Of a stretch of DNA of 64,000 bases, positions 1 to 64,000 are shown in pieces (positions within the stretch are counted from its first letter, which is position 1; each line of letters opens with the position of its first letter). This DNA is from Candidatus Latescibacterota bacterium (GTDB taxonomy: Bacteria; Latescibacterota; UBA2968; UBA8231). The position numbers and the translations under genes were made by a program. The stretch spans positions 640,001-704,000 of the forward strand of contig OZ241867.1 in the NCBI GenBank assembly GCA_965203175.1. The letters run 5' to 3'. The notes beneath the pieces were generated by a model that ran no database searches, was not told the origin of the DNA, and saw only the letters and a program-made list of their open reading frames with translations.

Positions 1-279
1 GGCCGGCCCCACCCGCGTCGGTCGCCGCGCACCCATGTATTGGGCGACAAACGTGTTGGCGTATTGGGCCGTGCCCATGAAGAGGCTGATGAAGGTGAAG
101 TTGGCCATGCCCGCCGGCAGCGCGGCCGCCAACGCCTCGGTGGAATACCAAGAGAGAAAGACCCGATCGACAAAGTGCTGGATGCTCCAGCTAGCCGTGC
201 TCAGAATCAGCGGCAAGGCGATCCCCAAGAATTCTCGGTACCCGCCTGCGGCCCCCCACCGCCTCGCGATGCGCCCCAC
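1..279 (-). CDS. MATE family efflux transporter, N-terminal part (runs off window start)
   Basis: Not in ORF track. Manual translation of minus strand from GTG at 279: MGRIARRWGAAGGYREFLGIALPLILSTASWSIQHFVDRVFLSWYSTEALAAALPAGMANFTFISLFMGTAQYANTFVAQYMGA, a typical MATE N-terminus (ALPLILS, D-x-x-F-L-S, FVAQY-x-GA). Starts 2 nt after the upstream stop. Confidence 0.85.
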   Translation of the reverse strand, partial: MGRIARRWGAAGGYREFLGIALPLILSTASWSIQHFVDRVFLSWYSTEALAAALPAGMANFTFISLFMGTAQYANTFVAQYMGARRPTRVGPA

Positions 280-281
280 GC

Positions 282-1301
282 TCAGCTCGCCATAAATTCG
301 GCCACCGCAATCAATTCGCCACCGCACCGCGCCGACTCCCACCCCGCCAGTACCGGAGCCAGCGAATAAAGGCCGTCGGCATAGTCGTTGAGCAGCAGGG
401 CGCGGTTGCCAGTGCGCACGGCCTCAATGAAGACGCGATCTTGTTCAAACCACGGGTCGAATTCCTCCGGTGCGTACACGACCTCGCCATTGACCTCAAT
501 CCGGTCGTACATCCACAGCGCCAAGTATCCTCCCTCGTAAAAAACAGTGAAGCGCGGCTCGTCGCCCGGAGCGGTGGGCGTGGTGGCGAGGAACGTCGAG
601 GTCATGGTCGCCCCGTTTGCTAACAAAAAGTTAAACGAACACGACAGCGGCGTGTTGTACCGAGGAGGATGGTGGTAAAAAGCTTGGGCTTGGGTAATAT
701 CGAGGCCGCTCATAAAGCGCGCGTAATCAACGGCATGCACCCCCCAGTCAAAGGCCGAGCCGCCACTCTTGTCCATCTGATAGTCCCAATTGTCCGAATC
801 GAGAACCTCGGCTTCGAGCAGTGGCAGACCGGCCGTGTTCTGGAAGCGGATGTGGGTGACTGCCTTACCCTCAAGCAGGCGACGAGCCTCCTGAAAGAGC
901 GGACGGTAGCGCTCGCGGAAACAAACCGTTGAGATCGCGCCACCCTCGGCAACTGCATCGGCAATGCGCCGCGCAACAGCCATGGTGGTCGCTTGCGGTT
1001 TCTCGCTGAAGAGGTGGATACCCCGCGCTGCGGCCGTGGCTTCCACATCAGTGCGCGCAAAGGCCGGCACCACCGAATAGAGCGCGTCCAGCCGCTCTTC
1101 CGCGAGCATTTGATGGGGGTCTGCATAGGTGCGAGCGATAGAGTACTTTTGCGCAGTGACAGCGAGGTTCTCCGGATTGGGGTCACTCGCGGCGACCAAC
1201 TCGACGTCGTCTAACTTGCTCAGATTGGGCAGGTGAGTTTGGTTGGCAAAACGACCGGTGCCGTAGATGCCGACGCGCACTGGGCGATTGTCTGCGGGCA
1301 T
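282..1301 (-). CDS. Gfo/Idh/MocA family oxidoreductase
   Basis: N-terminal Rossmann VGIYGTGRFA, EKP motif, DWGVHAVD catalytic region. Confidence 0.9.
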   Translation of the reverse strand: MPADNRPVRVGIYGTGRFANQTHLPNLSKLDDVELVAASDPNPENLAVTAQKYSIARTYADPHQMLAEERLDALYSVVPAFARTDVEATAAARGIHLFSEKPQATTMAVARRIADAVAEGGAISTVCFRERYRPLFQEARRLLEGKAVTHIRFQNTAGLPLLEAEVLDSDNWDYQMDKSGGSAFDWGVHAVDYARFMSGLDITQAQAFYHHPPRYNTPLSCSFNFLLANGATMTSTFLATTPTAPGDEPRFTVFYEGGYLALWMYDRIEVNGEVVYAPEEFDPWFEQDRVFIEAVRTGNRALLLNDYADGLYSLAPVLAGWESARCGGELIAVAEFMAS

Positions 1302-1555
1302 GAATAAATCCTTTGTTTAGCAGCTTTTACATAGCGGAGCGAAATGGGCAAGAAAAGAAAAAAGGAACTCATGCGCCAGCCCGCTCTGCGGCGGATCACA
1401 GGGCAATCTGAGGCGTCTGTTCTACACTCGTGCGACCTGCAACTTCGGGGGCTAGCGACGAGGATATTCCAGCCCCATGGTACCAATTGCCACTGTTCAC
1501 ACGAGTAAGTACCTTCGCCTCAGATAACGGACATTAACTATCGAAAGACGCACCT

Positions 1556-2026
1556 ATGATTCGGCGAAAGGCTGTACGTGCGGTCATTATGACGCCAGAC
1601 TATCGAGTGCTGATGATGAAGGTAGAGACTGTCACGGGAATCCACGTTTGGATTGCGCCCGGCGGAGGCTTGGAACCCGGTGAGTCTGAGGAAGAGGGAC
1701 TGCGGCGCGAAGTCGCCGAAGAGACTGGCGCTAGGAATTTTTGTCTAGGACCGCCCTTATGGAATAGAAATCACGAATTCTCTTGGGACGGTCGAACCTA
1801 TAGCCAAAACGAAGTCTATTATCTCGTACAAGCAGACCACTTCGATCCAGTAATAGACGTGGAGGCTTCTCCTGACGAGGCATCGGCATTTCGCGGGTTC
1901 CATTGGTGGTCAATTGACGCCATCGCCAGGTCCGCAGAGAAGTTCGCTCCTCGCAATCTTCATTGTCTGCTCGAGAGTATATCCAATAACGGGCCGCCAG
2001 ATAAGCCCGTTGCCGTAGGCGCATAA
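1556..2026 (+). CDS. NUDIX hydrolase
   Basis: Nudix box GGGLEPGESEEEGLRREVAEETG. Confidence 0.92.
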   Translation: MIRRKAVRAVIMTPDYRVLMMKVETVTGIHVWIAPGGGLEPGESEEEGLRREVAEETGARNFCLGPPLWNRNHEFSWDGRTYSQNEVYYLVQADHFDPVIDVEASPDEASAFRGFHWWSIDAIARSAEKFAPRNLHCLLESISNNGPPDKPVAVGA

Positions 2027-2069
2027 ATGTTAGGGGAAAGCCTGTTGCGAACTTGCAACCTAAACGACC

Positions 2070-2429
2070 ATGACGGGTGACTTTGTAGATGCAAGGACGT
2101 TCATCGGCAAAACTGTCGGTGTTACCATAGACCGACCTCTTGGCTCCAAGCATCCTGAAGCGGGCTTCATCTATCCAGTCAACTACGGATTTCTCCCGAA
2201 TGTACCGGCACCTGACGGAGAAGATATGGACGCCTATATCCTCGGCATTTTCAAACCGCTAGAGACGTTCACAGGCAGATGTATCGCCGTCATTCAACGA
2301 TCTGATGACGATGATGACAAGCTCATTGTCGCACCTGATGGCAAGGATTACTCCGACGAGCAGATTCTCGCTTTAACGGAATTCCAAGAGCGATTTTTCG
2401 AATCGTCCGTAACACGTGAAGTGATTTAG
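2070..2429 (+). CDS. Short inorganic pyrophosphatase-family protein
   Basis: IDRPLGSKHP, YPVNYG, DGEDMDAY, DDDDKLIV motifs. Confidence 0.88.
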   Translation: MTGDFVDARTFIGKTVGVTIDRPLGSKHPEAGFIYPVNYGFLPNVPAPDGEDMDAYILGIFKPLETFTGRCIAVIQRSDDDDDKLIVAPDGKDYSDEQILALTEFQERFFESSVTREVI

Positions 2430-2440
2430 GAAAGAAACTC

Positions 2441-3103
2441 ATGCCATTCAAGATCGCCGACGATCCGCAGACCGATTATCGGGAACTGGTAAGAACCGCC
2501 TATAACCGATGTGCGATGGATTACGCGGGGCAAAAACGTACTACGCCTGGAGCCGAGCTCAACTTGATAACTGAGCGTCTGACACCTAGTTCAAAAGTCC
2601 TCGACGTTGGCTGTGGTGCTGGTATCCCAGTCGCCCGACATCTTGCAGAAACGTTCGACCTCACCGGGATCGACATCTCCTCAAACATGATAGCTCTAGC
2701 GAAGGAAAACGTCCCCACCGCCAAATTCGTCATCGCCGACGTAATGGAGACCGAATTCTCCGCAGGTAGCTTCGATGCAATTGTCAGCTTTTACGCCATC
2801 TTCCACATCCCAAGACAGAAGCATCTAAACCTCTTCCGTCGATTTTCACAGTGGCTTCGGCCCGGTGGCCTCCTCCTGTTTACTATTGCTGAGAAAGACG
2901 ACGGTCCTGGATATACTGAAGATGACTTCTTCGGCGAAACCATGTACTGGAGCAACTTTGGCCCCTCGACCTACAAGAAGTTTCTCACTGAGGCTGGATT
3001 TCAGATTGAACAGGAAGGTATCGTAGGAGGAGGATTCGGAGGTGTTGATGCACTGGAAGAAGTCCACCCATTTTTCTTCGCCGTCAAGAGAGAAGGCTTG
3101 TAG
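2441..3103 (+). CDS. Class I SAM-dependent methyltransferase
   Basis: VLDVGCGAG motif I, GIDIS, FDAIVSFYAIFH, LRPGG. Confidence 0.9.
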   Translation: MPFKIADDPQTDYRELVRTAYNRCAMDYAGQKRTTPGAELNLITERLTPSSKVLDVGCGAGIPVARHLAETFDLTGIDISSNMIALAKENVPTAKFVIADVMETEFSAGSFDAIVSFYAIFHIPRQKHLNLFRRFSQWLRPGGLLLFTIAEKDDGPGYTEDDFFGETMYWSNFGPSTYKKFLTEAGFQIEQEGIVGGGFGGVDALEEVHPFFFAVKREGL

Positions 3104-3173
3104 ACTAGCAAGCGTTGTGAAGTGAACACATTCGCCACAATCGGCACACTCGTTTATCTGGAAAGGACTATCA

Positions 3174-3572
3174 ATGTCGCTAACAGGTCGATGTCTTTGC
3201 GGAGCGGTCAGCTATACAAGCGACTCAGAGCCTCAATCTGTGATCTATTGCCACTGTGACGACTGCCGTAGGATTACGGGCAGCGCTTTCAACGTTGGAG
3301 TCGGCGTACCAGCCTCCACATTTCAACTGAGTGGTAAAACCAAGGGATACGAATCTACGAACGACGAAGGCCGCACAAAGATTCGCGAATTCTGTCCAGA
3401 ATGTGGCTCGCAATTGTTCACACGCTATCCCGACACGATATTCATCAAGGCGGGCACCCTAGACCATTCCGACGATCTGCGACCCACCAGAGAGATCTGG
3501 ACCGAAATGGCAGTCCCGTGGTCCAAGATTCCCAACGGCCTAGATAAATTTCCCCGCTCTTCGACAACTTAA
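3174..3572 (+). CDS. GFA (CENP-V-like) Zn-binding family protein
   Basis: GRCLCGAV, CHCDDCRR, FCPECGS cysteine pattern. Confidence 0.92.
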   Translation: MSLTGRCLCGAVSYTSDSEPQSVIYCHCDDCRRITGSAFNVGVGVPASTFQLSGKTKGYESTNDEGRTKIREFCPECGSQLFTRYPDTIFIKAGTLDHSDDLRPTREIWTEMAVPWSKIPNGLDKFPRSSTT

Positions 3573-3584
3573 CTGGGAAATCTA

Positions 3585-4028
3585 ATGCCAAACTGCGACT
3601 ACAGTCTTACGTGGTATCACGGCTCTCAGCAAGAACTGACAAAACTTCGGATCGGAAGTTCGATCACACAGAATAGGAAAGTGGCGAAAGCATTCTCACA
3701 TAGACCTTCACTTGTTTCTATGTCTGACGAAGGTGAGTCTCTATCTGACAAACTCAGGATTAAGCACAACGGCGTCACGTCCGGTTATCTCTATGTCGTT
3801 TCCGATGACATCGGTCCCGACGATGTGTATCCCCATCCCCACCCGGCAAATGCCGATCGCTGGGAGTGGCTGACCAATCGGGAATTGAAGCTGAAACTCA
3901 TCGAACAGACTATCGTAACGGACGAGGAACGTCTGACAGACGAAGAAATCACAGAGATAAGGCAGAAACAGAAGGAAAGAGGCGAGGAGTCGTTCGTGGG
4001 TGATCCTGCCAAAGAAAACAAAAAATGA
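3585..4028 (+). CDS. Hypothetical protein, possibly ADP-ribosyltransferase-like fold
   Basis: 147 aa ORF co-oriented with neighbours; WYHGS...SSIT...GYLYVV...EWLT spacing recalls Arr/ART-type proteins. Confidence 0.55.
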   Translation: MPNCDYSLTWYHGSQQELTKLRIGSSITQNRKVAKAFSHRPSLVSMSDEGESLSDKLRIKHNGVTSGYLYVVSDDIGPDDVYPHPHPANADRWEWLTNRELKLKLIEQTIVTDEERLTDEEITEIRQKQKERGEESFVGDPAKENKK

Positions 4029-5389
4029 AACGCGAACACATTTTTGCCCATTACGAACAGGACGCAACCCGGTACTGGAAGCTGAGAGAGGGCGGCTATG
4101 CCACCCCGCTGAGTGTGTGTCAGGGCGATGAGGTAACATTCCATATATCGAATTCCAGATCGTACTACGATGTATTTGTGTTCCACGAAGGGGCCAAACG
4201 GCGTCTGGTAAAGGAGATAAACGACCTGCGTGGCGGGCTTCCCCCGGTCCCCGAGTTTGGCTATCGGGACGGATTCGCCTGGCCCGCGACGGTCTCGTTT
4301 CGGGTGCCTCGCGACTGGAAGAGCGGTGTTTACATCGCCAGTTTTCCCACCGCACAGGGAATCCGGGAAATCCTGTTCGTCGTTCGCCCGCGCGTTCCCA
4401 GCGCGCCGATTCTCCTGACGATCGAGACCAATACCTATGCCGCCTATAACTGCGTGGGCGGCAAATGCCTCTTCCCCTATCTATCTACCGACCGATCGCA
4501 CAGCAACCTGGTGACCTTTGAGCGCCCCCTGCAGCCAGACATCATGGGCGGGTTCTATGCTTGGGATCAGTTCTTCACATCATGGCTTGACGCCGAAGGG
4601 TACCAAGTAGACTACTGCGTCAACGCCGATCACGATCGGCAGCCGGATCTCCTAGATGACTACCCTGCACACCTCAGGATCTGCCACGGCGAGTACTCCA
4701 GCCGCGAAGAATGCGAGCAGCTTCAGCGGTTTGTAGCACGTGGCGGCAACCTGATGGTGTTCGCCGGCAACTCTTTCTCGCACTTGGTAGAGACCAGGGC
4801 CGACGGACGCCAGCTTTACTGTGCCAAGACCCGGTACAAAAAGCATCCGCTCGGCACGCCAGAGGATCCCGAAACATCCTTTCTCCGCGCAATCGACAAT
4901 CTGCGTCAGCGCACCATTGGCGTTTCCTATACGGCTGCTGTCAACGCCAAGAGCAAGGTTCCCGGCGAAATTATTGCCCCGACGTCCGGAGAATACGGAT
5001 TCTTCCGCGTGACCCAGCCCGACCACTGGGCGTTCGCAGGAACCGGGCTGGGAGAAGAGGACGAGTTTGGCCGGGAAGACTCAATCGTTGGGGTCGAATG
5101 CGACGGCGGTGACATCGAATTCAAGGATGGGAAACCGCGATTTACAGGCCGTGACGGAATCAGCCCGCATTACCAAATTATCGCGATCGGGGACGCGGAG
5201 GACCACGGTTTCAACGCGGACCTAGGGGTCCACCACGACCGATTCTACGCCACCGTCGCGGTCAACGAAACGGAGTTCAAGGGGACTGTCTTCACCGCGG
5301 CAACCATCGAGTGGGCGCACGGTCTTTACCGGAACGGCGGTCCAGTGGCACAGATCACGCGCAATGTCTTGGACCGGCTGGGCAGGTAG
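4025..5389 (+). CDS. N,N-dimethylformamidase beta-subunit family domain protein
   Basis: WKSGVYIA, TNTYAAYN..GGK, VTFERP, HGEY, GGNLMVFAGN, GVECDG, VFTAATIEW; ATGA overlap with upstream gene. Confidence 0.85.
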   Translation: MKREHIFAHYEQDATRYWKLREGGYATPLSVCQGDEVTFHISNSRSYYDVFVFHEGAKRRLVKEINDLRGGLPPVPEFGYRDGFAWPATVSFRVPRDWKSGVYIASFPTAQGIREILFVVRPRVPSAPILLTIETNTYAAYNCVGGKCLFPYLSTDRSHSNLVTFERPLQPDIMGGFYAWDQFFTSWLDAEGYQVDYCVNADHDRQPDLLDDYPAHLRICHGEYSSREECEQLQRFVARGGNLMVFAGNSFSHLVETRADGRQLYCAKTRYKKHPLGTPEDPETSFLRAIDNLRQRTIGVSYTAAVNAKSKVPGEIIAPTSGEYGFFRVTQPDHWAFAGTGLGEEDEFGREDSIVGVECDGGDIEFKDGKPRFTGRDGISPHYQIIAIGDAEDHGFNADLGVHHDRFYATVAVNETEFKGTVFTAATIEWAHGLYRNGGPVAQITRNVLDRLGR

Positions 5390-5504
5390 TGGATGAGCGA
5401 CCGAACAACGGCATGCCTTTGACACGGTCGAGTATTCGGAGCAAGTTGAATCATTTCAAAAGCTGAGCGATTGACAAATATCTCCGCTTGAAAGGCCGCT
5501 TCAA

Positions 5505-6284
5505 ATGCTGATAATCGACACGCACTGCCACGCCGGGAACAACTGGTTCGAGCCTATCGAGACACTTGAATTCGAGATGGACCGCAACGGCGTTGACCAA
5601 GCCGCACTCATCCAACACGGCGGCACATACGACAACACCTATCTCCTCCAAGAAGCCGCCAAGCGACCGGGCCGGTTCAAGGTTGCAGTCCTCGTCGATC
5701 CCGAGTCCTCCGATCCACTCGGCGATCTCGCACAACTCGCAGAGCAAGGGGCCGCGGGTGTTCGCATTGCCCCGGGTGGCCAGTTCGCCAACGCGGGGCC
5801 TTACGACATGTGGCGCAGAGCCGGCGAACTCGGCCTCGTAGTCTCCAGCGTCGGCGATGCGCCCCAGTTCGCGGCCGACGATTTCTCGCGCGTGCTCGAT
5901 GTGTGCCCCGACACCCACGTCATCCTCGAACACCTCGCAGGAGTGGGCATTGCCGAGCCACCCTACGCCGATTACGTTGAGGCCCTGCGACACGGCGAGC
6001 GCGACAACACCAGCATCAAAGTCCCCGGCTTGGGCGAAATCTGCGCCCGCCCGCCGCGCCTGCTGCCCGAACTCGAATTCGACCACGTGCCGCCACTCTT
6101 CGAGATGGCCAAGGACGCATTCGGCGTGCAACGCATGATGTGGGGCAGCGACTTCCCGCCCAGCGCCGGCAGAGAGGGATACGCCAATGCGCTGTGCGCC
6201 GTCATCAACCATCCGGCCTTTGCCGACGGCGATGATATCGAGTGGGTCATGGGAAAGACTGCGGCGCGCGTGTGGGGATTCTAA
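5505..6284 (+). CDS. Amidohydrolase family 2 protein
   Basis: IIDTHCH, ILEHLA, RMMWGSDFP. Confidence 0.9.
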   Translation: MLIIDTHCHAGNNWFEPIETLEFEMDRNGVDQAALIQHGGTYDNTYLLQEAAKRPGRFKVAVLVDPESSDPLGDLAQLAEQGAAGVRIAPGGQFANAGPYDMWRRAGELGLVVSSVGDAPQFAADDFSRVLDVCPDTHVILEHLAGVGIAEPPYADYVEALRHGERDNTSIKVPGLGEICARPPRLLPELEFDHVPPLFEMAKDAFGVQRMMWGSDFPPSAGREGYANALCAVINHPAFADGDDIEWVMGKTAARVWGF

Positions 6285-6324
6285 CGAGAGAATATAACTT
6301 CCCTGTGGGAAACATCAGAGCGAC

Positions 6325-6948
6325 ATGGCCAAAGAAAAAAAGAAAACCTCGCGCCAAGCGTATGGCATCACAGTACTCAAAGCCTCTCACCCTCAAGTGC
6401 GCGCCAAAAAAAAGAAGCACGAACCCTGCATCCACGGCAACAAATTCTGGAATTCGAGTTGGTGCGTGATGGACTTCCTCTCGCACCAGGGCCTGCCGCC
6501 AAAGGCGCGGGTTTTGGACGTCGGCTGCGGTTGGGGCCTCGCCGGGATATACTGCGCCAAAAACCACGGTGCCCGCGTCACGGGAATGGACGCGGATGCA
6601 GCAGTCTTTCCCTACTTGCAACTACACGCCGAGATCAACGATGTCGAGATAGAGACCTGGCGCTGCAAGTTCGAGAGCGTCAAAAAGAAACACCTGCGGC
6701 AAACCAACCTGATCATCGGGGCCGATATTTGCTTCTGGGACGAAATGGTCTCGCCGCTCTACAAGCTGATCAAAAAGGCGATCGAGGTCGAGGTCGGACA
6801 GATTATCATCGCCGACCCGGGCCGACCGCCTTTTCACTCGCTGAGCGAAAAGGTCATAGAGAAGCTCGGCGGCGAACTCAAAGAGTGGGAAATCAACGGC
6901 GAAGTCAAAGCCGACGCGTACCTGCTCATCACGGGCACGTTGCCCTAG
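6325..6948 (+). CDS. Class I SAM-dependent methyltransferase (lysine-methyltransferase-like)
   Basis: HGNKFWNSS, VLDVGCGWG, IIGADICF, IADPGRP. Confidence 0.85.
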   Translation: MAKEKKKTSRQAYGITVLKASHPQVRAKKKKHEPCIHGNKFWNSSWCVMDFLSHQGLPPKARVLDVGCGWGLAGIYCAKNHGARVTGMDADAAVFPYLQLHAEINDVEIETWRCKFESVKKKHLRQTNLIIGADICFWDEMVSPLYKLIKKAIEVEVGQIIIADPGRPPFHSLSEKVIEKLGGELKEWEINGEVKADAYLLITGTLP

Positions 6949-6954
6949 ACGCGC

Positions 6955-7911
6955 TTAGAACCAGTTTTCTTTGTCCACCACATTCACCAGCGCCTCGCCG
7001 CGGGCGAAGCGCTTGCAATTTTCCACCACTAGGTCGCGTCGGCGCTCGTTCAGATAAGGACCGGCCGCAGCTACGTGCGGGGTCATCAGGAAGTTCGGAG
7101 CCGTCCACAGCGGGTGCTCTGGCGGCAGCGGCTCCTCCTCAAACACATCTAAGGCTGCACCGGCTATCTGGCCTTCGCGCAGGGCTTGATCTAGGTCGGC
7201 CAACTTGACGTTCGCGCCGCGACCGATGTTGATGAAGTACGCACTATTCTTCATCTGCTCGAACTGGGCGCTAGTGAAAAAGCCCTCGGTCTGCGGCGTC
7301 TGCGGCACAGTGATTATGACGAAATCCGCCCTCGGCAAAAGTTGATCGAGCTCGTCCGGGCGGTGCAACTCGTCAACGCCCGGAGGCGGCGACTCAACGC
7401 GGGGGTCAACGCCAACGATCGTCATGCCCCAGTTCTTGCACTGGCGCGCGGTCTCTGCGCCAATCCCGCCGACGCCGACGATCAGCGCAGTGGCTTCGGG
7501 CAGATAGGTCGAGGGGCTCGCTTCCCCTCCGCTGCGCCATTGGCCATCGAACTGGTAGCGGAAGTAGCAGTGCATGCCGCGCGAGAGCGCCAGCACAAAG
7601 GCCATGATATGGGCCGAAATGTGGTCGTTGAAGATACCGCGAAAATTAGTCACCACCACGTCGCTGGCGATGAGTTCTGGAAAGTAATACCCCTTGGGCG
7701 GGCCAGCGGCTGGGGCGGCCAGCCACTTGAGCTGGCCGGCTGCGGACAACAGCTCTGGGTCCAAGGTGCCGAAACAGGCTTGCGCCGTGGGCAGAGCGGC
7801 TAGGGCTTCAGCGCGGCTTTCGCACTGGACGATCTCCATCGTGGGAACCGCTTCGGACATGGCAGCGGCTAGCTCGCCAGCGGGTGACAGAAAGACGAAT
7901 TTGAAAGACAT
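6955..7911 (-). CDS. D-2-hydroxyacid dehydrogenase
   Basis: IVGVGGIG, INIGRG, AALDVFEEEPLP, MTPHVA. Confidence 0.92.
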   Translation of the reverse strand: MSFKFVFLSPAGELAAAMSEAVPTMEIVQCESRAEALAALPTAQACFGTLDPELLSAAGQLKWLAAPAAGPPKGYYFPELIASDVVVTNFRGIFNDHISAHIMAFVLALSRGMHCYFRYQFDGQWRSGGEASPSTYLPEATALIVGVGGIGAETARQCKNWGMTIVGVDPRVESPPPGVDELHRPDELDQLLPRADFVIITVPQTPQTEGFFTSAQFEQMKNSAYFINIGRGANVKLADLDQALREGQIAGAALDVFEEEPLPPEHPLWTAPNFLMTPHVAAAGPYLNERRRDLVVENCKRFARGEALVNVVDKENWF

Positions 7912-7993
7912 GTGGCTCCTTTCGTTAGTTGAGGCCTCTAAATCTAGCTAATCTTCGCATCGGACGCCTCTATGCGTATATTCTCGCAATATT

Positions 7994-9364
7994 TTGCTCA
8001 CGCCAAGCCCTGAGTTGCGATCCGTGCAAGACGCCGCGGCCTTACTCTACAAAAAAGTTTCTCTGCCCGACGAGTTCGTCCGCGACCGCACCGGCGGGGA
8101 CATTCGCATCGGCGACCTGACTGGCGACGGACAAGTCGATTTCCTCGTGTACAATGCCCTCGGAGGCATCAAGCCCTGCTTTCTAGGGGCCTTTTCGCTC
8201 ACCGGTGAGCCGCTCTGGGCGGTAGGAGATCGGGATTTTACCGCGCTCGACGCGGATGAATCGGGCCGTCTCACGACCATTTCTCCCGACCGCCCGGGAC
8301 CGGTGGCCATCTGCGACATCGACCAAGACGGGCGGCAAGAAATCCTCTGCTTCCTCGTCAATCCCCACGTGAAGCGCACCAGCAAATGGAACCTCGCAGA
8401 CGTGCACATCGCCATTCTCGACGGGCGCACCGGTGCGGTCAAACACTGCGCCGCGCCCGAAGAACTGGCGCGCTGCAACGCCTACGCGGATGGGGAAATG
8501 CACATCCCCAACTACGTGCATCAGCGGCTGCTGATCGCCAACTTCTCCGGGCACGACCAGCCACGCGATTTTGTCGTCAAGCTAGGCTGCGATGTCCTCG
8601 CGTTCAACGACCGGCTCGAAGTGCTGTGGCACTATCGCAGCAAGTGGCATCGCTACCCGGAGCACGCAGCGTACATTCCGGCCGTCGGCGACCTAGACGG
8701 CGATGGGCGCGACGAGGTCAACGGCGGGCACTTCGGCCTCGACCACGACGGAAGCGTGTTGTGGGAAACCTTTTTGGGCGACCATGCAGACAGCGTGTTG
8801 GTGGATCGATGGGGCACGAAACCAGCGGCCATTGTCTCAGGCGGCCAAGTGCTCGACGGCAGCGGCCAACACCTGCTGCACTTGGGGGCGGACGTGGTGC
8901 CGCACGGACAGGAGGTGCGCTGCGGCAACTTGCGGGCCGAGCTACCGGGCCGCGAATTGGCCATCCGCTACAACGGACACCATGCGGACGTGATGATCGT
9001 CGCGCAAGACGGTGTTGTGCTCAGCCGCTTCCAAGTAGATGAATCGCCCAACAACACGGGCATGGAAATCGTGCGTTGGAATAGGCCGGAGCAAGGGGAC
9101 TTGCTGTACAGTCCAGCAGCCCTCTTCAACGGTCACGGCCACAAGGTCGCAACCTTCCCGGAGTTGCCCGCGCCAACCGGCGGCAAGATGGGATGGTACC
9201 ACTGCTTTCCGGCCGATGTGTGCGGCGACGAGCGCGAGGAAGTGGTGCTCTACGACCCTTATGGCGACGCCGTGTATATCTATACACCCGCGCCACTCGA
9301 CGAGAGCCGGTTTGACCACTACCATCACGGCCCGCGACAGTACAACGCACGGCTGCTCGATTGA
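7994..9364 (+). CDS. FG-GAP-type Ca-binding beta-propeller protein (rhamnogalacturonan lyase family 11-like)
   Basis: Repeated GDLTGDG, DIDQDGRQE, GDLDGDGRDE, ADVCGDEREE motifs; start codon uncertain (TTG). Confidence 0.7.
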   Translation: MLTPSPELRSVQDAAALLYKKVSLPDEFVRDRTGGDIRIGDLTGDGQVDFLVYNALGGIKPCFLGAFSLTGEPLWAVGDRDFTALDADESGRLTTISPDRPGPVAICDIDQDGRQEILCFLVNPHVKRTSKWNLADVHIAILDGRTGAVKHCAAPEELARCNAYADGEMHIPNYVHQRLLIANFSGHDQPRDFVVKLGCDVLAFNDRLEVLWHYRSKWHRYPEHAAYIPAVGDLDGDGRDEVNGGHFGLDHDGSVLWETFLGDHADSVLVDRWGTKPAAIVSGGQVLDGSGQHLLHLGADVVPHGQEVRCGNLRAELPGRELAIRYNGHHADVMIVAQDGVVLSRFQVDESPNNTGMEIVRWNRPEQGDLLYSPAALFNGHGHKVATFPELPAPTGGKMGWYHCFPADVCGDEREEVVLYDPYGDAVYIYTPAPLDESRFDHYHHGPRQYNARLLD

Positions 9365-9376
9365 CGAGGAGAGAGG

Positions 9377-10636
9377 ATGCCGGAAAAGATCGACAAATTC
9401 CTAATCGTCTCCATCGACTGCTGGCGCTACGACGCGCTGAGCCGGACGAACCCGAGGATCAACACGCCTAAATTCGATCTGCTGACGCGGGACTACGCCT
9501 TTGCCGAGCGCTACTTTGTCACCGCGCCGGCGACCCGCCCCTCGCACACCTCGTTGTTCACCGGGCTGTATCCTTTTGAGCACGGGCTTTTTGGGCAGAC
9601 CTACCTGAAGATGTTCGCGGGCGTGGTCAACTTGTTCGACGTTTTTGCTGCGGCCGGGTACAGTGTCCGGGGGTTTTCCGAGCGGCCAGACGTATTCCGC
9701 TTCCTCGACTTCGCGCCTTTTATCGGGCCAGTCGATCCAGCGGCCACCCAGCAGCACTTAGGGTCGCTCGAACGCCTGTCTACCGAACTGATCGAGCCGA
9801 GCGGGCCGCAGTTTAAGTTCCTCCACTTTTGGTACACGCACGGCGGCTACGGCTTGGGCGACATACCCCATCGGCCCAATTTGGGACAACTAGTGGCGAC
9901 CGGGCAGGCAGAAGAGGCGCTGCGCTACTACCAAGCGGCTGTGACCCACGTGCTGGAATTTTCCCTCGTCGAACTGCTCAAGCGAATCGACCTCAACGAG
10001 TGGGCGGTCTTTATCTGCGGCGATCACGGCGAGGGGTTTTGCGGGGAGGTTATGGCGCACGGCGACCGACTGCATCCCAACGTGGTTCACGTGCCCATGC
10101 TAGCGCACGTCCCAGGTGGCTTCTCCTTTCCCCGCGACGGAGCGCTTTCTGCCATCGACCTCTTTCCGACAATCGCGGCGTTGGCCGATCTACCCGTTGA
10201 CTACCAAGGGTTCGGACAGAACTGGCTGGAGCCGAGCGCAACGTTGGCCGATCGCTGGGTATTATCTGAACTAGACAGCCTGTACGGCCTCGGTTTTCTC
10301 ATCCCCGACAATCTGCGCCTGCCCGAGGAACGCGTCACGTCGCCTACGGCTATCGACGGCGAGGAAATAGCGCGCTATGCCGAGGGCATCCGCGAGTGGT
10401 GCCTGTGCGATGGGCGGCACTTCTACCGCGAGGACGAACAGACGGGCGCATACGTCCTGCGCGACCTGCGCCACGGCGACGACGACCTAGTTTGCGCTGA
10501 CCCATCGCACTACCGCGCGCAATATCGCGACCTGCGCGACCGCTCCGCATACCAACAGATGCAGGCTCAAGGAGCAACGGCCGGCGAGGCCGAGATCCTG
10601 CAAGAGCGCCTGCGCGCCCTCGGGTACCTAGATTGA
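9377..10636 (+). CDS. Sulfatase-like/alkaline phosphatase superfamily protein with Thr at the nucleophile position
   Basis: LIVSIDCWRYD, TRPSHTSLFTG, GDHGE, HVPM, C-terminal LRALGY. Confidence 0.85.
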   Translation: MPEKIDKFLIVSIDCWRYDALSRTNPRINTPKFDLLTRDYAFAERYFVTAPATRPSHTSLFTGLYPFEHGLFGQTYLKMFAGVVNLFDVFAAAGYSVRGFSERPDVFRFLDFAPFIGPVDPAATQQHLGSLERLSTELIEPSGPQFKFLHFWYTHGGYGLGDIPHRPNLGQLVATGQAEEALRYYQAAVTHVLEFSLVELLKRIDLNEWAVFICGDHGEGFCGEVMAHGDRLHPNVVHVPMLAHVPGGFSFPRDGALSAIDLFPTIAALADLPVDYQGFGQNWLEPSATLADRWVLSELDSLYGLGFLIPDNLRLPEERVTSPTAIDGEEIARYAEGIREWCLCDGRHFYREDEQTGAYVLRDLRHGDDDLVCADPSHYRAQYRDLRDRSAYQQMQAQGATAGEAEILQERLRALGYLD

Positions 10637-11715
10637 CCGCCGCAGCCAACCTGTTCGTCTTGTTGCTCGTCTTGGCCGGGTGCGGCGAAGACGCGGGCGT
10701 GGATAGCACCTCGGGTGGCGATTGTGCAGACAACCTTCTGCCGGGTGATCGCATCGTGCGCTCGCGCGCAGACGCGGATGCGCTGGAGAAGGAGGGGAGG
10801 TGCAATTACACCATTGCTGGCGACCTCGAAATTACGCGTCTGGACCTCGCCCTTTTTGAGGGCTTGAACCAACTCAGCGCTGTGGATGGCAACCTCACCA
10901 TCCACGACAACGAAGAACTCAAAAACTTTGAGGGGCTGAACAACCTCGCCTCCGTGGGCGGGAACGTCGCCATCCGCGACAACAAAGATCTCGTCGATGT
11001 CAAGGGACTATCTTTTCTCCACACAGTCGGTGGGCACTTCGACGTCTCCCACAACGACAAGCTGACCGCCGTGGATGGCCTAATCAAACTCAACGCGGTC
11101 GGCGGCAACCTGCGCATCGACAACAACAACCAATTGGCCAATATCGACGGCCTGTTCAGCCTCACCACGGTCGGCGGCAGTTTCACCATCGCGTTCAACC
11201 CCTCGCTTGAACTCATAGAGGACCTTTCGAATCTCAGCAGCGTGGGCGGCGATTTAGTCATCGAGGACAACTTGGCCCTCACCGCGCTAGAAGATGTATC
11301 ATCTCTAAAGGAGATTGGCGGCAACTTGCGCATCGGACGCAATGCCGAGTTAGACATTGTCGAGGACGTATCCAGCCTAACGGACGTCGGCCAAGACCTG
11401 AGCATTTACAGCAATCCGCGGCTGACGAGTATCACCGGGCTGGCGAGTCTCAGTCGCGTTGGCGGCAACCTCAACATCTACAACAACGAAAAACTAGTCA
11501 CGTTAGCGGGGTTAGAAAGCCTTGCGCAGGTCGTCCAAGACCTCAACATCTATGAAAACGAAAAACTGACCAGCCTCGCGGGGCTAGCCAATCTCGTCGG
11601 CATTGGGGGCAACGTACTCATCGTCGAAAACGGCAACTTACCTACGAGCGAGGCCCAAGCCTTGGCCGATCGGGCTGCGGCGGGTGAGGTTTCCATCGCC
11701 AACAACGCTGATTGA
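10633..11715 (+). CDS. Receptor-L-domain repeat lipoprotein
   Basis: Lipobox LAGC; about 11-12 tandem 25-aa repeats LxxLxxVGGNLxIxxNxxL. Confidence 0.85.
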   Translation: MTAAANLFVLLLVLAGCGEDAGVDSTSGGDCADNLLPGDRIVRSRADADALEKEGRCNYTIAGDLEITRLDLALFEGLNQLSAVDGNLTIHDNEELKNFEGLNNLASVGGNVAIRDNKDLVDVKGLSFLHTVGGHFDVSHNDKLTAVDGLIKLNAVGGNLRIDNNNQLANIDGLFSLTTVGGSFTIAFNPSLELIEDLSNLSSVGGDLVIEDNLALTALEDVSSLKEIGGNLRIGRNAELDIVEDVSSLTDVGQDLSIYSNPRLTSITGLASLSRVGGNLNIYNNEKLVTLAGLESLAQVVQDLNIYENEKLTSLAGLANLVGIGGNVLIVENGNLPTSEAQALADRAAAGEVSIANNAD

Positions 11716-11723
11716 CCGAAAGG

Positions 11724-12476
11724 TCAGCCACCAGCCATCCCCGTAATAACCTGCTCCACCTCGGCCACGGTCGTCTCCTTGGGGTCGATATCGTCGGCGA
11801 CGACGCGGCCTTGGCGCAGCACCACGATCCGATCCACAACCTGGAAGACGTGGTGGATGTTGTGCGCGATGAAAATACAGGAGTGGCCCGAGTCGCGGGC
11901 GTTGCGGACGAAGCGCAAGACGCCCTGCGTCTCCGCGACGCCCAAATTGTTGGTCGGCTCGTCGAGAATAATGAGCTCGCTGTCGAAGTACATGGCCCGC
12001 GCAATCGCCACAGATTGACGCTCGCCACCCGACAACGCGCCAATGGGCGTCGTCGCGGGAATATCCTTTTCAATGCCCACCTGCTTGAGCAAGGCACGAG
12101 CCACATTCGCCATAGCCTCTTGGTCCATGCGCCCTAAAAACGCCGAGCCTTTCAGGGGTTCGCGGCCCAAGAAAAAATTCCGCGCAATCGACAACTCCGC
12201 TACGAGAGCAGAATCCTGATAGATGGTTTCAATGCCGTAGTCAATGGCGTCGGCTGTGTTTTTGATATCAGCTTTTTCGCCCCGAATGAAGATGTCGCCG
12301 CCGCTGGCGGGGACCGCCCCGGAGAGAATTTTGATCAGCGTGGATTTACCGGCCCCATTGTCGCCGAGCAAACCGACGATCTCGCGCTCGCCGACCGTCA
12401 GGTGGACGTTTTCGAGGGCGCGCACCCTGCCGTAGGACTTGCTGATGTTTTTCATCTGGACTAGTGCCACTGTCAT
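11724..12476 (-). CDS. Sugar ABC transporter ATP-binding protein (single domain)
   Basis: Walker A GDNGAGKS, LSGGERQ signature, IILDEPT. Confidence 0.95.
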   Translation of the reverse strand: MTVALVQMKNISKSYGRVRALENVHLTVGEREIVGLLGDNGAGKSTLIKILSGAVPASGGDIFIRGEKADIKNTADAIDYGIETIYQDSALVAELSIARNFFLGREPLKGSAFLGRMDQEAMANVARALLKQVGIEKDIPATTPIGALSGGERQSVAIARAMYFDSELIILDEPTNNLGVAETQGVLRFVRNARDSGHSCIFIAHNIHHVFQVVDRIVVLRQGRVVADDIDPKETTVAEVEQVITGMAGG

Positions 12477-12504
12477 CGGCTAGCTCTATTTCTTATGTAG
12501 GTTC

Positions 12505-12951
12505 TCAAAGGTACTGTAAATCATCCAAATCTTTATGTCTTCCACTCGCTTGCTTGTTCTGCTTCAAGTGTCTCAGGTTGATAATATTCACTTCGACATT
12601 ATCTATCACATCAACAATTCGTTCTGAATAACAAGAGTCAAAATCAACACCTGATATTGTTGTCAAAAGCTCTATTCTCATGGGTGGAACCCCCATGCGA
12701 ATAATTTGATTCTCTTGCAAAAAGATATCTGCTGATAACTGAGGCGCATTAAGCCCAAATTCCCTCAAGACCACAACCAACTTCTCGGCATTATTTTGAC
12801 GAATTGCCACCCATAAGTCCATGTCGCCAGTTGCACGTGGATAGCCATGATAACCAACGGCGTAGCCACCGACGAGCAGATATTCAACTCGGTGTGAATT
12901 GAGCAACTTCAAGAACTCTTTGAAGTCGGATGGTAGTTGGATCATAGCCAT
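12505..12951 (-). CDS. Nucleotidyltransferase superfamily protein (DUF6036-like)
   Basis: YLLVGGYAV..HGYPRATGDMDL and NKQASGRHKDLDDL motifs. Confidence 0.85.
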   Translation of the reverse strand: MAMIQLPSDFKEFLKLLNSHRVEYLLVGGYAVGYHGYPRATGDMDLWVAIRQNNAEKLVVVLREFGLNAPQLSADIFLQENQIIRMGVPPMRIELLTTISGVDFDSCYSERIVDVIDNVEVNIINLRHLKQNKQASGRHKDLDDLQYL

Positions 12952-13096
12952 AGTTAATCTGCCGCATCAATTCAACGGATTCCAAGCGTTCATAAGGCGT
13001 TTTCGAGTGCCAGTATTCCCTTTCGTCTGATTCTTCAGAAAGGGATACAATTGAAAGGACACCCTTATCTATTTTGAAGGTATCTATTGCCTTCAT
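12884..13096 (-). CDS. Small protein typically paired upstream of nucleotidyltransferases (antitoxin-like)
   Basis: 70 aa, EYWHSKTPYERLESVELMRQ...RLQRVLEV, RBS AGGAG, overlaps the NTase start. Confidence 0.7.
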   Translation of the reverse strand: MKAIDTFKIDKGVLSIVSLSEESDEREYWHSKTPYERLESVELMRQINYGYDPTTIRLQRVLEVAQFTPS

Positions 13097-13270
13097 GCGT
13101 TTCTCCTGCGCCTTCTAACAATCCAAGCTCAGACGAGCACGGCGGGATTTTGCCGAGAAACAATCCGACATTCCAAAACCCACCATTTGTTAATTGGTAC
13201 TCTAACGAGAAAAACTACCATCGTCAACTAAAATGAATAAATCGAACCATACCAGTGCCGCAGCCATCGC

Positions 13271-14251
13271 CTAGTACCTTTCTTGTCGGCGGCGGTCAAC
13301 CCACGAGTGCAGAGCCATCATTCCTAGGATGATCGCGCCAATGAAAATGTTATACGCCAGTCCAGGCACGCCAATGAGCACAATGCCGTTGCGCATCAGG
13401 CGCAAGATGAATACGCCGAGCACCGTGCCGATGATCGTGCCGCGTCCACCCGTCAGGGCCGTCCCTCCAATCACGACCATGGCGATGACCTCCAACTCGT
13501 AGCCAGTGCCGCTGTTGGGATTGGCCGCGGCCGTGCGAATGGAGCTGATGATGCCAGCGAACCCCGCCATGACGGCTGAGAGCACAAACAGCTTGACCTT
13601 GGTGCGCTCTACGGCCACGCCGCGGGCGCGGGCGGCTTCGGCATTGCCGCCCGCCGCTTGCAGCCAGTTTCCCATCTTGGTCTGCGTCAGCAAGTAGCCG
13701 AGCAACAACGCAGCCGCTACAAACCAAAACAGCGACATGTACACGCGCAGGCCACCCACGTTGAAATCCCCCACCAGCACCTCGGCGAGCAAGAGATCCG
13801 CGGCGTCCCAAGTCCGCTGCGGAAACCCGCTCGTCACCACCAGTGCGCTGCCCCGCACAACTAGCAACATGCCGAGCGTCACCAAGAACGAGGGAATTCG
13901 CAATCGCGTGACGAACAAGCCGCTGCACAGGCCGATAGCCGCAGCCGTACTTAAGGCGAGGACGAAGCCGACCTCAATGGACGTGACCCCCGTGTTGTAC
14001 AAGGTCCACATGAGCACCGGACAAAACCCGAACAACGAGCCGACCGAAAGGTCGAATTCGCCGGACGTCATCAGCAAGGTCATGGCCAGCGCGATCAGCC
14101 CCAGTTCCACCGTGAAAGCCAGCATGTTGCCGATGTTGCGCGACGACAGAAACGCCGGATTGATCTGCCAAAAGACGAACACCATGACGACCAGTAGAAC
14201 AAACGGACCGAATTCTGGCCTCGAAAGGATGCGCTGTACGGCTGCGTTCAT
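13271..14251 (-). CDS. Sugar ABC transporter permease (RbsC-like)
   Basis: GEFDLSVGS, IPSFLVTLG, GGNAEAA, ELEVIAMVVIGGTALTGGRG. Confidence 0.95.
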   Translation of the reverse strand: MNAAVQRILSRPEFGPFVLLVVMVFVFWQINPAFLSSRNIGNMLAFTVELGLIALAMTLLMTSGEFDLSVGSLFGFCPVLMWTLYNTGVTSIEVGFVLALSTAAAIGLCSGLFVTRLRIPSFLVTLGMLLVVRGSALVVTSGFPQRTWDAADLLLAEVLVGDFNVGGLRVYMSLFWFVAAALLLGYLLTQTKMGNWLQAAGGNAEAARARGVAVERTKVKLFVLSAVMAGFAGIISSIRTAAANPNSGTGYELEVIAMVVIGGTALTGGRGTIIGTVLGVFILRLMRNGIVLIGVPGLAYNIFIGAIILGMMALHSWVDRRRQERY

Positions 14252-15181
14252 TTATTTGCCCGACAGGATGTCGTCGTAGATCTGGGCCTTGTCGGCCTCG
14301 TAGAGCGCGCCAGTGATGACGTCAAAGCCGGGCGGGATGCCACTGGCGGCCATGGACGCCAACGACAGCGCCATGTAACTGATCGCCAACGGATCTTGCC
14401 ACATGGCTGCGTTGACGTAGCCGCTGAGGACTTCTTGGGTAGTATCGAGCGAGTTGCCCCAGCCGACGACGGGAATGTCGCCGGGGGCGAAACCAGCTTG
14501 GTCAAAGACGCGCTTGATGCTGCCGGTGACCAAGTCACCAAGGCCGATGATCGCGTCGATGTCATCGCCGTTGGCCGTCATGTAGTCAACCATGCGGGCG
14601 ATGACTTCGGCCTGATCGAGGGTAGCGTCGGTGACTTCCCACGTGATGCCCAACGGCTCAAAGACGCTGGCGACGCCCTGTTCCTCTTGGACCCCGTAAG
14701 TCGCGCCTGGCACTTCCACCGGCATCCACACGAAGTCGCCGGATTTGACGTGGCCCTTATCGACCAGATACTGCGCCCACTGCCGGCCGGTCGCCACTAA
14801 GTCGCCGCCCACGTACGCGTCGAAACTAGCGGTGGGATCGGGCGTATTCATGTTGATAATGGGAATGTTTGCGTCGTTGGCTTCCTTGGCCACTTGCACC
14901 AAACTGCCCGGATCGGGGCTGCTGGAGACAATGCCGTCGGCCCCAGCGGCAATGGCAGCGCGCACGGCCTCTTGGTGCGAGGCCACGTCGCCGTTGTGGA
15001 AGGACGTGTTGACCTCGTGGCCGGTGTCTTGGCTCCACTGTTGTGCCCCGGCCAGGAAATACGTCCACACCGGGTCGGCGGGCGAACCGTGCGAAATCCA
15101 GTAAAAGGTCTTGGCCTCGGCCAAGGGTGCGCTCAGGGCCAGCAGCGCGCTGGCAAGCGCAACAATCCTCGTCTTAAACAT
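14252..15181 (-). CDS. Sugar ABC transporter periplasmic substrate-binding protein
   Basis: Signal peptide; Peripla_BP_4-like SHGSPADPVW, AAMWQDP; adjacent to permease. Confidence 0.92.
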   Translation of the reverse strand: MFKTRIVALASALLALSAPLAEAKTFYWISHGSPADPVWTYFLAGAQQWSQDTGHEVNTSFHNGDVASHQEAVRAAIAAGADGIVSSSPDPGSLVQVAKEANDANIPIINMNTPDPTASFDAYVGGDLVATGRQWAQYLVDKGHVKSGDFVWMPVEVPGATYGVQEEQGVASVFEPLGITWEVTDATLDQAEVIARMVDYMTANGDDIDAIIGLGDLVTGSIKRVFDQAGFAPGDIPVVGWGNSLDTTQEVLSGYVNAAMWQDPLAISYMALSLASMAASGIPPGFDVITGALYEADKAQIYDDILSGK

Positions 15182-15346
15182 CGGCGTTCCTCTCTAATTT
15201 AAAATGGATGCTCGTCAGCAGTACCCTTGGTGAATTGAGTCAATATAGGTTCGGATTTCTCTCCTTCCAATGCCCACAGCGGACTCCGATAGAAGACGAG
15301 AACACCTGTTTCACTTCCTTTTTGCCGGTAGCAAATTCGCCAAAAC

Positions 15347-15376
15347 TTGACAGCGAATCCCCTTATTTCCTATCAT
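15347..15376 (+). promoter_or_regulatory. Sigma70-like promoter of secreted paralog 1
   Basis: TTGACA (15347) - 18 nt - TATCAT (15371). Confidence 0.7.
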
Positions 15377-15423
15377 TGCCACAGATTGCCCTTAATCAGT
15401 TCTCACACCGCAAAGGAGATAGG

Positions 15424-16365
15424 ATGAAACACGCAACGCTGCTACTCATCCTCGCAGTTGCCTTTACCGGCACTGCCTTCGGCCACAACGGCCTAACCAA
15501 TTTTCTGCCCACCGTTCCCGACCCGCTTGCCATCAACATAGACGGCGTGGAAGACGATTGGGATTGGTACGACCGCGATTTCGCCAATACCGACATCATC
15601 TCCATTCTGGGGCAGAAGAAAGGCCAAGGGGTCAATCCGGCGCCGGACGATTTTAGCATGGCGTGGTTTATGGCCTGGAGCCCGCCCCCGGACAACGCCT
15701 TCTACTTCTTCGCCCGCGTAAAGGACGATACCCTCCGCGCCGGGTGGGGGAACGAAAAGGCCAACTGGTGGGACGACGACAACCTCAACTTGATGTTCGA
15801 CGCCGATCACGGCGGCGGTCCGGTTACGGGCAACGAGGACATCAACGAAATCTCCAACGGGTATCGCTATCACCTCAGCCCGCTCTTCACCAACGAAGTT
15901 GGCCCCCACGCCGGTGGTCTAGCTGGCCCGGGCGAGAACGACGACTTCCAGCCCTTTAGCATCCAGCCGCGCAACATGCGCTATCGCACCACAATCGCGC
16001 CGGCAGATGCCGGGCACCTCACGCCCAACGTGGAGTACACCTTTGAGTTGAAGACAAAGCTGTGGGACATATACGATGTCGCTGGGGAAGACGCGAGCAC
16101 CCAGCACGTCTTTGCCCCAGATCAGGTCTTGCACATCGTAGTCCAATTTGAGGAAGGCGACGAAGGGCCGCACGGCGAGTCGGATTTCTGGGGACAGGCT
16201 GGCGCTCCCGAAGTCAACGGCATGGTCGATGCCGACCAAGCCGCCGACGCTCTATGCTTGCTGACCGCAGATATCGAAAACTATCCAGACTCCTTTGCCG
16301 ACACAGGAACCGCAGTCGAGCACATCACCTGGGCGCGCATCAAAAATCACTTCCACAGCGAATAA
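15424..16365 (+). CDS. Secreted acidic CBM9/DOMON-like protein with C-terminal TW[G/A]RIK tail, paralog 1
   Basis: Start reassigned to ATG 15424 (RBS AAAGGAG); signal peptide; IDGVEDDW, FFARVKDD, WWDDD..FDADHGGG; ends TAVEHITWARIK. Confidence 0.85.
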   Translation: MKHATLLLILAVAFTGTAFGHNGLTNFLPTVPDPLAINIDGVEDDWDWYDRDFANTDIISILGQKKGQGVNPAPDDFSMAWFMAWSPPPDNAFYFFARVKDDTLRAGWGNEKANWWDDDNLNLMFDADHGGGPVTGNEDINEISNGYRYHLSPLFTNEVGPHAGGLAGPGENDDFQPFSIQPRNMRYRTTIAPADAGHLTPNVEYTFELKTKLWDIYDVAGEDASTQHVFAPDQVLHIVVQFEEGDEGPHGESDFWGQAGAPEVNGMVDADQAADALCLLTADIENYPDSFADTGTAVEHITWARIKNHFHSE

Positions 16366-16383
16366 CTCCGCTGCGATACGCAT

Positions 16384-16419
16384 AAGAAAGGGACGGGGCG
16401 ATTGGCCCGTCCCTTTCTT
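16384..16419. terminator. Bidirectional intrinsic terminator
   Basis: 14-bp perfect stem AAGAAAGGGACGGG / CCCGTCCCTTTCTT between convergent genes. Confidence 0.85.
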
Positions 16420-16424
16420 GCGTT

Positions 16425-17948
16425 CTAATCCCGTTCCCCCTTACCCCCATCCTGTCCATCCACATCTAAGCGATTCAACCACAAGCTCACCCGTCCCAAG
16501 TGGTTCGGCGGCGGCACCGGCGGAAAAATGTGCATCCCCCCGGTGATGATATCCGGCCGCCCATCGCCATCTAAGTCCCCGAGATCAGCGGTCACGAAAT
16601 TGGCCGGATCGCTGGTAATCGAGTGGCGCGTGAAGCGCTGCTGCCCGTCGTTTTCCAGCCAGATCAAGCCCTGACGGGGCAAATCTTCCCACCGCGCCGA
16701 TTGGTCGGCGATACAACTGGCCACGACAATATCCAAGTCGCCGTCTAAGTCGAGGTCGCCAGCATTAGCCGAGTACGCGCCGTAGAACCGGGTGAGATCC
16801 CGGTACTCAAAGCGCAACGCGCCCATATTTTCTAACCACTGCGCCCCGTGATACGGCTTGGCATCCGTGCCGTCGAAACTGTCGCCGTTGGTAAACAAGA
16901 TGTCGAGATCGGCGTCCTGATCCAGATCAACCAACTCAATGCCCGACGAACCAAACGCCGGATTGCGCGCTTCAAACAAAACGTGCTCGGCAAATGCGCC
17001 GCCGCCTTGGTTGACAAACGCGACGATCTGTTCAAACTCCTGGGTGATCAGGGCGACGATGTCGGGCTTGCCGTCGCCATTGAGGTCGCCGATGGGCACG
17101 TGCGTGCAGCCGCTCTTGCTCGACAAAGTGTGGAGTTCGTTGTATTGATCGCCGGATTTGTATTCCAGCCACGCGACTTCGCCCGTGCGACGCCAGCCAA
17201 ACATGGCGAGCGCAAAGTCCCAGTCGCCGTCGCCGTCCAAGTCCGCGGGCCGCACGTCCGCCACCCGGGGGACGCCCGTTGCCAGCGGAAAAGGCGTAAA
17301 GGACTCGCGGCCGTCGTTGACCAGCAGGACCACTTGCCCGAGGAGTTCGTCTGTGGGCATCAGTTGGCCCAACAGCGCGACGACGATGTCCAAATCGCCA
17401 TCGCCCTCCAAGTCGAAAACCTCCGACCGCGCGGGTGCCTTCAATTCCGCGAGCGGCGTTTCCACGCCCCGATTGTCCTCTTGGTGAATCCACGACAGAA
17501 TGTCGTACTGAGCGTCGCAGACCAGAATGTCGGGCTGGCGATTTTGGTCTAAGTCGCCGACGGTGACGTTGCAAATCGCGGGACGCGACGCGGAGTCCCG
17601 CACCGGATGTCCCAAGGGGATTTTCCTGAAAAATTGCGCCACATCGCTCGTATCCGGGGGCAGGGCAGCAAACGCTTCGGGCGCGTTTTCCACGTAGAAA
17701 TCCAAACATATCCGGCGTTCCTCTTCAGATAGCCGTATATTCCTCTGCTGCCACAGCAAGTCGAACATCAGCGACATCTTCTCGGGCCACACCCGGCGCG
17801 TCAACACGCTTGGCTCAGGTGTGGCGTGGCACATGCCGCAATAGGTCTGCACTACAGGGGGATACACAAGATCGGTGCGAGTTTCGCTCGCCTGCTCGCC
17901 GGCGCAAGCAACGACAAATGCAGGTAGCAATCGGATAAAATTTCTCAC
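16425..17948 (-). CDS. Monoheme cytochrome c + FG-GAP (VCBS) repeat beta-propeller lipoprotein, copy 1
   Basis: Lipobox VVAC, heme motif CGMCH followed by P..L....W...M, about 7 DLDGDGD repeats. Confidence 0.85.
   Translation of the reverse strand: MRNFIRLLPAFVVACAGEQASETRTDLVYPPVVQTYCGMCHATPEPSVLTRRVWPEKMSLMFDLLWQQRNIRLSEEERRICLDFYVENAPEAFAALPPDTSDVAQFFRKIPLGHPVRDSASRPAICNVTVGDLDQNRQPDILVCDAQYDILSWIHQEDNRGVETPLAELKAPARSEVFDLEGDGDLDIVVALLGQLMPTDELLGQVVLLVNDGRESFTPFPLATGVPRVADVRPADLDGDGDWDFALAMFGWRRTGEVAWLEYKSGDQYNELHTLSSKSGCTHVPIGDLNGDGKPDIVALITQEFEQIVAFVNQGGGAFAEHVLFEARNPAFGSSGIELVDLDQDADLDILFTNGDSFDGTDAKPYHGAQWLENMGALRFEYRDLTRFYGAYSANAGDLDLDGDLDIVVASCIADQSARWEDLPRQGLIWLENDGQQRFTRHSITSDPANFVTADLGDLDGDGRPDIITGGMHIFPPVPPPNHLGRVSLWLNRLDVDGQDGGKGERD
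16841..17130. repeat. Direct repeat of 43331-43620 (core of duplicated cytochrome c/FG-GAP genes)
   Basis: 18 mismatches in 290 nt by manual count; 65-nt identical run 16930-16994 = 43420-43484. Confidence 0.95.
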
Positions 17949-18004
17949 GAGCGGCCGCCCTCAATCAAGGCAATCCAAAAATCCCATACATCACAGTTTA
18001 GACA

Positions 18005-20698
18005 ATGTACCACCTAAACGCAGTCAGCGCCGCATTGATCTTGCTCTTGGGATGCAACAACTCCCCCTCTCACAGTCCGCTCCCACAATTCGTCGATGTC
18101 GGCACCCAAGCCGGCTTGCAGTTCACCAACGTCTCCGGCAGCGCCGAGCAGCACTATATCGCCGAATCCGCGTCGGCTGGCAGCGCATTTCTCGATTACG
18201 ATGGCGATGGGTATTTAGACCTCTTCTTCGTCAATGGAACCCGGCTGGAGCAGCCGTCGGCCGAGGCGCGGAACCGGCTTTTCCGCAACGAAGGCGGACG
18301 CTTCCGCGAGGTCCCGATGGATTTAGGACCGAGCGGTTGGGGCATGGGCTGTGCTGTGGGCGACTTTGACAACGACGGCGATCCCGATGTGTACGCCACC
18401 TATTTAGGCCCCAATCGGCTCTATCGCAACGATGATGGGCAGGCTTTCCCCGAGGTCGCCCAAGCGGCTGGCGTGGCGGACGAGAGTTGGGGCTCCAGCG
18501 CGGCCTTTGGCGATTTGGACGGCGATGGCCTCTTGGACCTGTACGTTGCCAATTACGTGGCCTTTGACGTGGAAAATCCCCCAAGTCCCGACGTCAAATG
18601 TCCCTACAAAGGGCTAGACGTATTTTGCGGCCCCGGAGGCTTCACCCGTCAGCCCGACCGAGTGTACGCCAATGCGGGCGCGGACCGCTTTATCGACAAA
18701 AGCGCAGCCACCGGGCTGGACCAATACGCCTATCCGGGCCTCGGCGTGGTTTTCGGCGATCTCGATGCGGACGGCGATCTCGATATCTACGTGGCCAATG
18801 ATACAGCCCCTAACCTGCTGCTGCGCAACGACGGCGCTTGGCAGCTAACCGAGATCGGTATCGAAGCGGGCGTGGCCTTTAGCGGCTATGGCAAAGACCA
18901 AGCCGGCATGGGAGTACACAGCGGCGACTTTGACCGCGACGGGCGGCTCGACCTGTTCGTGACGAATTTTTCCAACGACGTCAACACGCTCTACCGCAAC
19001 GAAGGCGCCTTGCGCTTTACCGATGCCACGTACGAGGCTGGCCTCGGGGGAATCGCGCTGCCCTACTTGGGGTGGAGTACCGGTTTTTTCGACTTTGACA
19101 ACGACGGCTGGCTGGACTTGTTCGTGGCCAACGGGCACCTCTATCCCCAGTTAAACAGCTATGCCTCCGGCCTGCGCTATGCCCAGCGCAACTTGCTGTA
19201 CCAAAATCGCGAGGGACGCTTTGCCGAGGTCGGGGGCCAAATGGGGGCGGGGTGGGCCGTTGAAAAGGTCAGCCGGGCCGCTTCCCTCGGGGATATGGAC
19301 AACGATGGGGACGTCGATCTGTTAATCGTCAATCTCAACGACACTCCAACCCTGCTGCGCAACGACGGGGGCAACCGCAACAACTGGCTGGGCCTAAAGC
19401 TGATCGGCTCCGAGAGCAATCGGGACGCGATTGGTGCCCAAGTGCGCGTGCGAGCCGATGGCTTAGACCTCGTGCGCGAGGTGCATCGCGGTTATGGCTT
19501 TCAAGCCGGGCACGACCGGCGGCTGCTGATCGGCTTGGGAGCGCACGAGCAGATCGACGCGGTGGAAATCCGCTGGCCAGCGGGCCGGCAGCAAGTGTTG
19601 GAGTCACCGCCCTTGCGTAGCTACCTAGAAATTCGCGAGGGACGCGACGAGGTAGCGGTTGTTCCACGAAGCGATGCCAAGGAGCGCAAAGAGGAGGTTC
19701 TAACAGACCAGCCAGCCGCACTCCAAGAGCAGCCAACCACCGAGACCTTTCCTGCGGTCGGCGAGCCGCACTGGCAGGCCGACGATTACCTCAAGGCCAG
19801 CAAAGCCCTGTTCGCTGCGGCGCGCTACGGCGAGGTGCGAGCCGTGCTCGAACAGGGGCTGCGGCAGACGCCGGATTCGCTACCTTTGCGCTTTCACCTT
19901 GGGCTGTTGCTCGTCACCGGCCTAGGGCATTACGAAGAAGGCGCTCAGGTGCTAAAAGACGCCGTGCGCGACTATCCCACTTCTGTAGATTCTCACTTCT
20001 ACTTGGGCCGAGCCTATCTCGGCCTAAACCGCCTCGCCGAGGCCATTCAGTCGTTTGAGCGGGCCGTCGCTTTGGTGCCCTCGTCTTGGGAGTACCACAC
20101 TTGGCTGGGGCTGGCGAACATGGGGGCCGATAGCTTGCGAGCCGCAGCGGCCGCCTTTGAACAGGCCGCAGAGCAGGCCCCTTGGGAGCCCAACCCTCAC
20201 CTACAACTGGTCACTGTGTACAACAAGCTCGGGCGTATCGAAGACGCGCAAAAAGAGCAGCAGCTTTTCGAGCGCTTCTTTCCGCTACACAAGAAGGTGA
20301 AAAATCTCCAACAGCGGCTCGAAGCAATGCCGCAAGACGCCTCGGCTCACAGCGAGTTGGGCACGGCTTACGGCCGGCAGGGGCGTCTCGCAGAGGCGCT
20401 GGCGTCTTTCCAGCAGGCTGTCGAACTGGACCCGCAGCACGGTTTGGCGCATTTGGGCATGGGCACAGTGCTCTTTCGCATGGGGCAGCCGGATCGAGCT
20501 ATATTGTCGTATGAACAAGCCTGCCAGGTGCAGCCGAATTTGGTGGAAGCCTACCAAGACCTGGGATATGCCTATGCGACGCAAGGACGCTTGCGCAAGG
20601 CCATTGCCACGTGGGAACAACTGTTGCAGCAAGTCCCCGACCATCCCAACGCCCACCGCTGGATTCGCCAAGCTCGCGCGAAAAGCCAACAGAGGTAG
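18005..20698 (+). CDS. CRTAC1/ASPIC-UnbV FG-GAP lipoprotein fused to C-terminal TPR array
   Basis: Lipobox LLGC, many DxDxDG repeats, UnbV motifs SNRDAIGA, IGLG, EIRWPAG; TPRs in the last ~300 aa. Confidence 0.9.
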   Translation: MYHLNAVSAALILLLGCNNSPSHSPLPQFVDVGTQAGLQFTNVSGSAEQHYIAESASAGSAFLDYDGDGYLDLFFVNGTRLEQPSAEARNRLFRNEGGRFREVPMDLGPSGWGMGCAVGDFDNDGDPDVYATYLGPNRLYRNDDGQAFPEVAQAAGVADESWGSSAAFGDLDGDGLLDLYVANYVAFDVENPPSPDVKCPYKGLDVFCGPGGFTRQPDRVYANAGADRFIDKSAATGLDQYAYPGLGVVFGDLDADGDLDIYVANDTAPNLLLRNDGAWQLTEIGIEAGVAFSGYGKDQAGMGVHSGDFDRDGRLDLFVTNFSNDVNTLYRNEGALRFTDATYEAGLGGIALPYLGWSTGFFDFDNDGWLDLFVANGHLYPQLNSYASGLRYAQRNLLYQNREGRFAEVGGQMGAGWAVEKVSRAASLGDMDNDGDVDLLIVNLNDTPTLLRNDGGNRNNWLGLKLIGSESNRDAIGAQVRVRADGLDLVREVHRGYGFQAGHDRRLLIGLGAHEQIDAVEIRWPAGRQQVLESPPLRSYLEIREGRDEVAVVPRSDAKERKEEVLTDQPAALQEQPTTETFPAVGEPHWQADDYLKASKALFAAARYGEVRAVLEQGLRQTPDSLPLRFHLGLLLVTGLGHYEEGAQVLKDAVRDYPTSVDSHFYLGRAYLGLNRLAEAIQSFERAVALVPSSWEYHTWLGLANMGADSLRAAAAAFEQAAEQAPWEPNPHLQLVTVYNKLGRIEDAQKEQQLFERFFPLHKKVKNLQQRLEAMPQDASAHSELGTAYGRQGRLAEALASFQQAVELDPQHGLAHLGMGTVLFRMGQPDRAILSYEQACQVQPNLVEAYQDLGYAYATQGRLRKAIATWEQLLQQVPDHPNAHRWIRQARAKSQQR

Positions 20699-20727
20699 CG
20701 CCACCATCCCGACAAAAGGAAGCAGCA

Positions 20728-21513
20728 ATGACCGATTTCAAAACAACCTATTTCAACGACGGCTTCGTCGTCGTCGATGACGCCGTAGAGCCGGACCTGC
20801 TCGACCGCTTGGAGGCAGCGGGTCGGCGGGTGGTAGATAAGGTGCGCTCGGGACAAGTCGATGTCTCCGGCCAAGGCCCCAATGCCACGGGCATCTTGGG
20901 CCTGATCGCCCCAGAATTCGCCGAACCCGCATTCGCCGAATACCTGATCTCCGCTCCAATCACCCGCTACGCCGAAGCCTTCTTAGGGCCGGAGCTGCGG
21001 CTCGGACACGTGCATCTGTGGTGTACAGAACGTCCCTACGACACCGGGTGGCACCGCGACATTGGCCAGCCGCCGGTCAATTACAGCGAAGCCGAGGAAA
21101 TGGCCATTCTCAACGAGCCATTCGTCAGCCTCAAATGGCAGACGGCCCTGCTCGACGACCCGTGCCTGTGGGTAGTTCCGGGGAGCCAGCAGCGCTATCG
21201 CACCGAGCCGGAAGCTGAGGTATTGTTCAGCAACACGCGTCAGCCAATTCCCGGCGGAATGCAGGTAGATTTGCAGCGCGGGCAAACCGTGTTTTGGAAC
21301 GGCAAAATCATCCACCGCGGCCACAAACCAGACGACTTGGAACGGCGGCTGAGCGTCACCGGCGGCCTGCGGCGCTACGATCCCCAAGAATCAATGGATT
21401 ATGTGGGTAGCGACTGGGAATGGCGTCTGTCCGACCGGGTGCGAGAAGCGCTGCCTGAGAAGGCACGACTTTACTACGACCGCTGGCGCGGCCTGCCTCG
21501 GGACGCCAACTAA
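20728..21513 (+). CDS. Phytanoyl-CoA dioxygenase (PhyH) family Fe/2OG oxygenase
   Basis: Start reassigned to ATG 20728 (RBS AAAGGA); WHRD, VVPGS, IIHRG. Confidence 0.85.
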   Translation: MTDFKTTYFNDGFVVVDDAVEPDLLDRLEAAGRRVVDKVRSGQVDVSGQGPNATGILGLIAPEFAEPAFAEYLISAPITRYAEAFLGPELRLGHVHLWCTERPYDTGWHRDIGQPPVNYSEAEEMAILNEPFVSLKWQTALLDDPCLWVVPGSQQRYRTEPEAEVLFSNTRQPIPGGMQVDLQRGQTVFWNGKIIHRGHKPDDLERRLSVTGGLRRYDPQESMDYVGSDWEWRLSDRVREALPEKARLYYDRWRGLPRDAN

Positions 21514-23138
21514 TTTGCAAACGCTTCCTTAGCGTCCCCAGCAGACACCACGCGGTAAATCCTCACGCTCGCCGTCACCTTCTCCAGCGCGAGATGCTCG
21601 TCCCACACCTCAAACTGCGTGGCGCGCTCGGCAAACCAATCGCTCTCCACTAGCACGTGCCTGATCTGGAGGCGCCGCAGCGCCGAAATGCTGCTCGCGT
21701 TCGGAAACCCCTCCATGATGCGCGACAGGGCGTGAACGTGCTGCGGCACAAAGCTGGCAAATCCATTGGCCATAGGCCGCCCGTGATACATCTGACAGTT
21801 CATCCAATGCGTCGTCTGATCAAAGCGGTCGGCCCGGCCACTGGCGACCATGGGCACATGGACGATGCGAGTATCCGGCGGGGCCTCTCGCAGCCACTGG
21901 ACCCATTCCTGCGTCGGCACTTCCCACTTGAGCAGCGGCACTGGCGCGGACAGCCAATCGACGGCCACGAGCAAAACAACCAAGCACTGCGCCCACCGGC
22001 GGCCCAACCAAACCAGCCCCAAGGCCGCGAGCAACGCGACAAATAGCTGCGCCAGCCCGGCAAAACGCCACAAATTGCGCGCGTACTCAAACCCCACATA
22101 ACACATCCGCAGCACCTCGTACGGAGCGTTCCACGGCGCGTCGAGGCGAGGTCCGAAAGACAACAATACGCAACCCAACGCCGCGCCGAGACAGAATAAC
22201 ATCCAGCGCCGATAGCACCGGTTTGTCAGACCAAACCAAATCCCGGCCAAAGCCAAAGGCCACACGGCCACCCCAAAGCCCAGCGCATGACCCCGCCAAT
22301 CGGGTGGACGTTGCCGCAGCCAGTTGGTGGCCGGCATCTTTGCGTAGTCGTCAACGCGAGCACTCGTGCGGCGGATCGTCTCTTCCGAGCGATACCGCTC
22401 CATATCCAATTCGCCCAGCACGCGCAGTTGCCCAATGGCTATCGGCGCAACCAACGCGCCGCACAAGCTTAGCGCCGCAACGGGCGCGAGAAGACGCCGA
22501 GGCGGCCAGCACAGGACGAAGTAACCCGCCACTGCTACCGGCCCGAACAACAGGGCCGTGTGCGAAGCCGTGTGAAAGCACACGGCCATCCAAACGCCGC
22601 ACTTTAGCAGCGGACCGAACCCTCCGTCGCGCCGGAACTGGACCGTGCAGGCCAGTACCATTATGCAGGGGAACAGGACGACCGTCTGGACGACGCCGAG
22701 CTGATCGGCAGCCAAGGGCAGCATCTCCACGAGAACGCCCCCGGCCAAGGCCGCCCCCAGCGGAAAGCGCAATTGGCGCAGCAAGAAAAAGCCGCTCCAG
22801 CCATTCAACGCCAGAATCGCCAGCAAAATTGCGTTGTATGCTAGGGGCGGGGAGTCGGCAATTAGCAGAATGATGCCAAAGGCCAAACCGGTCAGCCATT
22901 GGGGTTCCGAATAGGCAAAGGCCGCGGGATTGGGATGGAAAATCGGCGCGTTCCAGTAGTCGAGGTATCCGTGCGTCAGCCGGTCGCTGTTCCACCACAG
23001 CGTCCACATCTCCCAGCGCACCGTGGTCGCGGTCGGATAATTTCCAAAGGGAACGTGCGTGGTCAGATGCAGACCCAGCGGCGCGGTCTGGACAAGAGCG
23101 ACGGCGACAAAAAGAGCCGGTATGGTCACGCGGCGCAT
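21510..23138 (-). CDS. Polytopic membrane protein, GT-C/YfhO-like
   Basis: WNAPIFHP...AYSE N-terminal loop, many TM helices, LSFGP, periplasmic tail with HGRPMANGFASF.P. Confidence 0.7.
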   Translation of the reverse strand: MRRVTIPALFVAVALVQTAPLGLHLTTHVPFGNYPTATTVRWEMWTLWWNSDRLTHGYLDYWNAPIFHPNPAAFAYSEPQWLTGLAFGIILLIADSPPLAYNAILLAILALNGWSGFFLLRQLRFPLGAALAGGVLVEMLPLAADQLGVVQTVVLFPCIMVLACTVQFRRDGGFGPLLKCGVWMAVCFHTASHTALLFGPVAVAGYFVLCWPPRRLLAPVAALSLCGALVAPIAIGQLRVLGELDMERYRSEETIRRTSARVDDYAKMPATNWLRQRPPDWRGHALGFGVAVWPLALAGIWFGLTNRCYRRWMLFCLGAALGCVLLSFGPRLDAPWNAPYEVLRMCYVGFEYARNLWRFAGLAQLFVALLAALGLVWLGRRWAQCLVVLLVAVDWLSAPVPLLKWEVPTQEWVQWLREAPPDTRIVHVPMVASGRADRFDQTTHWMNCQMYHGRPMANGFASFVPQHVHALSRIMEGFPNASSISALRRLQIRHVLVESDWFAERATQFEVWDEHLALEKVTASVRIYRVVSAGDAKEAFAN

Positions 23139-23139
23139 A

Positions 23140-24033
23140 TTACTTCAACCCGCAACACCGCCGCTGCACAATGCGATCAACCGTCATGCGTTCGATCCCC
23201 AAGTGTTGAAAAACATCCGGCGCTTCTTTTTTGGCTGCTTCCGTAAGAGCGACGAGGAAATCAATCGGCACTTGGGTTCGGGGTCTGAGCCGCAACAAGG
23301 CTCTACCCGGCCACGTAATGCACTGAACGGGGAACGGCACCAACAGGGGCTTGTTGCCTTGTACGCGAGCCAACTGGCGCATCAAGTCCACAAAGCGGAT
23401 GGATGCTCCATACATGGACCAAACGCCTTGATCAGCATCCTGTCCCCGGCGGCCAATCAAGGCGTGTAGAACTTGGACGATGTCGCCTATCCACAGCGGC
23501 CGCACCAAGAACCGGCCCCCATTGGGAGCGGGCAGTACCTTCAGCCGCGATAGGTTAGTCAGCGCGTCAAAGGTCGCCGCCAGCGGCCCTCCCATCTCGC
23601 CGACGATCATGCTTGCCCGCAGGCAAATCGCGTCTAAGGCACTTGTGCCGATGAGCTGTTCGGCGCGATTCTTCGAGCGGCCGTAGAGCGAATATTCAGA
23701 GGTAGCCAAGTCCGTACTAAAGAAAATCAGCCGCGCACCGGGGTTGTATTTTTCCATCAGGCCAATCAGCCGGCTCGTCAGCTCGACGTTGGCAGCAATC
23801 ATGGCGTCTTGGTCGCGTCCGCGCACAGCCGCGGCCAAATGAATGACCGCATCAGCCGACCGCACGTATTCCGCCAAGTACTCCTCGTCGTAGCGGCGGA
23901 TGCGGGTGTAGTTAGCGGTCGCAACATCTTTGCGGCCCAGCCACACGGCTTGCTCCCAAGCCGCTGCCGCCATTAGTTGTTGACCCACGTAACCGCTTGC
24001 GCCCGTAATCAATAAACGCGGAGAATCCGCCAT
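23140..24033 (-). CDS. NAD-dependent epimerase/dehydratase family protein
   Basis: LITGASGYVG, VIHLAA, YGRSK catalytic YxxxK; start reassigned to ATG 24033. Confidence 0.88.
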   Translation of the reverse strand: MADSPRLLITGASGYVGQQLMAAAAWEQAVWLGRKDVATANYTRIRRYDEEYLAEYVRSADAVIHLAAAVRGRDQDAMIAANVELTSRLIGLMEKYNPGARLIFFSTDLATSEYSLYGRSKNRAEQLIGTSALDAICLRASMIVGEMGGPLAATFDALTNLSRLKVLPAPNGGRFLVRPLWIGDIVQVLHALIGRRGQDADQGVWSMYGASIRFVDLMRQLARVQGNKPLLVPFPVQCITWPGRALLRLRPRTQVPIDFLVALTEAAKKEAPDVFQHLGIERMTVDRIVQRRCCGLK

Positions 24034-24057
24034 CTCGTCCCAATCCTGATTGCGCCG

Positions 24058-25392
24058 ATGAACATAGCACTCGTCCACGTCCTGAACAAAAGCAAAAAGT
24101 ACGGCCTCAATAAGGACCTAAACGGCGGCCTCGGCACGGCCGACGACTTTGGCGATTCCCTGGCGTTTGGCATACTAAAGCGCATCCGGCGCAAGTGGGT
24201 CCGCATCCCCATCGTCGAATTCGCGTTCTTGCAAAGCGTGCTCGTGGAACAAGGCCACGCGGTATCCTATTTTGAAGGCACCCTGCCACAAGGCGACTTA
24301 GACTTGGTATTGCTGTACGGCTCGCTCGTCGATTACCAGCGCGAAAACCAAGTGTGCCAATCGCTCAAAGAGAAGCTGCCCAAAGCCAAAGTAGGTTTCT
24401 GGGGGCCTTTCCCCTCGCGATTTCCCCAGCTATTTGACAGCGGCGACTTCGTCCTCCAAGGCGAGCCAGAGGCCTTTTTCTTGCACCAATTCGAGCACCT
24501 CGACCAACTCAAAGGCCACGTGGCAGTCACCTCGCCTGCCGACATGGAGGCCCTACCCGCACCTTCGTTTGACAACTTCCCCATCGATCAATACCGCTAC
24601 CTCCCCGCCATTGCCAAGCGGCCATTTGTCGCCTTGCAAGCGAGCCGCGGATGCCCTTTTAGCTGCCGCGCCTATTGTGCGTACGGCGAGTACCAAGGAG
24701 CGAAAATCCGCTTGCGGCCCGCGCGCAAAGTCGTCGATGACATCGTCCGGCTAAAGGAACAACACCGCATAAAAGCCATTCAGTTCAGGGACCCCCTCTT
24801 CGGCCTCCACAAGCCGTTTGTCCGCGAACTATGCGAAGAATTGAAACGGAGAAACGTCGAGATTGAATGGGGCATGGAAACCCGCCTCGACTTGCTCGAC
24901 GAAGACAACTTGCAACAGATGTTCGCCGTGGGGCTGCGCAACATCAACGTCGGCATCGAGACCCCCAACTCGGCCATCGCAAAAATCAACAAAAGGCCGC
25001 TAGTCGAGAAGCTGCACCAAGAGCGCATGATTGCGTTCTGCAAAAAGCTAGGCATCAAGGTCGCCGCCTTCTACATTTTGGCCCTAGAAGGCGACACCGA
25101 AGAGACCATCCGCGAAGCTGTGCAATACGCCATCAAACTCAACACCTATCTGGCCCGCTTTTCCGTTGCTACCCCGTACCCCGGAACGGCCTTTTACGAC
25201 CGGCTCGACCGCGCGGGCAGGATATCGACTTACGACTACGAAAAATACACCCAATTTCACCTCGTATTTGAGCACGAAAACTTGTCGGCTTCCCAAGTCA
25301 GACGCCTACTCGAAAAAGCCTATCTCCGCTACTATTGCCGTCCCGCCTACTGGGCCATGTTTGTCAAATGGAAGATGAAAAATTGGCGCTAG
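24058..25392 (+). CDS. B12-binding-domain radical SAM protein
   Basis: SRGCPFSCRAYC cysteine triad (CX3CX3C), GEPE, METR, VGIE, TPYPGT. Confidence 0.9.
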   Translation: MNIALVHVLNKSKKYGLNKDLNGGLGTADDFGDSLAFGILKRIRRKWVRIPIVEFAFLQSVLVEQGHAVSYFEGTLPQGDLDLVLLYGSLVDYQRENQVCQSLKEKLPKAKVGFWGPFPSRFPQLFDSGDFVLQGEPEAFFLHQFEHLDQLKGHVAVTSPADMEALPAPSFDNFPIDQYRYLPAIAKRPFVALQASRGCPFSCRAYCAYGEYQGAKIRLRPARKVVDDIVRLKEQHRIKAIQFRDPLFGLHKPFVRELCEELKRRNVEIEWGMETRLDLLDEDNLQQMFAVGLRNINVGIETPNSAIAKINKRPLVEKLHQERMIAFCKKLGIKVAAFYILALEGDTEETIREAVQYAIKLNTYLARFSVATPYPGTAFYDRLDRAGRISTYDYEKYTQFHLVFEHENLSASQVRRLLEKAYLRYYCRPAYWAMFVKWKMKNWR

Positions 25393-26729
25393 CGCGCCCT
25401 CACTGGCTCGCCGCGCTCGCGCTATGGCTCGTGGCCGCCTGCGCTGACGGCCCCGCCCAAACCCACTACGCCGAGTGCCAACGCCAAGCCGACGCCAAAA
25501 ACTACCTGCCGGCCATCCAAGCCTGTCAGCAGGCCCTCGACACTGAGCCAGAGTACGTGCAAGCGCGGCTGCTGTTGGGGAGGCTGTTGCTCAAACACGG
25601 CCAGCTCGACGTAGCCATCCAGCACTTCGAGTACATCATCCAACGCGACCCGCAGCACCTAGCAGCCTACGAGGCTCTCGGCGACTTGTACGTGCGGCAG
25701 CGGCGCAACGACCAAGCCATCGCCGCGTACCAAACAGCCCTTCAGCACGCGCCCGACCAGCCAGCTTTTTACCGCAAGCTGGCCCTCGTCTATGGCGATC
25801 AAAACCGCTACGCCGATGCCGTTGAGGTACTGCATAAAGCCTTGGAGTTGGAGCCACAACACGTGGCCACCCACTACAACTTGGGGCTAGTCTATCAGCG
25901 GCAAGCTCGCTACGCAGAGGCGCGGACGCAGCTACAGCAGGCCGCCCGGCTAGATCCCACGAACGCGGACGCTCACTACCGGCTAGGGCAGATCGAGGCC
26001 CAATTGGGTCAGTACTCGGCAGCCGAGGTCAGCCTGCGGGCGGCGTTGACTTGCCAAGCCGATCACGCCTTGGCCCTTGCCGCGCTCGGGCATGTCCTGC
26101 TCCAACAAGGGCGTTCGCGCGCAGCCGAAGCCGCGCTAGTGCAAGCCGTAGCGTCCGATCCGTTTGAACCCGAAGCCCTGCACCGGCTGGGAACGCTCTA
26201 TTTGCGGGAGGGGCGGCCCGAAGAAGGGCGCAAGCTGCTGGCGGCGTTTGCGCGCTTGCAGCCAGTGCGCGAACAAATCGAGCACTACCGCTATCTGCTC
26301 ACGCTCTACCCGGAGGACGCAGACGCTTACTATAATTTGGGGGTGCTTTACGGGGGTTTGGGGCACCGCGAAGCTGCGGCTGGCGAGTACCGCCGCGCCT
26401 TGGCCATCAATCCAGCCGACCTCGGAGCGCGCAACAACCTCGCCAACATCCTGCTGAATACCGGGCGAATCAATGCGGCCATCCAGCAATACGAACAGCT
26501 CTTGGCCCAGTACCCGCGCTATGCCCAAGGCTACAATAACTTGGGGGCGGCCTATCTGCGGCTAGGCGATGAGGAAGCGGCAACCCGCATGTTCCAAAAG
26601 GCCCTGTGGGCCGATCCAGAGTACGCGGATGCTCACTACAACTTGAGCATGCTGTACTTCAGGCAGGGACGACAAGCCGAGGGCCAAGCCGCTCTCGATA
26701 AGTATCGCTCTTTAACGAGGAAAAAATAG
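25368..26729 (+). CDS. TPR lipoprotein, copy 1
   Basis: Lipobox VAAC; about 12 TPRs (AHYNLG, YNNLG); likely start ATG 25368. Confidence 0.9.
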   Translation: MEDEKLALARPHWLAALALWLVAACADGPAQTHYAECQRQADAKNYLPAIQACQQALDTEPEYVQARLLLGRLLLKHGQLDVAIQHFEYIIQRDPQHLAAYEALGDLYVRQRRNDQAIAAYQTALQHAPDQPAFYRKLALVYGDQNRYADAVEVLHKALELEPQHVATHYNLGLVYQRQARYAEARTQLQQAARLDPTNADAHYRLGQIEAQLGQYSAAEVSLRAALTCQADHALALAALGHVLLQQGRSRAAEAALVQAVASDPFEPEALHRLGTLYLREGRPEEGRKLLAAFARLQPVREQIEHYRYLLTLYPEDADAYYNLGVLYGGLGHREAAAGEYRRALAINPADLGARNNLANILLNTGRINAAIQQYEQLLAQYPRYAQGYNNLGAAYLRLGDEEAATRMFQKALWADPEYADAHYNLSMLYFRQGRQAEGQAALDKYRSLTRKK

Positions 26730-26730
26730 A

Positions 26731-27498
26731 CTACTGCTCGGCCGGGCGCGGTTTGCGGGCCTTATAGACCTCTCGATCAAACGAATAGGCGATGTTCACG
26801 GTTTCCATGGGTTCGTCGCGGAAGTCGAAGCGCAGGGCCAACTCTTCGATCTCCACCACAAAGGAGGACACGTCTCTGTGCAAGGGCGGAAACACGATGA
26901 GGCCAATGGATTCCTGGCCGCTGAAGACGAACTCGTCGGTCTTGTACATGGTCTCCTGGAGGATGTCCTTCCGCTCTTCGGTCTTCAAATAGACGTTGCC
27001 GCCATAACCGACGGCATAGGGCCAATAGTACTCGACCATGGCGGCCAAGCTCAGCGCCTGATATTGGCGGCCATTGGCGGCCGTCAGCGAGATTTTCTCT
27101 GGGTTCAACCACACCTTGGGGAATTCGTAGTTTTTCACCTTTAAACTGAAGACCGTAAAGCGGGAGGGAGTCCACGACTGCTCCGGTGGATTCCAGTCCG
27201 AATACGTATAGGGGTTGAGCTCCATTTCGTATGGATTGAGATAAAAACTCGACTTATCCGGGCTGTGGGCGGCGAGCTGTCGGTTGAGGATTTCGTCGGT
27301 CAGAGGGCGCAGATTGACCTCTAGCCGGCCCTGGGTATAGGTAATACTGCGGTCGTCGCCAATCGACAACTCGGCGCTTTGCTGCTCGGTGACCGGTTGG
27401 ATGGGGCCGGCAAAATGCCGCATCCCGAGCCGGTGGCCGCAGCTAAGGAGGGATAGCGCGATGGCCGTTAAGACGAGGGTATAACCCGTTCTTTTCAT
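26731..27498 (-). CDS. Hypothetical lipoprotein, last gene of the FlgD-tail operon
   Basis: Start ATG 27498 with RBS AGGAG; lipobox LLSC; NPYTYSDW, RFTVFSLKVKNYEFPKV. Confidence 0.8.
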   Translation of the reverse strand: MKRTGYTLVLTAIALSLLSCGHRLGMRHFAGPIQPVTEQQSAELSIGDDRSITYTQGRLEVNLRPLTDEILNRQLAAHSPDKSSFYLNPYEMELNPYTYSDWNPPEQSWTPSRFTVFSLKVKNYEFPKVWLNPEKISLTAANGRQYQALSLAAMVEYYWPYAVGYGGNVYLKTEERKDILQETMYKTDEFVFSGQESIGLIVFPPLHRDVSSFVVEIEELALRFDFRDEPMETVNIAYSFDREVYKARKPRPAEQ

Positions 27499-27511
27499 AA
27501 CACTGCTCCTA

Positions 27512-29179
27512 TCACAACTCCAGATCCACAATATGCTCCTCAAACACCTCCACCTGCGCCGCGTATTGCTCCCGCAGCCTGACGATCAATTCCTCGAAGT
27601 ACTTGTTCTCCTCGGACTTTCGCAGCCAGTACTTGGCCCGTCGCACCGTCTGTGGAAACGGCTCGGGCCGGTCGGGGATGCGCTCCTCGACCTTAAATAT
27701 GGAAAAGCCTTCCTCTAGCGCTAATGGCCCTTGCAGCTCGCCAACCGGGGCCTTTTCCATCGCCTCGTCGTGCAGCGGGCCGAATAGGGCCCGCTCGTAC
27801 GCATGCAGGTGAATTCGCCCCTGTTGCTGTTTGGCAAACTGTCGCGTCGTGTGGCGCACGGCGAGCGTCTCCATATCCGCCCCGCCTTCAATTTCCTTCA
27901 GCAGCGAATCGGCCATGGCATGGGTGGGCACCAGAATCTCCAAAATCACGGTCGCGCGCGGCTCCATGAACTTGTGCAGGTTGTTCTCGTAATAGCGGCG
28001 CGCCGAAGCGTCGGTAGTATCGATGAGGGCCTGAACTTCGCGCTCTTTGAGCGCTTCGAGTAGCAGGGCCTCTCTCTTGTTGTGCAACCAAGCCACGACC
28101 GCCGGCTCCTTGTCCAAGCCCTCCTCAAGAGCTTCGAGGTAAAACAGCCGAAGCGACAGGATGTGCGTATCAATGAACTCGGCAATGCCCTCGCGATTGA
28201 ATTCGAGCCGGTACTGGAAGCGGGTCTGCCAATGCGCATTCATCAAGTCCTCAATGGTGAAGTGCCCGCGGTCGTAGCGGCCCAGAATCCGCTCTCGATC
28301 TGCCGGCGTAATTTCCCACAAGGCATTGCTGCCCTTGGTGCCCTCGGCAATGAGGAACGCGACCGCGGCCGTATCCACCTCAACCTCGTACTTGGGCTTA
28401 AGTCCGGCCACCCGCTCCTGCTGGGCGCGATCGTAATTCTGCCGAAAGAGCCACTGGGCGAATACTTGGAGGTAGTAGTCGGGCGCAGGGGCTTCGTCCA
28501 GCACCTTGAAAATCTCGTACGCGCCCCGCAGTTGAAAGGGCTGGCTGACCTCGCCCTCTGGCACCTCGAACAAGACGTGGGCGATGGACAACGGGAGTTG
28601 CAGGTCCCGCAAGTTCTCTCGGCCGATGAAGTGATCGCTCAGGAGGCCTCCATTGGCCGCCGAGACCCGATTCGCCGAGCGTTCCGCAGCCACTTCTGCG
28701 AAGGGATGTCCCCGCTCCAATTCCGCGACGACTTGTTGAGCTTGCTCTTCGGTTTCCAGCCGAATGTGCGCCAGCTTGAGCAGGCGGCTCCACTTGCTCT
28801 TGGCGAATTGCTCCCGGACTTCCTGCTCCGAGGGCTGGCTCTCGGGCAGCACGTGTCGCTCTAGGTACTCTTTGACGATCCTGTTCTGCTGCTCCTGCTC
28901 CCATTGCGCGGTGAATTGCGCCTCCTTATCCAAGCCTTTGGCGCGGGCCTCCACGAGCATCAATTCCATGTCGATTAGGGTCTGGAGATAATCCTTGGCC
29001 GCGTCAATGCCAGCAGCTTCCGATCTCAGCAGGGCCGGGGTCTCTGCGGCAAAAAGGGTTAGGTCCTCGCGGGTAATTTCCTTGTCGCCCACTCGGGCGG
29101 CTACATTGTCGGCAACATCGCCAGGACTGCCGCACTGAATCAAGGCGAGCGCGGCGAGGATCGAGATACTTCTGAGCAT
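27512..29179 (-). CDS. Peptidyl-prolyl cis-trans isomerase lipoprotein with two parvulin (PpiC) domains, SurA/PrsA-like
   Basis: VAARVGDKEIT, HI..ETEEQA, FAEVAAERS..GG, second domain EIL..METLAVRH..G..FSIFKV. Confidence 0.88.
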   Translation of the reverse strand: MLRSISILAALALIQCGSPGDVADNVAARVGDKEITREDLTLFAAETPALLRSEAAGIDAAKDYLQTLIDMELMLVEARAKGLDKEAQFTAQWEQEQQNRIVKEYLERHVLPESQPSEQEVREQFAKSKWSRLLKLAHIRLETEEQAQQVVAELERGHPFAEVAAERSANRVSAANGGLLSDHFIGRENLRDLQLPLSIAHVLFEVPEGEVSQPFQLRGAYEIFKVLDEAPAPDYYLQVFAQWLFRQNYDRAQQERVAGLKPKYEVEVDTAAVAFLIAEGTKGSNALWEITPADRERILGRYDRGHFTIEDLMNAHWQTRFQYRLEFNREGIAEFIDTHILSLRLFYLEALEEGLDKEPAVVAWLHNKREALLLEALKEREVQALIDTTDASARRYYENNLHKFMEPRATVILEILVPTHAMADSLLKEIEGGADMETLAVRHTTRQFAKQQQGRIHLHAYERALFGPLHDEAMEKAPVGELQGPLALEEGFSIFKVEERIPDRPEPFPQTVRRAKYWLRKSEENKYFEELIVRLREQYAAQVEVFEEHIVDLEL

Positions 29180-31851
29180 TAGAGATCTCCAGTAGCGGCA
29201 AATAGGCGGACAAAGGCCACGGTCTCTGTTATGTTGAGATCGCCTTTGTCAAAGTTTTTTTGTTCGCGTTGAAACCCGGCGTTCAGGGTGAGCTTGTAGC
29301 CTATGTACGCCGAGGTGTTGGAAAATACGAAAGCAAAGACAAAGCTGTTGAAATCGTCTTCCTCGCCCGAACGCAAGTTCTGCTGATCTTTCAGGTTGTC
29401 GAAATTGCTGAACTCCAGCCCAATATCGACCCAAGTCTGCGGCAGGAAATTGTAGCGGGTGACCAAAAAGAGAATCTCCTCGCGATCGCGGGAAATGCTC
29501 AGTTCCTTGGGCACAGCTCGGGTGGAGGGCAACTGACGCCGGTAGATGCTCTTGAACTTGGGCCATAGGGTCAGGGTGGCAAAGGGCTTGATTTCGTAAT
29601 CGGCCTTGTTGATCAAGCCGAAAAAGGAGCGGTCGCGCTTGCGCTCGGCCTCCTCGCCTTGCTGAAAGAACTTTTCAAACTTCAGCTTGGACGTCATGTG
29701 GAGATCGGCCAGCAGCGTGTACTTGGCGTGGGTGTAGAAGCTGTTGATGAACGTGTCTTGGGCATCGAGCGGGTCGTTGAAGGGTCGCTGGCCCTCGGGG
29801 TCCTCCCAGATAAGGCGATCTTCGCGGATGGCGTCTTGGGTGCGGCGGGCCAGTTCAAAAACGGCGATTTGCAGGTTGGGGAAATCCCACTCCGCGGTCA
29901 ACAGCCCGTAGCTGGTGTGGTTCCGGTTGCCGCTGCTGATCTCGCGCTGGCTCAGTTGGCCCAAGACCAAGTTGATGTCCTCGCTAAGGGCCAGGCCAGC
30001 GTAGGCGTTGTACCCAGTGCGGTCGCGCTCATACGGCAAGTCGGCCACCAAGTCGTCCTCGTAGCGGTCGATGATGGTGTTGTTGTTCATGTCCATGCCG
30101 AAGAGAAATTCGGGCGCATCAACCGCATAGCGCAGGAAGGGTTCGGCGTAGTCGGGTTTGCTGTTCTGGTTCTGGTTGAAGTCCGAGATGAAGTCGTTGT
30201 TTTCGTCGAGGCCGGGAAAGACTTGGCGATCCCCTCCAGAGCCTGTGCCCAATTCCTCGGTCAGCGTTACAGTGACGCCTTGGGATTGGCGAATCCAATC
30301 TGGGTTTATGTCTTGGTCGTCGTTGTCATCGACGAACTCAAACAAATGCCGAGAGGCGTTGCCGTAGTCGATGTTGCCGCCGGCGTCGGACATGAAGGCC
30401 GTGGTGCTGTAATCGGGGTCCAAGTAGAACGATTCGCCGTACGCAAAAAACGGATACAGCGAATAGGACGAAGTCAGGTAAAAGGCCTGGGCGGTTTTCC
30501 GCGTGGGGGGCAGCTTGCGGAACCTGCCATCTATTATGCGCTGGAAGTTCTGGTTGGGGAACCGCTGAAAGCGCCGGTTGACCACGTACTCGCTTCTCAG
30601 ATCAAAGCCCTTGAAACTCTTGATATTGAAGTCGAGGCCGATCAGTTCCGTGGCCGTGGGTAGGCCGTACTCGAAGCGGAGGAAGCGCTGGTTCGACCCA
30701 TCGGTGATGTTGTGCTCGGCCTGAAAGACTGGCAAAAAGACCTCGTTGCCGAGCCGGTCGAGCTGTTTGTTGGAGCTGACTTCCACCCGGTAGTCATTGG
30801 CCATAATCAGCTCGAATTCCATCTTCTGGACATCCTTGAAGCTGGGGGTCGCTTCGGTGGGCTGGAAGTCGTTGCGGATGTCGTAGGTCAGCAAGATGGC
30901 GTCTGTGCCCTTGGCCTTGAGCACGCCTTCTTCCCGAATGCCTCCCTCCACCAGCGGCACGATGCCCTCCTGCACTTGGCCGTCAATCAGGATTCTCTCC
31001 AAGAACAGAACCGCCCCTTCGTCCGGCGAATCGGGCGAGTCGTCGGAGATGCGGATGATGACCTCTTCCACATTGCCCAAGTTTTGCGGCCGCGTCAGCA
31101 CGCCCTTGAGCGAATTCTGGCCCAAGTTGAACTCGCTATCCGCGTGATGGGCATTCACCCAAGTAAAGCCGACCTCGCCAAAATCGCCCACCTGCGCCAA
31201 TCCCCGGCCGCCCAACAGCCGCGTGGAACTCACCGCGGTATTGCCAGTGGAGCTCTGGGTTATCGCACCAAAGCCAGGCGAGCTGACCCGCGACGCGATC
31301 AAGGTCGCCGCGTACTTGTCGGACAGGAAGTCCCACTGCAAACCGTTAAAAGAGGGCTTGGAAAACGTCAGAGGCGTCAGAGTAGTGCGGATGGCGTCGC
31401 CCACCGTAAGCGTCGAGTGGAACTGGCCCTTGCTGGCCGAGGAGATGACCAAGCTGCTGAAAAAGCGGCCAAAGCGCGGACTTTTGAAAATCTCGCTGCC
31501 AAAGGACTGCGGGTTGTTTTCGGTCCAATCGTAGATCCGCCACCCGCGGGCGATATAGTTGCCCAAGGGGTCGTATTGGCGCGTGCCTTCGAGTAGGATG
31601 CTCACGTAGCGCTGGTAGTGTTCGCGGGCATAGTTGCTGTACTCCCAGCCGCGCCAGCGGTACTCGTAGTAAAGCTGTTGTGGCAGATACCACTTCCTCA
31701 GCGTGGGAGCCAGCGCACCCGGGTGGATGCGGGTACCATGTACCCCGGGTTCGGATATTTCCCTGAAGGCTTTGGGCGGCTGGGCCATCACAGCGGAAAC
31801 GCCTAAGATCGCGCTCAACAAGATGAGTGTAGCCCATCTCCTGTTGTACAT
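29179..31851 (-). CDS. Large secreted protein, probable outer-membrane beta-barrel with Asp/Asn-rich Ca-binding insert
   Basis: Start ATG 31851 with RBS GGAGG; signal peptide; DDNDDQD, PGLDENNDFISD, GMDMNNNTIID; alternating aromatic beta-strands in C-terminal third. Confidence 0.65.
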   Translation of the reverse strand: MYNRRWATLILLSAILGVSAVMAQPPKAFREISEPGVHGTRIHPGALAPTLRKWYLPQQLYYEYRWRGWEYSNYAREHYQRYVSILLEGTRQYDPLGNYIARGWRIYDWTENNPQSFGSEIFKSPRFGRFFSSLVISSASKGQFHSTLTVGDAIRTTLTPLTFSKPSFNGLQWDFLSDKYAATLIASRVSSPGFGAITQSSTGNTAVSSTRLLGGRGLAQVGDFGEVGFTWVNAHHADSEFNLGQNSLKGVLTRPQNLGNVEEVIIRISDDSPDSPDEGAVLFLERILIDGQVQEGIVPLVEGGIREEGVLKAKGTDAILLTYDIRNDFQPTEATPSFKDVQKMEFELIMANDYRVEVSSNKQLDRLGNEVFLPVFQAEHNITDGSNQRFLRFEYGLPTATELIGLDFNIKSFKGFDLRSEYVVNRRFQRFPNQNFQRIIDGRFRKLPPTRKTAQAFYLTSSYSLYPFFAYGESFYLDPDYSTTAFMSDAGGNIDYGNASRHLFEFVDDNDDQDINPDWIRQSQGVTVTLTEELGTGSGGDRQVFPGLDENNDFISDFNQNQNSKPDYAEPFLRYAVDAPEFLFGMDMNNNTIIDRYEDDLVADLPYERDRTGYNAYAGLALSEDINLVLGQLSQREISSGNRNHTSYGLLTAEWDFPNLQIAVFELARRTQDAIREDRLIWEDPEGQRPFNDPLDAQDTFINSFYTHAKYTLLADLHMTSKLKFEKFFQQGEEAERKRDRSFFGLINKADYEIKPFATLTLWPKFKSIYRRQLPSTRAVPKELSISRDREEILFLVTRYNFLPQTWVDIGLEFSNFDNLKDQQNLRSGEEDDFNSFVFAFVFSNTSAYIGYKLTLNAGFQREQKNFDKGDLNITETVAFVRLFAATGDL

Positions 31852-31873
31852 AGTGCCTCCTGAATTCTGGAAC

Positions 31874-34198
31874 TTAATAGGCGAGGCCAATGGTCCGGCT
31901 GATTTGTTGTTCTCCGAGTTGAGTCTTGAGGAGAATGTGGCACACGTATAGGCCGGGTGGGCTCAGGCGGTTTGCATCGTCGCGGCCCGACCAAGTGAAC
32001 AAATAACCCGCTGCTCCACGGCCCCCGTCGAGGCGACGGACGCGCCGCCCATCCAACGAATAGATCCACACCTCCGGCTCGACCTCCACATTCAGGACCA
32101 AGAAGCGTATCTGGACTTGGTCGCCGATCCCGTCTCCGTTGGGAGTGGCGATGCGAGGCGCGACCGAGAGATTGGCAAGCAAGCGATCGGACTTGGGGAC
32201 GTTCGGGAAAAAAACTTGCGTCGCGCGCGGCACGCTGCTGGTGGGCAGCACCTCCTGCCACAAATCGGGCACCTCGGTGCGGGCCACAAAGGCCCGGAAC
32301 AGCGTGGGGTTTTGCTCGATCTGGACGCGCAGTTGCACCCGCACAGTATCCGCGTCTTGCTCCACGACCTGCGGCAGTTGAATCAACAGAGAGTCGGGCG
32401 CGGTCTGCGACCACTCCACCGCGGGCTGCGCGACGCCACCGACCCACACTTGGAGGCTGTCGGGATCGATTCGGGACGGGGTTTCGAAGAGGAGTTGGTC
32501 AAAGCCGCCGCCCTCTGCGAAGTCGCCCCACAGCTTGTAGGTAAAGGTTTCGGGCACGCCCGGAGCAGCCGCTTGGGGCGCGATGCGGCCTTCAATGCCC
32601 CGTATTAAGGCGTCGATGAATCGCACTTCAAGGTTTTTCACGGTCGGCGCGGCTTCGGGGCGATCCGAAGTAAGCAAGAGCTGGAGCTGCAACAGCCGCC
32701 GCGGACTCGGCGAGAGGAAAATGCCCTGTTCGAGGTACTCCGTGCTCCAAGCACTCCAATCGGAGCCGGCGACGATACTGGTGTCGGTATCGCCGCGCAG
32801 GAATTTATTCGTGCTTTCGTAGGCCGCTTTGTCGGCCAGCAGGGTTCCGTCCTTTTTGTAGTAATCAATTTTCTCGGTCAACTGGTGGCCCGTGCGGCTC
32901 CGCATCTGCACGTGGGTGCCTTCGGGCACATCGGCATCCCAGTGGATCCCCAAGATCTGCTTGGAGCGCCTGTCTCCGGTGAATTCCCCGAGGTCGATAA
33001 AACCGGATTCCAAAGCCACCCCGGCCACGTGTCCGGTGGGAATAACCATGACCTCCGACATATCCCCGTTCCGGTTTTTGTAAACCCCTGCCAAATAGCG
33101 GAAGGCGCGCGGCGTGGGCAGGAAGTACTGGAGATCGTAGCGACCTCCGCCGAGGGGCGTGAGAAACTCGTGGATCACGGCAAAATCTATGTCGCCGACC
33201 TCCAGCTTGCTCTCTTCGGCCGAGCCGAGCAGCAGGTGATCCTCAACCATGTCGCCGACCGCGTAGCCGCGCTTTTCCGCCCCCAGCATGAGGATATTCT
33301 TTACCCAATAGCGCGCGCCTAGGTCCAACACCCAGATTACATCGCGGCCCCCGGTGACGGATTGCGCCCAACTCGTGTTTTGATCGCCGTCGATCAACAC
33401 TGCGCCGCGGCCGGACTGTTCCTCCAATTGGCCACCCCGCCGGATGGCCTGTAGGGCCACGTTCTCGCCGAAGGTGTAGGCTTCTACCTCGGCGAGAGCG
33501 GCGTCTTCGCTCTTGGAATCGGCCCGGATGCGGATGTACTGCACGGGCTGGAAGGGCGGGGGCGTTATATCCGTGGCGCTTTCCGCGCCCGTGTACAGGA
33601 TGCGCGTGGTCAATTCCCGCCAAGGGCTTAGTTCGTATTCCACGACCGTCTGGTCGTTGTAGCGGGTGGTCCCGCCCAACACGCTGTATGCAAATAGATC
33701 CTGGCCAATGGCCTCGCGGTAGCCCCGCGTCCCAAAAATCCGGAAATCGCGCAGGGGCCGTGCCCCTTCCTCGTCGGGAAAAATTAGCCGGATCTTGGTC
33801 AGCGGCACCACGCGCCCTAGATTGACCTCAATCCACCAGTCCTCGAGCGGGGCGTTCGGATCGGGTTTCCAGAAGGTTTGATAGTCGCCGTCAATGATGT
33901 TGCCGGCGGCGATCCCGGCCGCGCGGGCCGTAGAGCCCGCCCGCCGCACGCCGCCTTGGATCTCTGTGTTGCCCGCTCCTATATGCGTGTACTCGGGAGC
34001 GTCGAGTGCGGCATTGACCGTATCTGGGAACGCTACTAGCGTGAAGGCACCGTCCGGGTCGAATTGGAGGAGACCTGGGGGAAAGGTCCATTCCTCCCAT
34101 TGGGCCTGGCGATCCAGGCGATAGGCTTGGTGCTGGCCCCAAGCGGCACTGCCCGCCAACAGGGCCAGCAACAGAGGAAACACTGCGATCCGGTTCAT
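31874..34198 (-). CDS. Secreted discoidin-like protein with C-terminal FlgD-Ig/T9SS type-B-like domain, paralog C
   Basis: Signal peptide, IIDGDYQTFW, WSAWS, TPNGDGIGD...YSLDGRRVR...WSGRD...PGLY; ends GLAY. Confidence 0.8.
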   Translation of the reverse strand: MNRIAVFPLLLALLAGSAAWGQHQAYRLDRQAQWEEWTFPPGLLQFDPDGAFTLVAFPDTVNAALDAPEYTHIGAGNTEIQGGVRRAGSTARAAGIAAGNIIDGDYQTFWKPDPNAPLEDWWIEVNLGRVVPLTKIRLIFPDEEGARPLRDFRIFGTRGYREAIGQDLFAYSVLGGTTRYNDQTVVEYELSPWRELTTRILYTGAESATDITPPPFQPVQYIRIRADSKSEDAALAEVEAYTFGENVALQAIRRGGQLEEQSGRGAVLIDGDQNTSWAQSVTGGRDVIWVLDLGARYWVKNILMLGAEKRGYAVGDMVEDHLLLGSAEESKLEVGDIDFAVIHEFLTPLGGGRYDLQYFLPTPRAFRYLAGVYKNRNGDMSEVMVIPTGHVAGVALESGFIDLGEFTGDRRSKQILGIHWDADVPEGTHVQMRSRTGHQLTEKIDYYKKDGTLLADKAAYESTNKFLRGDTDTSIVAGSDWSAWSTEYLEQGIFLSPSPRRLLQLQLLLTSDRPEAAPTVKNLEVRFIDALIRGIEGRIAPQAAAPGVPETFTYKLWGDFAEGGGFDQLLFETPSRIDPDSLQVWVGGVAQPAVEWSQTAPDSLLIQLPQVVEQDADTVRVQLRVQIEQNPTLFRAFVARTEVPDLWQEVLPTSSVPRATQVFFPNVPKSDRLLANLSVAPRIATPNGDGIGDQVQIRFLVLNVEVEPEVWIYSLDGRRVRRLDGGRGAAGYLFTWSGRDDANRLSPPGLYVCHILLKTQLGEQQISRTIGLAY

Positions 34199-34209
34199 GC
34201 TCACTCGTC

Positions 34210-36312
34210 TCAATAGACCAAGGCCACGGACTGGGTGCGTTCAAAGCGGCCCCGGCCGGTCTGGGCCTGCACTTGGCACAAGTACAACCCCGGTCTAAAC
34301 AGCCGGCCGGCCGCATTGCGACCAGTCCACAATGCGGTGTGAACACCGCCGCCTTGGTGCTCGGCGAGAATGCGATCTACGGGTTCGCCCGCGAGCGTGA
34401 AAAACGTGATTTCCACGGCCGCGTCCAAAACCCCGAACAAGGTGTACTTAATTTTTAGCAGGTCGTTGTGCCCGTCTCCGTTGGGAGTGAACGTGCGGGG
34501 CGCGATTTCCAGCCCGCCGAGGACCTGCTCGACGGCGCGGCCCGCAGCGACCACTTGTAGCTGTTGGGTGCCGATCGCCGCGACTGCATCGCCTTCTTCA
34601 ACCTGCTGGCGCAAGACGCTATTGGCGCGGTTGAAAACCTCGCCGCGCAACTGGGCCGAGACCGTATAGAGCGCGGTCTTGAGGCCGATCCGCAAGGTCT
34701 CGTCGGCGCGAATCGGCTCGGGCAGATACAGGGTCAAGCCTGCGGCATCGGTCCGCGCGCTGTCGGGTTGGACGGCCTCATCGGCAGCATCCCTCAGATA
34801 CAAAAACTCTGGCTCGGCTGGCGTGGCGATGTGCAAGGCGTCGAAGCCGGCTGCCGCCCCGCCGCCAAAGCCAGCGCGGATGGCGTATGCGAACTCGGTT
34901 GGCTCGCCTATGGGCACTTGGGCCAGTATTGCAAGGGAATCGCCAAGCAGGCCGACCTCGCCGACTAGGGTGGGAACCAGCAGCGGGAATAGTTCAATGG
35001 ACAGCGAATCCACCCGCGCCATTTCTACCGAGCTGGCCGTCGTCATTTGCACCTCTAACTGGAAGAACCGGCGGCTGGGCAGGTCGAGGCGCGTGCCAGA
35101 TTGATTCACCGCGCCAGACCAAGGCGTCCACTCTTCTCGATCCTCGGTGACGGGCCCCCGCCAGCCCACGAAGCTCGGGTCGCTGTCGTAGGCCCGCAAC
35201 TTGAGTCCATCCCACGCAGTCCGCTCGATCTCGGCCAATTCGCCTAGGTCGTTCCAAGTGAAGTACGTCAGGGGATCGGCGTCCGTGCCGTTTTTGAGGC
35301 GGAAGACGACGTCCACTTCGGCGTCCGGCGCTTCGACCAGTTCGCCGACCTGCCAGCGGCGCTCGCCATCTGCGGTTTCGCTCCACCCAGCGCCTTGTCG
35401 CCGCCACTTGCTGACCGCCATGAACACCCTTCCCAGCGTGGCCGGCTGACCCAAGTCTTGGACGTGGCTTACGTAGCGAGTCTGGCCGGCAAAGCCGCGG
35501 CCGTACAACTCAAACTCGCCATACGCGAGGGCGAAGTTGATCTTCACCCCGGGAACATCCGGGTTATCCGGGAAGGTTCGCCAACGCACGAAGCGCAGAT
35601 ATTGCAGTGGAAAGTCGATGATGATGGGGGCGACTAAGTGCTGCTCCACGCTGCCCAAGCGGACCGGCAAAGGCTTATAGTGCTCGCCGTACCGGTCTTT
35701 AGCGCGGCCTTCGAGCAGCATATCCGTGGTCTCAATGAGGCTGCCCGTCAGCTCGCCTTGATGGGGAATGTAGTGGGTCCAGGGCTTGCCAAACTGATCG
35801 CAGCAGTCTGGGTTAGCCGCGCCAGTCTCGAGATCGAATTCGGGCGGCAGGTGGATCTCAAAGCGCTCTACTGGCACGGGAGCACCTGGGTCAATCGTGT
35901 AAAATTCGCTATTGGTCTTGTTGCCGCCGGGGCCGAAGTTGGTGTTCCAATTGAAGGTCTGGTGATCGCCGTCAACGTACGTGGAGATGGGCTGGAACTG
36001 CTGGGCGAACTGCTTGTTGCCCGGCCCCCGCCAGAGCCGAGGCATACCCTCCGTCCAGAACGGATCGAGGGGAAACTGCCAGCGATCCCAAGCAAAGCGC
36101 TGCGACACTAGGGGGAGGAAATTGACATCGGGCCGCAACTCCCACGGCTGCAGCGCACCGGGCGCACTGGTCTCGTCGCCCATCACGTTGAGCGCAGCGG
36201 TTTCGGCCCAGGAACGGCCGCCTTGGCCCCCTAGTTTCCACAGATCCTGTGCCCACGCTAACTGCGCCTGCCAAGCCCAGAGGACGGTCCATAGTGCGAT
36301 CCACCGCAACAT
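34210..36312 (-). CDS. Secreted protein with C-terminal FlgD-Ig/T9SS type-B-like domain, paralog B
   Basis: Start reassigned to ATG 36312 (TGATG overlap); DGDHQT, WTPWS, FTPNGDGHND...WTGRN..PGLY; ends ALVY. Confidence 0.8.
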   Translation of the reverse strand: MLRWIALWTVLWAWQAQLAWAQDLWKLGGQGGRSWAETAALNVMGDETSAPGALQPWELRPDVNFLPLVSQRFAWDRWQFPLDPFWTEGMPRLWRGPGNKQFAQQFQPISTYVDGDHQTFNWNTNFGPGGNKTNSEFYTIDPGAPVPVERFEIHLPPEFDLETGAANPDCCDQFGKPWTHYIPHQGELTGSLIETTDMLLEGRAKDRYGEHYKPLPVRLGSVEQHLVAPIIIDFPLQYLRFVRWRTFPDNPDVPGVKINFALAYGEFELYGRGFAGQTRYVSHVQDLGQPATLGRVFMAVSKWRRQGAGWSETADGERRWQVGELVEAPDAEVDVVFRLKNGTDADPLTYFTWNDLGELAEIERTAWDGLKLRAYDSDPSFVGWRGPVTEDREEWTPWSGAVNQSGTRLDLPSRRFFQLEVQMTTASSVEMARVDSLSIELFPLLVPTLVGEVGLLGDSLAILAQVPIGEPTEFAYAIRAGFGGGAAAGFDALHIATPAEPEFLYLRDAADEAVQPDSARTDAAGLTLYLPEPIRADETLRIGLKTALYTVSAQLRGEVFNRANSVLRQQVEEGDAVAAIGTQQLQVVAAGRAVEQVLGGLEIAPRTFTPNGDGHNDLLKIKYTLFGVLDAAVEITFFTLAGEPVDRILAEHQGGGVHTALWTGRNAAGRLFRPGLYLCQVQAQTGRGRFERTQSVALVY

Positions 36313-38303
36313 CAGTACACAACTCCTATGGTGCGAGTCTCGGCGAAGGACTCCACGGCTCCTTCGACCGCAACCCTGAGCAGATATAGCCCCACGGGCA
36401 CCAAGTGGCCAGCCGCATCGCGGCCATCCCAAGTGACAGTGTGCGGGCCTCGACCCCGATCCTCGCGGAAGGCGTACACGCGGCGGCCCGATAAGTCGAA
36501 GACCTCCAGCGTATTGGGAGCGTCGTTGAGAAGCTGGAGCAGGCTGTATTGAACGGTAATCCGGTCGTTCACTCCATCGCCATTGGGGGTTATCACCCGG
36601 GGACTGAAATCCGCGATGCGCAGCACGTCGTTCCGCGACTCGGGCGACGTGAGGACTTGCAGCTTGTTGGTCGTAACCTGCGAGTTGGGATCGTCTACGG
36701 GGCGCAAAGGGCGGGGCGGCGGCAAGACCGGCTGGGGCAATTCCTCGCTTTCAGTATCTAAGGCCTGGGCATTGAAAAACGTGGACTGCACGAGTAACTC
36801 GGCATCGAAAATCACCCGCAGCGAAGTTGGAGCGGCGATCCGGTTGTCCGGAAAATACAGCGTCAGGCCGTCGGACGCCTCTTCAACGGCACTAGGAGTG
36901 ACCAGACTCCGGCTGCTCTCGTCGGCACCCAGCAAAAGCTCGACAAAAGTCGGGCGCGTTGGCGTGATAATTTTCAGCGCGTCGATCCCCACATCCGCGT
37001 CGCGGACATCGGCCAACAGGTCGTACGCGAATCGGGAGGGCACGCCTACGGGCACCATGGCAAAACCGTCTTGGGGCGCGGGGTCGGCCAGCAGGGAAAT
37101 TTCGCCGAACAACCTCCGCGCCAAGGGGGGGGAGGCAATTTCCAAGGTCAGGTCGTCAACGCGGAGGCCGTCTGAGATCTGGCCGCTTTTCATGATGACG
37201 CGGAACTGGACGTAGCGCCTCGGGCTGGGCAACGCAACCGCCCGACCCGAAGCGGTGAACGGCTCCGACCAAGTGCTCCAATTTACCTGATCGGCCTCAA
37301 CGCCACCTTTGACATCAGCGGTCAGGGACTTATAGGCATCTTCGGTGACTACGGTTAGCTCGTTGAGAAACTTGTTGGTAATCTCGTAATAGACCTCTGG
37401 CGAATCGTCGAGTCCCGAGCGCATCTGAAAACTGAGCGAGACATCTGCTTGAGGCGTTGCGTCCCCAGTACTGAGGACGGACTGCTCTACCAAGTCGCCA
37501 CTGTCCGCATCAACCCGCAGCGCGACCGCGCTCCAGTTCAGGGTGCCGAAATTAGTGGGCTCACCGAGGTCGATAACCTTGGATAGGTACTCTCCCTTGG
37601 GCACGAAACCCGAGCCGTAGATTTCGATCTCGGCGATCTCAAAGGGGTTTTTCGACAGCACCCGCAGCGCGACGTAGCGGATGAACTGGTTGGGAAATTC
37701 GACCACGGCAATGCTGTCGCGGGAAAATTCCACCCGCTTCATAAGCTGATAGATGGGCTGGTTGTCTTCGCCGAATTCGAGGCCATTGTTGACGTATAGC
37801 TCGTAGCCCCGGATGTAATCCTCCCAATAGGGGATGCCCTTGTCGTCAACGCCCGTCAGACGCGGAAAGAATGCAATGCGGTTGACCGGAAAGCGGCTTC
37901 CTAAATCGAGGGAAAAACGCCGGCCCGTTTGGTTGGAGCCGAAGCGTTTGAAGCGATCCGCGGTGGAAGTGTTGGGGTCGCCATCCACGAGGGGAATATC
38001 CGATTCCTTGAGCGGGTAGTTATTCCAGATGTGGGCTTGGGGGCGCTCGGGGATGTACCCTTCTATGGGGAAGGCCGAAACCCACGTGAGGGCTTGGATG
38101 ATGTTATCCGTCGGCTCGAATCCGGCGATCTGGATCGCGCCGGGTACGCTGAAATCAATGGCCGTAGTGGCCCGAGCCTCGGATTGCCAGCTCCGATCAT
38201 CCTCGTTGATCCCCCACGTCCGCAACTCGGAATCGGCGCTGCTCCAAAAGATCACGACCAGCAGCGCGGCGCTGACTAGGGGTCGCCGTCTGGGTGCTCG
38301 CAA
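36312..38303 (-). CDS. Secreted protein with C-terminal FlgD-Ig/T9SS type-B-like domain, paralog A
   Basis: TTG start with RBS GAGGAG; LVDGDPNT, WSTWS, ITPNGDGVND...FDLSGRRV...WDGRD...VGLY; ends GVVY. Confidence 0.82.
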   Translation of the reverse strand: MRAPRRRPLVSAALLVVIFWSSADSELRTWGINEDDRSWQSEARATTAIDFSVPGAIQIAGFEPTDNIIQALTWVSAFPIEGYIPERPQAHIWNNYPLKESDIPLVDGDPNTSTADRFKRFGSNQTGRRFSLDLGSRFPVNRIAFFPRLTGVDDKGIPYWEDYIRGYELYVNNGLEFGEDNQPIYQLMKRVEFSRDSIAVVEFPNQFIRYVALRVLSKNPFEIAEIEIYGSGFVPKGEYLSKVIDLGEPTNFGTLNWSAVALRVDADSGDLVEQSVLSTGDATPQADVSLSFQMRSGLDDSPEVYYEITNKFLNELTVVTEDAYKSLTADVKGGVEADQVNWSTWSEPFTASGRAVALPSPRRYVQFRVIMKSGQISDGLRVDDLTLEIASPPLARRLFGEISLLADPAPQDGFAMVPVGVPSRFAYDLLADVRDADVGIDALKIITPTRPTFVELLLGADESSRSLVTPSAVEEASDGLTLYFPDNRIAAPTSLRVIFDAELLVQSTFFNAQALDTESEELPQPVLPPPRPLRPVDDPNSQVTTNKLQVLTSPESRNDVLRIADFSPRVITPNGDGVNDRITVQYSLLQLLNDAPNTLEVFDLSGRRVYAFREDRGRGPHTVTWDGRDAAGHLVPVGLYLLRVAVEGAVESFAETRTIGVVY

Positions 38304-38384
38304 GGCGTGTGCTCCTCTGGGATTTGTATTACTTCTTCAATTGACGGAATTTAATTCAACTTTTGCTAGGGAACAAATTTTAAA

Positions 38385-39896
38385 ATGACCCGGGAGAGCT
38401 TTCACAACGTCTTCGCCATCGATCTGCGCTCCCTCGCGCTCTTGCGCGTGGTCTTGGCCGCATTGGGCCTTATCGACCTCGTCATCAGGGCGGGGGACTT
38501 GGTGGCGTTCTACACCGACCAAGGGGCCTTTCCGCGCCAAGCAGCCCTCGAGTACTACCGCAGCAAGACGGTCATCTCGCTGCATCTGCTGAGCGGCGAC
38601 AGCGCGATTCAGACCGCGCTCTTCCTCGTCGCCGGTGTGGCCCTAGTGGCCTTGCTGTTGGGGTATCGCACTCGGATGGCCGCGTTTTGGGCGTTTGTCT
38701 TGTTGGCGTCCATACACGTGCGCACCCCACCTCTGCTCCAGGCTGGGGATACTTTATTGCGGGTGCTGTTCTTCTGGTCCCTCTTTCTGCCGCTGGGCGC
38801 TCGCTGCTCGCTGGACGCCGTCCTCAACCCGCGCCCTAGCCCGCCGAGCAGTCCGTCGCCACCCTTGGCGACGCATCGACATTTTTCCGTCGGCAGCGCC
38901 GCACTGCTCCTCCAAGTGGCCATGGTGTACGTGTGCAGTGCCCTGTTCAAAACCGGCGCTGAGTGGCGCGTCGATGGCACGGCCATTTACTACGCGCTCC
39001 AACTCGACTATATGGTGACTCCCGTTGGCGCGTGGCTGCGGCAGTGGAACGACCTGCTGCCGGTGCTGACTCGTCTCGTCTATTACTTTGAACTCATTGC
39101 CCCTTTCTTCCTCTTCTGCCCCGTATTTTCCACTGCGCTGCGCGGGCTGCTCCTGCCAGCTTTCGCCGTCATGCACTTGGCTTTTGGCCTGTGCCTGCAA
39201 ATCGGCCTCTTCCCCTGGGTCAGCGCGGCGGCCTTGATTCCCTTTATTCCGGCCGTGGCGTGGGACTGGCTGGGCCGGCGCATCGCCGCCAAAGGTGTGA
39301 GGCTCGGCGAATTCGCCCGCGCGTTCCTGCCCTTGCGTGACTCGTCCCATCAGACCGGCCGCATTGGCTCGGCTGCATGCGCGTTCTTTTTGCTCTACAC
39401 CGCAGCCTGGAACGCGGCGTCCCTGCCGCAAACGGCCTTTTCCATGCCCGCCTCGCTCAAGTGGATCGGCGAGTTGGTTCAGCTAGAGCAGACTTGGGAC
39501 ATGTTCGCGCCGCAGCCCTCGCAATCCAATGGCTGGTTCGTCATGCCCGGCCTCTTGGCGGATGGGACGGCCGTGGATGTGTACCGCCGGACCATATCGC
39601 CGCCTGAACGGAAGAAGCCCCGAGACGGCTCGGCTTATTTTGCCAATTATCGGTGGAGGAAATTCCTACTGACGCTGGCGCACAAGCAACACGAGAGCTA
39701 CCGATTCTACTACGGCCGCTACCTGTGCCAGCAGTGGAATGCCGGCCGCCGCGGCGACGAGCGGCTAAAGACCTTTAGCATCTATTTCGCCGAAGAAAAA
39801 ACCCTGCTATATCCGGCGGCCGAGCAGCCTGTCGAAGTGCTTTTGTGGCGTCACGACTGCTTCAAAAGGGCCGTGACCGTCCACCGTCCGCAATAA
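38385..39896 (+). CDS. HTTM-domain membrane protein (vitamin K-dependent carboxylase/SdpB superfamily)
   Basis: IDLRSLALLR, FYTDQG, LLLGYRTR, LPLGARCSLD, KTGAEWRVDGTAIYYAL, QTWDMFAP, RYLC..WN. Confidence 0.85.
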   Translation: MTRESFHNVFAIDLRSLALLRVVLAALGLIDLVIRAGDLVAFYTDQGAFPRQAALEYYRSKTVISLHLLSGDSAIQTALFLVAGVALVALLLGYRTRMAAFWAFVLLASIHVRTPPLLQAGDTLLRVLFFWSLFLPLGARCSLDAVLNPRPSPPSSPSPPLATHRHFSVGSAALLLQVAMVYVCSALFKTGAEWRVDGTAIYYALQLDYMVTPVGAWLRQWNDLLPVLTRLVYYFELIAPFFLFCPVFSTALRGLLLPAFAVMHLAFGLCLQIGLFPWVSAAALIPFIPAVAWDWLGRRIAAKGVRLGEFARAFLPLRDSSHQTGRIGSAACAFFLLYTAAWNAASLPQTAFSMPASLKWIGELVQLEQTWDMFAPQPSQSNGWFVMPGLLADGTAVDVYRRTISPPERKKPRDGSAYFANYRWRKFLLTLAHKQHESYRFYYGRYLCQQWNAGRRGDERLKTFSIYFAEEKTLLYPAAEQPVEVLLWRHDCFKRAVTVHRPQ

Positions 39897-39927
39897 AAAA
39901 GGGGACGAAGCGTGCGCCCCGTCCCCT
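39895..39927 (-). terminator. Intrinsic terminator of secreted paralog 2
   Basis: Minus strand GGGGACGGGGCG-CA-CGCTTCGTCCCC-TTTTTT. Confidence 0.8.
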
Positions 39928-39950
39928 GCAAAGCAACCTGCCAATAAGAT

Positions 39951-40880
39951 TCAATCGAGCAGACTATGCGTGCGGCTCTTGATCCGTCCCCAAGTGACGT
40001 TTTCCACCGCCGTATCAGCAGGTTCGTGCGTCAGAATCGTCTGGAAGTCGGCAGCTTGGTCGCCGTCGGCCTGCCCGTCGGATGCGCCACCTGCGTACCC
40101 GTACTGGCCAGCACCACCGCCGCCTTCCGGGTTATCGACGTCGTTGAGGCGCGGCGTCGTGTGGGTGACCTGGTCGGGCGCGAAGGTGTAGCGCTGGTTC
40201 AAATCACCGTCTGGACCAGCCGGATCGTACGAGGCCCACAAGGCCAGCTTTATCTCATAGGTGTACTCGACGTTGCTCGACCCGTGAGTAGCGTCTGGTG
40301 GGGTCAGTTGCGTAGCAGCCAAGCCCCAAGGTGGCTGCCCTCCCCAGTCGCCCTCGGGGAAGTCGCCCCCGCCTAGCATGCCGCCGTAGTCAATGCCAAA
40401 TTCATTGGTGGCCAGCGAGTTGACTACGATGCGATAGCCGTTTTGCGCCTCCTCGATATTTTCGTTCACCAAGATCGACCCGCCAGAGTGGTCGGCATCG
40501 ACCCCGATCATCATGGTGTCGTCGTCCCACCAGTTCCGCAGGTTGTCTCCCCAACTGCTCTTGAGGCTGTCGTCGGCCACCCGAGCAAAGAAGTAGAGGG
40601 CATTGTCTGGGGGCAGGCTCCAAGCCATGAAATAGCTCGCTTGATAGTCGTCGCCTTGCGCCCCTGGCCCCTGACCGGCGAATTGCCCAGCCCAAGCCTC
40701 AATGCCGTCGGGCCCTACGGCAAAGTCCCGGTCGAACCAACCCCAGTCGTCTTCCGAGCCATCTATGTTCATAGAAGCAGGATCGGGAACTGAGGGGAGG
40801 AAGAAAATTGCCCCGGTGTGAGCCGTGGCTGCGCCAGCGAGAGCCAGCGCTAAAAGCACTGCAAGGGCGGATGTTTTCAT
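39951..40880 (-). CDS. Secreted acidic CBM9/DOMON-like protein with TWGRIK tail, paralog 2
   Basis: Start ATG 40880 with RBS AAAGGAG; signal peptide; IDGSEDDW, FFARVADD, WWDDD..VDADHSGG; ends TAVENVTWGRIK. Confidence 0.85.
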   Translation of the reverse strand: MKTSALAVLLALALAGAATAHTGAIFFLPSVPDPASMNIDGSEDDWGWFDRDFAVGPDGIEAWAGQFAGQGPGAQGDDYQASYFMAWSLPPDNALYFFARVADDSLKSSWGDNLRNWWDDDTMMIGVDADHSGGSILVNENIEEAQNGYRIVVNSLATNEFGIDYGGMLGGGDFPEGDWGGQPPWGLAATQLTPPDATHGSSNVEYTYEIKLALWASYDPAGPDGDLNQRYTFAPDQVTHTTPRLNDVDNPEGGGGAGQYGYAGGASDGQADGDQAADFQTILTHEPADTAVENVTWGRIKSRTHSLLD

Positions 40881-40935
40881 CCTGAGCTCCTTTCTGCAAA
40901 CAACGGCTTGCTGCTTGCGCGAGATACCTCGTAAA

Positions 40936-40964
40936 TATCTATGTGTGGTGCAACGGGTTGTCAA
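40936..40964 (-). promoter_or_regulatory. Sigma70-like promoter of secreted paralog 2
   Basis: Minus strand TTGACA (40964-40959) - 17 nt - TAGATA. Confidence 0.55.
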
Positions 40965-40989
40965 GAAAAATTAACGCGAGGAACTCCAA

Positions 40990-42936
40990 GTGGCCGCCGA
41001 TCAGCAAAAAATCAACACGCCCTCACACCAGCCCCCCGGGCTGACCTTGCGGGCCTTAGTCCTCGGCTTGATCCTCTCGCTACTGGTCGGCGCGGTCGGG
41101 CCCTATCTCTCGCTGTATATCCAAGGAGCCAATGCCAGCAGCTATTTTACCAGCCAGATAGCCCTTTGCGTCTTGTTCGTCCTCATCGTCGGCTGTAACG
41201 GGATACTGGGGGCTATGCGGCGCACTTGGGTCTTGCAAAAGGGCGAGTTACTCGTCGTCTTCATCCTGACCAGCTTGGCCAACTCGACCCACATCTTGGT
41301 ACATCAGTGGGTGCCCGTAGTATCCAGTCCTTTATACTACGCCCGTTCCGAAAACAACTGGTTGGAACTGATCAATCCCCACATTCCCTCCTGGCTCGCG
41401 CCGCGCGATCCCGAAGCCATCCGCGCCTTTTTTGAAGGCACCGAAGGGGAAGCCGCGGGCATTCCCTGGCAGGTCTGGTTTGAGCCGATAGCAGGCTGGC
41501 TGCCCATGGTCGTGGCCATGCACGTGGCCACCCTGTGCCTAATGGTAATCCTGCGGCGGCGCTGGGTAGAGCACGAGCGGCTGATCTATCCGGTGATGCA
41601 GGTGCCCCTCGCCATGGTGCAAGACGACGAACGGGGGTCGCTCATCAAGCCGTTTTTCCGCAATCCAGTGATGTGGGTCGGCTTTGCCGTGTCTGCAATC
41701 ACCGGAGCCGTGGCCGGCCTGCACGCGTACTTTTCCTTTGTCCCGGCGGTGCAGTTGCACGCCAGCATCCCGCTTTTCGGCGGCGTCCGGCTGAGTTTTG
41801 CCACGCTGGGCTTTTTCTTTTTAATCCAACGCGAGGTGGCCCTCGGGCTGTGGGTATTCACCCTGCTCAACAACTTGCAGGAATTCGTCTATCAAGAGAT
41901 CGGCTGGGGGGTGAGTGCTGCGCCCGCGGTGAGCGTGTGGAGCTACGGCCTGCCCAGCCTCGTCCATCAGGGCATGGGGGCGATGATCGCGCTGGTCATC
42001 GGCGGCTTCTGGGTGGGCCGCGAGCACCTGTGGAACGTCTGTCGCAAGGCATTCGGCCGCGCGCCGGACGTCGATGACAGCGACGAGGTCCTGTCCTATC
42101 GCGCCGCAGTCTTCGGGCTACTGGGCAGCACCGGAGTCATGGTGTTGTGGCTGTGGAATTTGGGCATGCCGCCGTGGGGGGTCGCGGTCTTCTTGTTTTT
42201 CGCGCTGGTGATCTTCGTCGCTCTGACCCGGGTAATCGCCGAAGGAGGCGTCGCCCTAATCTACACTCCCATGGTCGCGGCCGACGCGGCCGTGTCAGCC
42301 GTTGGCACGTCGGCCTTTTTCGGGCCAGCGGGGTTGGTCGGCCTCGCTTTCACCCGCATCTTGGGCAATGACCTGCTCAATTTCGCCATGCCGCACGTGG
42401 CCAACGGACTAAAGCTGAGCGAGCAGATCGAAGGGCGGCGGCGACGGCTGTTCTGGGGCATGTTGGCGGCTATCCTGCTGGGCCTGGCCGGGTCGCTGTG
42501 GATGCTGCTGCACTTGGCCTACACCCACGGGGCGATCAACCTGCGGCCAGTGCATTTTATCTGGCTGCCGACCTATCTAGGGGATTATACGGCCGCGCGC
42601 ATCGCCAACCCCTCGGGGCCGTACTGGCTGGGCTGGTTCCACGCCGGGGTCGGCAGCACGGCCATGGGACTTTTGATGTTGGCGCGGCGTTACTGGGGCT
42701 GGTGGCCGCTGCATCCCATCGGCTTTCCCATCAGCTCTACCTTCCACTGGATGGCTTTCAACGCCTTTTTAGCTTGGCTTTTCAAGACGCCAATCCTGCG
42801 CTACGGTGGGGTAAACGCATACCGGACGGTGCGGCCGTTTTTTCTCGGGCTGGTGCTCGGGCAATTCGCCATCTACGGCGTGTTCTGGGTGATAGACGGT
42901 CTGACCGGCATGATCGGCAACGGCCTGTTCCTCTAG
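40990..42936 (+). CDS. DUF6785/DUF6784-like polytopic membrane protein (OPT-superfamily-like transporter)
   Basis: GLTLRALVLG, ILRRRWVEHERLIYP, TRVIAEGG, WWPLHPIGF, LRYGG..Y....PFFLGL..G; many TM helices. Confidence 0.8.
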   Translation: MAADQQKINTPSHQPPGLTLRALVLGLILSLLVGAVGPYLSLYIQGANASSYFTSQIALCVLFVLIVGCNGILGAMRRTWVLQKGELLVVFILTSLANSTHILVHQWVPVVSSPLYYARSENNWLELINPHIPSWLAPRDPEAIRAFFEGTEGEAAGIPWQVWFEPIAGWLPMVVAMHVATLCLMVILRRRWVEHERLIYPVMQVPLAMVQDDERGSLIKPFFRNPVMWVGFAVSAITGAVAGLHAYFSFVPAVQLHASIPLFGGVRLSFATLGFFFLIQREVALGLWVFTLLNNLQEFVYQEIGWGVSAAPAVSVWSYGLPSLVHQGMGAMIALVIGGFWVGREHLWNVCRKAFGRAPDVDDSDEVLSYRAAVFGLLGSTGVMVLWLWNLGMPPWGVAVFLFFALVIFVALTRVIAEGGVALIYTPMVAADAAVSAVGTSAFFGPAGLVGLAFTRILGNDLLNFAMPHVANGLKLSEQIEGRRRRLFWGMLAAILLGLAGSLWMLLHLAYTHGAINLRPVHFIWLPTYLGDYTAARIANPSGPYWLGWFHAGVGSTAMGLLMLARRYWGWWPLHPIGFPISSTFHWMAFNAFLAWLFKTPILRYGGVNAYRTVRPFFLGLVLGQFAIYGVFWVIDGLTGMIGNGLFL

Positions 42937-42938
42937 CG

Positions 42939-44534
42939 CTACGGAGTGGCGGGGATGCGGTTCACCCACAAGCTCACGCGGCCGAGGCGATCGGGCGGGG
43001 GAAAGGGCGGAAAGACGTGCATCCCACCGGCGACGATGTCGGGCCGGCCATCGCCGTCTAGATCGCCCAGATCCGTGGTGATGAAATGAGAGGGGTCGCG
43101 GGTAATGGCGTGGCGCGTGAAGCGCTGCTGGCCGTCGTTTTCCAGCCAGATCAATCCTTGGCGGGGCAAGTGCTCCCAGTAATTGGCCGTGCTGCTCATA
43201 AAGCAATTGGCCGCCACAATGTCCAAGTCGCCGTCCAAATCCAAGTCGGCAGCATTCGCCGAGTACGCTCCGTAGAACCGGGTGAGATCGTGGTACACAA
43301 AGCGCAACGCGCCCACGTTCTCCAGCCACTGCACCCCGTGATACGGCTTGGCATCCGTGCCGTCAAAACCGTCGCCGTTGGTAAACAAAATGTCGAGGTC
43401 GGCGTCCTGATCTAAATCGACCAACTCAATGCCCGACGAACCAAACGCCGGATTGCGCGCTTCAAACAAAACGTGCTCGGCAAACGCACCGCCGCCTTGG
43501 TTGATAAACGCGACGATCTCTTCAAACTCTTGGGTTATCAGAGCGACGATGTCGGGCTTGCCATCGCCATTGAGGTCGCCGATGGGCACGTGCGTGCAGC
43601 CGCTTTTGCTCGACAAGGTGTGGACCTTGTTGTGCGGGCTGCCCGTCACTTGCTCCAGCCACGCGACTTCGCCCGTGCGATACCAGCCAAACATGGCGAG
43701 CGCAAAGTCCCAGTCGCCGTCGCCGTCCAAGTCCGCAGGCCGCACATCCGCGATGCGGGGCATGTCCTTTAATACGACGATGGGCCTGAAGGACTCGCGG
43801 CCGTCGTTGACCAGCAGGACCACTTGTCCGAGGAGGTCGTCCGTGGGCATCAATTGGCCCAGCAGCGCGACGACGATGTCCAAGTCGCCATCGCCTTCAA
43901 AGTCAAACACCGCAGAGCGGGCCGGTGCCTTAAAGCCCGGCAGGGGAGTGCGCAACCCCGCGAGGACGGTTTCCTCCCAGCGGCCTCCTCGCTGGTGGAT
44001 CCAAGACAACAGGTGATACTGGGCGTCGCAAACCAAGACATCTGGTTTATGATCGCGGTTCAGATCCACGACGTTGACATTGGCGATCTTGGGCCACGAG
44101 GTCCATTCTTCGGGATCGAAATCCCGCACGGGCTGGCCGAGGACGTACTTCTGCAAGGACGGTGTGGGTTCTTCGGGGTCCGATGGCAAGACCGCGAAGG
44201 CTTCAGGGCTGTTTGCGACGTAGAAATCCAAGCATTCCTTTTTGTGCGCCTCGGATATGGCAGTCTCTTGTTGCTCCATCAAATCAAACATCAACTGCAT
44301 TTTTTGCGGCCACAGTTCCTGTGTCAGGACCTGTGGATGGGGCACGGCATGGCACATGCCGCAATAGGCCAAAACAGGTGGAGGGAGGGAGTCGGGGGCT
44401 GCGATTATGGGTGGATGCGCCGGCATGGGGATCGCGGGCGAGTGCAGAGCATCCCAGAGGCCGGCTTTCTTTATTCCAATAGCGAAAGCGACTAGGGCTA
44501 GGCCGGCCAGCAGGATTTGCATTAATTTTCTCAT
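42939..44534 (-). CDS. Monoheme cytochrome c + FG-GAP beta-propeller protein, copy 2
   Basis: N-terminal TM anchor, CGMCH, FG-GAP repeats nearly identical to 16425-17948. Confidence 0.85.
   Translation of the reverse strand: MRKLMQILLAGLALVAFAIGIKKAGLWDALHSPAIPMPAHPPIIAAPDSLPPPVLAYCGMCHAVPHPQVLTQELWPQKMQLMFDLMEQQETAISEAHKKECLDFYVANSPEAFAVLPSDPEEPTPSLQKYVLGQPVRDFDPEEWTSWPKIANVNVVDLNRDHKPDVLVCDAQYHLLSWIHQRGGRWEETVLAGLRTPLPGFKAPARSAVFDFEGDGDLDIVVALLGQLMPTDDLLGQVVLLVNDGRESFRPIVVLKDMPRIADVRPADLDGDGDWDFALAMFGWYRTGEVAWLEQVTGSPHNKVHTLSSKSGCTHVPIGDLNGDGKPDIVALITQEFEEIVAFINQGGGAFAEHVLFEARNPAFGSSGIELVDLDQDADLDILFTNGDGFDGTDAKPYHGVQWLENVGALRFVYHDLTRFYGAYSANAADLDLDGDLDIVAANCFMSSTANYWEHLPRQGLIWLENDGQQRFTRHAITRDPSHFITTDLGDLDGDGRPDIVAGGMHVFPPFPPPDRLGRVSLWVNRIPATP
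43331..43620. repeat. Direct repeat of 16841-17130
   Basis: About 94% nucleotide identity by manual alignment. Confidence 0.95.
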
Positions 44535-44701
44535 TAAGGAACGGGTCCTTACCGTAGAGACGGTCGTAGGGGATGCCCTGTTTAGTACACGCCCGCGCGG
44601 AATTCGCCAATTCGTCCGACTGCGAAACGTCCGTTATAAGATAGCTCGCAATGCTTCAGTCGTTGTCCAGTACGATAAGGTCGCCCAATCGAGGCAGGCA
44701 A

Positions 44702-46033
44702 ATGCGAATAGTCCCATTCTTCATTTGGGGGCCGTTGCTGTGGGCGTGTGGAGATGCGTCAGAAGTCCATTACGACACCTGCAATCGCCACGCCGAAGAA
44801 GGACGCTATGTCCAAGCCATTGCGGAGTGTCGCCGCGCCGTGGCAGCCGATTCTTCTTACGCAGAAGCCCACCTGCTTCTGGCGCGCCTACTGCTCAAAC
44901 ACGGCCAGCCCGAATTGGCGGCACAGCACTGCCAGCAGGTGATCGAACTCGAGCCGCAGCGCGCCGAAGGCTATTTCGCGCTCGGCAGGACATTTGCGCG
45001 CCAGCGCCGCAACGACGAAGCCGAAGTCGCGTATAGACAGGCCATCCAGCTAGACTCCAGCCGCGCCGCAACCTACCACCAACTCGCGGTCGTTCTCATC
45101 GACGACGACCGCTATGCAGCTGCGGGCGACGCGCTCCAAAAGGCCCTGTCGCTCCAGCCAAAGAATGCAATCATGCAGTACAGCCTAGGCATGATCTGCG
45201 AGCGCCAGGGTCAATACGAAGCGGCCATTGCCCACTGGCAGCAGGCCGCGCAGCTCGATTCCAGCTACGCCCAAGCCCACTACCAGCTAGGACAAATCTT
45301 TGCGAAAATCGGACGCGGCCAAGAAGCAGAGGCCAGCTTGCGCGCGGCACTGCGCCAGCAGCCCGCCCACGCCAAGGCGCGCATTGCGCTGGGACAGGTG
45401 CTGCTGCAACAGGGGCAACTCGCCGCAGCCGAGGCCGCTTGGCAGCAAGCCATTGCGTCCGACCCCTTTGAACCCGAGGCATTTCACCGGCTCGGCGCGC
45501 TCTATCTCCGGCAGGGGAAGGAAGCGGAAGGAGAACGATTACTCGCAGCTTTCGCGCGACTCCAAACCGCGAGCGAGGAAATCGGGCACTACCGCTACCT
45601 GCTACAGCTCTACCCAGAGGACTCGCACGCCCACTACAATCTCGGCGTACTCTACGCCGACCAAGGGCACCCCCAAGCCGCGATCGCCGAGTATCGCAAA
45701 GCACTGTCCATCAACCCAGCCGACCTCAGTGCGCGCAACAACCTAGCCAACATCCTCCTCAAGCAGGGGCGGTTGGCCGAGGCCATACAAGAGTACGAGA
45801 CCATCCTCCGCTACCACCCGCTCTACGTCCGCGCTTACAACAACTTAGGCATCACGTACATGCGCAGGGGCCAGCTAGACGCCGCGGCCCAAGCCCTGCA
45901 AAAGGCTCTCAGAATAGACCCCAATTTCGCGGACGCCCACTACAACTTGGGGCTGATTTATCTCAAACAGGGGCAAACGGCCCGCGGCGAGGCAACCATG
46001 GCGACCTACCGGCATTTGCAGGCGCGGCCATGA
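44702..46033 (+). CDS. TPR lipoprotein, copy 2 (paralog of 25368-26729)
   Basis: Likely start ATG 44702; lipobox LWAC; shared segments LLLKHGQ, ASDPFEPEA, HYRYLL.LYPED, INPADL.ARNNLANILL. Confidence 0.9.
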   Translation: MRIVPFFIWGPLLWACGDASEVHYDTCNRHAEEGRYVQAIAECRRAVAADSSYAEAHLLLARLLLKHGQPELAAQHCQQVIELEPQRAEGYFALGRTFARQRRNDEAEVAYRQAIQLDSSRAATYHQLAVVLIDDDRYAAAGDALQKALSLQPKNAIMQYSLGMICERQGQYEAAIAHWQQAAQLDSSYAQAHYQLGQIFAKIGRGQEAEASLRAALRQQPAHAKARIALGQVLLQQGQLAAAEAAWQQAIASDPFEPEAFHRLGALYLRQGKEAEGERLLAAFARLQTASEEIGHYRYLLQLYPEDSHAHYNLGVLYADQGHPQAAIAEYRKALSINPADLSARNNLANILLKQGRLAEAIQEYETILRYHPLYVRAYNNLGITYMRRGQLDAAAQALQKALRIDPNFADAHYNLGLIYLKQGQTARGEATMATYRHLQARP

Positions 46034-46053
46034 GGCAAATGCCCATTTTCTTG

Positions 46054-46084
46054 TTGACAAATACAACATATAGACTTTTATATC
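46054..46084 (+). promoter_or_regulatory. Sigma70-like promoter of secreted paralog 3
   Basis: TTGACA (46054) then AT-rich spacer and TTATAT/TATATC at 46078-46084. Confidence 0.6.
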
Positions 46085-46131
46085 AACATAAAGTTTAGCC
46101 CTCCCACCTCATTCAAGAAAGGGACTTCAGG

Positions 46132-47052
46132 ATGAAACGCTCGTATCTCGCCCTGATCCTAGTGCTCGCCGTCGCTGGAGTGGCCTTGGCCCACAACGGC
46201 GTAACGGGTTTTATCCCTACAATTCCAGACCCCAACGCCATGGTCATCGACGGCTCCGAAGACGACTGGGCCTGGATCGATCCAGACTTCATCATCGCGC
46301 CCGAGCAGATCGAGGCCCAAAGCGGCGACGGCACTGGTCTCGGCGGCAACGGCGTCCCGGACGACTGGTCGGCCAGCTATCGCATGGGTTGGAGTCCGCC
46401 GCCGGACAACTCCCTCTATTTATTCGCCCGCGTCACCGACGACACCCTCGGCGCAGCCGAGTCCGAGGTAAAGCGCAATTGGTGGAACGACGACTCCATT
46501 GAGTTCAACATGGACATGGACCACTCCGGCGGGCCGATGTCCTGGACGAGCACCGAGGAAGTGTACAACGGGTATCGCATCAACATCCACCCGCTGTTCG
46601 ACTCCCAACTCGGCGGCACCATTTCCATCGACTTGCAGGAGCCCGGCCTAGAGGACTGGGGGGCATTGCCGCCGTATTGCACCACTGCGGCCACCCTCCT
46701 GCCAACGGACGCCAGCCACCTGTCGGCCAACGTCGAGTACACGTACGAGATGAAAATCTCGCCCCCGTTCGTGCGCTACGACATCCTCGGTCCAGATTCC
46801 AGCATTCCGCACGTGTTCGCACCCGATCAGGTGATCGGTCTGCACACCCTGTGGATGGACCGCGACCGGGAAGCCCACGGGCAGCAGAGCATCTTTGGGC
46901 GCACGGGCAGCGGATTCAACACCGCTGCAAACGGCGACAATCTGTGTGACTACGTGATCATCGAAACCGTCGATCTGGCCAACTATCCGACCGTATCCAC
47001 GGCCGTAGAGCACACCACCTGGGGCCGCATCAAAAATCACATCAGCCGCTAG
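46132..47052 (+). CDS. Secreted acidic CBM9/DOMON-like protein with TWGRIK tail, paralog 3
   Basis: Signal peptide; IDGSEDDW, LFARVTDD, WWNDD..MDMDHSGG; ends TAVEHTTWGRIK. Confidence 0.88.
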   Translation: MKRSYLALILVLAVAGVALAHNGVTGFIPTIPDPNAMVIDGSEDDWAWIDPDFIIAPEQIEAQSGDGTGLGGNGVPDDWSASYRMGWSPPPDNSLYLFARVTDDTLGAAESEVKRNWWNDDSIEFNMDMDHSGGPMSWTSTEEVYNGYRINIHPLFDSQLGGTISIDLQEPGLEDWGALPPYCTTAATLLPTDASHLSANVEYTYEMKISPPFVRYDILGPDSSIPHVFAPDQVIGLHTLWMDRDREAHGQQSIFGRTGSGFNTAANGDNLCDYVIIETVDLANYPTVSTAVEHTTWGRIKNHISR

Positions 47053-47079
47053 CGCTCTGCATACCGGCAAGGCAGTAAA

Positions 47080-47114
47080 AAAGGGGACGAGGTTCAACAC
47101 ACCTCGTCCCCTTT
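47080..47114. terminator. Bidirectional intrinsic terminator
   Basis: 14-bp perfect stem AAAGGGGACGAGGT / ACCTCGTCCCCTTT with A- and T-tracts. Confidence 0.88.
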
Positions 47115-47154
47115 CTATTTCCTTTCGATCTTTTCGTCCAAAGCACCTTGTCCG

Positions 47155-48036
47155 CTAGGAGGTAATCTCAAGAGCCTCCACCTGCGCCAACAGCGTCTCG
47201 CGCTCGTCGGAACTCACGGCTCGCAACGGCCGCCGGGGGTCGCCGCACTCCATCCCAATGCGCTGACCGACCACGGCCAAGATACAGCCAAAATAGCCGA
47301 ATTGCGTCACCACGCCGTGAAAGGCATTGGCTCGTTCTTGGGCTGCTTGGGCAGCAGCCAGATCGCCCGCCTGATAGGCATTCCAAATGGCCATCCACAG
47401 TTCCGGAGCCGCGCACAAAGGACCATCGACCGACCCCACGGCTCCGACAGTCATGGCCGGCAACATCAGCTTGCCGCTGCCGATAAAGGCATCTAACCCC
47501 ATGCCGACGAATTCGATCAGGTTGGAGAATATCGGCGACGAGTGTTTCAAACCGACAGTTTGGGGCACTTCCTCGACTAGGCGCTGCATCAGAGCCGGAC
47601 TGACATCGAGACCAGTACAGCCAGGCAAATTGTAGATAAACAGCGGCCGGTCGGCCGCAGCCCCCACGGCCCGATAGTATTCTACCACTCCATCGTCGTC
47701 GCCCTGGTAGAAAAAGGGCGGCACCGCGCAGATAGCTTCCACTCCAGCTTGCGCTGCATGCGCCGCCAATTTTTCGGCCCGCGCCGTGGTGTTGGCTCCC
47801 ACGTGCATGATGACTTGAGTGCGTCCCGCGTTCTGGTCGGCGGAGATCTCGGCGATGCGCTGGTTCTCCTCGTCGTCGAGCAGGACGCTCTCGCCGGTGC
47901 CGCCGGCGACCCAAAAGCCGTGTACGCCGGCTTGTATATTGAACTCCATGGTGGCGCGGAAGGCCTCTTCGTTTAAGGTGCCATCCTCGTTTTTCGGACT
48001 GATAATCGCCGGTACCACCCCTTGGAACTGTCCCAT
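47155..48036 (-). CDS. Dihydrodipicolinate synthase/N-acetylneuraminate lyase family aldolase
   Basis: GGTGES, IMHVG, IYNLP, GLKHS Schiff-base Lys. Confidence 0.9.
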   Translation of the reverse strand: MGQFQGVVPAIISPKNEDGTLNEEAFRATMEFNIQAGVHGFWVAGGTGESVLLDDEENQRIAEISADQNAGRTQVIMHVGANTTARAEKLAAHAAQAGVEAICAVPPFFYQGDDDGVVEYYRAVGAAADRPLFIYNLPGCTGLDVSPALMQRLVEEVPQTVGLKHSSPIFSNLIEFVGMGLDAFIGSGKLMLPAMTVGAVGSVDGPLCAAPELWMAIWNAYQAGDLAAAQAAQERANAFHGVVTQFGYFGCILAVVGQRIGMECGDPRRPLRAVSSDERETLLAQVEALEITS

Positions 48037-48138
48037 GTTTTCCTCCTTAGTACCACATTGTTATACTACCTCAGCAGCCTTTCAATATAGGCGTCGATTT
48101 CTCCCCTTCCAACACTCAAACCACCAGGAGAGGATGGT

Positions 48139-49311
48139 ATGAAGACCTATCGCGTAGCCATACTGGGTTGCCGGGGCCGCGGCACGGCCGCAGCACGCGC
48201 GTACCACGCCCACCCCCGCACGGAAATCGTCGCCCTCTGCGACCTCGTGCAAGACCTGCTCGACACCCTAGGCGACGAACTCGGTGTCGCGGCCCGCTAC
48301 ACCGACCTAGACGAGATGATGGACCAGCACCAACCCGACATCGTCGCCATTCCCACCGGCACGGAATTCCACCACTCGCTGGCGCTGCGCGTACTCGAAT
48401 ACGGTGCCCACATCGACATTGAAAAACCCCTGTGCGTCGATTGCCAAGAAGCCGACGAGGTGCTGGCCAAGGCCCGCGAAAAAAACGCGCGCATTGCCGT
48501 GCATCACCAAGGGCGCGTCGGCGTCTATATGAAAGCCGTGGCCAAAGCCCTTGCCGAGGGACGCATCGGCCAGTTGCGCCACATCCACGGCCACGGCAAG
48601 AACTACTATGGCGGCTACAACCTAATGAACATCGGCACGCACATGATCAACAACATGATCAAGGTCACCGGCCCGTGCCACAGCGTCGCGGCCACCGCCA
48701 CCACCGATGGCCACCCCATCACCCCGACGGATGTGGTGCCCTCTGCGCAGGGCATGGGCACCATCGCCGGCGAACACATCACTGCGACGCTCAGCTTCGC
48801 CGCCGACGTCACCGCAACCCTCCTGCAACACCGCTTTCCCACCGCGGTCAATCCAGTGATAGAATTCTGCGGCAGCGAAGGCCGCTTAGTGCTCTCGCAG
48901 CTCGTCTGGAAAAGGGACCTCGGCGCGTTCCTGCTGCCGCAGCCCCACTACGCCCTCAACGACCAAAGAGAACCCTATGAAGTGCTTCCGCCCATCTACT
49001 GCGAGAGCTACGATCCGCAGAGTTCCGCTCACCCAGACGACTACGCCTATGTAGAGGAATACGTCGCGGCACTCGACGAGGGCCGCGAGCACGAATGCAG
49101 CGGCCAAGCCGGCCATCACATCGTGGAAATCATGATGGGCATCTTCGAATCTGCCGCGTACGGCAAACGAGTGGACTTACCCCAACAGGACCGCGCCCAT
49201 CCCCTCCTGCGCTGGCGGAGCGAAAACGGCCTGCCCCCACCCGATCCCATGCCGCGTCCATACAAAGAGTGGCTGGCGGCAGAGGACGTGCGCTTGGGGA
49301 GGAATGGTTAA
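48139..49311 (+). CDS. Gfo/Idh/MocA family oxidoreductase
   Basis: VAILGCRGRG, IEKPL, LMNIGTH; RBS AGGAG. Confidence 0.9.
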   Translation: MKTYRVAILGCRGRGTAAARAYHAHPRTEIVALCDLVQDLLDTLGDELGVAARYTDLDEMMDQHQPDIVAIPTGTEFHHSLALRVLEYGAHIDIEKPLCVDCQEADEVLAKAREKNARIAVHHQGRVGVYMKAVAKALAEGRIGQLRHIHGHGKNYYGGYNLMNIGTHMINNMIKVTGPCHSVAATATTDGHPITPTDVVPSAQGMGTIAGEHITATLSFAADVTATLLQHRFPTAVNPVIEFCGSEGRLVLSQLVWKRDLGAFLLPQPHYALNDQREPYEVLPPIYCESYDPQSSAHPDDYAYVEEYVAALDEGREHECSGQAGHHIVEIMMGIFESAAYGKRVDLPQQDRAHPLLRWRSENGLPPPDPMPRPYKEWLAAEDVRLGRNG

Positions 49312-49335
49312 TTCAACGACTGACGGGAGCTCAAC

Positions 49336-50172
49336 GTGAACGACACTGAAAAATTCCTCTTCGACTTGCAGGGCTTCATCGTCGTCCGCGGGTTTCTCTC
49401 GCAACGCGAAGTCAAAGCCCTCAACGACGCTTTCGACGCCAACTGGGATCAGCGCCGCGAAGACCCAATCGGCGATCCCAGCGGCAACATGGCTGGGCTG
49501 CATAAACGCAGCATCCTCACCGGTATGCTCACCTATGAGCAGCCCCATTGCCAGCCCTTCCGCGACCTGCTCGCGCACCGCAAGCTCCTGCCCTACCTCG
49601 ACACTCTGCACGGACGCGGCTGGAAGCTCGACCACGAGCCGCTCATGATCACCGGTTCCAAGGGCATCGAAGGCCTGCGCATCCACGGCACCACCAACGT
49701 CCTCTTCAATGGCTCCCGCTTCTACGCGTACACCAACGGCCAGATGCGCTGCGGCCTGCTCGTCGTCCAGTACACTTTGCACGACCAAAACCCTGGCGAC
49801 GGTGGCCTCTGCGTCATTCCGGGCAGCCACAAGGCGAACTTTTCCTGTCCTCCGAAAATTACGACTTGGGAGGAGCACCAAGAGGTCGTGTACCAAGTGC
49901 CCTTGAAGGCCGGCGACATGGTCATCTTCAGCGAGAACACCTTGCACGGCACCCTGCCGTGGCAGGCGGACCACGACCGCCGCGCCCTGCTCTACCGGTA
50001 CACGCCGAAGTACCTGCACTACGACGGCGGCACGTACGAGGTCGCGCAGCCAGCATGGGTGTCAGAATTGACTGAAGCGCAGCAGGCGGTGCTCGAACCA
50101 CCCTACATCTACCACCACCCCCTCATAGAACCAGACGGCGAAACCGTGGTCCGTCCACGCCGCGAGGATTAG
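49336..50172 (+). CDS. PhyH family Fe/2OG oxygenase (HxT variant)
   Basis: FLFDLQGF, IHGT, IPGSHKANF, GDMVIFSE...HGTLPW, RRALLYRY. Confidence 0.88.
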   Translation: MNDTEKFLFDLQGFIVVRGFLSQREVKALNDAFDANWDQRREDPIGDPSGNMAGLHKRSILTGMLTYEQPHCQPFRDLLAHRKLLPYLDTLHGRGWKLDHEPLMITGSKGIEGLRIHGTTNVLFNGSRFYAYTNGQMRCGLLVVQYTLHDQNPGDGGLCVIPGSHKANFSCPPKITTWEEHQEVVYQVPLKAGDMVIFSENTLHGTLPWQADHDRRALLYRYTPKYLHYDGGTYEVAQPAWVSELTEAQQAVLEPPYIYHHPLIEPDGETVVRPRRED

Positions 50173-51042
50173 TCAGCCCTGCCACTCCAAATTGATGCTC
50201 GTGTACCCGTCTGTATAGCGGCGCAAACGATCGGGTAGGTTGGCCAAAAACCACTGGCCTTCCTCAGGAATTTCCCAAGGGATGTCGATGCGGTGACTGC
50301 GGGCGCGGAAGCCGATGCCGCAGGAGAGGCGCGTCTCTTCAATCCGATTGGGGAACGCGCCGTGATACGTGCGATGGGCGAAGACGATCATGTCGCCGCC
50401 ATTGGTGAAAAGGGGAACGAGGCCGGGGATATCGAAGCCGTTGTACGCGCGTTCCTCCGTGCCCTCCGGGTAGAAGGAGCTCCGGTTGGCCGTCATACAG
50501 AATCCCTCCGGCCCCTCCCAGTCCTCGACGTGAGAATCCTCAATGACGCACAAACCGCCGTGCTCGGGCCGCGAACCGGTCAGGTAGAACCACTTGCCCG
50601 ACGGCCACAGCCCGCGATTGAGAACGTCGCCCGAATGCTTGATCTCGGTCGAATAGCCGCACCAATCGGTATGCCAAGCTACAGGGGCGGAACCGGTCCG
50701 GCGGATGATGGCGGCCGAGCGGTGGAGCGTCAGTTCATCCGTGCCGATCAGGTGCCGGTGAATGTCCATAAAAGGCTCGTAGTCGAGCACCTCCCAGGCG
50801 CCGGGGCCGGACTCGACCCAAGCGTGCCGCGTGCGGCTCTCGCCCGGCTGCAACGTGCGCTCTGGGTCCGCACCGTCCCACACCGCCTGCTTGAGCTTGG
50901 CGACGATCTCCGGCGGCAGCACGTCTTTGATTATCGCGAAGCCGTGCGCCGCCAAGCACTCGTCCATCGCGTCGAGCTCGTCGGTGGCGAACTCATAGCG
51001 GTAGCCCAAATCCGGCTTCTGAATGTGCGAATAGTCTTCCAT
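50173..51042 (-). CDS. PhyH family Fe/2OG oxygenase
   Basis: Start reassigned to ATG 51042 (RBS AAGGAGG); WHTD, VIEDSH, TYHGAFPN, R. Confidence 0.85.
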   Translation of the reverse strand: MEDYSHIQKPDLGYRYEFATDELDAMDECLAAHGFAIIKDVLPPEIVAKLKQAVWDGADPERTLQPGESRTRHAWVESGPGAWEVLDYEPFMDIHRHLIGTDELTLHRSAAIIRRTGSAPVAWHTDWCGYSTEIKHSGDVLNRGLWPSGKWFYLTGSRPEHGGLCVIEDSHVEDWEGPEGFCMTANRSSFYPEGTEERAYNGFDIPGLVPLFTNGGDMIVFAHRTYHGAFPNRIEETRLSCGIGFRARSHRIDIPWEIPEEGQWFLANLPDRLRRYTDGYTSINLEWQG

Positions 51043-51057
51043 GATTTTCCTCCTTGC

Positions 51058-51087
51058 GTAGGGGACGGTTTGCAAACCGTCCCCTAC
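51058..51087. repeat. REP-like perfect 30-bp palindrome
   Basis: GTAGGGGACGGTTTGCAAACCGTCCCCTAC; GTAG at both 5' ends. Confidence 0.8.
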
Positions 51088-52610
51088 AGGGCACCGTCTG
51101 CCAGCGCCAGCTCGTAGCAGGCGGCCTCGCTGTCCGTGCGCACCAACAGATAGGGTGTGGCAAGGGCCGGGGGATTCCAAGTTTTGCCAGCAAAGGCCGT
51201 CATGCGCGCTAGTTCGACGTGGCGGTCGGGGCGGGCCTCGACCAGTACCACGTCGCCCGATTCGCTCATTATCAGCAGGATATCGTCTATCAGGATGAGC
51301 TGGCCGTGGCCGTAGCGCCCGCGTTTCCAGCGGCGCTTGCCGTCTTGCGGGTCGAGGCAGACCAGCACCCCATCGTCGAGCCCATAGACAAAACCATCGC
51401 GATAGACCATGTTGGCAAATTTGGCCTTGAGCCGGGGGCTTTTCCAGACGATATCGCTCGTCAAGCCGCCGTCGGGTGCGGCGTTCACTTGATACAGCTT
51501 GGCGCCAATGCCGTAGCCAGTGGAGACCAAAACCCGGTCTCCGGGCAAGGGCAGGGGGTTGGCAACGCATTCGGCCTGATCCCAGGGCTGGCGCCAGAGG
51601 GGAGCTCCGCTCTGCGGATCGTGCGCGACGACGCTGTAGCTGTTGAAAATCAGGACCTGCTCGCGTCCAGCCAAGGTGACCAGACGCGGCGAGCTGAAGC
51701 CGGCCTTGTCCGTGCCCCCGCCCCAGACAAACGCGCCGGTTTGGCGGTGATAGGCCACTAGCGAGCGCTCATCCGGGCCTCCGGCACTGACCACGACCAA
51801 GCTGTCGAGGACCAACGGCGAACAGCTAATGCCCCACATATGGGCCTTCGCCTGGTTGCTGGTGATAATGTCCCGCGACCAAACCAACTTCCCACTGTCC
51901 AACTCCAAGCAGTTGAGGATACCAGTAGCGCCCAGCGTGAAAACCCAGTCTCCAGCAATGGTGGGCGTAGCGCGCGGGCCGATGCCGGCTATGGCGGTCT
52001 CGTAGCGGGTCGAATCGGCGTGTTGCCAGAGCTTGCGGCCCGTTGCCAAGTCGTAGCAGACGACCTGTTCCTCGGGACCGTGTTGCTCCTGAGTTACGGC
52101 CCGGCCACCCACAATGGCAAAGGAGGACCAAGCGGCACCGACGGGGCGACGCCAGACTTCGCGCGGCGGGTGCTTGGTCCAGTCGCGCTCAAGGTGGATG
52201 CCGCGCAGGCGGTTGTTGCGCTCGGGGCCGAGAAATTGCGGCCAATCGCGGGCGTCGAGCGCGGTCGCGTCACCTCCTTCGACCGCGGTGGCTTCGTCCT
52301 CAGTACTCCAACGCCATTCGAGGACCGGTACGAAGTCGCCACTCATACCCTTAATGCGAAAAAGTCCAACACCAAGCGCAATGGCGAGGACGGCACCGCC
52401 AAAATAGCGCAGGCGCCGTCCCCAAGCTAGCCGCGACGCAAAGAGCAACCAGAGCAACGCGAAGAAAATGGCAAGCATGAAGGTGGCCATGGTACTCATC
52501 ATCTGTCGCTGTCGATGAGGGGCTTCGGGCAACCAGATCCACAGAAGCGCCAAGACGACAACGCCTCCGAGCAGATAGAGGGGCCATAAGCGAGGGCTGG
52601 TCGAGGACAT
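51084..52610 (-). CDS. PQQ-like beta-propeller repeat membrane protein
   Basis: Start ATG 52610; three N-terminal TM helices, DWPQFLGP.R, GPRATPT, CSPLV, KTWNPPAL. Confidence 0.88.
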   Translation of the reverse strand: MSSTSPRLWPLYLLGGVVVLALLWIWLPEAPHRQRQMMSTMATFMLAIFFALLWLLFASRLAWGRRLRYFGGAVLAIALGVGLFRIKGMSGDFVPVLEWRWSTEDEATAVEGGDATALDARDWPQFLGPERNNRLRGIHLERDWTKHPPREVWRRPVGAAWSSFAIVGGRAVTQEQHGPEEQVVCYDLATGRKLWQHADSTRYETAIAGIGPRATPTIAGDWVFTLGATGILNCLELDSGKLVWSRDIITSNQAKAHMWGISCSPLVLDSLVVVSAGGPDERSLVAYHRQTGAFVWGGGTDKAGFSSPRLVTLAGREQVLIFNSYSVVAHDPQSGAPLWRQPWDQAECVANPLPLPGDRVLVSTGYGIGAKLYQVNAAPDGGLTSDIVWKSPRLKAKFANMVYRDGFVYGLDDGVLVCLDPQDGKRRWKRGRYGHGQLILIDDILLIMSESGDVVLVEARPDRHVELARMTAFAGKTWNPPALATPYLLVRTDSEAACYELALADGAL

Positions 52611-52615
52611 AGGCA

Positions 52616-53689
52616 CTATACGCCTCCAGTGACGATCTCCAAGCGGACCCAATCGCCGCTGGCGACCGAGCGGGCAATGGCGGCCATGGCCCGCATCGTT
52701 TGAGTTCCATCCTCCACATCGGCCCCCGTCTGGGGCGCGCCGTGGAGAACGACGTCGGCAAAACCTTCGAGTTGTAGCCGGTAGAAATGCGCGTCGGCCC
52801 CTAGCGGCCGGCGATATTGGCCGTCGCGCGTGGAGAAGCACTCGACATCGCTGGATTTCAAAAACCACGGCAGGTAGGTTTTGCCGACGACGCTGCCGTG
52901 TTCTCCGTAGATGTGAAAGCCCTCGTGGTAGTCCATGCGCACGGCGACCGTCAGATCGAGATGTCCCTGACCGCCGTTGGCGAACTCCACTTCGACGAAC
53001 CAAGAATACGCCCCGAACATCTCCTTGCACCGCCCGCGCACGGCCGCGAGCGGGCCACCCAAAAAGCGGGCTAGGTCGATGAGATGCGAGCCGTGGGTCA
53101 GCATGAAGTAGCGCTGCTTGTCGCCCTTGGGATCGCCCACTGGTTTGCGCGCTGCTTTGCTGTGCAGCGGCAGAGGCTGGAGGTTATCAGTCATAGTATA
53201 GCGATAGGTCGAATCGCAATACCAAGCCTTCAGGGCCAACAGCGACCCCATTTCCTCTCGGATGAACTGCCGGGCAAAAGCAATGCCGGGGTCAAAGCGC
53301 TTCATGTGGCCGACCTGGAGCGTATAGCCCGAGTCGGTCACGGCCCGGCGCAAATCCTCGCACTCCTCCACGCTCGTCCCCAACGGCTTTTCCACAAAGA
53401 CGTGTTTGCCGGCCGCCAGCGCCTGCAAGCTGAGCGGGACGTGGAACTGATCAGCCGTGGCGATGATGACCGCTTCCACCTGCGGGTCCGCGAGCATGTC
53501 GGCAAAATCGGCGTAGGTCTTCTCCGGCTGGTGAACGGCGGCCATGCGCTCGACTAAGTCCGGCGCTTGGTCGCAGAGCGCATAAAGGCGCGTATTGCGG
53601 GCCTTTATGCACGACTCAAAGTGGGCGAATTGAGCGATGGGGCCGCAGCCCAACACGCCGATGGACAGGACCTGACTATCCTTGTTCAC
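52616..53689 (-). CDS. Gfo/Idh/MocA family oxidoreductase
   Basis: IGVLGCGPIA, VFVEKP, GHMKRFDP, THGSHLID. Confidence 0.92.
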   Translation of the reverse strand: MNKDSQVLSIGVLGCGPIAQFAHFESCIKARNTRLYALCDQAPDLVERMAAVHQPEKTYADFADMLADPQVEAVIIATADQFHVPLSLQALAAGKHVFVEKPLGTSVEECEDLRRAVTDSGYTLQVGHMKRFDPGIAFARQFIREEMGSLLALKAWYCDSTYRYTMTDNLQPLPLHSKAARKPVGDPKGDKQRYFMLTHGSHLIDLARFLGGPLAAVRGRCKEMFGAYSWFVEVEFANGGQGHLDLTVAVRMDYHEGFHIYGEHGSVVGKTYLPWFLKSSDVECFSTRDGQYRRPLGADAHFYRLQLEGFADVVLHGAPQTGADVEDGTQTMRAMAAIARSVASGDWVRLEIVTGGV

Positions 53690-54062
53690 GCGCTGGGCAA
53701 AATGGCGTACGCTTCGATCTCGACGACCAGATGCGGCTTGAGCAGCGCGGCTATGACGACCAAGGTCGAGGCCGGCAAAATCTCGCCAAACACCTCGTGG
53801 TGAGCGCGGGTGACGCCAGCGGCATGGTCCACATCCGTGATGTACACGACCGTCCGCACCACGTCTTCGAGGCTAGCACCGGTCTCGTCGAGGGCCTTGG
53901 CGATAATCCCCAATGCACCTTTGGCCTGCTCGTAGGCATCGCCCTGGTCATGCGGCGGCTGAGCGCAAGTGCCAGCGACGTGAACGTGACGGTCCACGCG
54001 CACGGCGCGCGAATAGCCAAACTCCGCGCCAAACGCACTGCCGGTCGCTATGTTTTTGCGTT

Positions 54063-54066
<4 letters not shown>
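53686..54066 (-). CDS. RidA/YjgF family protein
   Basis: GYSRAVRV, DVVRT, PASTLV, VEIEA. Confidence 0.92.
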
Positions 54067-56000
<1,934 letters not shown>

Positions 56001-56095
56001 GAGCAATAATTACGGAAAATTAGCGATTATGGGCTACTCCGCTGCCCGCTAATTTGCCATCTTCTCAGCCTACCTTTCTCCACAGGAGCCCCCCC

Positions 56096-56884
56096 ATGAA
56101 CGCAGACGACAAATACCTCTTTGACCTGACGGGCTATTTGGTCCTCAAAGACGTGCTGACCGCCGAGGAAGTAGCCCAGCTCAACGCCGGCATCGACCGC
56201 CACCGCAACCTTATGAGCGAGATCGACCGCCCGCTGTCCGGCGACTCAAAGACGATGCAAGGCACCTCGCGACGCAAGGACTTAGGCGGCATGTTGGCTT
56301 GGGATCGACCCTGGTGCGAGCCGTTTCGCGAGTTGCTGATACACCCTCGTATCAAGCCCTATCTCGAAGAAATCTTGGGCCGGGGGTATCGCCTCGATCA
56401 CGGGCCGGGGCTGATCGCCATGGACACAGGCTGCGAGGGCGGGCTTTTGCACGGCGGTGGGGTGGAGCGCGGGGACATCTCCGAAGTGTACTTCTTTAAG
56501 AACGACCGCATCTTCACCGGGCTGACCGTGGTCGAGTATCTGCTAGCCGACGAGGGGCCGGGCGACGGGGGCGTGGCGGTGGTACCGGGTAGCCACAAGG
56601 CCAACTTAGCCTGTCCGCGGAGCATGATTAAGTGGGAAAAGCACCAAGAGCACGTGCTCGAAGTAAACGGCAAGGCCGGCGACGCTGTGATCTTCACCGA
56701 GACCTTGACGCACGGCACGCTGCCGTGGACGGCCGCACACGAGCGGCGGGCACTGCTGTACAAGTTCAGCCCAGGCACCCTATCCTATGGCTCGGGCGCG
56801 CACCAGACGGCGTATTCCGAGTACATCGAGGACATGACTGAGGAAGAGCGGGCCGTGATGGAAGCGCCGCACATTAGGCGGTAA
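56096..56884 (+). CDS. PhyH family Fe/2OG oxygenase (LHGG variant)
   Basis: Start ATG 56096 with RBS AGGAG; YLFDLTGY, LHGG, VPGSHKAN, HGTLPW, RRALLYKF. Confidence 0.88.
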   Translation: MNADDKYLFDLTGYLVLKDVLTAEEVAQLNAGIDRHRNLMSEIDRPLSGDSKTMQGTSRRKDLGGMLAWDRPWCEPFRELLIHPRIKPYLEEILGRGYRLDHGPGLIAMDTGCEGGLLHGGGVERGDISEVYFFKNDRIFTGLTVVEYLLADEGPGDGGVAVVPGSHKANLACPRSMIKWEKHQEHVLEVNGKAGDAVIFTETLTHGTLPWTAAHERRALLYKFSPGTLSYGSGAHQTAYSEYIEDMTEEERAVMEAPHIRR

Positions 56885-56949
56885 AAATAGTCCGAGTGAG
56901 CTACGTGAAAGGGTAAGTACTTAAATTCTTTTTTCGCTCTTCGCCTCGC

Positions 56950-58134
56950 TCAGACCAAGGCCATGAGAAATTTGCTGGCTGGTACCACCCGGACGCCGGT
57001 GGTGCGATCCAAGTAATCGTGCTGGTCGGATGCCGTCACACAATAGCGCTGTTCGATCCCCAGCTTGTCGGCGAAATAGCGGAGAGGCCCCAAGCCTTTG
57101 GGTGCCCCGACTTTGCACTCCACCAAGAACCAAGGCTCACCTTCCCATACCACCAAGAAATCAACTTCGCGCTTCTCCAGATCGCGCAGATAGTACAACG
57201 CGGCGTCAATGCCGTGGCTATCCTCGTAGTAATGGCAGAATTTCAACAGATGGGCCGCAACCATATTCTCAAAGCGGGGTCCTTCCTCCTCCGCTTCGGA
57301 CCAGTCCCACAGGTAGTACTTGCCCTCCTTTTTGAGGGCCCGTTCTAGACGCCGGTGATAGGGGGGCACGCGAAACAGATAGTAGTTGCGGGCCAGCAAC
57401 TCGATCCAATTCTTGACGGTTTTGGGGCTAGCTTCGACATCTTCAGCTATATTGCTGATCGACAGAGGCGAGCCGACTCGTCCGGGAATCAGGCTGCCTA
57501 GCAGTTCGACTTGGGCCAAGGCGCGCACAGTCTCGGTCTCGCGGATATCCTCCCGGAATACCCGCTCAAAGCGCTCTTTCTGCCAGCGTTTAAGGGTGCG
57601 CTGACGAGCGGCAATACAGGGTTCGGGAAAGCCACCGAAGGTGAGCAACGTGTCCAAATCGCCACCTGCTTGGTCAAAAATCAAGCTGGGCCGCTCGGTG
57701 GGAAAGGGCAACATGGCCGCGCTAGGGGCGTTCAATTCGCGCAGGGAGAAGGGATGGAGGCGGTAATAGCGGTAGCGCCCCAAGAGCGAATCGCCGCCCC
57801 GCCGGAAAATGTCGAGTCGGGAACTGCCCGTGACCATGATGCGCTGGTCAGATGGGCGGGTATCCCACAGCCCCTTGACCAGCCCTTTCCACCGGGGATA
57901 TTTGTGGATTTCGTCGAAAATGAGAAGCTCGGTCTCAGGGGGCCAATGCCCGTCGAGCAGGGCGCGGCGGTGAGCGCGGTTGTCCCAGTTCAGATAGGTC
58001 GTTGCCTTGAAATCCTTGCCGACCAACCGCGCCAGCGTGGTCTTGCCCACCTGTCTGGGGCCACCGACAAAGACCATGCGCTGGTCCAAGTCTTCTGCGA
58101 TATGGCTTTCGAGATAGCGGCGCTGGAAGGGCAT
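56950..58134 (-). CDS. AAA_14 + DUF4143 ATP-binding protein
   Basis: GPRQVGKTT, FDEIHK, TGSS, GGFPE, KYYLWD, FENMV, EVDF, VECK. Confidence 0.92.
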   Translation of the reverse strand: MPFQRRYLESHIAEDLDQRMVFVGGPRQVGKTTLARLVGKDFKATTYLNWDNRAHRRALLDGHWPPETELLIFDEIHKYPRWKGLVKGLWDTRPSDQRIMVTGSSRLDIFRRGGDSLLGRYRYYRLHPFSLRELNAPSAAMLPFPTERPSLIFDQAGGDLDTLLTFGGFPEPCIAARQRTLKRWQKERFERVFREDIRETETVRALAQVELLGSLIPGRVGSPLSISNIAEDVEASPKTVKNWIELLARNYYLFRVPPYHRRLERALKKEGKYYLWDWSEAEEEGPRFENMVAAHLLKFCHYYEDSHGIDAALYYLRDLEKREVDFLVVWEGEPWFLVECKVGAPKGLGPLRYFADKLGIEQRYCVTASDQHDYLDRTTGVRVVPASKFLMALV

Positions 58135-58171
58135 GGGCAATTCCCCGAAACGCGAGATACGTCACCATGAG

Positions 58172-58231
58172 AAAATGGACCCCAACTCCAAAATTATCAA
58201 TACAAAAATGGAGTTGACTCCCAAATTATCA
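58172..58231. promoter_or_regulatory. Tandem/inverted operator-like repeat in divergent promoter region
   Basis: AAAATGGA-ccccaACTCCaAAATTATCA and AAAATGGA-gttgACTCCcAAATTATCA; inverted CAACTCCA / TGGAGTTG. Confidence 0.55.
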
Positions 58232-58250
58232 CGCTAGAAAGGAGCATTCC

Positions 58251-59291
58251 ATGACAGAGCGAAGGGTGGATTTGCGCAGCGATACAGTGACCCGGCCGAC
58301 CGAGGCGATGCGGGCGGCCATGATGGCGGCACCCGTGGGCGACGACGCGTACGGCGAAGATCCCACGGTCAATCGGCTGGAAGAACTAGCGGCCGCCAAA
58401 GTGGGCATGGAGGCAGGGCTGTACGTGCCCTCTGGCTCCATGGGCAACCGCTGTGCCTTAGAGGCGCACACGCGGCCGGGCGACGAGGTATTGTACGGGG
58501 CCGGGGCACACGTCTTTGGCGGATACCGGGCCCAATCCGCGGCCGAAGCCTGTCTAGCCGCGCGCTCAGTACCGCTGGAATTCGGCGTCATGCAGCCCGA
58601 GCAAGTAGAAGAGATCGCGGACCAGGCCAACCCCAATCGCGCCCGTCCCTCGCTAGTGTGGATTGAGAATCCGCACAATTTGAGCGGCGGCTCGGCTTGG
58701 TTGCCCGCCCAAGTGGAAGCCGTGGCCTCGGCCGCCCACAAACACGAACTCAATTTGCACATTGACGGAGCGCGCATCTTCAACGCGGCCGTAGCCATGG
58801 GCGTGGATGTGCGCGCCTATACCGAACACGCCGATTCAGTGATGTTCTGCGCTTCCAAGGGGCTCAGCGCGCCCGTGGGCTCGCTGTTGTGCGGGCGGCG
58901 CGAGTTTATCGAGCGGGCCCGGCAGGTGCGTTCGCGCCTAGGCGGCGCCATGCGACAGGCCGGGATTGTCGCGGCCGGAGCCATCGTGGCCATAGAGACC
59001 ATGATCGAGCGCCTAGCCGAGGACCAGGCCCACGCCCAATTGCTGCACGAGGGTCTAGCCGACATTGACGGACTCGAATCCATCCAACCGCCGCACCCGA
59101 CCAATTTTGTGACCGTGGATTGCAGCCGTCTGGGCTGGAGCAGCCAGGGATTGGTCGACCGCTGGAAGGCTTGCGGCATCCTGAGCCACCCCCGCCCGCC
59201 ACACCGGGTGCGCCTAGTTTTTCACCGCCACATCAAGGCGGACGATGTCGAGTACGTCCTAGCCTGTACCCGGCGTCTAGTGGATCATTGA
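58251..59291 (+). CDS. ltaE: Low-specificity L-threonine aldolase family PLP enzyme
   Basis: [50 protein letters not shown]. Confidence 0.85.
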
Positions 59292-59295
59292 AAAA

Positions 59296-61143
59296 TTACT
59301 TAGCCTCGCGCAGCAGGAACACGCGGTCGCTGTTGAAGAAGTCGCCAACCCGCTTGTCGCGGTACGCACCACCAGCGATCAACAAACGGCCGTTGACAAC
59401 AGCAGCAGCAGCCCAGCTAACCGGCGAGGGCACGTCGGGACCGCGATGCCACTGGCCGGTAGCCGGTGTGTAGGCAAAGCTCGCCGTCTGGCCGCTTTTG
59501 GCCCCCCGTCCTCCCATGACCCAGACGCTGCCGTCGAAGGCCGTACTCAGCGGAGCACCAGGAGGTCGCGACGGGTGCTCAATCTCGCTCCAGCTATCCT
59601 GCTCGGGGTCATAGACGAACAGACCCGGGCATTGGGACGCGGGGCCCGCGGCAATGTAGATCTTGCCATCCAGAACGCAGCCGCTCGCCTGAAACACCGG
59701 GCCGGGCGCAGGAGCGTCAACTCGCCAACTCGTCTCCCCGGTTCCGATGCTCAGGACCTCTGCCGTCGGGCTTTCGTCGTCGGCACCGCCCACGGCGTAC
59801 AACCGGTCATTGACGGTCAAAGCCACCACTTGACCTGCTTTGCGCGGTAGCGGCGGGCCAAGGCGATAACTCCGCGTATGGGGATCGAAAATCTCGACAG
59901 TCTCCGTCGCCCGCGTCCCGCCACCAGCGCGGAAAAGGCCCCCCAAAAGCCATAACTCGTCGTCGAGAGCGGCGATGCCAGAATAAGCCTTGCCCGGCTC
60001 CAGCATGGGCGGCTCCACGCGCCAAGTGCCCGAGGGAATGTGGTAGGACCACACGTGATCGAGGTTTACCCACTCCGCCGCGGGCCAGCCGAAGAAGGTC
60101 TTGCCCCCAGCGGTGTACAGACGGTCGCCGATGTGGGCAAAGATGTGGTCGTGGTTGCCCGCTGGCATCCTCGGCTGCTCGTCCCAGTGCTCGTGCCAAG
60201 CTTGCTCGAGGTCGGTGAGACGCTCAACCTGTCCCGCCCTCAATACCCAAAGACTACCAGACCGGGCGTGCAGCAGCGCCTGCACCGGACCACCCCCATC
60301 CGTCTGAATCTCCCGCCAAGCCGGCGGACCGTCGGCATCCACAGTCAACTCGCGCAGGCTACCATCGGCAAAGCCGACTACGATCTGATCACCGCCGCGC
60401 GCAATCGCGGTAATGCGAGCATCGACGGGGTTGGCAAAGGAGCGATGAGGCCCGGACGAGCGGGGATCGGCGCGCAGGACGGAGGCCTCCAAGGCCACCC
60501 AGACAAAACCAGCGTCGTCGGTGACAGCACCCTGCCAGGAGCTAGCGAGTTGATTCGCAGGCAGGTCGAGGAGCTGCCAGCCGTGGGGACGTTGGTCCGT
60601 CAGGACGGCGACATCCCGCCGCTGGCCATCGTCAGCAATAGCCCACACATTGCCGAAGGGATCGTCGCACACTGGCGTGATCGCCCACCCGGGTGGAGAG
60701 AACGGCGCGGCCTCGAACATGGCGTCGCCCCGACGCACGGCACCGCACCCAGCACACCAGACATCGCCCCAGCGCGTCGCCAGCAATGGTCCCGGCGACC
60801 CTTGGACAAGGAAAGAAGGCGTCCGAGAAACCGGCTCGCCCCCTTGGCGCGGGAAGCGCAAGACCTCGTCGTCGCGGGCCATCCACACATCCCCATCGGG
60901 GGCAATCTGCAGGCCCTGGACGCGCCCCTCGGCAACGACCTCCCAAGTGTCGGTGTCATCAGAGGCGTTGCGAGCGATGATCCCTTCGGAGCCGAGGACA
61001 GCAACGTAGATTCGTCCGTCGCGATCTTCGAGGAGAAGGCCCGGCCCGGCAGGCAAGGTATCGGCCGCGGCAAGTCCAGCGGAAATGACCATGAGGAAAC
61101 CTATTCGATAGAGGAATCGGAGTGAGATGGAATCAAGTAGCAT
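59296..61143 (-). CDS. Double beta-propeller protein (regulator-propeller-like N-terminus + Kelch repeats)
   Basis: D..G.VW repeats, then LYTAGG, LWLLGG, LYAVGG, VWVMGG, LLIAGG Kelch blades; start 61143 or 61092. Confidence 0.75.
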   Translation of the reverse strand: MLLDSISLRFLYRIGFLMVISAGLAAADTLPAGPGLLLEDRDGRIYVAVLGSEGIIARNASDDTDTWEVVAEGRVQGLQIAPDGDVWMARDDEVLRFPRQGGEPVSRTPSFLVQGSPGPLLATRWGDVWCAGCGAVRRGDAMFEAAPFSPPGWAITPVCDDPFGNVWAIADDGQRRDVAVLTDQRPHGWQLLDLPANQLASSWQGAVTDDAGFVWVALEASVLRADPRSSGPHRSFANPVDARITAIARGGDQIVVGFADGSLRELTVDADGPPAWREIQTDGGGPVQALLHARSGSLWVLRAGQVERLTDLEQAWHEHWDEQPRMPAGNHDHIFAHIGDRLYTAGGKTFFGWPAAEWVNLDHVWSYHIPSGTWRVEPPMLEPGKAYSGIAALDDELWLLGGLFRAGGGTRATETVEIFDPHTRSYRLGPPLPRKAGQVVALTVNDRLYAVGGADDESPTAEVLSIGTGETSWRVDAPAPGPVFQASGCVLDGKIYIAAGPASQCPGLFVYDPEQDSWSEIEHPSRPPGAPLSTAFDGSVWVMGGRGAKSGQTASFAYTPATGQWHRGPDVPSPVSWAAAAVVNGRLLIAGGAYRDKRVGDFFNSDRVFLLREAK

Positions 61144-61332
61144 CGTGTCCAGCTTTCTTTGTTTGCAGGGTACGTCCTCTGTCGTTTCAATACTTGAGAA
61201 GTTGCAATAATAGATACCTGCCCAGAGGCGGTCAATCTCGACGATAATTGCACAAGACGGGCTTTTTCGTTCTATTGACCCCGTAACGTTCGGCTCGACA
61301 ACTTCGCGCTGATACCACATGGCGAGGCCCCT

Positions 61333-62520
61333 ATGACCAGTACCCTGACCAATCAACAGATCGCCGACTACCGCGCAAACGGCTACCTCATCATCCGCGA
61401 TGTCGTCTCTTCTCAGGAGACCTCCGAGCTGCGAAGCATCGTCCAGCGGATGGCCCGCGCAGGAGCGTATCCATCCTCTCTGAAATACCCCACACCCGGC
61501 AAGTACACCATCAGCGGCAACCGGATCGCCGAGCCCGGATTGTCTCCCATTGCCGAGCATCCTGCGGTCGTCGACGCGGTCGAAGCCATACTTGGACAAC
61601 CCACTCATCTGACCGCGTACGTCGCCTATCTGCGCTCCCCTAGCGACAAAGGCGGCGGCGCTCACTGCGACTACAAGCGCTGGCGCCCCGTGGGTTCCTC
61701 CATGCGTTGGCTCTTCGCCATCATCCCACTAAACGACTTCAACCGCGAATACGGCCCACTGCTCGTCTCGCCCGGATCACACAAACTCGCGCAAGTCATC
61801 GACCCAGATGCTCACATCTTGGATCTCACGCGCCCCGATCCCGAGCAACTGCCCGACTTCATCGATCCCGAACTCAAAGCCGGCGACCTGCTGCTGATGG
61901 ATATGCATACTTGGCACAAGGCACCGGGAGGAACCACCTCTGACGACCGCGTTGGGATTTTCAACAAGTACTGCGCCGTCAACGCACCGCCCGCCGCAGG
62001 CTACTATTCCTACGACCGCACCGCCTACGAAGCGTTGAGCGACGCTGGCAAACGGCTAATACCCCTCCACTTCGACCAACCGATCACCGACACCCGTCTG
62101 CTCATCGAATCGACATCCGATTCAGAGTCTCGTTATCTCCTCACCAGCACTGACGGCAATGGAAGCTGGGAACTGCCCGGCGGCACAGGCTGGGAAGAAG
62201 AAAGGGTCGGCTGGGACGTCGGCGCTCGAATCGGCTCCTTGCAGTCGCTCATCAAGAATCAGTTAAACGTCGATATCCCTTGGGCATCCTACATCGAAGA
62301 CGTCGTAACCGATGGCGGCGTCTCTCGACTCTACGGGTATGCAGACGCTGAAGTGGATCGCGGATCACTTGGCGATGGAAACTGGTTCACGCAAGACCAA
62401 CTCCTGAACATGCTCGGCGAGTCGCACGCCATCTGCCGCGCTGTCTCCACATGGCACAGAGAGGATCTAATTCGGGGCAGGGGCAAGGCGGTCAGCCAGA
62501 GCCGACAGCAATTCGAATAG
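61333..62520 (+). CDS. PhyH family dioxygenase fused to a degenerate NUDIX-like C-terminal domain
   Basis: YRANGYLII, HCD, SPGSH, TWHKA..R; C-terminal RYLL....GSWELPGG. Confidence 0.8.
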   Translation: MTSTLTNQQIADYRANGYLIIRDVVSSQETSELRSIVQRMARAGAYPSSLKYPTPGKYTISGNRIAEPGLSPIAEHPAVVDAVEAILGQPTHLTAYVAYLRSPSDKGGGAHCDYKRWRPVGSSMRWLFAIIPLNDFNREYGPLLVSPGSHKLAQVIDPDAHILDLTRPDPEQLPDFIDPELKAGDLLLMDMHTWHKAPGGTTSDDRVGIFNKYCAVNAPPAAGYYSYDRTAYEALSDAGKRLIPLHFDQPITDTRLLIESTSDSESRYLLTSTDGNGSWELPGGTGWEEERVGWDVGARIGSLQSLIKNQLNVDIPWASYIEDVVTDGGVSRLYGYADAEVDRGSLGDGNWFTQDQLLNMLGESHAICRAVSTWHREDLIRGRGKAVSQSRQQFE

Positions 62521-62557
62521 GACGGTCTTACCAGCCACGAAGACTAGGCCACTAGGA

Positions 62558-63895
62558 TCATCGAGGTTTGAGATGATCGATGCGCCCTTCCTGGAAATCC
62601 ACTTCCAGCCAAGGGTCGGCTGTGTCGTGGCGGAACTCGTAGAGTTGAGCGCGCATCTGAGCCGCCACCTCCTGCAAGTCGGGGTCGTCAATCCGATTGA
62701 CGCTTTCGGTGGGATCGGCCTCTATATCGTATAACTCCTCGGGCTCCCGCGTGATCACGTGGCGAGTGGGGCGCTGGCCCATAGAGGGAATCGCGTCGCG
62801 CCGCACCGCCGTCCACGTAGTCGAACGAAATAGATCCGTGGGCAGCATGGTGGTGAGACCAGCGGCCAAGTTGCGCACGAATTTGTAGCGCCGGCCGCGC
62901 AGCACCCGGTAGGGATTGTAATCGACCACCTCGTGAAAGCAGTGCGAAAAGAACGTGTACTCCCAGTCGGGGACGGACGGATCGGCTAGTCCCGGCAGGA
63001 GAGAGCGACCGGGCAAGTCCTCGGGAGCGGGAACTCCGCACCAATCGTGCAAGGTGGGGCGGATATCGGTCCAATTGATGAGGGACTGACTACGGGTGCC
63101 GGGGGTAGTGATGCCCGGCACCCGCAGGATAAAGGGGCAGTGGTGGCCGCTGTCGAAGAAGGATGCTTTGGCCCCGGGGAAGGGCATGGCGTGGTCGGTT
63201 GTAACGATGACCAAGGTCTCGTCGGCCCATCCCGATTCCTCCAGTGCGTCGAGCAGACAGCCCACGCCAAAGTCGAAGCGGGAGACCGCCTGATAGTACT
63301 CGGCGAGGTCGGCGCGCACGTCGGGTACGTCGGGCAGATAGGGCGGCACCACCACGTCGTCGGGGCTGTACTGAGTTTCCGGCACGTCGGGATAGGGACG
63401 CTCATTGCCAAAACCCCGACCCGCGCGGTGGGGATCGGTAAACCCCACGTGCATGTAGAACGGCTGGTCGGGGTGAGCGGCCCAAAAGTCGCGCGCGGCA
63501 CGGGCCAATTCGACGCCGTTTCTGGCATTGACTCCAGGCTCAAAGTCGAACGGGTACACACTGGGCGGCTCTACGTGCTTTTTGCCGATGCAAGCCGTGG
63601 CGTATCCATGTTCCTTGAGGCTAGAGAGCGTCGAGGTAATATGGGGGTGCGTGGAGAAACCGTGGATGCCGTGGCAGTGGCCGTACTGGCCGTGGGTGTG
63701 GCTGTGGTATCCAGCGAGGATGCAGGCACGGCTGACCGCGCAGGAAGGGCTAGTGCAGAAGGCTTGCTCGAAGACCGTGCCCTCGCGGGCAAACGCGTCA
63801 ATGCGGGGCGTGCGGACGACGCTATTGCCGTAGCACTCGGCAATGCGGCTCCAGTCGTCGGCAATGAGGAATAGGACGTTGCGCTGGGCAGTCAT
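62558..63895 (-). CDS. Cys-type sulfatase (N-sulfoglucosamine sulfohydrolase-like)
   Basis: NVLFLIADD, SPSCAVSR, GKKHV, DPHR, TTDH..PFPGAK; start ATG 63895. Confidence 0.9.
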   Translation of the reverse strand: MTAQRNVLFLIADDWSRIAECYGNSVVRTPRIDAFAREGTVFEQAFCTSPSCAVSRACILAGYHSHTHGQYGHCHGIHGFSTHPHITSTLSSLKEHGYATACIGKKHVEPPSVYPFDFEPGVNARNGVELARAARDFWAAHPDQPFYMHVGFTDPHRAGRGFGNERPYPDVPETQYSPDDVVVPPYLPDVPDVRADLAEYYQAVSRFDFGVGCLLDALEESGWADETLVIVTTDHAMPFPGAKASFFDSGHHCPFILRVPGITTPGTRSQSLINWTDIRPTLHDWCGVPAPEDLPGRSLLPGLADPSVPDWEYTFFSHCFHEVVDYNPYRVLRGRRYKFVRNLAAGLTTMLPTDLFRSTTWTAVRRDAIPSMGQRPTRHVITREPEELYDIEADPTESVNRIDDPDLQEVAAQMRAQLYEFRHDTADPWLEVDFQEGRIDHLKPR

Positions 63896-64000
63896 AGCGC
63901 AATCAGGCAGAAGCCGATTCAGAGGTGCCCTTGTGCCGCTCGCCGTACGGGATTTCGCACGCCTCATCAACGCATTCGACCCTGCCGAACCGATGCCGAT

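Follow-up and report, generated by a model that had tools for sequence, protein, structure and literature searches.

Proteins with type B tails are reported to bind PorP-like barrels, as in two pairs of a type IX secretion system (T9SS) type B cargo and its PorP/SprF partner, SprB-SprF of Flavobacterium johnsoniae and PG1035-PorP of Porphyromonas gingivalis (PMC9143113). A second point of reference is the SusC/SusD PUL of Bacteroidota, in which surface glycan binders, a large barrel and an inner-membrane transporter occur in many diverged copies. Here we describe an envelope-type, multi-copy cassette of Latescibacterota that shares features with both and is unpublished: full-text search of the literature found no paper describing it. 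By studying a window of 64,000 nucleotides (the whole stretch of DNA analysed) from the 6.58-Mb genome of a sponge-associated Latescibacterota bacterium, we find that the 32-kb stretch at positions 15347-47114 is not one system, as a sequence-only reading had proposed; a conserved cassette sits within it, and about half of the stretch is a single copy. The cassette consists of three CBM32-type proteins with T9SS-like tails (S), a barrel (B), a parvulin lipoprotein (P), a small lipoprotein (L), a CBM9-like protein (W) and a DUF6785/6784 permease (D), with TPR lipoproteins (T) and CRTAC1-like proteins (A) as neighbours. Judged from its genes, it probably serves sugar capture and import. Our full reading, which we regard as evenly poised between right and wrong, is of a multi-copy Latescibacterota envelope cassette for glycan capture at the surface on a tail-anchoring barrel B, with import via D.

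Searches of the open reading frames against Pfam and NCBIfam recovered every gene that the sequence-only reading had listed, at or near the positions it gave (Table 1). The cassette copy occupies window positions 25335-42936, with additional W, T and A genes on both sides. S-S-S-B-P-L form a tight operon, which is covered by RNA-library contigs from three studies, and W and D diverge out of one short spacer. The flanks hold sugar ABC, DHDPS aldolase, GFO/IDH/MocA and sulfatase genes, again as described earlier.

Table 1. Genes in and around the cassette copy, by position in the window.
Gene	Position	Strand	Product	Features
W, third	15208..16365	+	CBM9-like	Tail TAVEHITWARIK; likely start MKHATLL ~15424
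FG-GAP/CGMCH, first	16425..17948	-	FG-GAP protein with CGMCH motif	73% identical to second copy
A	18005..20698	+	CRTAC1-like FG-GAP/UnbV_ASPIC and TPR fusion	FG-GAP_3 159 bits; UnbV_ASPIC 60.7 bits
PhyH	20611..21513		PhyH	Soluble-enzyme family match
542-aa protein	21510..23138		Polytopic membrane protein, 542 aa	Best Pfam Wzy_C, E 0.13
Epimerase	23140..24078		Epimerase	Soluble-enzyme family match
Radical SAM	24058..25392		B12-type radical SAM	Soluble-enzyme family match
T	25335..26729	+	TPR lipoprotein	Eight TPR repeats (Pfam); convergent with L; frequent cassette neighbour
L	26731..27543	-	Small lipoprotein, 270-aa ORF	Likely start MKRTGYT ~27498
P	27512..29179	-	Lipoprotein, 555 aa	Two parvulin PPIase domains; lipobox LIQC in translation
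B	29179..31890	-	Predicted barrel, 903-aa ORF	Likely start MYNRRW ~31851; signal peptide; conserved N-terminal region
S-c	31874..34213	-	S protein, 779 aa	Extra F5/8 type C domain
S-b	34210..36432	-	S protein, 740-aa ORF	Likely start M of MLRWIALW ~36312, overlapping S-a stop
S-a	36312..38303	-	S protein, 663 aa	Signal peptide, CBM32-like N-terminal domain, Ig-like spacers, T9SS-type C-terminal domain
HTTM	38385..39896		HTTM	33.5 bits, cut-off 27.7
W	39951..40964	-	CBM9-like, secreted, 337-aa ORF	Likely start MKTSALAV ~40883; C-terminal tail TAVENVTWGRIK
D	40990..42936	+	Polytopic inner-membrane protein, 648 aa	DUF6785 E 6.1e-115; DUF6784 E 2.3e-23; divergent from W
FG-GAP/CGMCH, second	42939..44534	-	FG-GAP protein with CGMCH motif	73% identical to first copy
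T, second	44651..46033	+	TPR lipoprotein	TPR repeats (Pfam); 53% identical to first T
W, second	46132..47052	+	CBM9-like	Tail TAVEHTTWGRIK; CBM9_1 25.4 bits, cut-off 23.4

The three S proteins are indeed the FlgD-Ig/CHU_C-tailed paralogues noticed earlier, all on one strand, with S-b 29% identical to S-a (706 columns, E 8e-64), S-c 27% identical to S-a (E 1e-29) and an overlap of 4 nt between the S-c and S-b frames. S-a exceeds the Pfam cut-off of 27 for both CHU_C (34.6 bits) and FlgD_ig (27.4 bits), S-b falls below both (FlgD_ig 20.2 and CHU_C 17.7 bits), and S-c matches F5_F8_type_C at 42.7 bits (cut-off 28.2). A comparison of the AlphaFold model of S-a (pLDDT 87.4) with solved structures aligns residues 64-230 with the CBM32 domain 2v72_A (Z 12.5, rmsd 2.7, 129 aligned) and residues 560-663 with the C-terminal domain of PorU, 6za2_B (Z 13.0, rmsd 2.0, 96 aligned, 22% identity). 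In the predicted structure, S is shown to combine a CBM32-like head with a tail folded like a T9SS C-terminal domain.

This architecture resembles T9SS type B cargo in being multi-domain with a T9SS-type tail, recognised by the motif TPNGDG, by CHU_C in one of the three proteins and by the PorU fold; each S group also adjoins its own outer-membrane barrel, and the genome encodes SprA, which scores 618 bits over its frame, as well as a protein resembling PorV, at 147.5 bits. The differences are considerable. No NCBIfam T9SS sorting-domain model matches S, no PorP/SprF model in Pfam or NCBIfam matches B, and GldL and GldM were not detected in the genome, the GldL model being silent in control genomes too; these negative results count against our reading. 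The cassette has three cargo paralogues per barrel, B is roughly threefold the size of PorP/SprF barrels, and the unit, in about 40 copies per genome, further includes the parvulin P, the lipoprotein L, the CBM9-like W and the inner-membrane permease D.

The "beta-barrel-like" call for B is borne out by its model, a large beta-barrel of at least 20 long strands (pLDDT 68.5) with an Asp/Asn-rich insert at residues 500-620; the N-terminal 190 residues are the most conserved part of the protein, yet are poorly modelled. B has no Pfam match even at E<=5 and none in NCBIfam, its profile finds no sequence match in the PDB, and its paralogues are about 25-60% identical to one another. By its model, B is a large outer-membrane beta-barrel of a new family. 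The best fold matches, with Foldseek E values from 1.7e-9 to 5e-5, are MtrB of MtrCAB (6r2q, chain B, at the lower value), SlpA of Deinococcus (8ae1, 7zgx) and LptD-LptE, with TonB-dependent transporters and ushers also listed after MtrB; a VIA-align comparison with the BtuB1 barrel gives Z 12.5. As with LptE, the cassette encodes a lipoprotein beside its barrel. However, TM-scores to MtrB, SlpA and LptD are only 0.2-0.3 at 6-9% identity with no sequence relationship detected, and B lacks the multihaem, SLH and LptD N-terminal domains in Pfam searches.

The usher barrels FimD and PapC among these matches raise the idea that B, like an usher or a two-partner translocon, is the dedicated exporter of its adjoining S proteins, P being the periplasmic chaperone and SprA not being required. 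S lies directly upstream of B in most cassettes, each cassette has its own parvulin chaperone, and the absence of matches to the GldL/GldM motor models would fit such a route. We nevertheless judge it improbable: the fold matches are generic to large barrels, neither Pfam nor structure comparison detected POTRA or usher domains in B, the T9SS-type tail of S favours the T9SS route, and SprA is found here and also, irrespective of B, in 5/5 genomes sampled from families f2, f3 and f10.

P is, as first read, a double parvulin: Rotamase_2 (71.6 bits) and Rotamase (67.2 bits) each match two stretches in Pfam, and the NCBIfam EpsD family reaches 71.9 bits, under its cut-off of 108.9. On its sequence, P is classed as a SurA/PrsA/EpsD-like putative periplasmic foldase. 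The lipoprotein assignment of L stands on the lipobox LLSC in its translation; L has no match in Pfam or NCBIfam, and its profile has no sequence relative in the PDB. All three paralogues with TW[G/A]RIK tails also exist. These W proteins are 42-45% identical to one another (44.6% for the second copy against the cassette copy) and share a C-terminal tag, TAVE..SWGxIK, a tail motif conserved in the family consensus. CBM9_1 matches 14/27 family members at E<=0.01, the cassette copy at E 0.0089.

Across the genome we count 169 S, 62 B, 56 D, 46 W, 43 P and 18 L genes, together 12.2% of the genome, beside 57 T and 63 A genes. Clusters with both B and S number 39, and P and W each occur in 32 of these and D in 19. 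S lies within 3 kb of B for 58/62 B genes; within 10 kb of B, a distance that covers 15% of the genome, lie 120/169 S, 34/43 P, 35/46 W, 15/18 L, 38/57 T and 31/63 A genes. The clustering of B with S is far beyond chance. B homologues in other genomes, some of them MAG records from groundwater and Lake Baikal, are surrounded by the same families. Of 79 such loci, S is found at 73, W at 63, L at 59, P at 48, D and T at 46 each and A at 38, and recurrent gene orders include D-S-S-S-B-W-L-P-T and B-D-S-S(-W). The median gap is -11 nt from S to S and -1 nt from L to P. The central proposal of the sequence-only reading, that the barrel and its surface binders belong together with a chaperone, a lipoprotein and the DUF6785 permease, is upheld by this module, present 39 times in the genome and syntenic elsewhere.

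Its extent is another matter, as the remainder of the 32 kb does not belong to the module. That all of the roughly 20 genes, including HTTM, radical SAM, epimerase, the 542-aa membrane protein, PhyH and the CxxCH/FG-GAP genes, form one export-and-uptake system is very hard to credit. These genes are adjacent and mostly encode envelope proteins, and two of the 79 loci, those of the closest relatives, retain some of them: L001 and L002 both keep HTTM, and L002 keeps radical SAM, epimerase, the 542-aa protein and PhyH in the same place. In the remaining 77, none of the five was found near B, and their families number 1-10 genes in this genome, compared with 43-169 for S, B, D, W and P and 18 for L. 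We rejected these single- or few-copy genes as cassette members, and likewise the CxxCH/FG-GAP pair, with three genome copies and no occurrence in the 79 loci. The statement that nearly every gene is exported or membrane-bound does not hold for PhyH, epimerase and radical SAM; the label "GT-C-like" found no backing in the best Pfam hit of the 542-aa protein; and in the supposed cytochrome c/FG-GAP proteins the FG-GAP part and the CGMCH motif are present, but no cytochrome c family matched, so that the cytochrome label rests on the motif.

D, correctly called DUF6785/6784-like, belongs to its own Pfam families and has no solved relative by sequence. It is polytopic and of similar length to OPT superfamily proteins, and residues 372-572 are weakly co-linear with PF03169 positions 358-556, but in a relaxed Pfam search the match reaches only E 0.25, its 10.4 bits falling short of the cut-off of 25.8. 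We consider D a candidate importer of the cassette. It lies between B and S in one cassette type, where 3 nt separate B from D in 24/24 loci of other genomes, and in another type it immediately precedes S. Across families, D and B do not go together: D is present in 49/49 genomes of f2 and f3, which have B in 0/49, and family f10 has B-like genes in 13/13 and D in 0/13. D is not an obligate partner of B, which counts against our reading, as do two further observations: of the 56 D genes only 24 are within 10 kb of B, and in an f2 genome (G007, 25 D genes, 8 examined) D has varied neighbours, none of them an outer-membrane transporter.

These distributions would also suit a cassette for display only: S would be T9SS-type cargo held on a dedicated anchor barrel B, as a variable cell coat or for adhesion to the sponge matrix, B would import nothing, and D would be a separate nutrient permease sharing operons in some lineages. 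The T9SS C-terminal-domain fold of the S tail agrees with it, cargo paired with a cognate barrel is documented (PMC9143113), glycoside hydrolases are few nearby, and W, a possible coat component, has an RNA-library contig depth of 31-273 over the cassette copy against 0-31 elsewhere on the stretch, a contrast subject to caveats of the method. We think it unlikely, if a serious possibility, since the position of D among B and S in these cassette types is difficult to account for unless they share a function, anchoring has no need of a 900-residue barrel (the PorP/SprF model has 292 positions), and some 40 diverged copies filling 12% of the genome suit a substrate range better than adhesion.

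Our data suggest a model in which glycans are captured on the barrel and imported. The three S proteins would be exported by Sec and then cross the outer membrane via the cell's SprA-type machinery, to be held at the surface by tails docking on their cognate B, on the principle of the pairs SprB-SprF and PG1035-PorP. The SurA-like parvulin lipoprotein P may chaperone barrel or cargo in the periplasm, and L and the CBM9-like W may act as accessory subunits. The lectin heads would capture glycans of the sponge host, fragments of which could pass the outer membrane via B and the inner membrane via D; the roughly 40 diverged copies would then provide a substrate range, like the SusC/SusD pairs of Bacteroidota. 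Catabolic and sulfatase genes are often near the cassette, as in PULs, and 4 of the 112 ORFs flanking 10 other cassettes encode sulfatases, with sugar-acid enzymes, a PL4 lyase and ABC sugar-binding proteins also present there. Unlike PULs, the cassette is almost without glycoside hydrolases (1/112 ORFs, of GH108 muramidase type) and has no recurring regulator in these flanks, both of which count against our reading; at the surface it has tail-anchored proteins in place of lipoproteins, and it has its own foldase. The analogy to a Sus/PUL system lacking SusC/D and TonB parts holds for the region, where Pfam and NCBIfam gave no match to a SusC-type TonB-dependent receptor, SusD, plug or TonB box, and for uptake it is conjectural; at genome level the lack of TonB parts is contradicted by 30 TonB-dependent receptor and 7 ExbB matches outside the region. 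Both TPR lipoproteins and the ASPIC/UnbV-TPR gene were located where expected, and A is a loose associate of the cassette.

The region is centred on a tightly packed minus-strand operon that runs from 38303 down to 26731 in the order S-S-S-B-P-L, with neighbouring open reading frames (ORFs) abutting or overlapping. It encodes lectin-type secreted proteins (S), a barrel (B), a double-parvulin lipoprotein (P) and a small lipoprotein (L), and is accompanied by CBM9-like proteins (W), a DUF6785/6784 permease (D), TPR proteins (T) and a CRTAC1-like protein (A). Six-frame ORFs with Pfam and NCBIfam scans over the region's proteins bear out the gene list of the sequence-only reading, save for two labels: the 'GT-C-like' nature of the 542-aa polytopic protein was not confirmed by a Pfam scan at E<=5, and 'cytochrome c' for the FG-GAP pair has the CxxCH motif, which is present, as its sole basis. 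The B12-type radical SAM enzyme is HpnJ-like (154 bits, under the NCBIfam cut-off). An Rfam scan of the window returned 0 families, and a repeat scan returned paralogous genes only.

Genes and features of the region and window (window positions)
Feature	Position	Strand	Remark
S, three paralogous secreted proteins	36312-38303, 34210-36432, 31874-34213	-	
B, 903 aa	29179-31890	-	
P, lipoprotein with two parvulin domains	27512-29179	-	
L, small lipoprotein	26731-27543	-	
W	39951-40964	-	upstream of operon; C-terminal end ...TAVENVTWGRIK
HTTM gene	38385-39896		between W and the operon, on the opposite strand
D, DUF6785+DUF6784	40990-42936	+	divergent from W
Further W genes	15208-16365, 46132-47052		at the region's two ends
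T, TPR proteins	25335-26729, 44651-46033		
CGMCH-motif FG-GAP pair	16425-17948, 42939-44534		73% identical to each other
A, FG-GAP/UnbV_ASPIC-TPR	18005-20698		
PhyH, 542-aa polytopic protein, NAD epimerase, B12-type radical SAM enzyme	inside 20611-25392		small island; PhyH = 20611-21513
PhyH-type dioxygenases of the window	20611-21513, 49336-50172, 50173-51570, 56054-56884, 61333-62520		
Tail TAVE-xx-[ST]WGx[IVL]K	16309-16353, 39951-40010, 46999-47043		extreme C-terminus, no membrane helix after

The island of PhyH, membrane protein, epimerase and radical SAM genes may, together with the HTTM gene, form a separate lipid- or glycan-modifying set. The window carries five PhyH-type dioxygenases in all, and also encodes sulfatases, GFO/IDH/MocA oxidoreductases, a Kelch-repeat protein and a DMFA2_C protein; judged from these annotations, the gene complement suggests a heavy investment in degrading modified or sulfated organic matter.

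The closest public counterparts of the locus show 97% and 95% identity over B and both belong to Candidatus Latescibacterota, and about 60% of the operon's sampled words are present in sponge-metagenome runs. Around B homologues in other genomes we collected 79 loci at 39-97% identity, and HMMs detected in them S (73 loci), B (72), W (63), L (59), P (48), T and D (46 each) and A (38); these loci are not independent, as several come from one genome and most represent a few orthologous cassette types. Two gene orders recur, D-S-S-S-B-W-L-P-T, which is also found in groundwater (L004), in Lake Baikal (L077) and in a Handelsmanbacteria-labelled locus (L006), and T-A-P-L-S-W facing B-D-S-S(-W). With ORFs taken from the first possible start, B and D on the same strand are separated by 3 nt in each of 24 loci, and median same-strand gaps are 49 nt from D to S, -11 nt from S to S, 26 nt from S to B and -1 nt from L to P. 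In three Latescibacterota loci (L076, L078 and L079) the ORFs of the B family reach 1375-2047 aa and those of the S family 1300-1600 aa, giant or fused versions of the two families.

This neighbourhood comparison upholds the expectation that components would co-occur elsewhere, for S, B, W, L, P and D recur together, and it breaks up the proposal that the whole ~32-kb region from 15347 to 47114 is one envelope export-and-uptake system. Among the 79 loci, HTTM lies near B only in the closest relatives, L001 and L002, the radical SAM, epimerase, 542-aa membrane protein and PhyH genes lie near B in L002 only, and the CxxCH/FG-GAP family is absent from all. These genes are local passengers outside the cassette, and we consider the all-in-one system very improbable.

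The cassette is also repeated within the genome that carries the window (a single contig of 6.58 Mb, 93% complete), where the B query gave 87 matches. Against a simple scripted six-frame set of 22,823 ORFs of at least 80 aa, with uncurated calls and starts, phmmer searches at E<=1e-5 gave 62 matches for B, 56 for D and 167-181 for each of the three S queries. The HTTM, 542-aa membrane protein, epimerase, radical SAM and PhyH queries had only 1-10 apiece. Family sets drawn from best matches at E<=1e-10, with small HMMs for W, L and P, comprise 169 S, 63 A, 62 B, 57 T, 56 D, 46 W, 43 P and 18 L genes, and 3 of the CxxCH/FG-GAP family. An S gene lies within 3 kb of 58 of the 62 B genes. Within 10 kb of a B gene, a zone that makes up 15% of the genome, lie 120/169 S, 34/43 P, 35/46 W and 15/18 L genes, together with 24/56 D, 31/63 A and 38/57 T genes. 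There are 39 clusters holding both B and S, of which 32 include P, 32 include W and 19 include D, usually ordered W-L-S-S-S-B with P, A and T alongside, or D-S-S-S-B-W-L-P-T. Taken together, S, B, W, L, P and D genes account for 12.2% of the genome, a share that rises to 15.6% when A, T and CxxCH/FG-GAP genes are added.

The sequence-only reading had called B 'beta-barrel-like', and structural modelling agrees. An AlphaFold model built from 41 sequences (mean pLDDT 68.5) is confident at residues 190-500 and 620-900 and has at least 20 long antiparallel strands; the N-terminal stretch 60-190 is highly conserved and poorly modelled, and residues 500-620, Asp/Asn-rich in the family consensus, look calcium-binding by composition. 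Foldseek against the PDB retrieved MtrB (E 1.7e-9) and then SlpA, TonB-dependent transporters, LptD and pilus ushers, at TM 0.2-0.3, and VIA-align placed the BtuB1 barrel first (Z 12.5), followed by porins; the BtuB and PhuR barrels, at Z 11-12.5, are generic fold matches. On this evidence B is a large outer-membrane barrel that belongs to no specific known family. It has no Pfam match at E<=5, no NCBIfam match and 0 PDB sequence matches. TonB-dependent transporters combine a plug with a 22-strand barrel, and B matches neither family (PF07715, PF00593; no match at E<=0.01 or E<=5), its likeness to them being confined to the barrel fold in general. In the protein atlas, S and B fall in 'hypothetical protein' clusters, and the named cluster nearest B is DUF6029 (score 0.89). 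That B serves as an exporter is, in our estimate, improbable.

The S protein at 36312-38303 was modelled at pLDDT 87.4. It matches CBM32 modules over residues 64-232 (2v72_A, Z 12.5, rmsd 2.7, 129 aligned) and the PorU C-terminal domain over residues 560-663 (6za2_B, Z 13.0, rmsd 2.0, 96 aligned, 22% identity), with Ig-like domains in the stretch between the two. The proposed resemblance of the FlgD-Ig tails to sorting domains of type IX secretion (T9SS) is, for this protein, seen at the level of fold. By sequence, the Pfam CHU_C model (cut-off 27) scores 34.6 bits for this protein, 17.7 bits for the one at 34210-36432 and does not match that at 31874-34213, and the NCBIfam T9SS sorting-domain models, including TIGR04131 for type B, gave no S match at E<=0.001. 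The CBM9 model PF06452 (cut-off 23.4) scores 25.4 bits for the W protein at 46132-47052 and 16.4 bits for that at 39951-40964, has no match at 15208-16365, and reaches E<=0.01 in 14 of 27 W family members. P carries two parvulin stretches over the Pfam cut-offs. The SurA-like chaperone domain that accompanies parvulin domains in chaperones of the SurA/PrsA/PpiD type remains under cut-off in P (SurA_N_3, 17 bits against 27.2), and no NCBIfam equivalog matches P at its cut-off. The likeness of D to the OPT superfamily is faint and under the gathering score (PF03169, 10.4 bits, E 0.25, cut-off 25.8). A PDB sequence search gave 0 matches for D, and the best for the W and L profiles were at chance level (E ~0.8).

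Two known systems invite comparison. In Bacteroidota, cargo with type B tails is reported to be retained on the cell surface by its cognate PorP/SprF barrel, the gene for which lies alongside (PMC9143113). The arrangement of S and B is alike, but B is about three times larger and no relative of PorP/SprF. Polysaccharide utilization loci (PULs) exist as many diverged copies and bring together proteins that bind glycans at the surface, a large barrel and a transporter of the inner membrane, as the cassette does; its proteins are, however, unrelated to theirs, and it has a foldase of its own. The suggestion that the region is built without SusC/SusD or a TonB-dependent receptor holds, as TonB_dep_Rec, Plug and SusD were matched in none of its 20 proteins (Pfam, NCBIfam). 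SusC/SusD loci also bring co-located glycoside hydrolases (GHs) or lyases and a dedicated regulator, whereas the 112 ORFs flanking 10 cassettes contain 1 GH match (GH108), 1 PL4 lyase, 4 sulfatases and 1 hybrid kinase, and no recurring regulator.

Since the cassette joins the logic of type B cargo with that of PULs, we propose, as the reading with the most support, that the S lectins would be held by their tails on B, that glycan fragments would cross the outer membrane through B and that D would import them, a scheme to which we give an even chance. Extended to the phylum, it would make the cassette a third, non-homologous outer-membrane machine for glycan capture and import, in which three CBM32-type S lectins with T9SS tails sit on the channel B, D completes uptake and some 40 substrate-specific copies (12% of the genome) replace SusC/SusD loci; this broader claim is tentative, and we think it somewhat more apt to fail than to hold. 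Counting against import are the loose co-distribution of B and D and the scarcity of GHs (1 of 112 flanking ORFs). These same points favour a cassette that only displays its lectins, which we regard as unlikely, if well short of negligible.

The B family is narrow: its profile matched 1004 of 1.84 billion cluster representatives at E<=0.001, and 336 when the limit was set to E<=1e-30. It is present in 95 of 151 genomes of the phylum: in all 63 of family f1, where a first look gave tens to more than 100 candidates per genome, in none of 30 in f2 or 19 in f3, and, with weaker matches, in 13 of 13 in f10. DUF6785 is present in 137 of 151 (f1 63/63, f2 30/30, f3 19/19, f10 0/13). D has therefore expanded independently, and f1 genomes have wired it into the cassette; its co-distribution with B fails in f2, f3 and f10, and it is a non-obligate partner of B. 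One f2 genome without B (G007) has 25 D genes. We sampled 10 of these loci (L111-L120) and obtained 30 close neighbours from 8 of them, L116 and L117 being left out as the ORF caller had dropped D. The neighbours include GFO/IDH/MocA, sulfatase, heparinase II/III-like, octopine dehydrogenase and phosphotriesterase genes and unrelated housekeeping genes, with no outer-membrane transporter among the 30. We had considered that D might lie beside TonB-dependent receptors where B is absent, which would put B in the transporter's position; no such neighbour was present in the 8 loci, and that argument falls away. The DUF6785 family has the look of a nutrient importer of general use that this phylum has duplicated many times.

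Of the core T9SS parts, SprA is present in the same genome, at 490+124 bits within a 2133-aa frame, and a PorV-like protein scores 147.5 bits, under the cut-off of 250. PorP/SprF (TIGR03519) reaches no more than 21.3 bits genome-wide, and does so at a PorV-like gene outside the region, B itself being unmatched (NCBIfam, Pfam). GldM_1st gave no match in this 93% complete genome, nor did GldL, in a weak search that found none in control genomes either. All 5 genomes sampled from f2, f3 and f10 also have SprA, which therefore does not track B. Of seven ExbB genes in the genome, four lie within ~8 kb of B genes. Three of these four were compared: the similar loci L108 (2795400-2812700 of the genome), L109 (6164800-6176900) and L110 (3054800-3063100), which sit beside divergent B-family barrels. 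All three encode ExbB and a giant TPR protein of ~1080 aa; L108 and L109 have two ExbD genes each, and L110 has at least one. The giant protein of L110, the one scanned, scores 117 bits against PorW/SprE (NCBIfam, cut-off 250); a small barrel has a sub-threshold PorV/PorQ match (cut-off 90) in L108 (45.9 bits) and L110 (73 bits), and L109 and L110 share a DUF4159 protein. The loci may provide the motor of a diverged apparatus for secretion or uptake, in place of the undetected GldL and GldM. Shuttle proteins are reportedly the subject of a 2025 paper.

The FCB group includes the Latescibacterota, which are widespread and uncultured. Those studied here are sponge-associated, and the cassette families make up about an eighth of the genome. 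If the proposal is true, the phylum would acquire nutrients mainly through the cassette, the cassette would be an independent counterpart to the PULs of Bacteroidota, it would give first functional contexts to the orphan families of the B barrel, DUF6785/DUF6784 and the CRTAC1-TPR pairs, and the rule that T9SS cargo pairs with a cognate barrel would reach beyond Bacteroidota. Full texts yielded no literature on the cassette, on DUF6785 or on Latescibacter* with FlgD, subscription journals and supplements being outside the scope.

The TAVE..SWGxIK tail of the W proteins extends beyond the cassette. Across the genome's 4995 called ORFs, 92 have its core motif within their final 30 residues, against 0 of 4995 shuffled tails. 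Of the tagged ORFs, 53 lie outside W, many in tandem arrays (e.g. 1.36-1.38 Mb and 4.97-4.98 Mb), and 7 of these 53 are within 10 kb of B. The tail is thus not cassette-specific, and it has the look of a C-terminal tag with a general role in sorting or docking. NCBIfam has no model matching the W proteins and we found no description of such a tag, whose conservation points to a further sorting signal.

Four metatranscriptome libraries from three studies contain contigs 90-99% identical to the window, covering 29, 30, 30 and 21 of the 30 bins over 26000-45900; the 9 bins uncovered in run X20 are no evidence of silence. One contig of 5015 nt runs across all three S genes. In the two bins over W (39944-41271) three runs have depths of 95-273 and the fourth has 31-52, whereas depth elsewhere is 0-31, and the W contigs have 15-40 times the depth of neighbouring operon contigs, although contig depth cannot rank genes and RNA libraries may contain DNA. 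The W contigs of two runs stop at 39938/39939 and 40913, just beyond the coding sequence, in short loose ends that resemble sequencing adapter. These data hint at transcription in situ and at an abundant, separate, monocistronic W transcript. A contig of run X17 has 73 letters in place of 3 at the S-S junction (34208-34212) and lacks 27 nt within the first S gene (37458), differences that are probably strain variation in a close relative.
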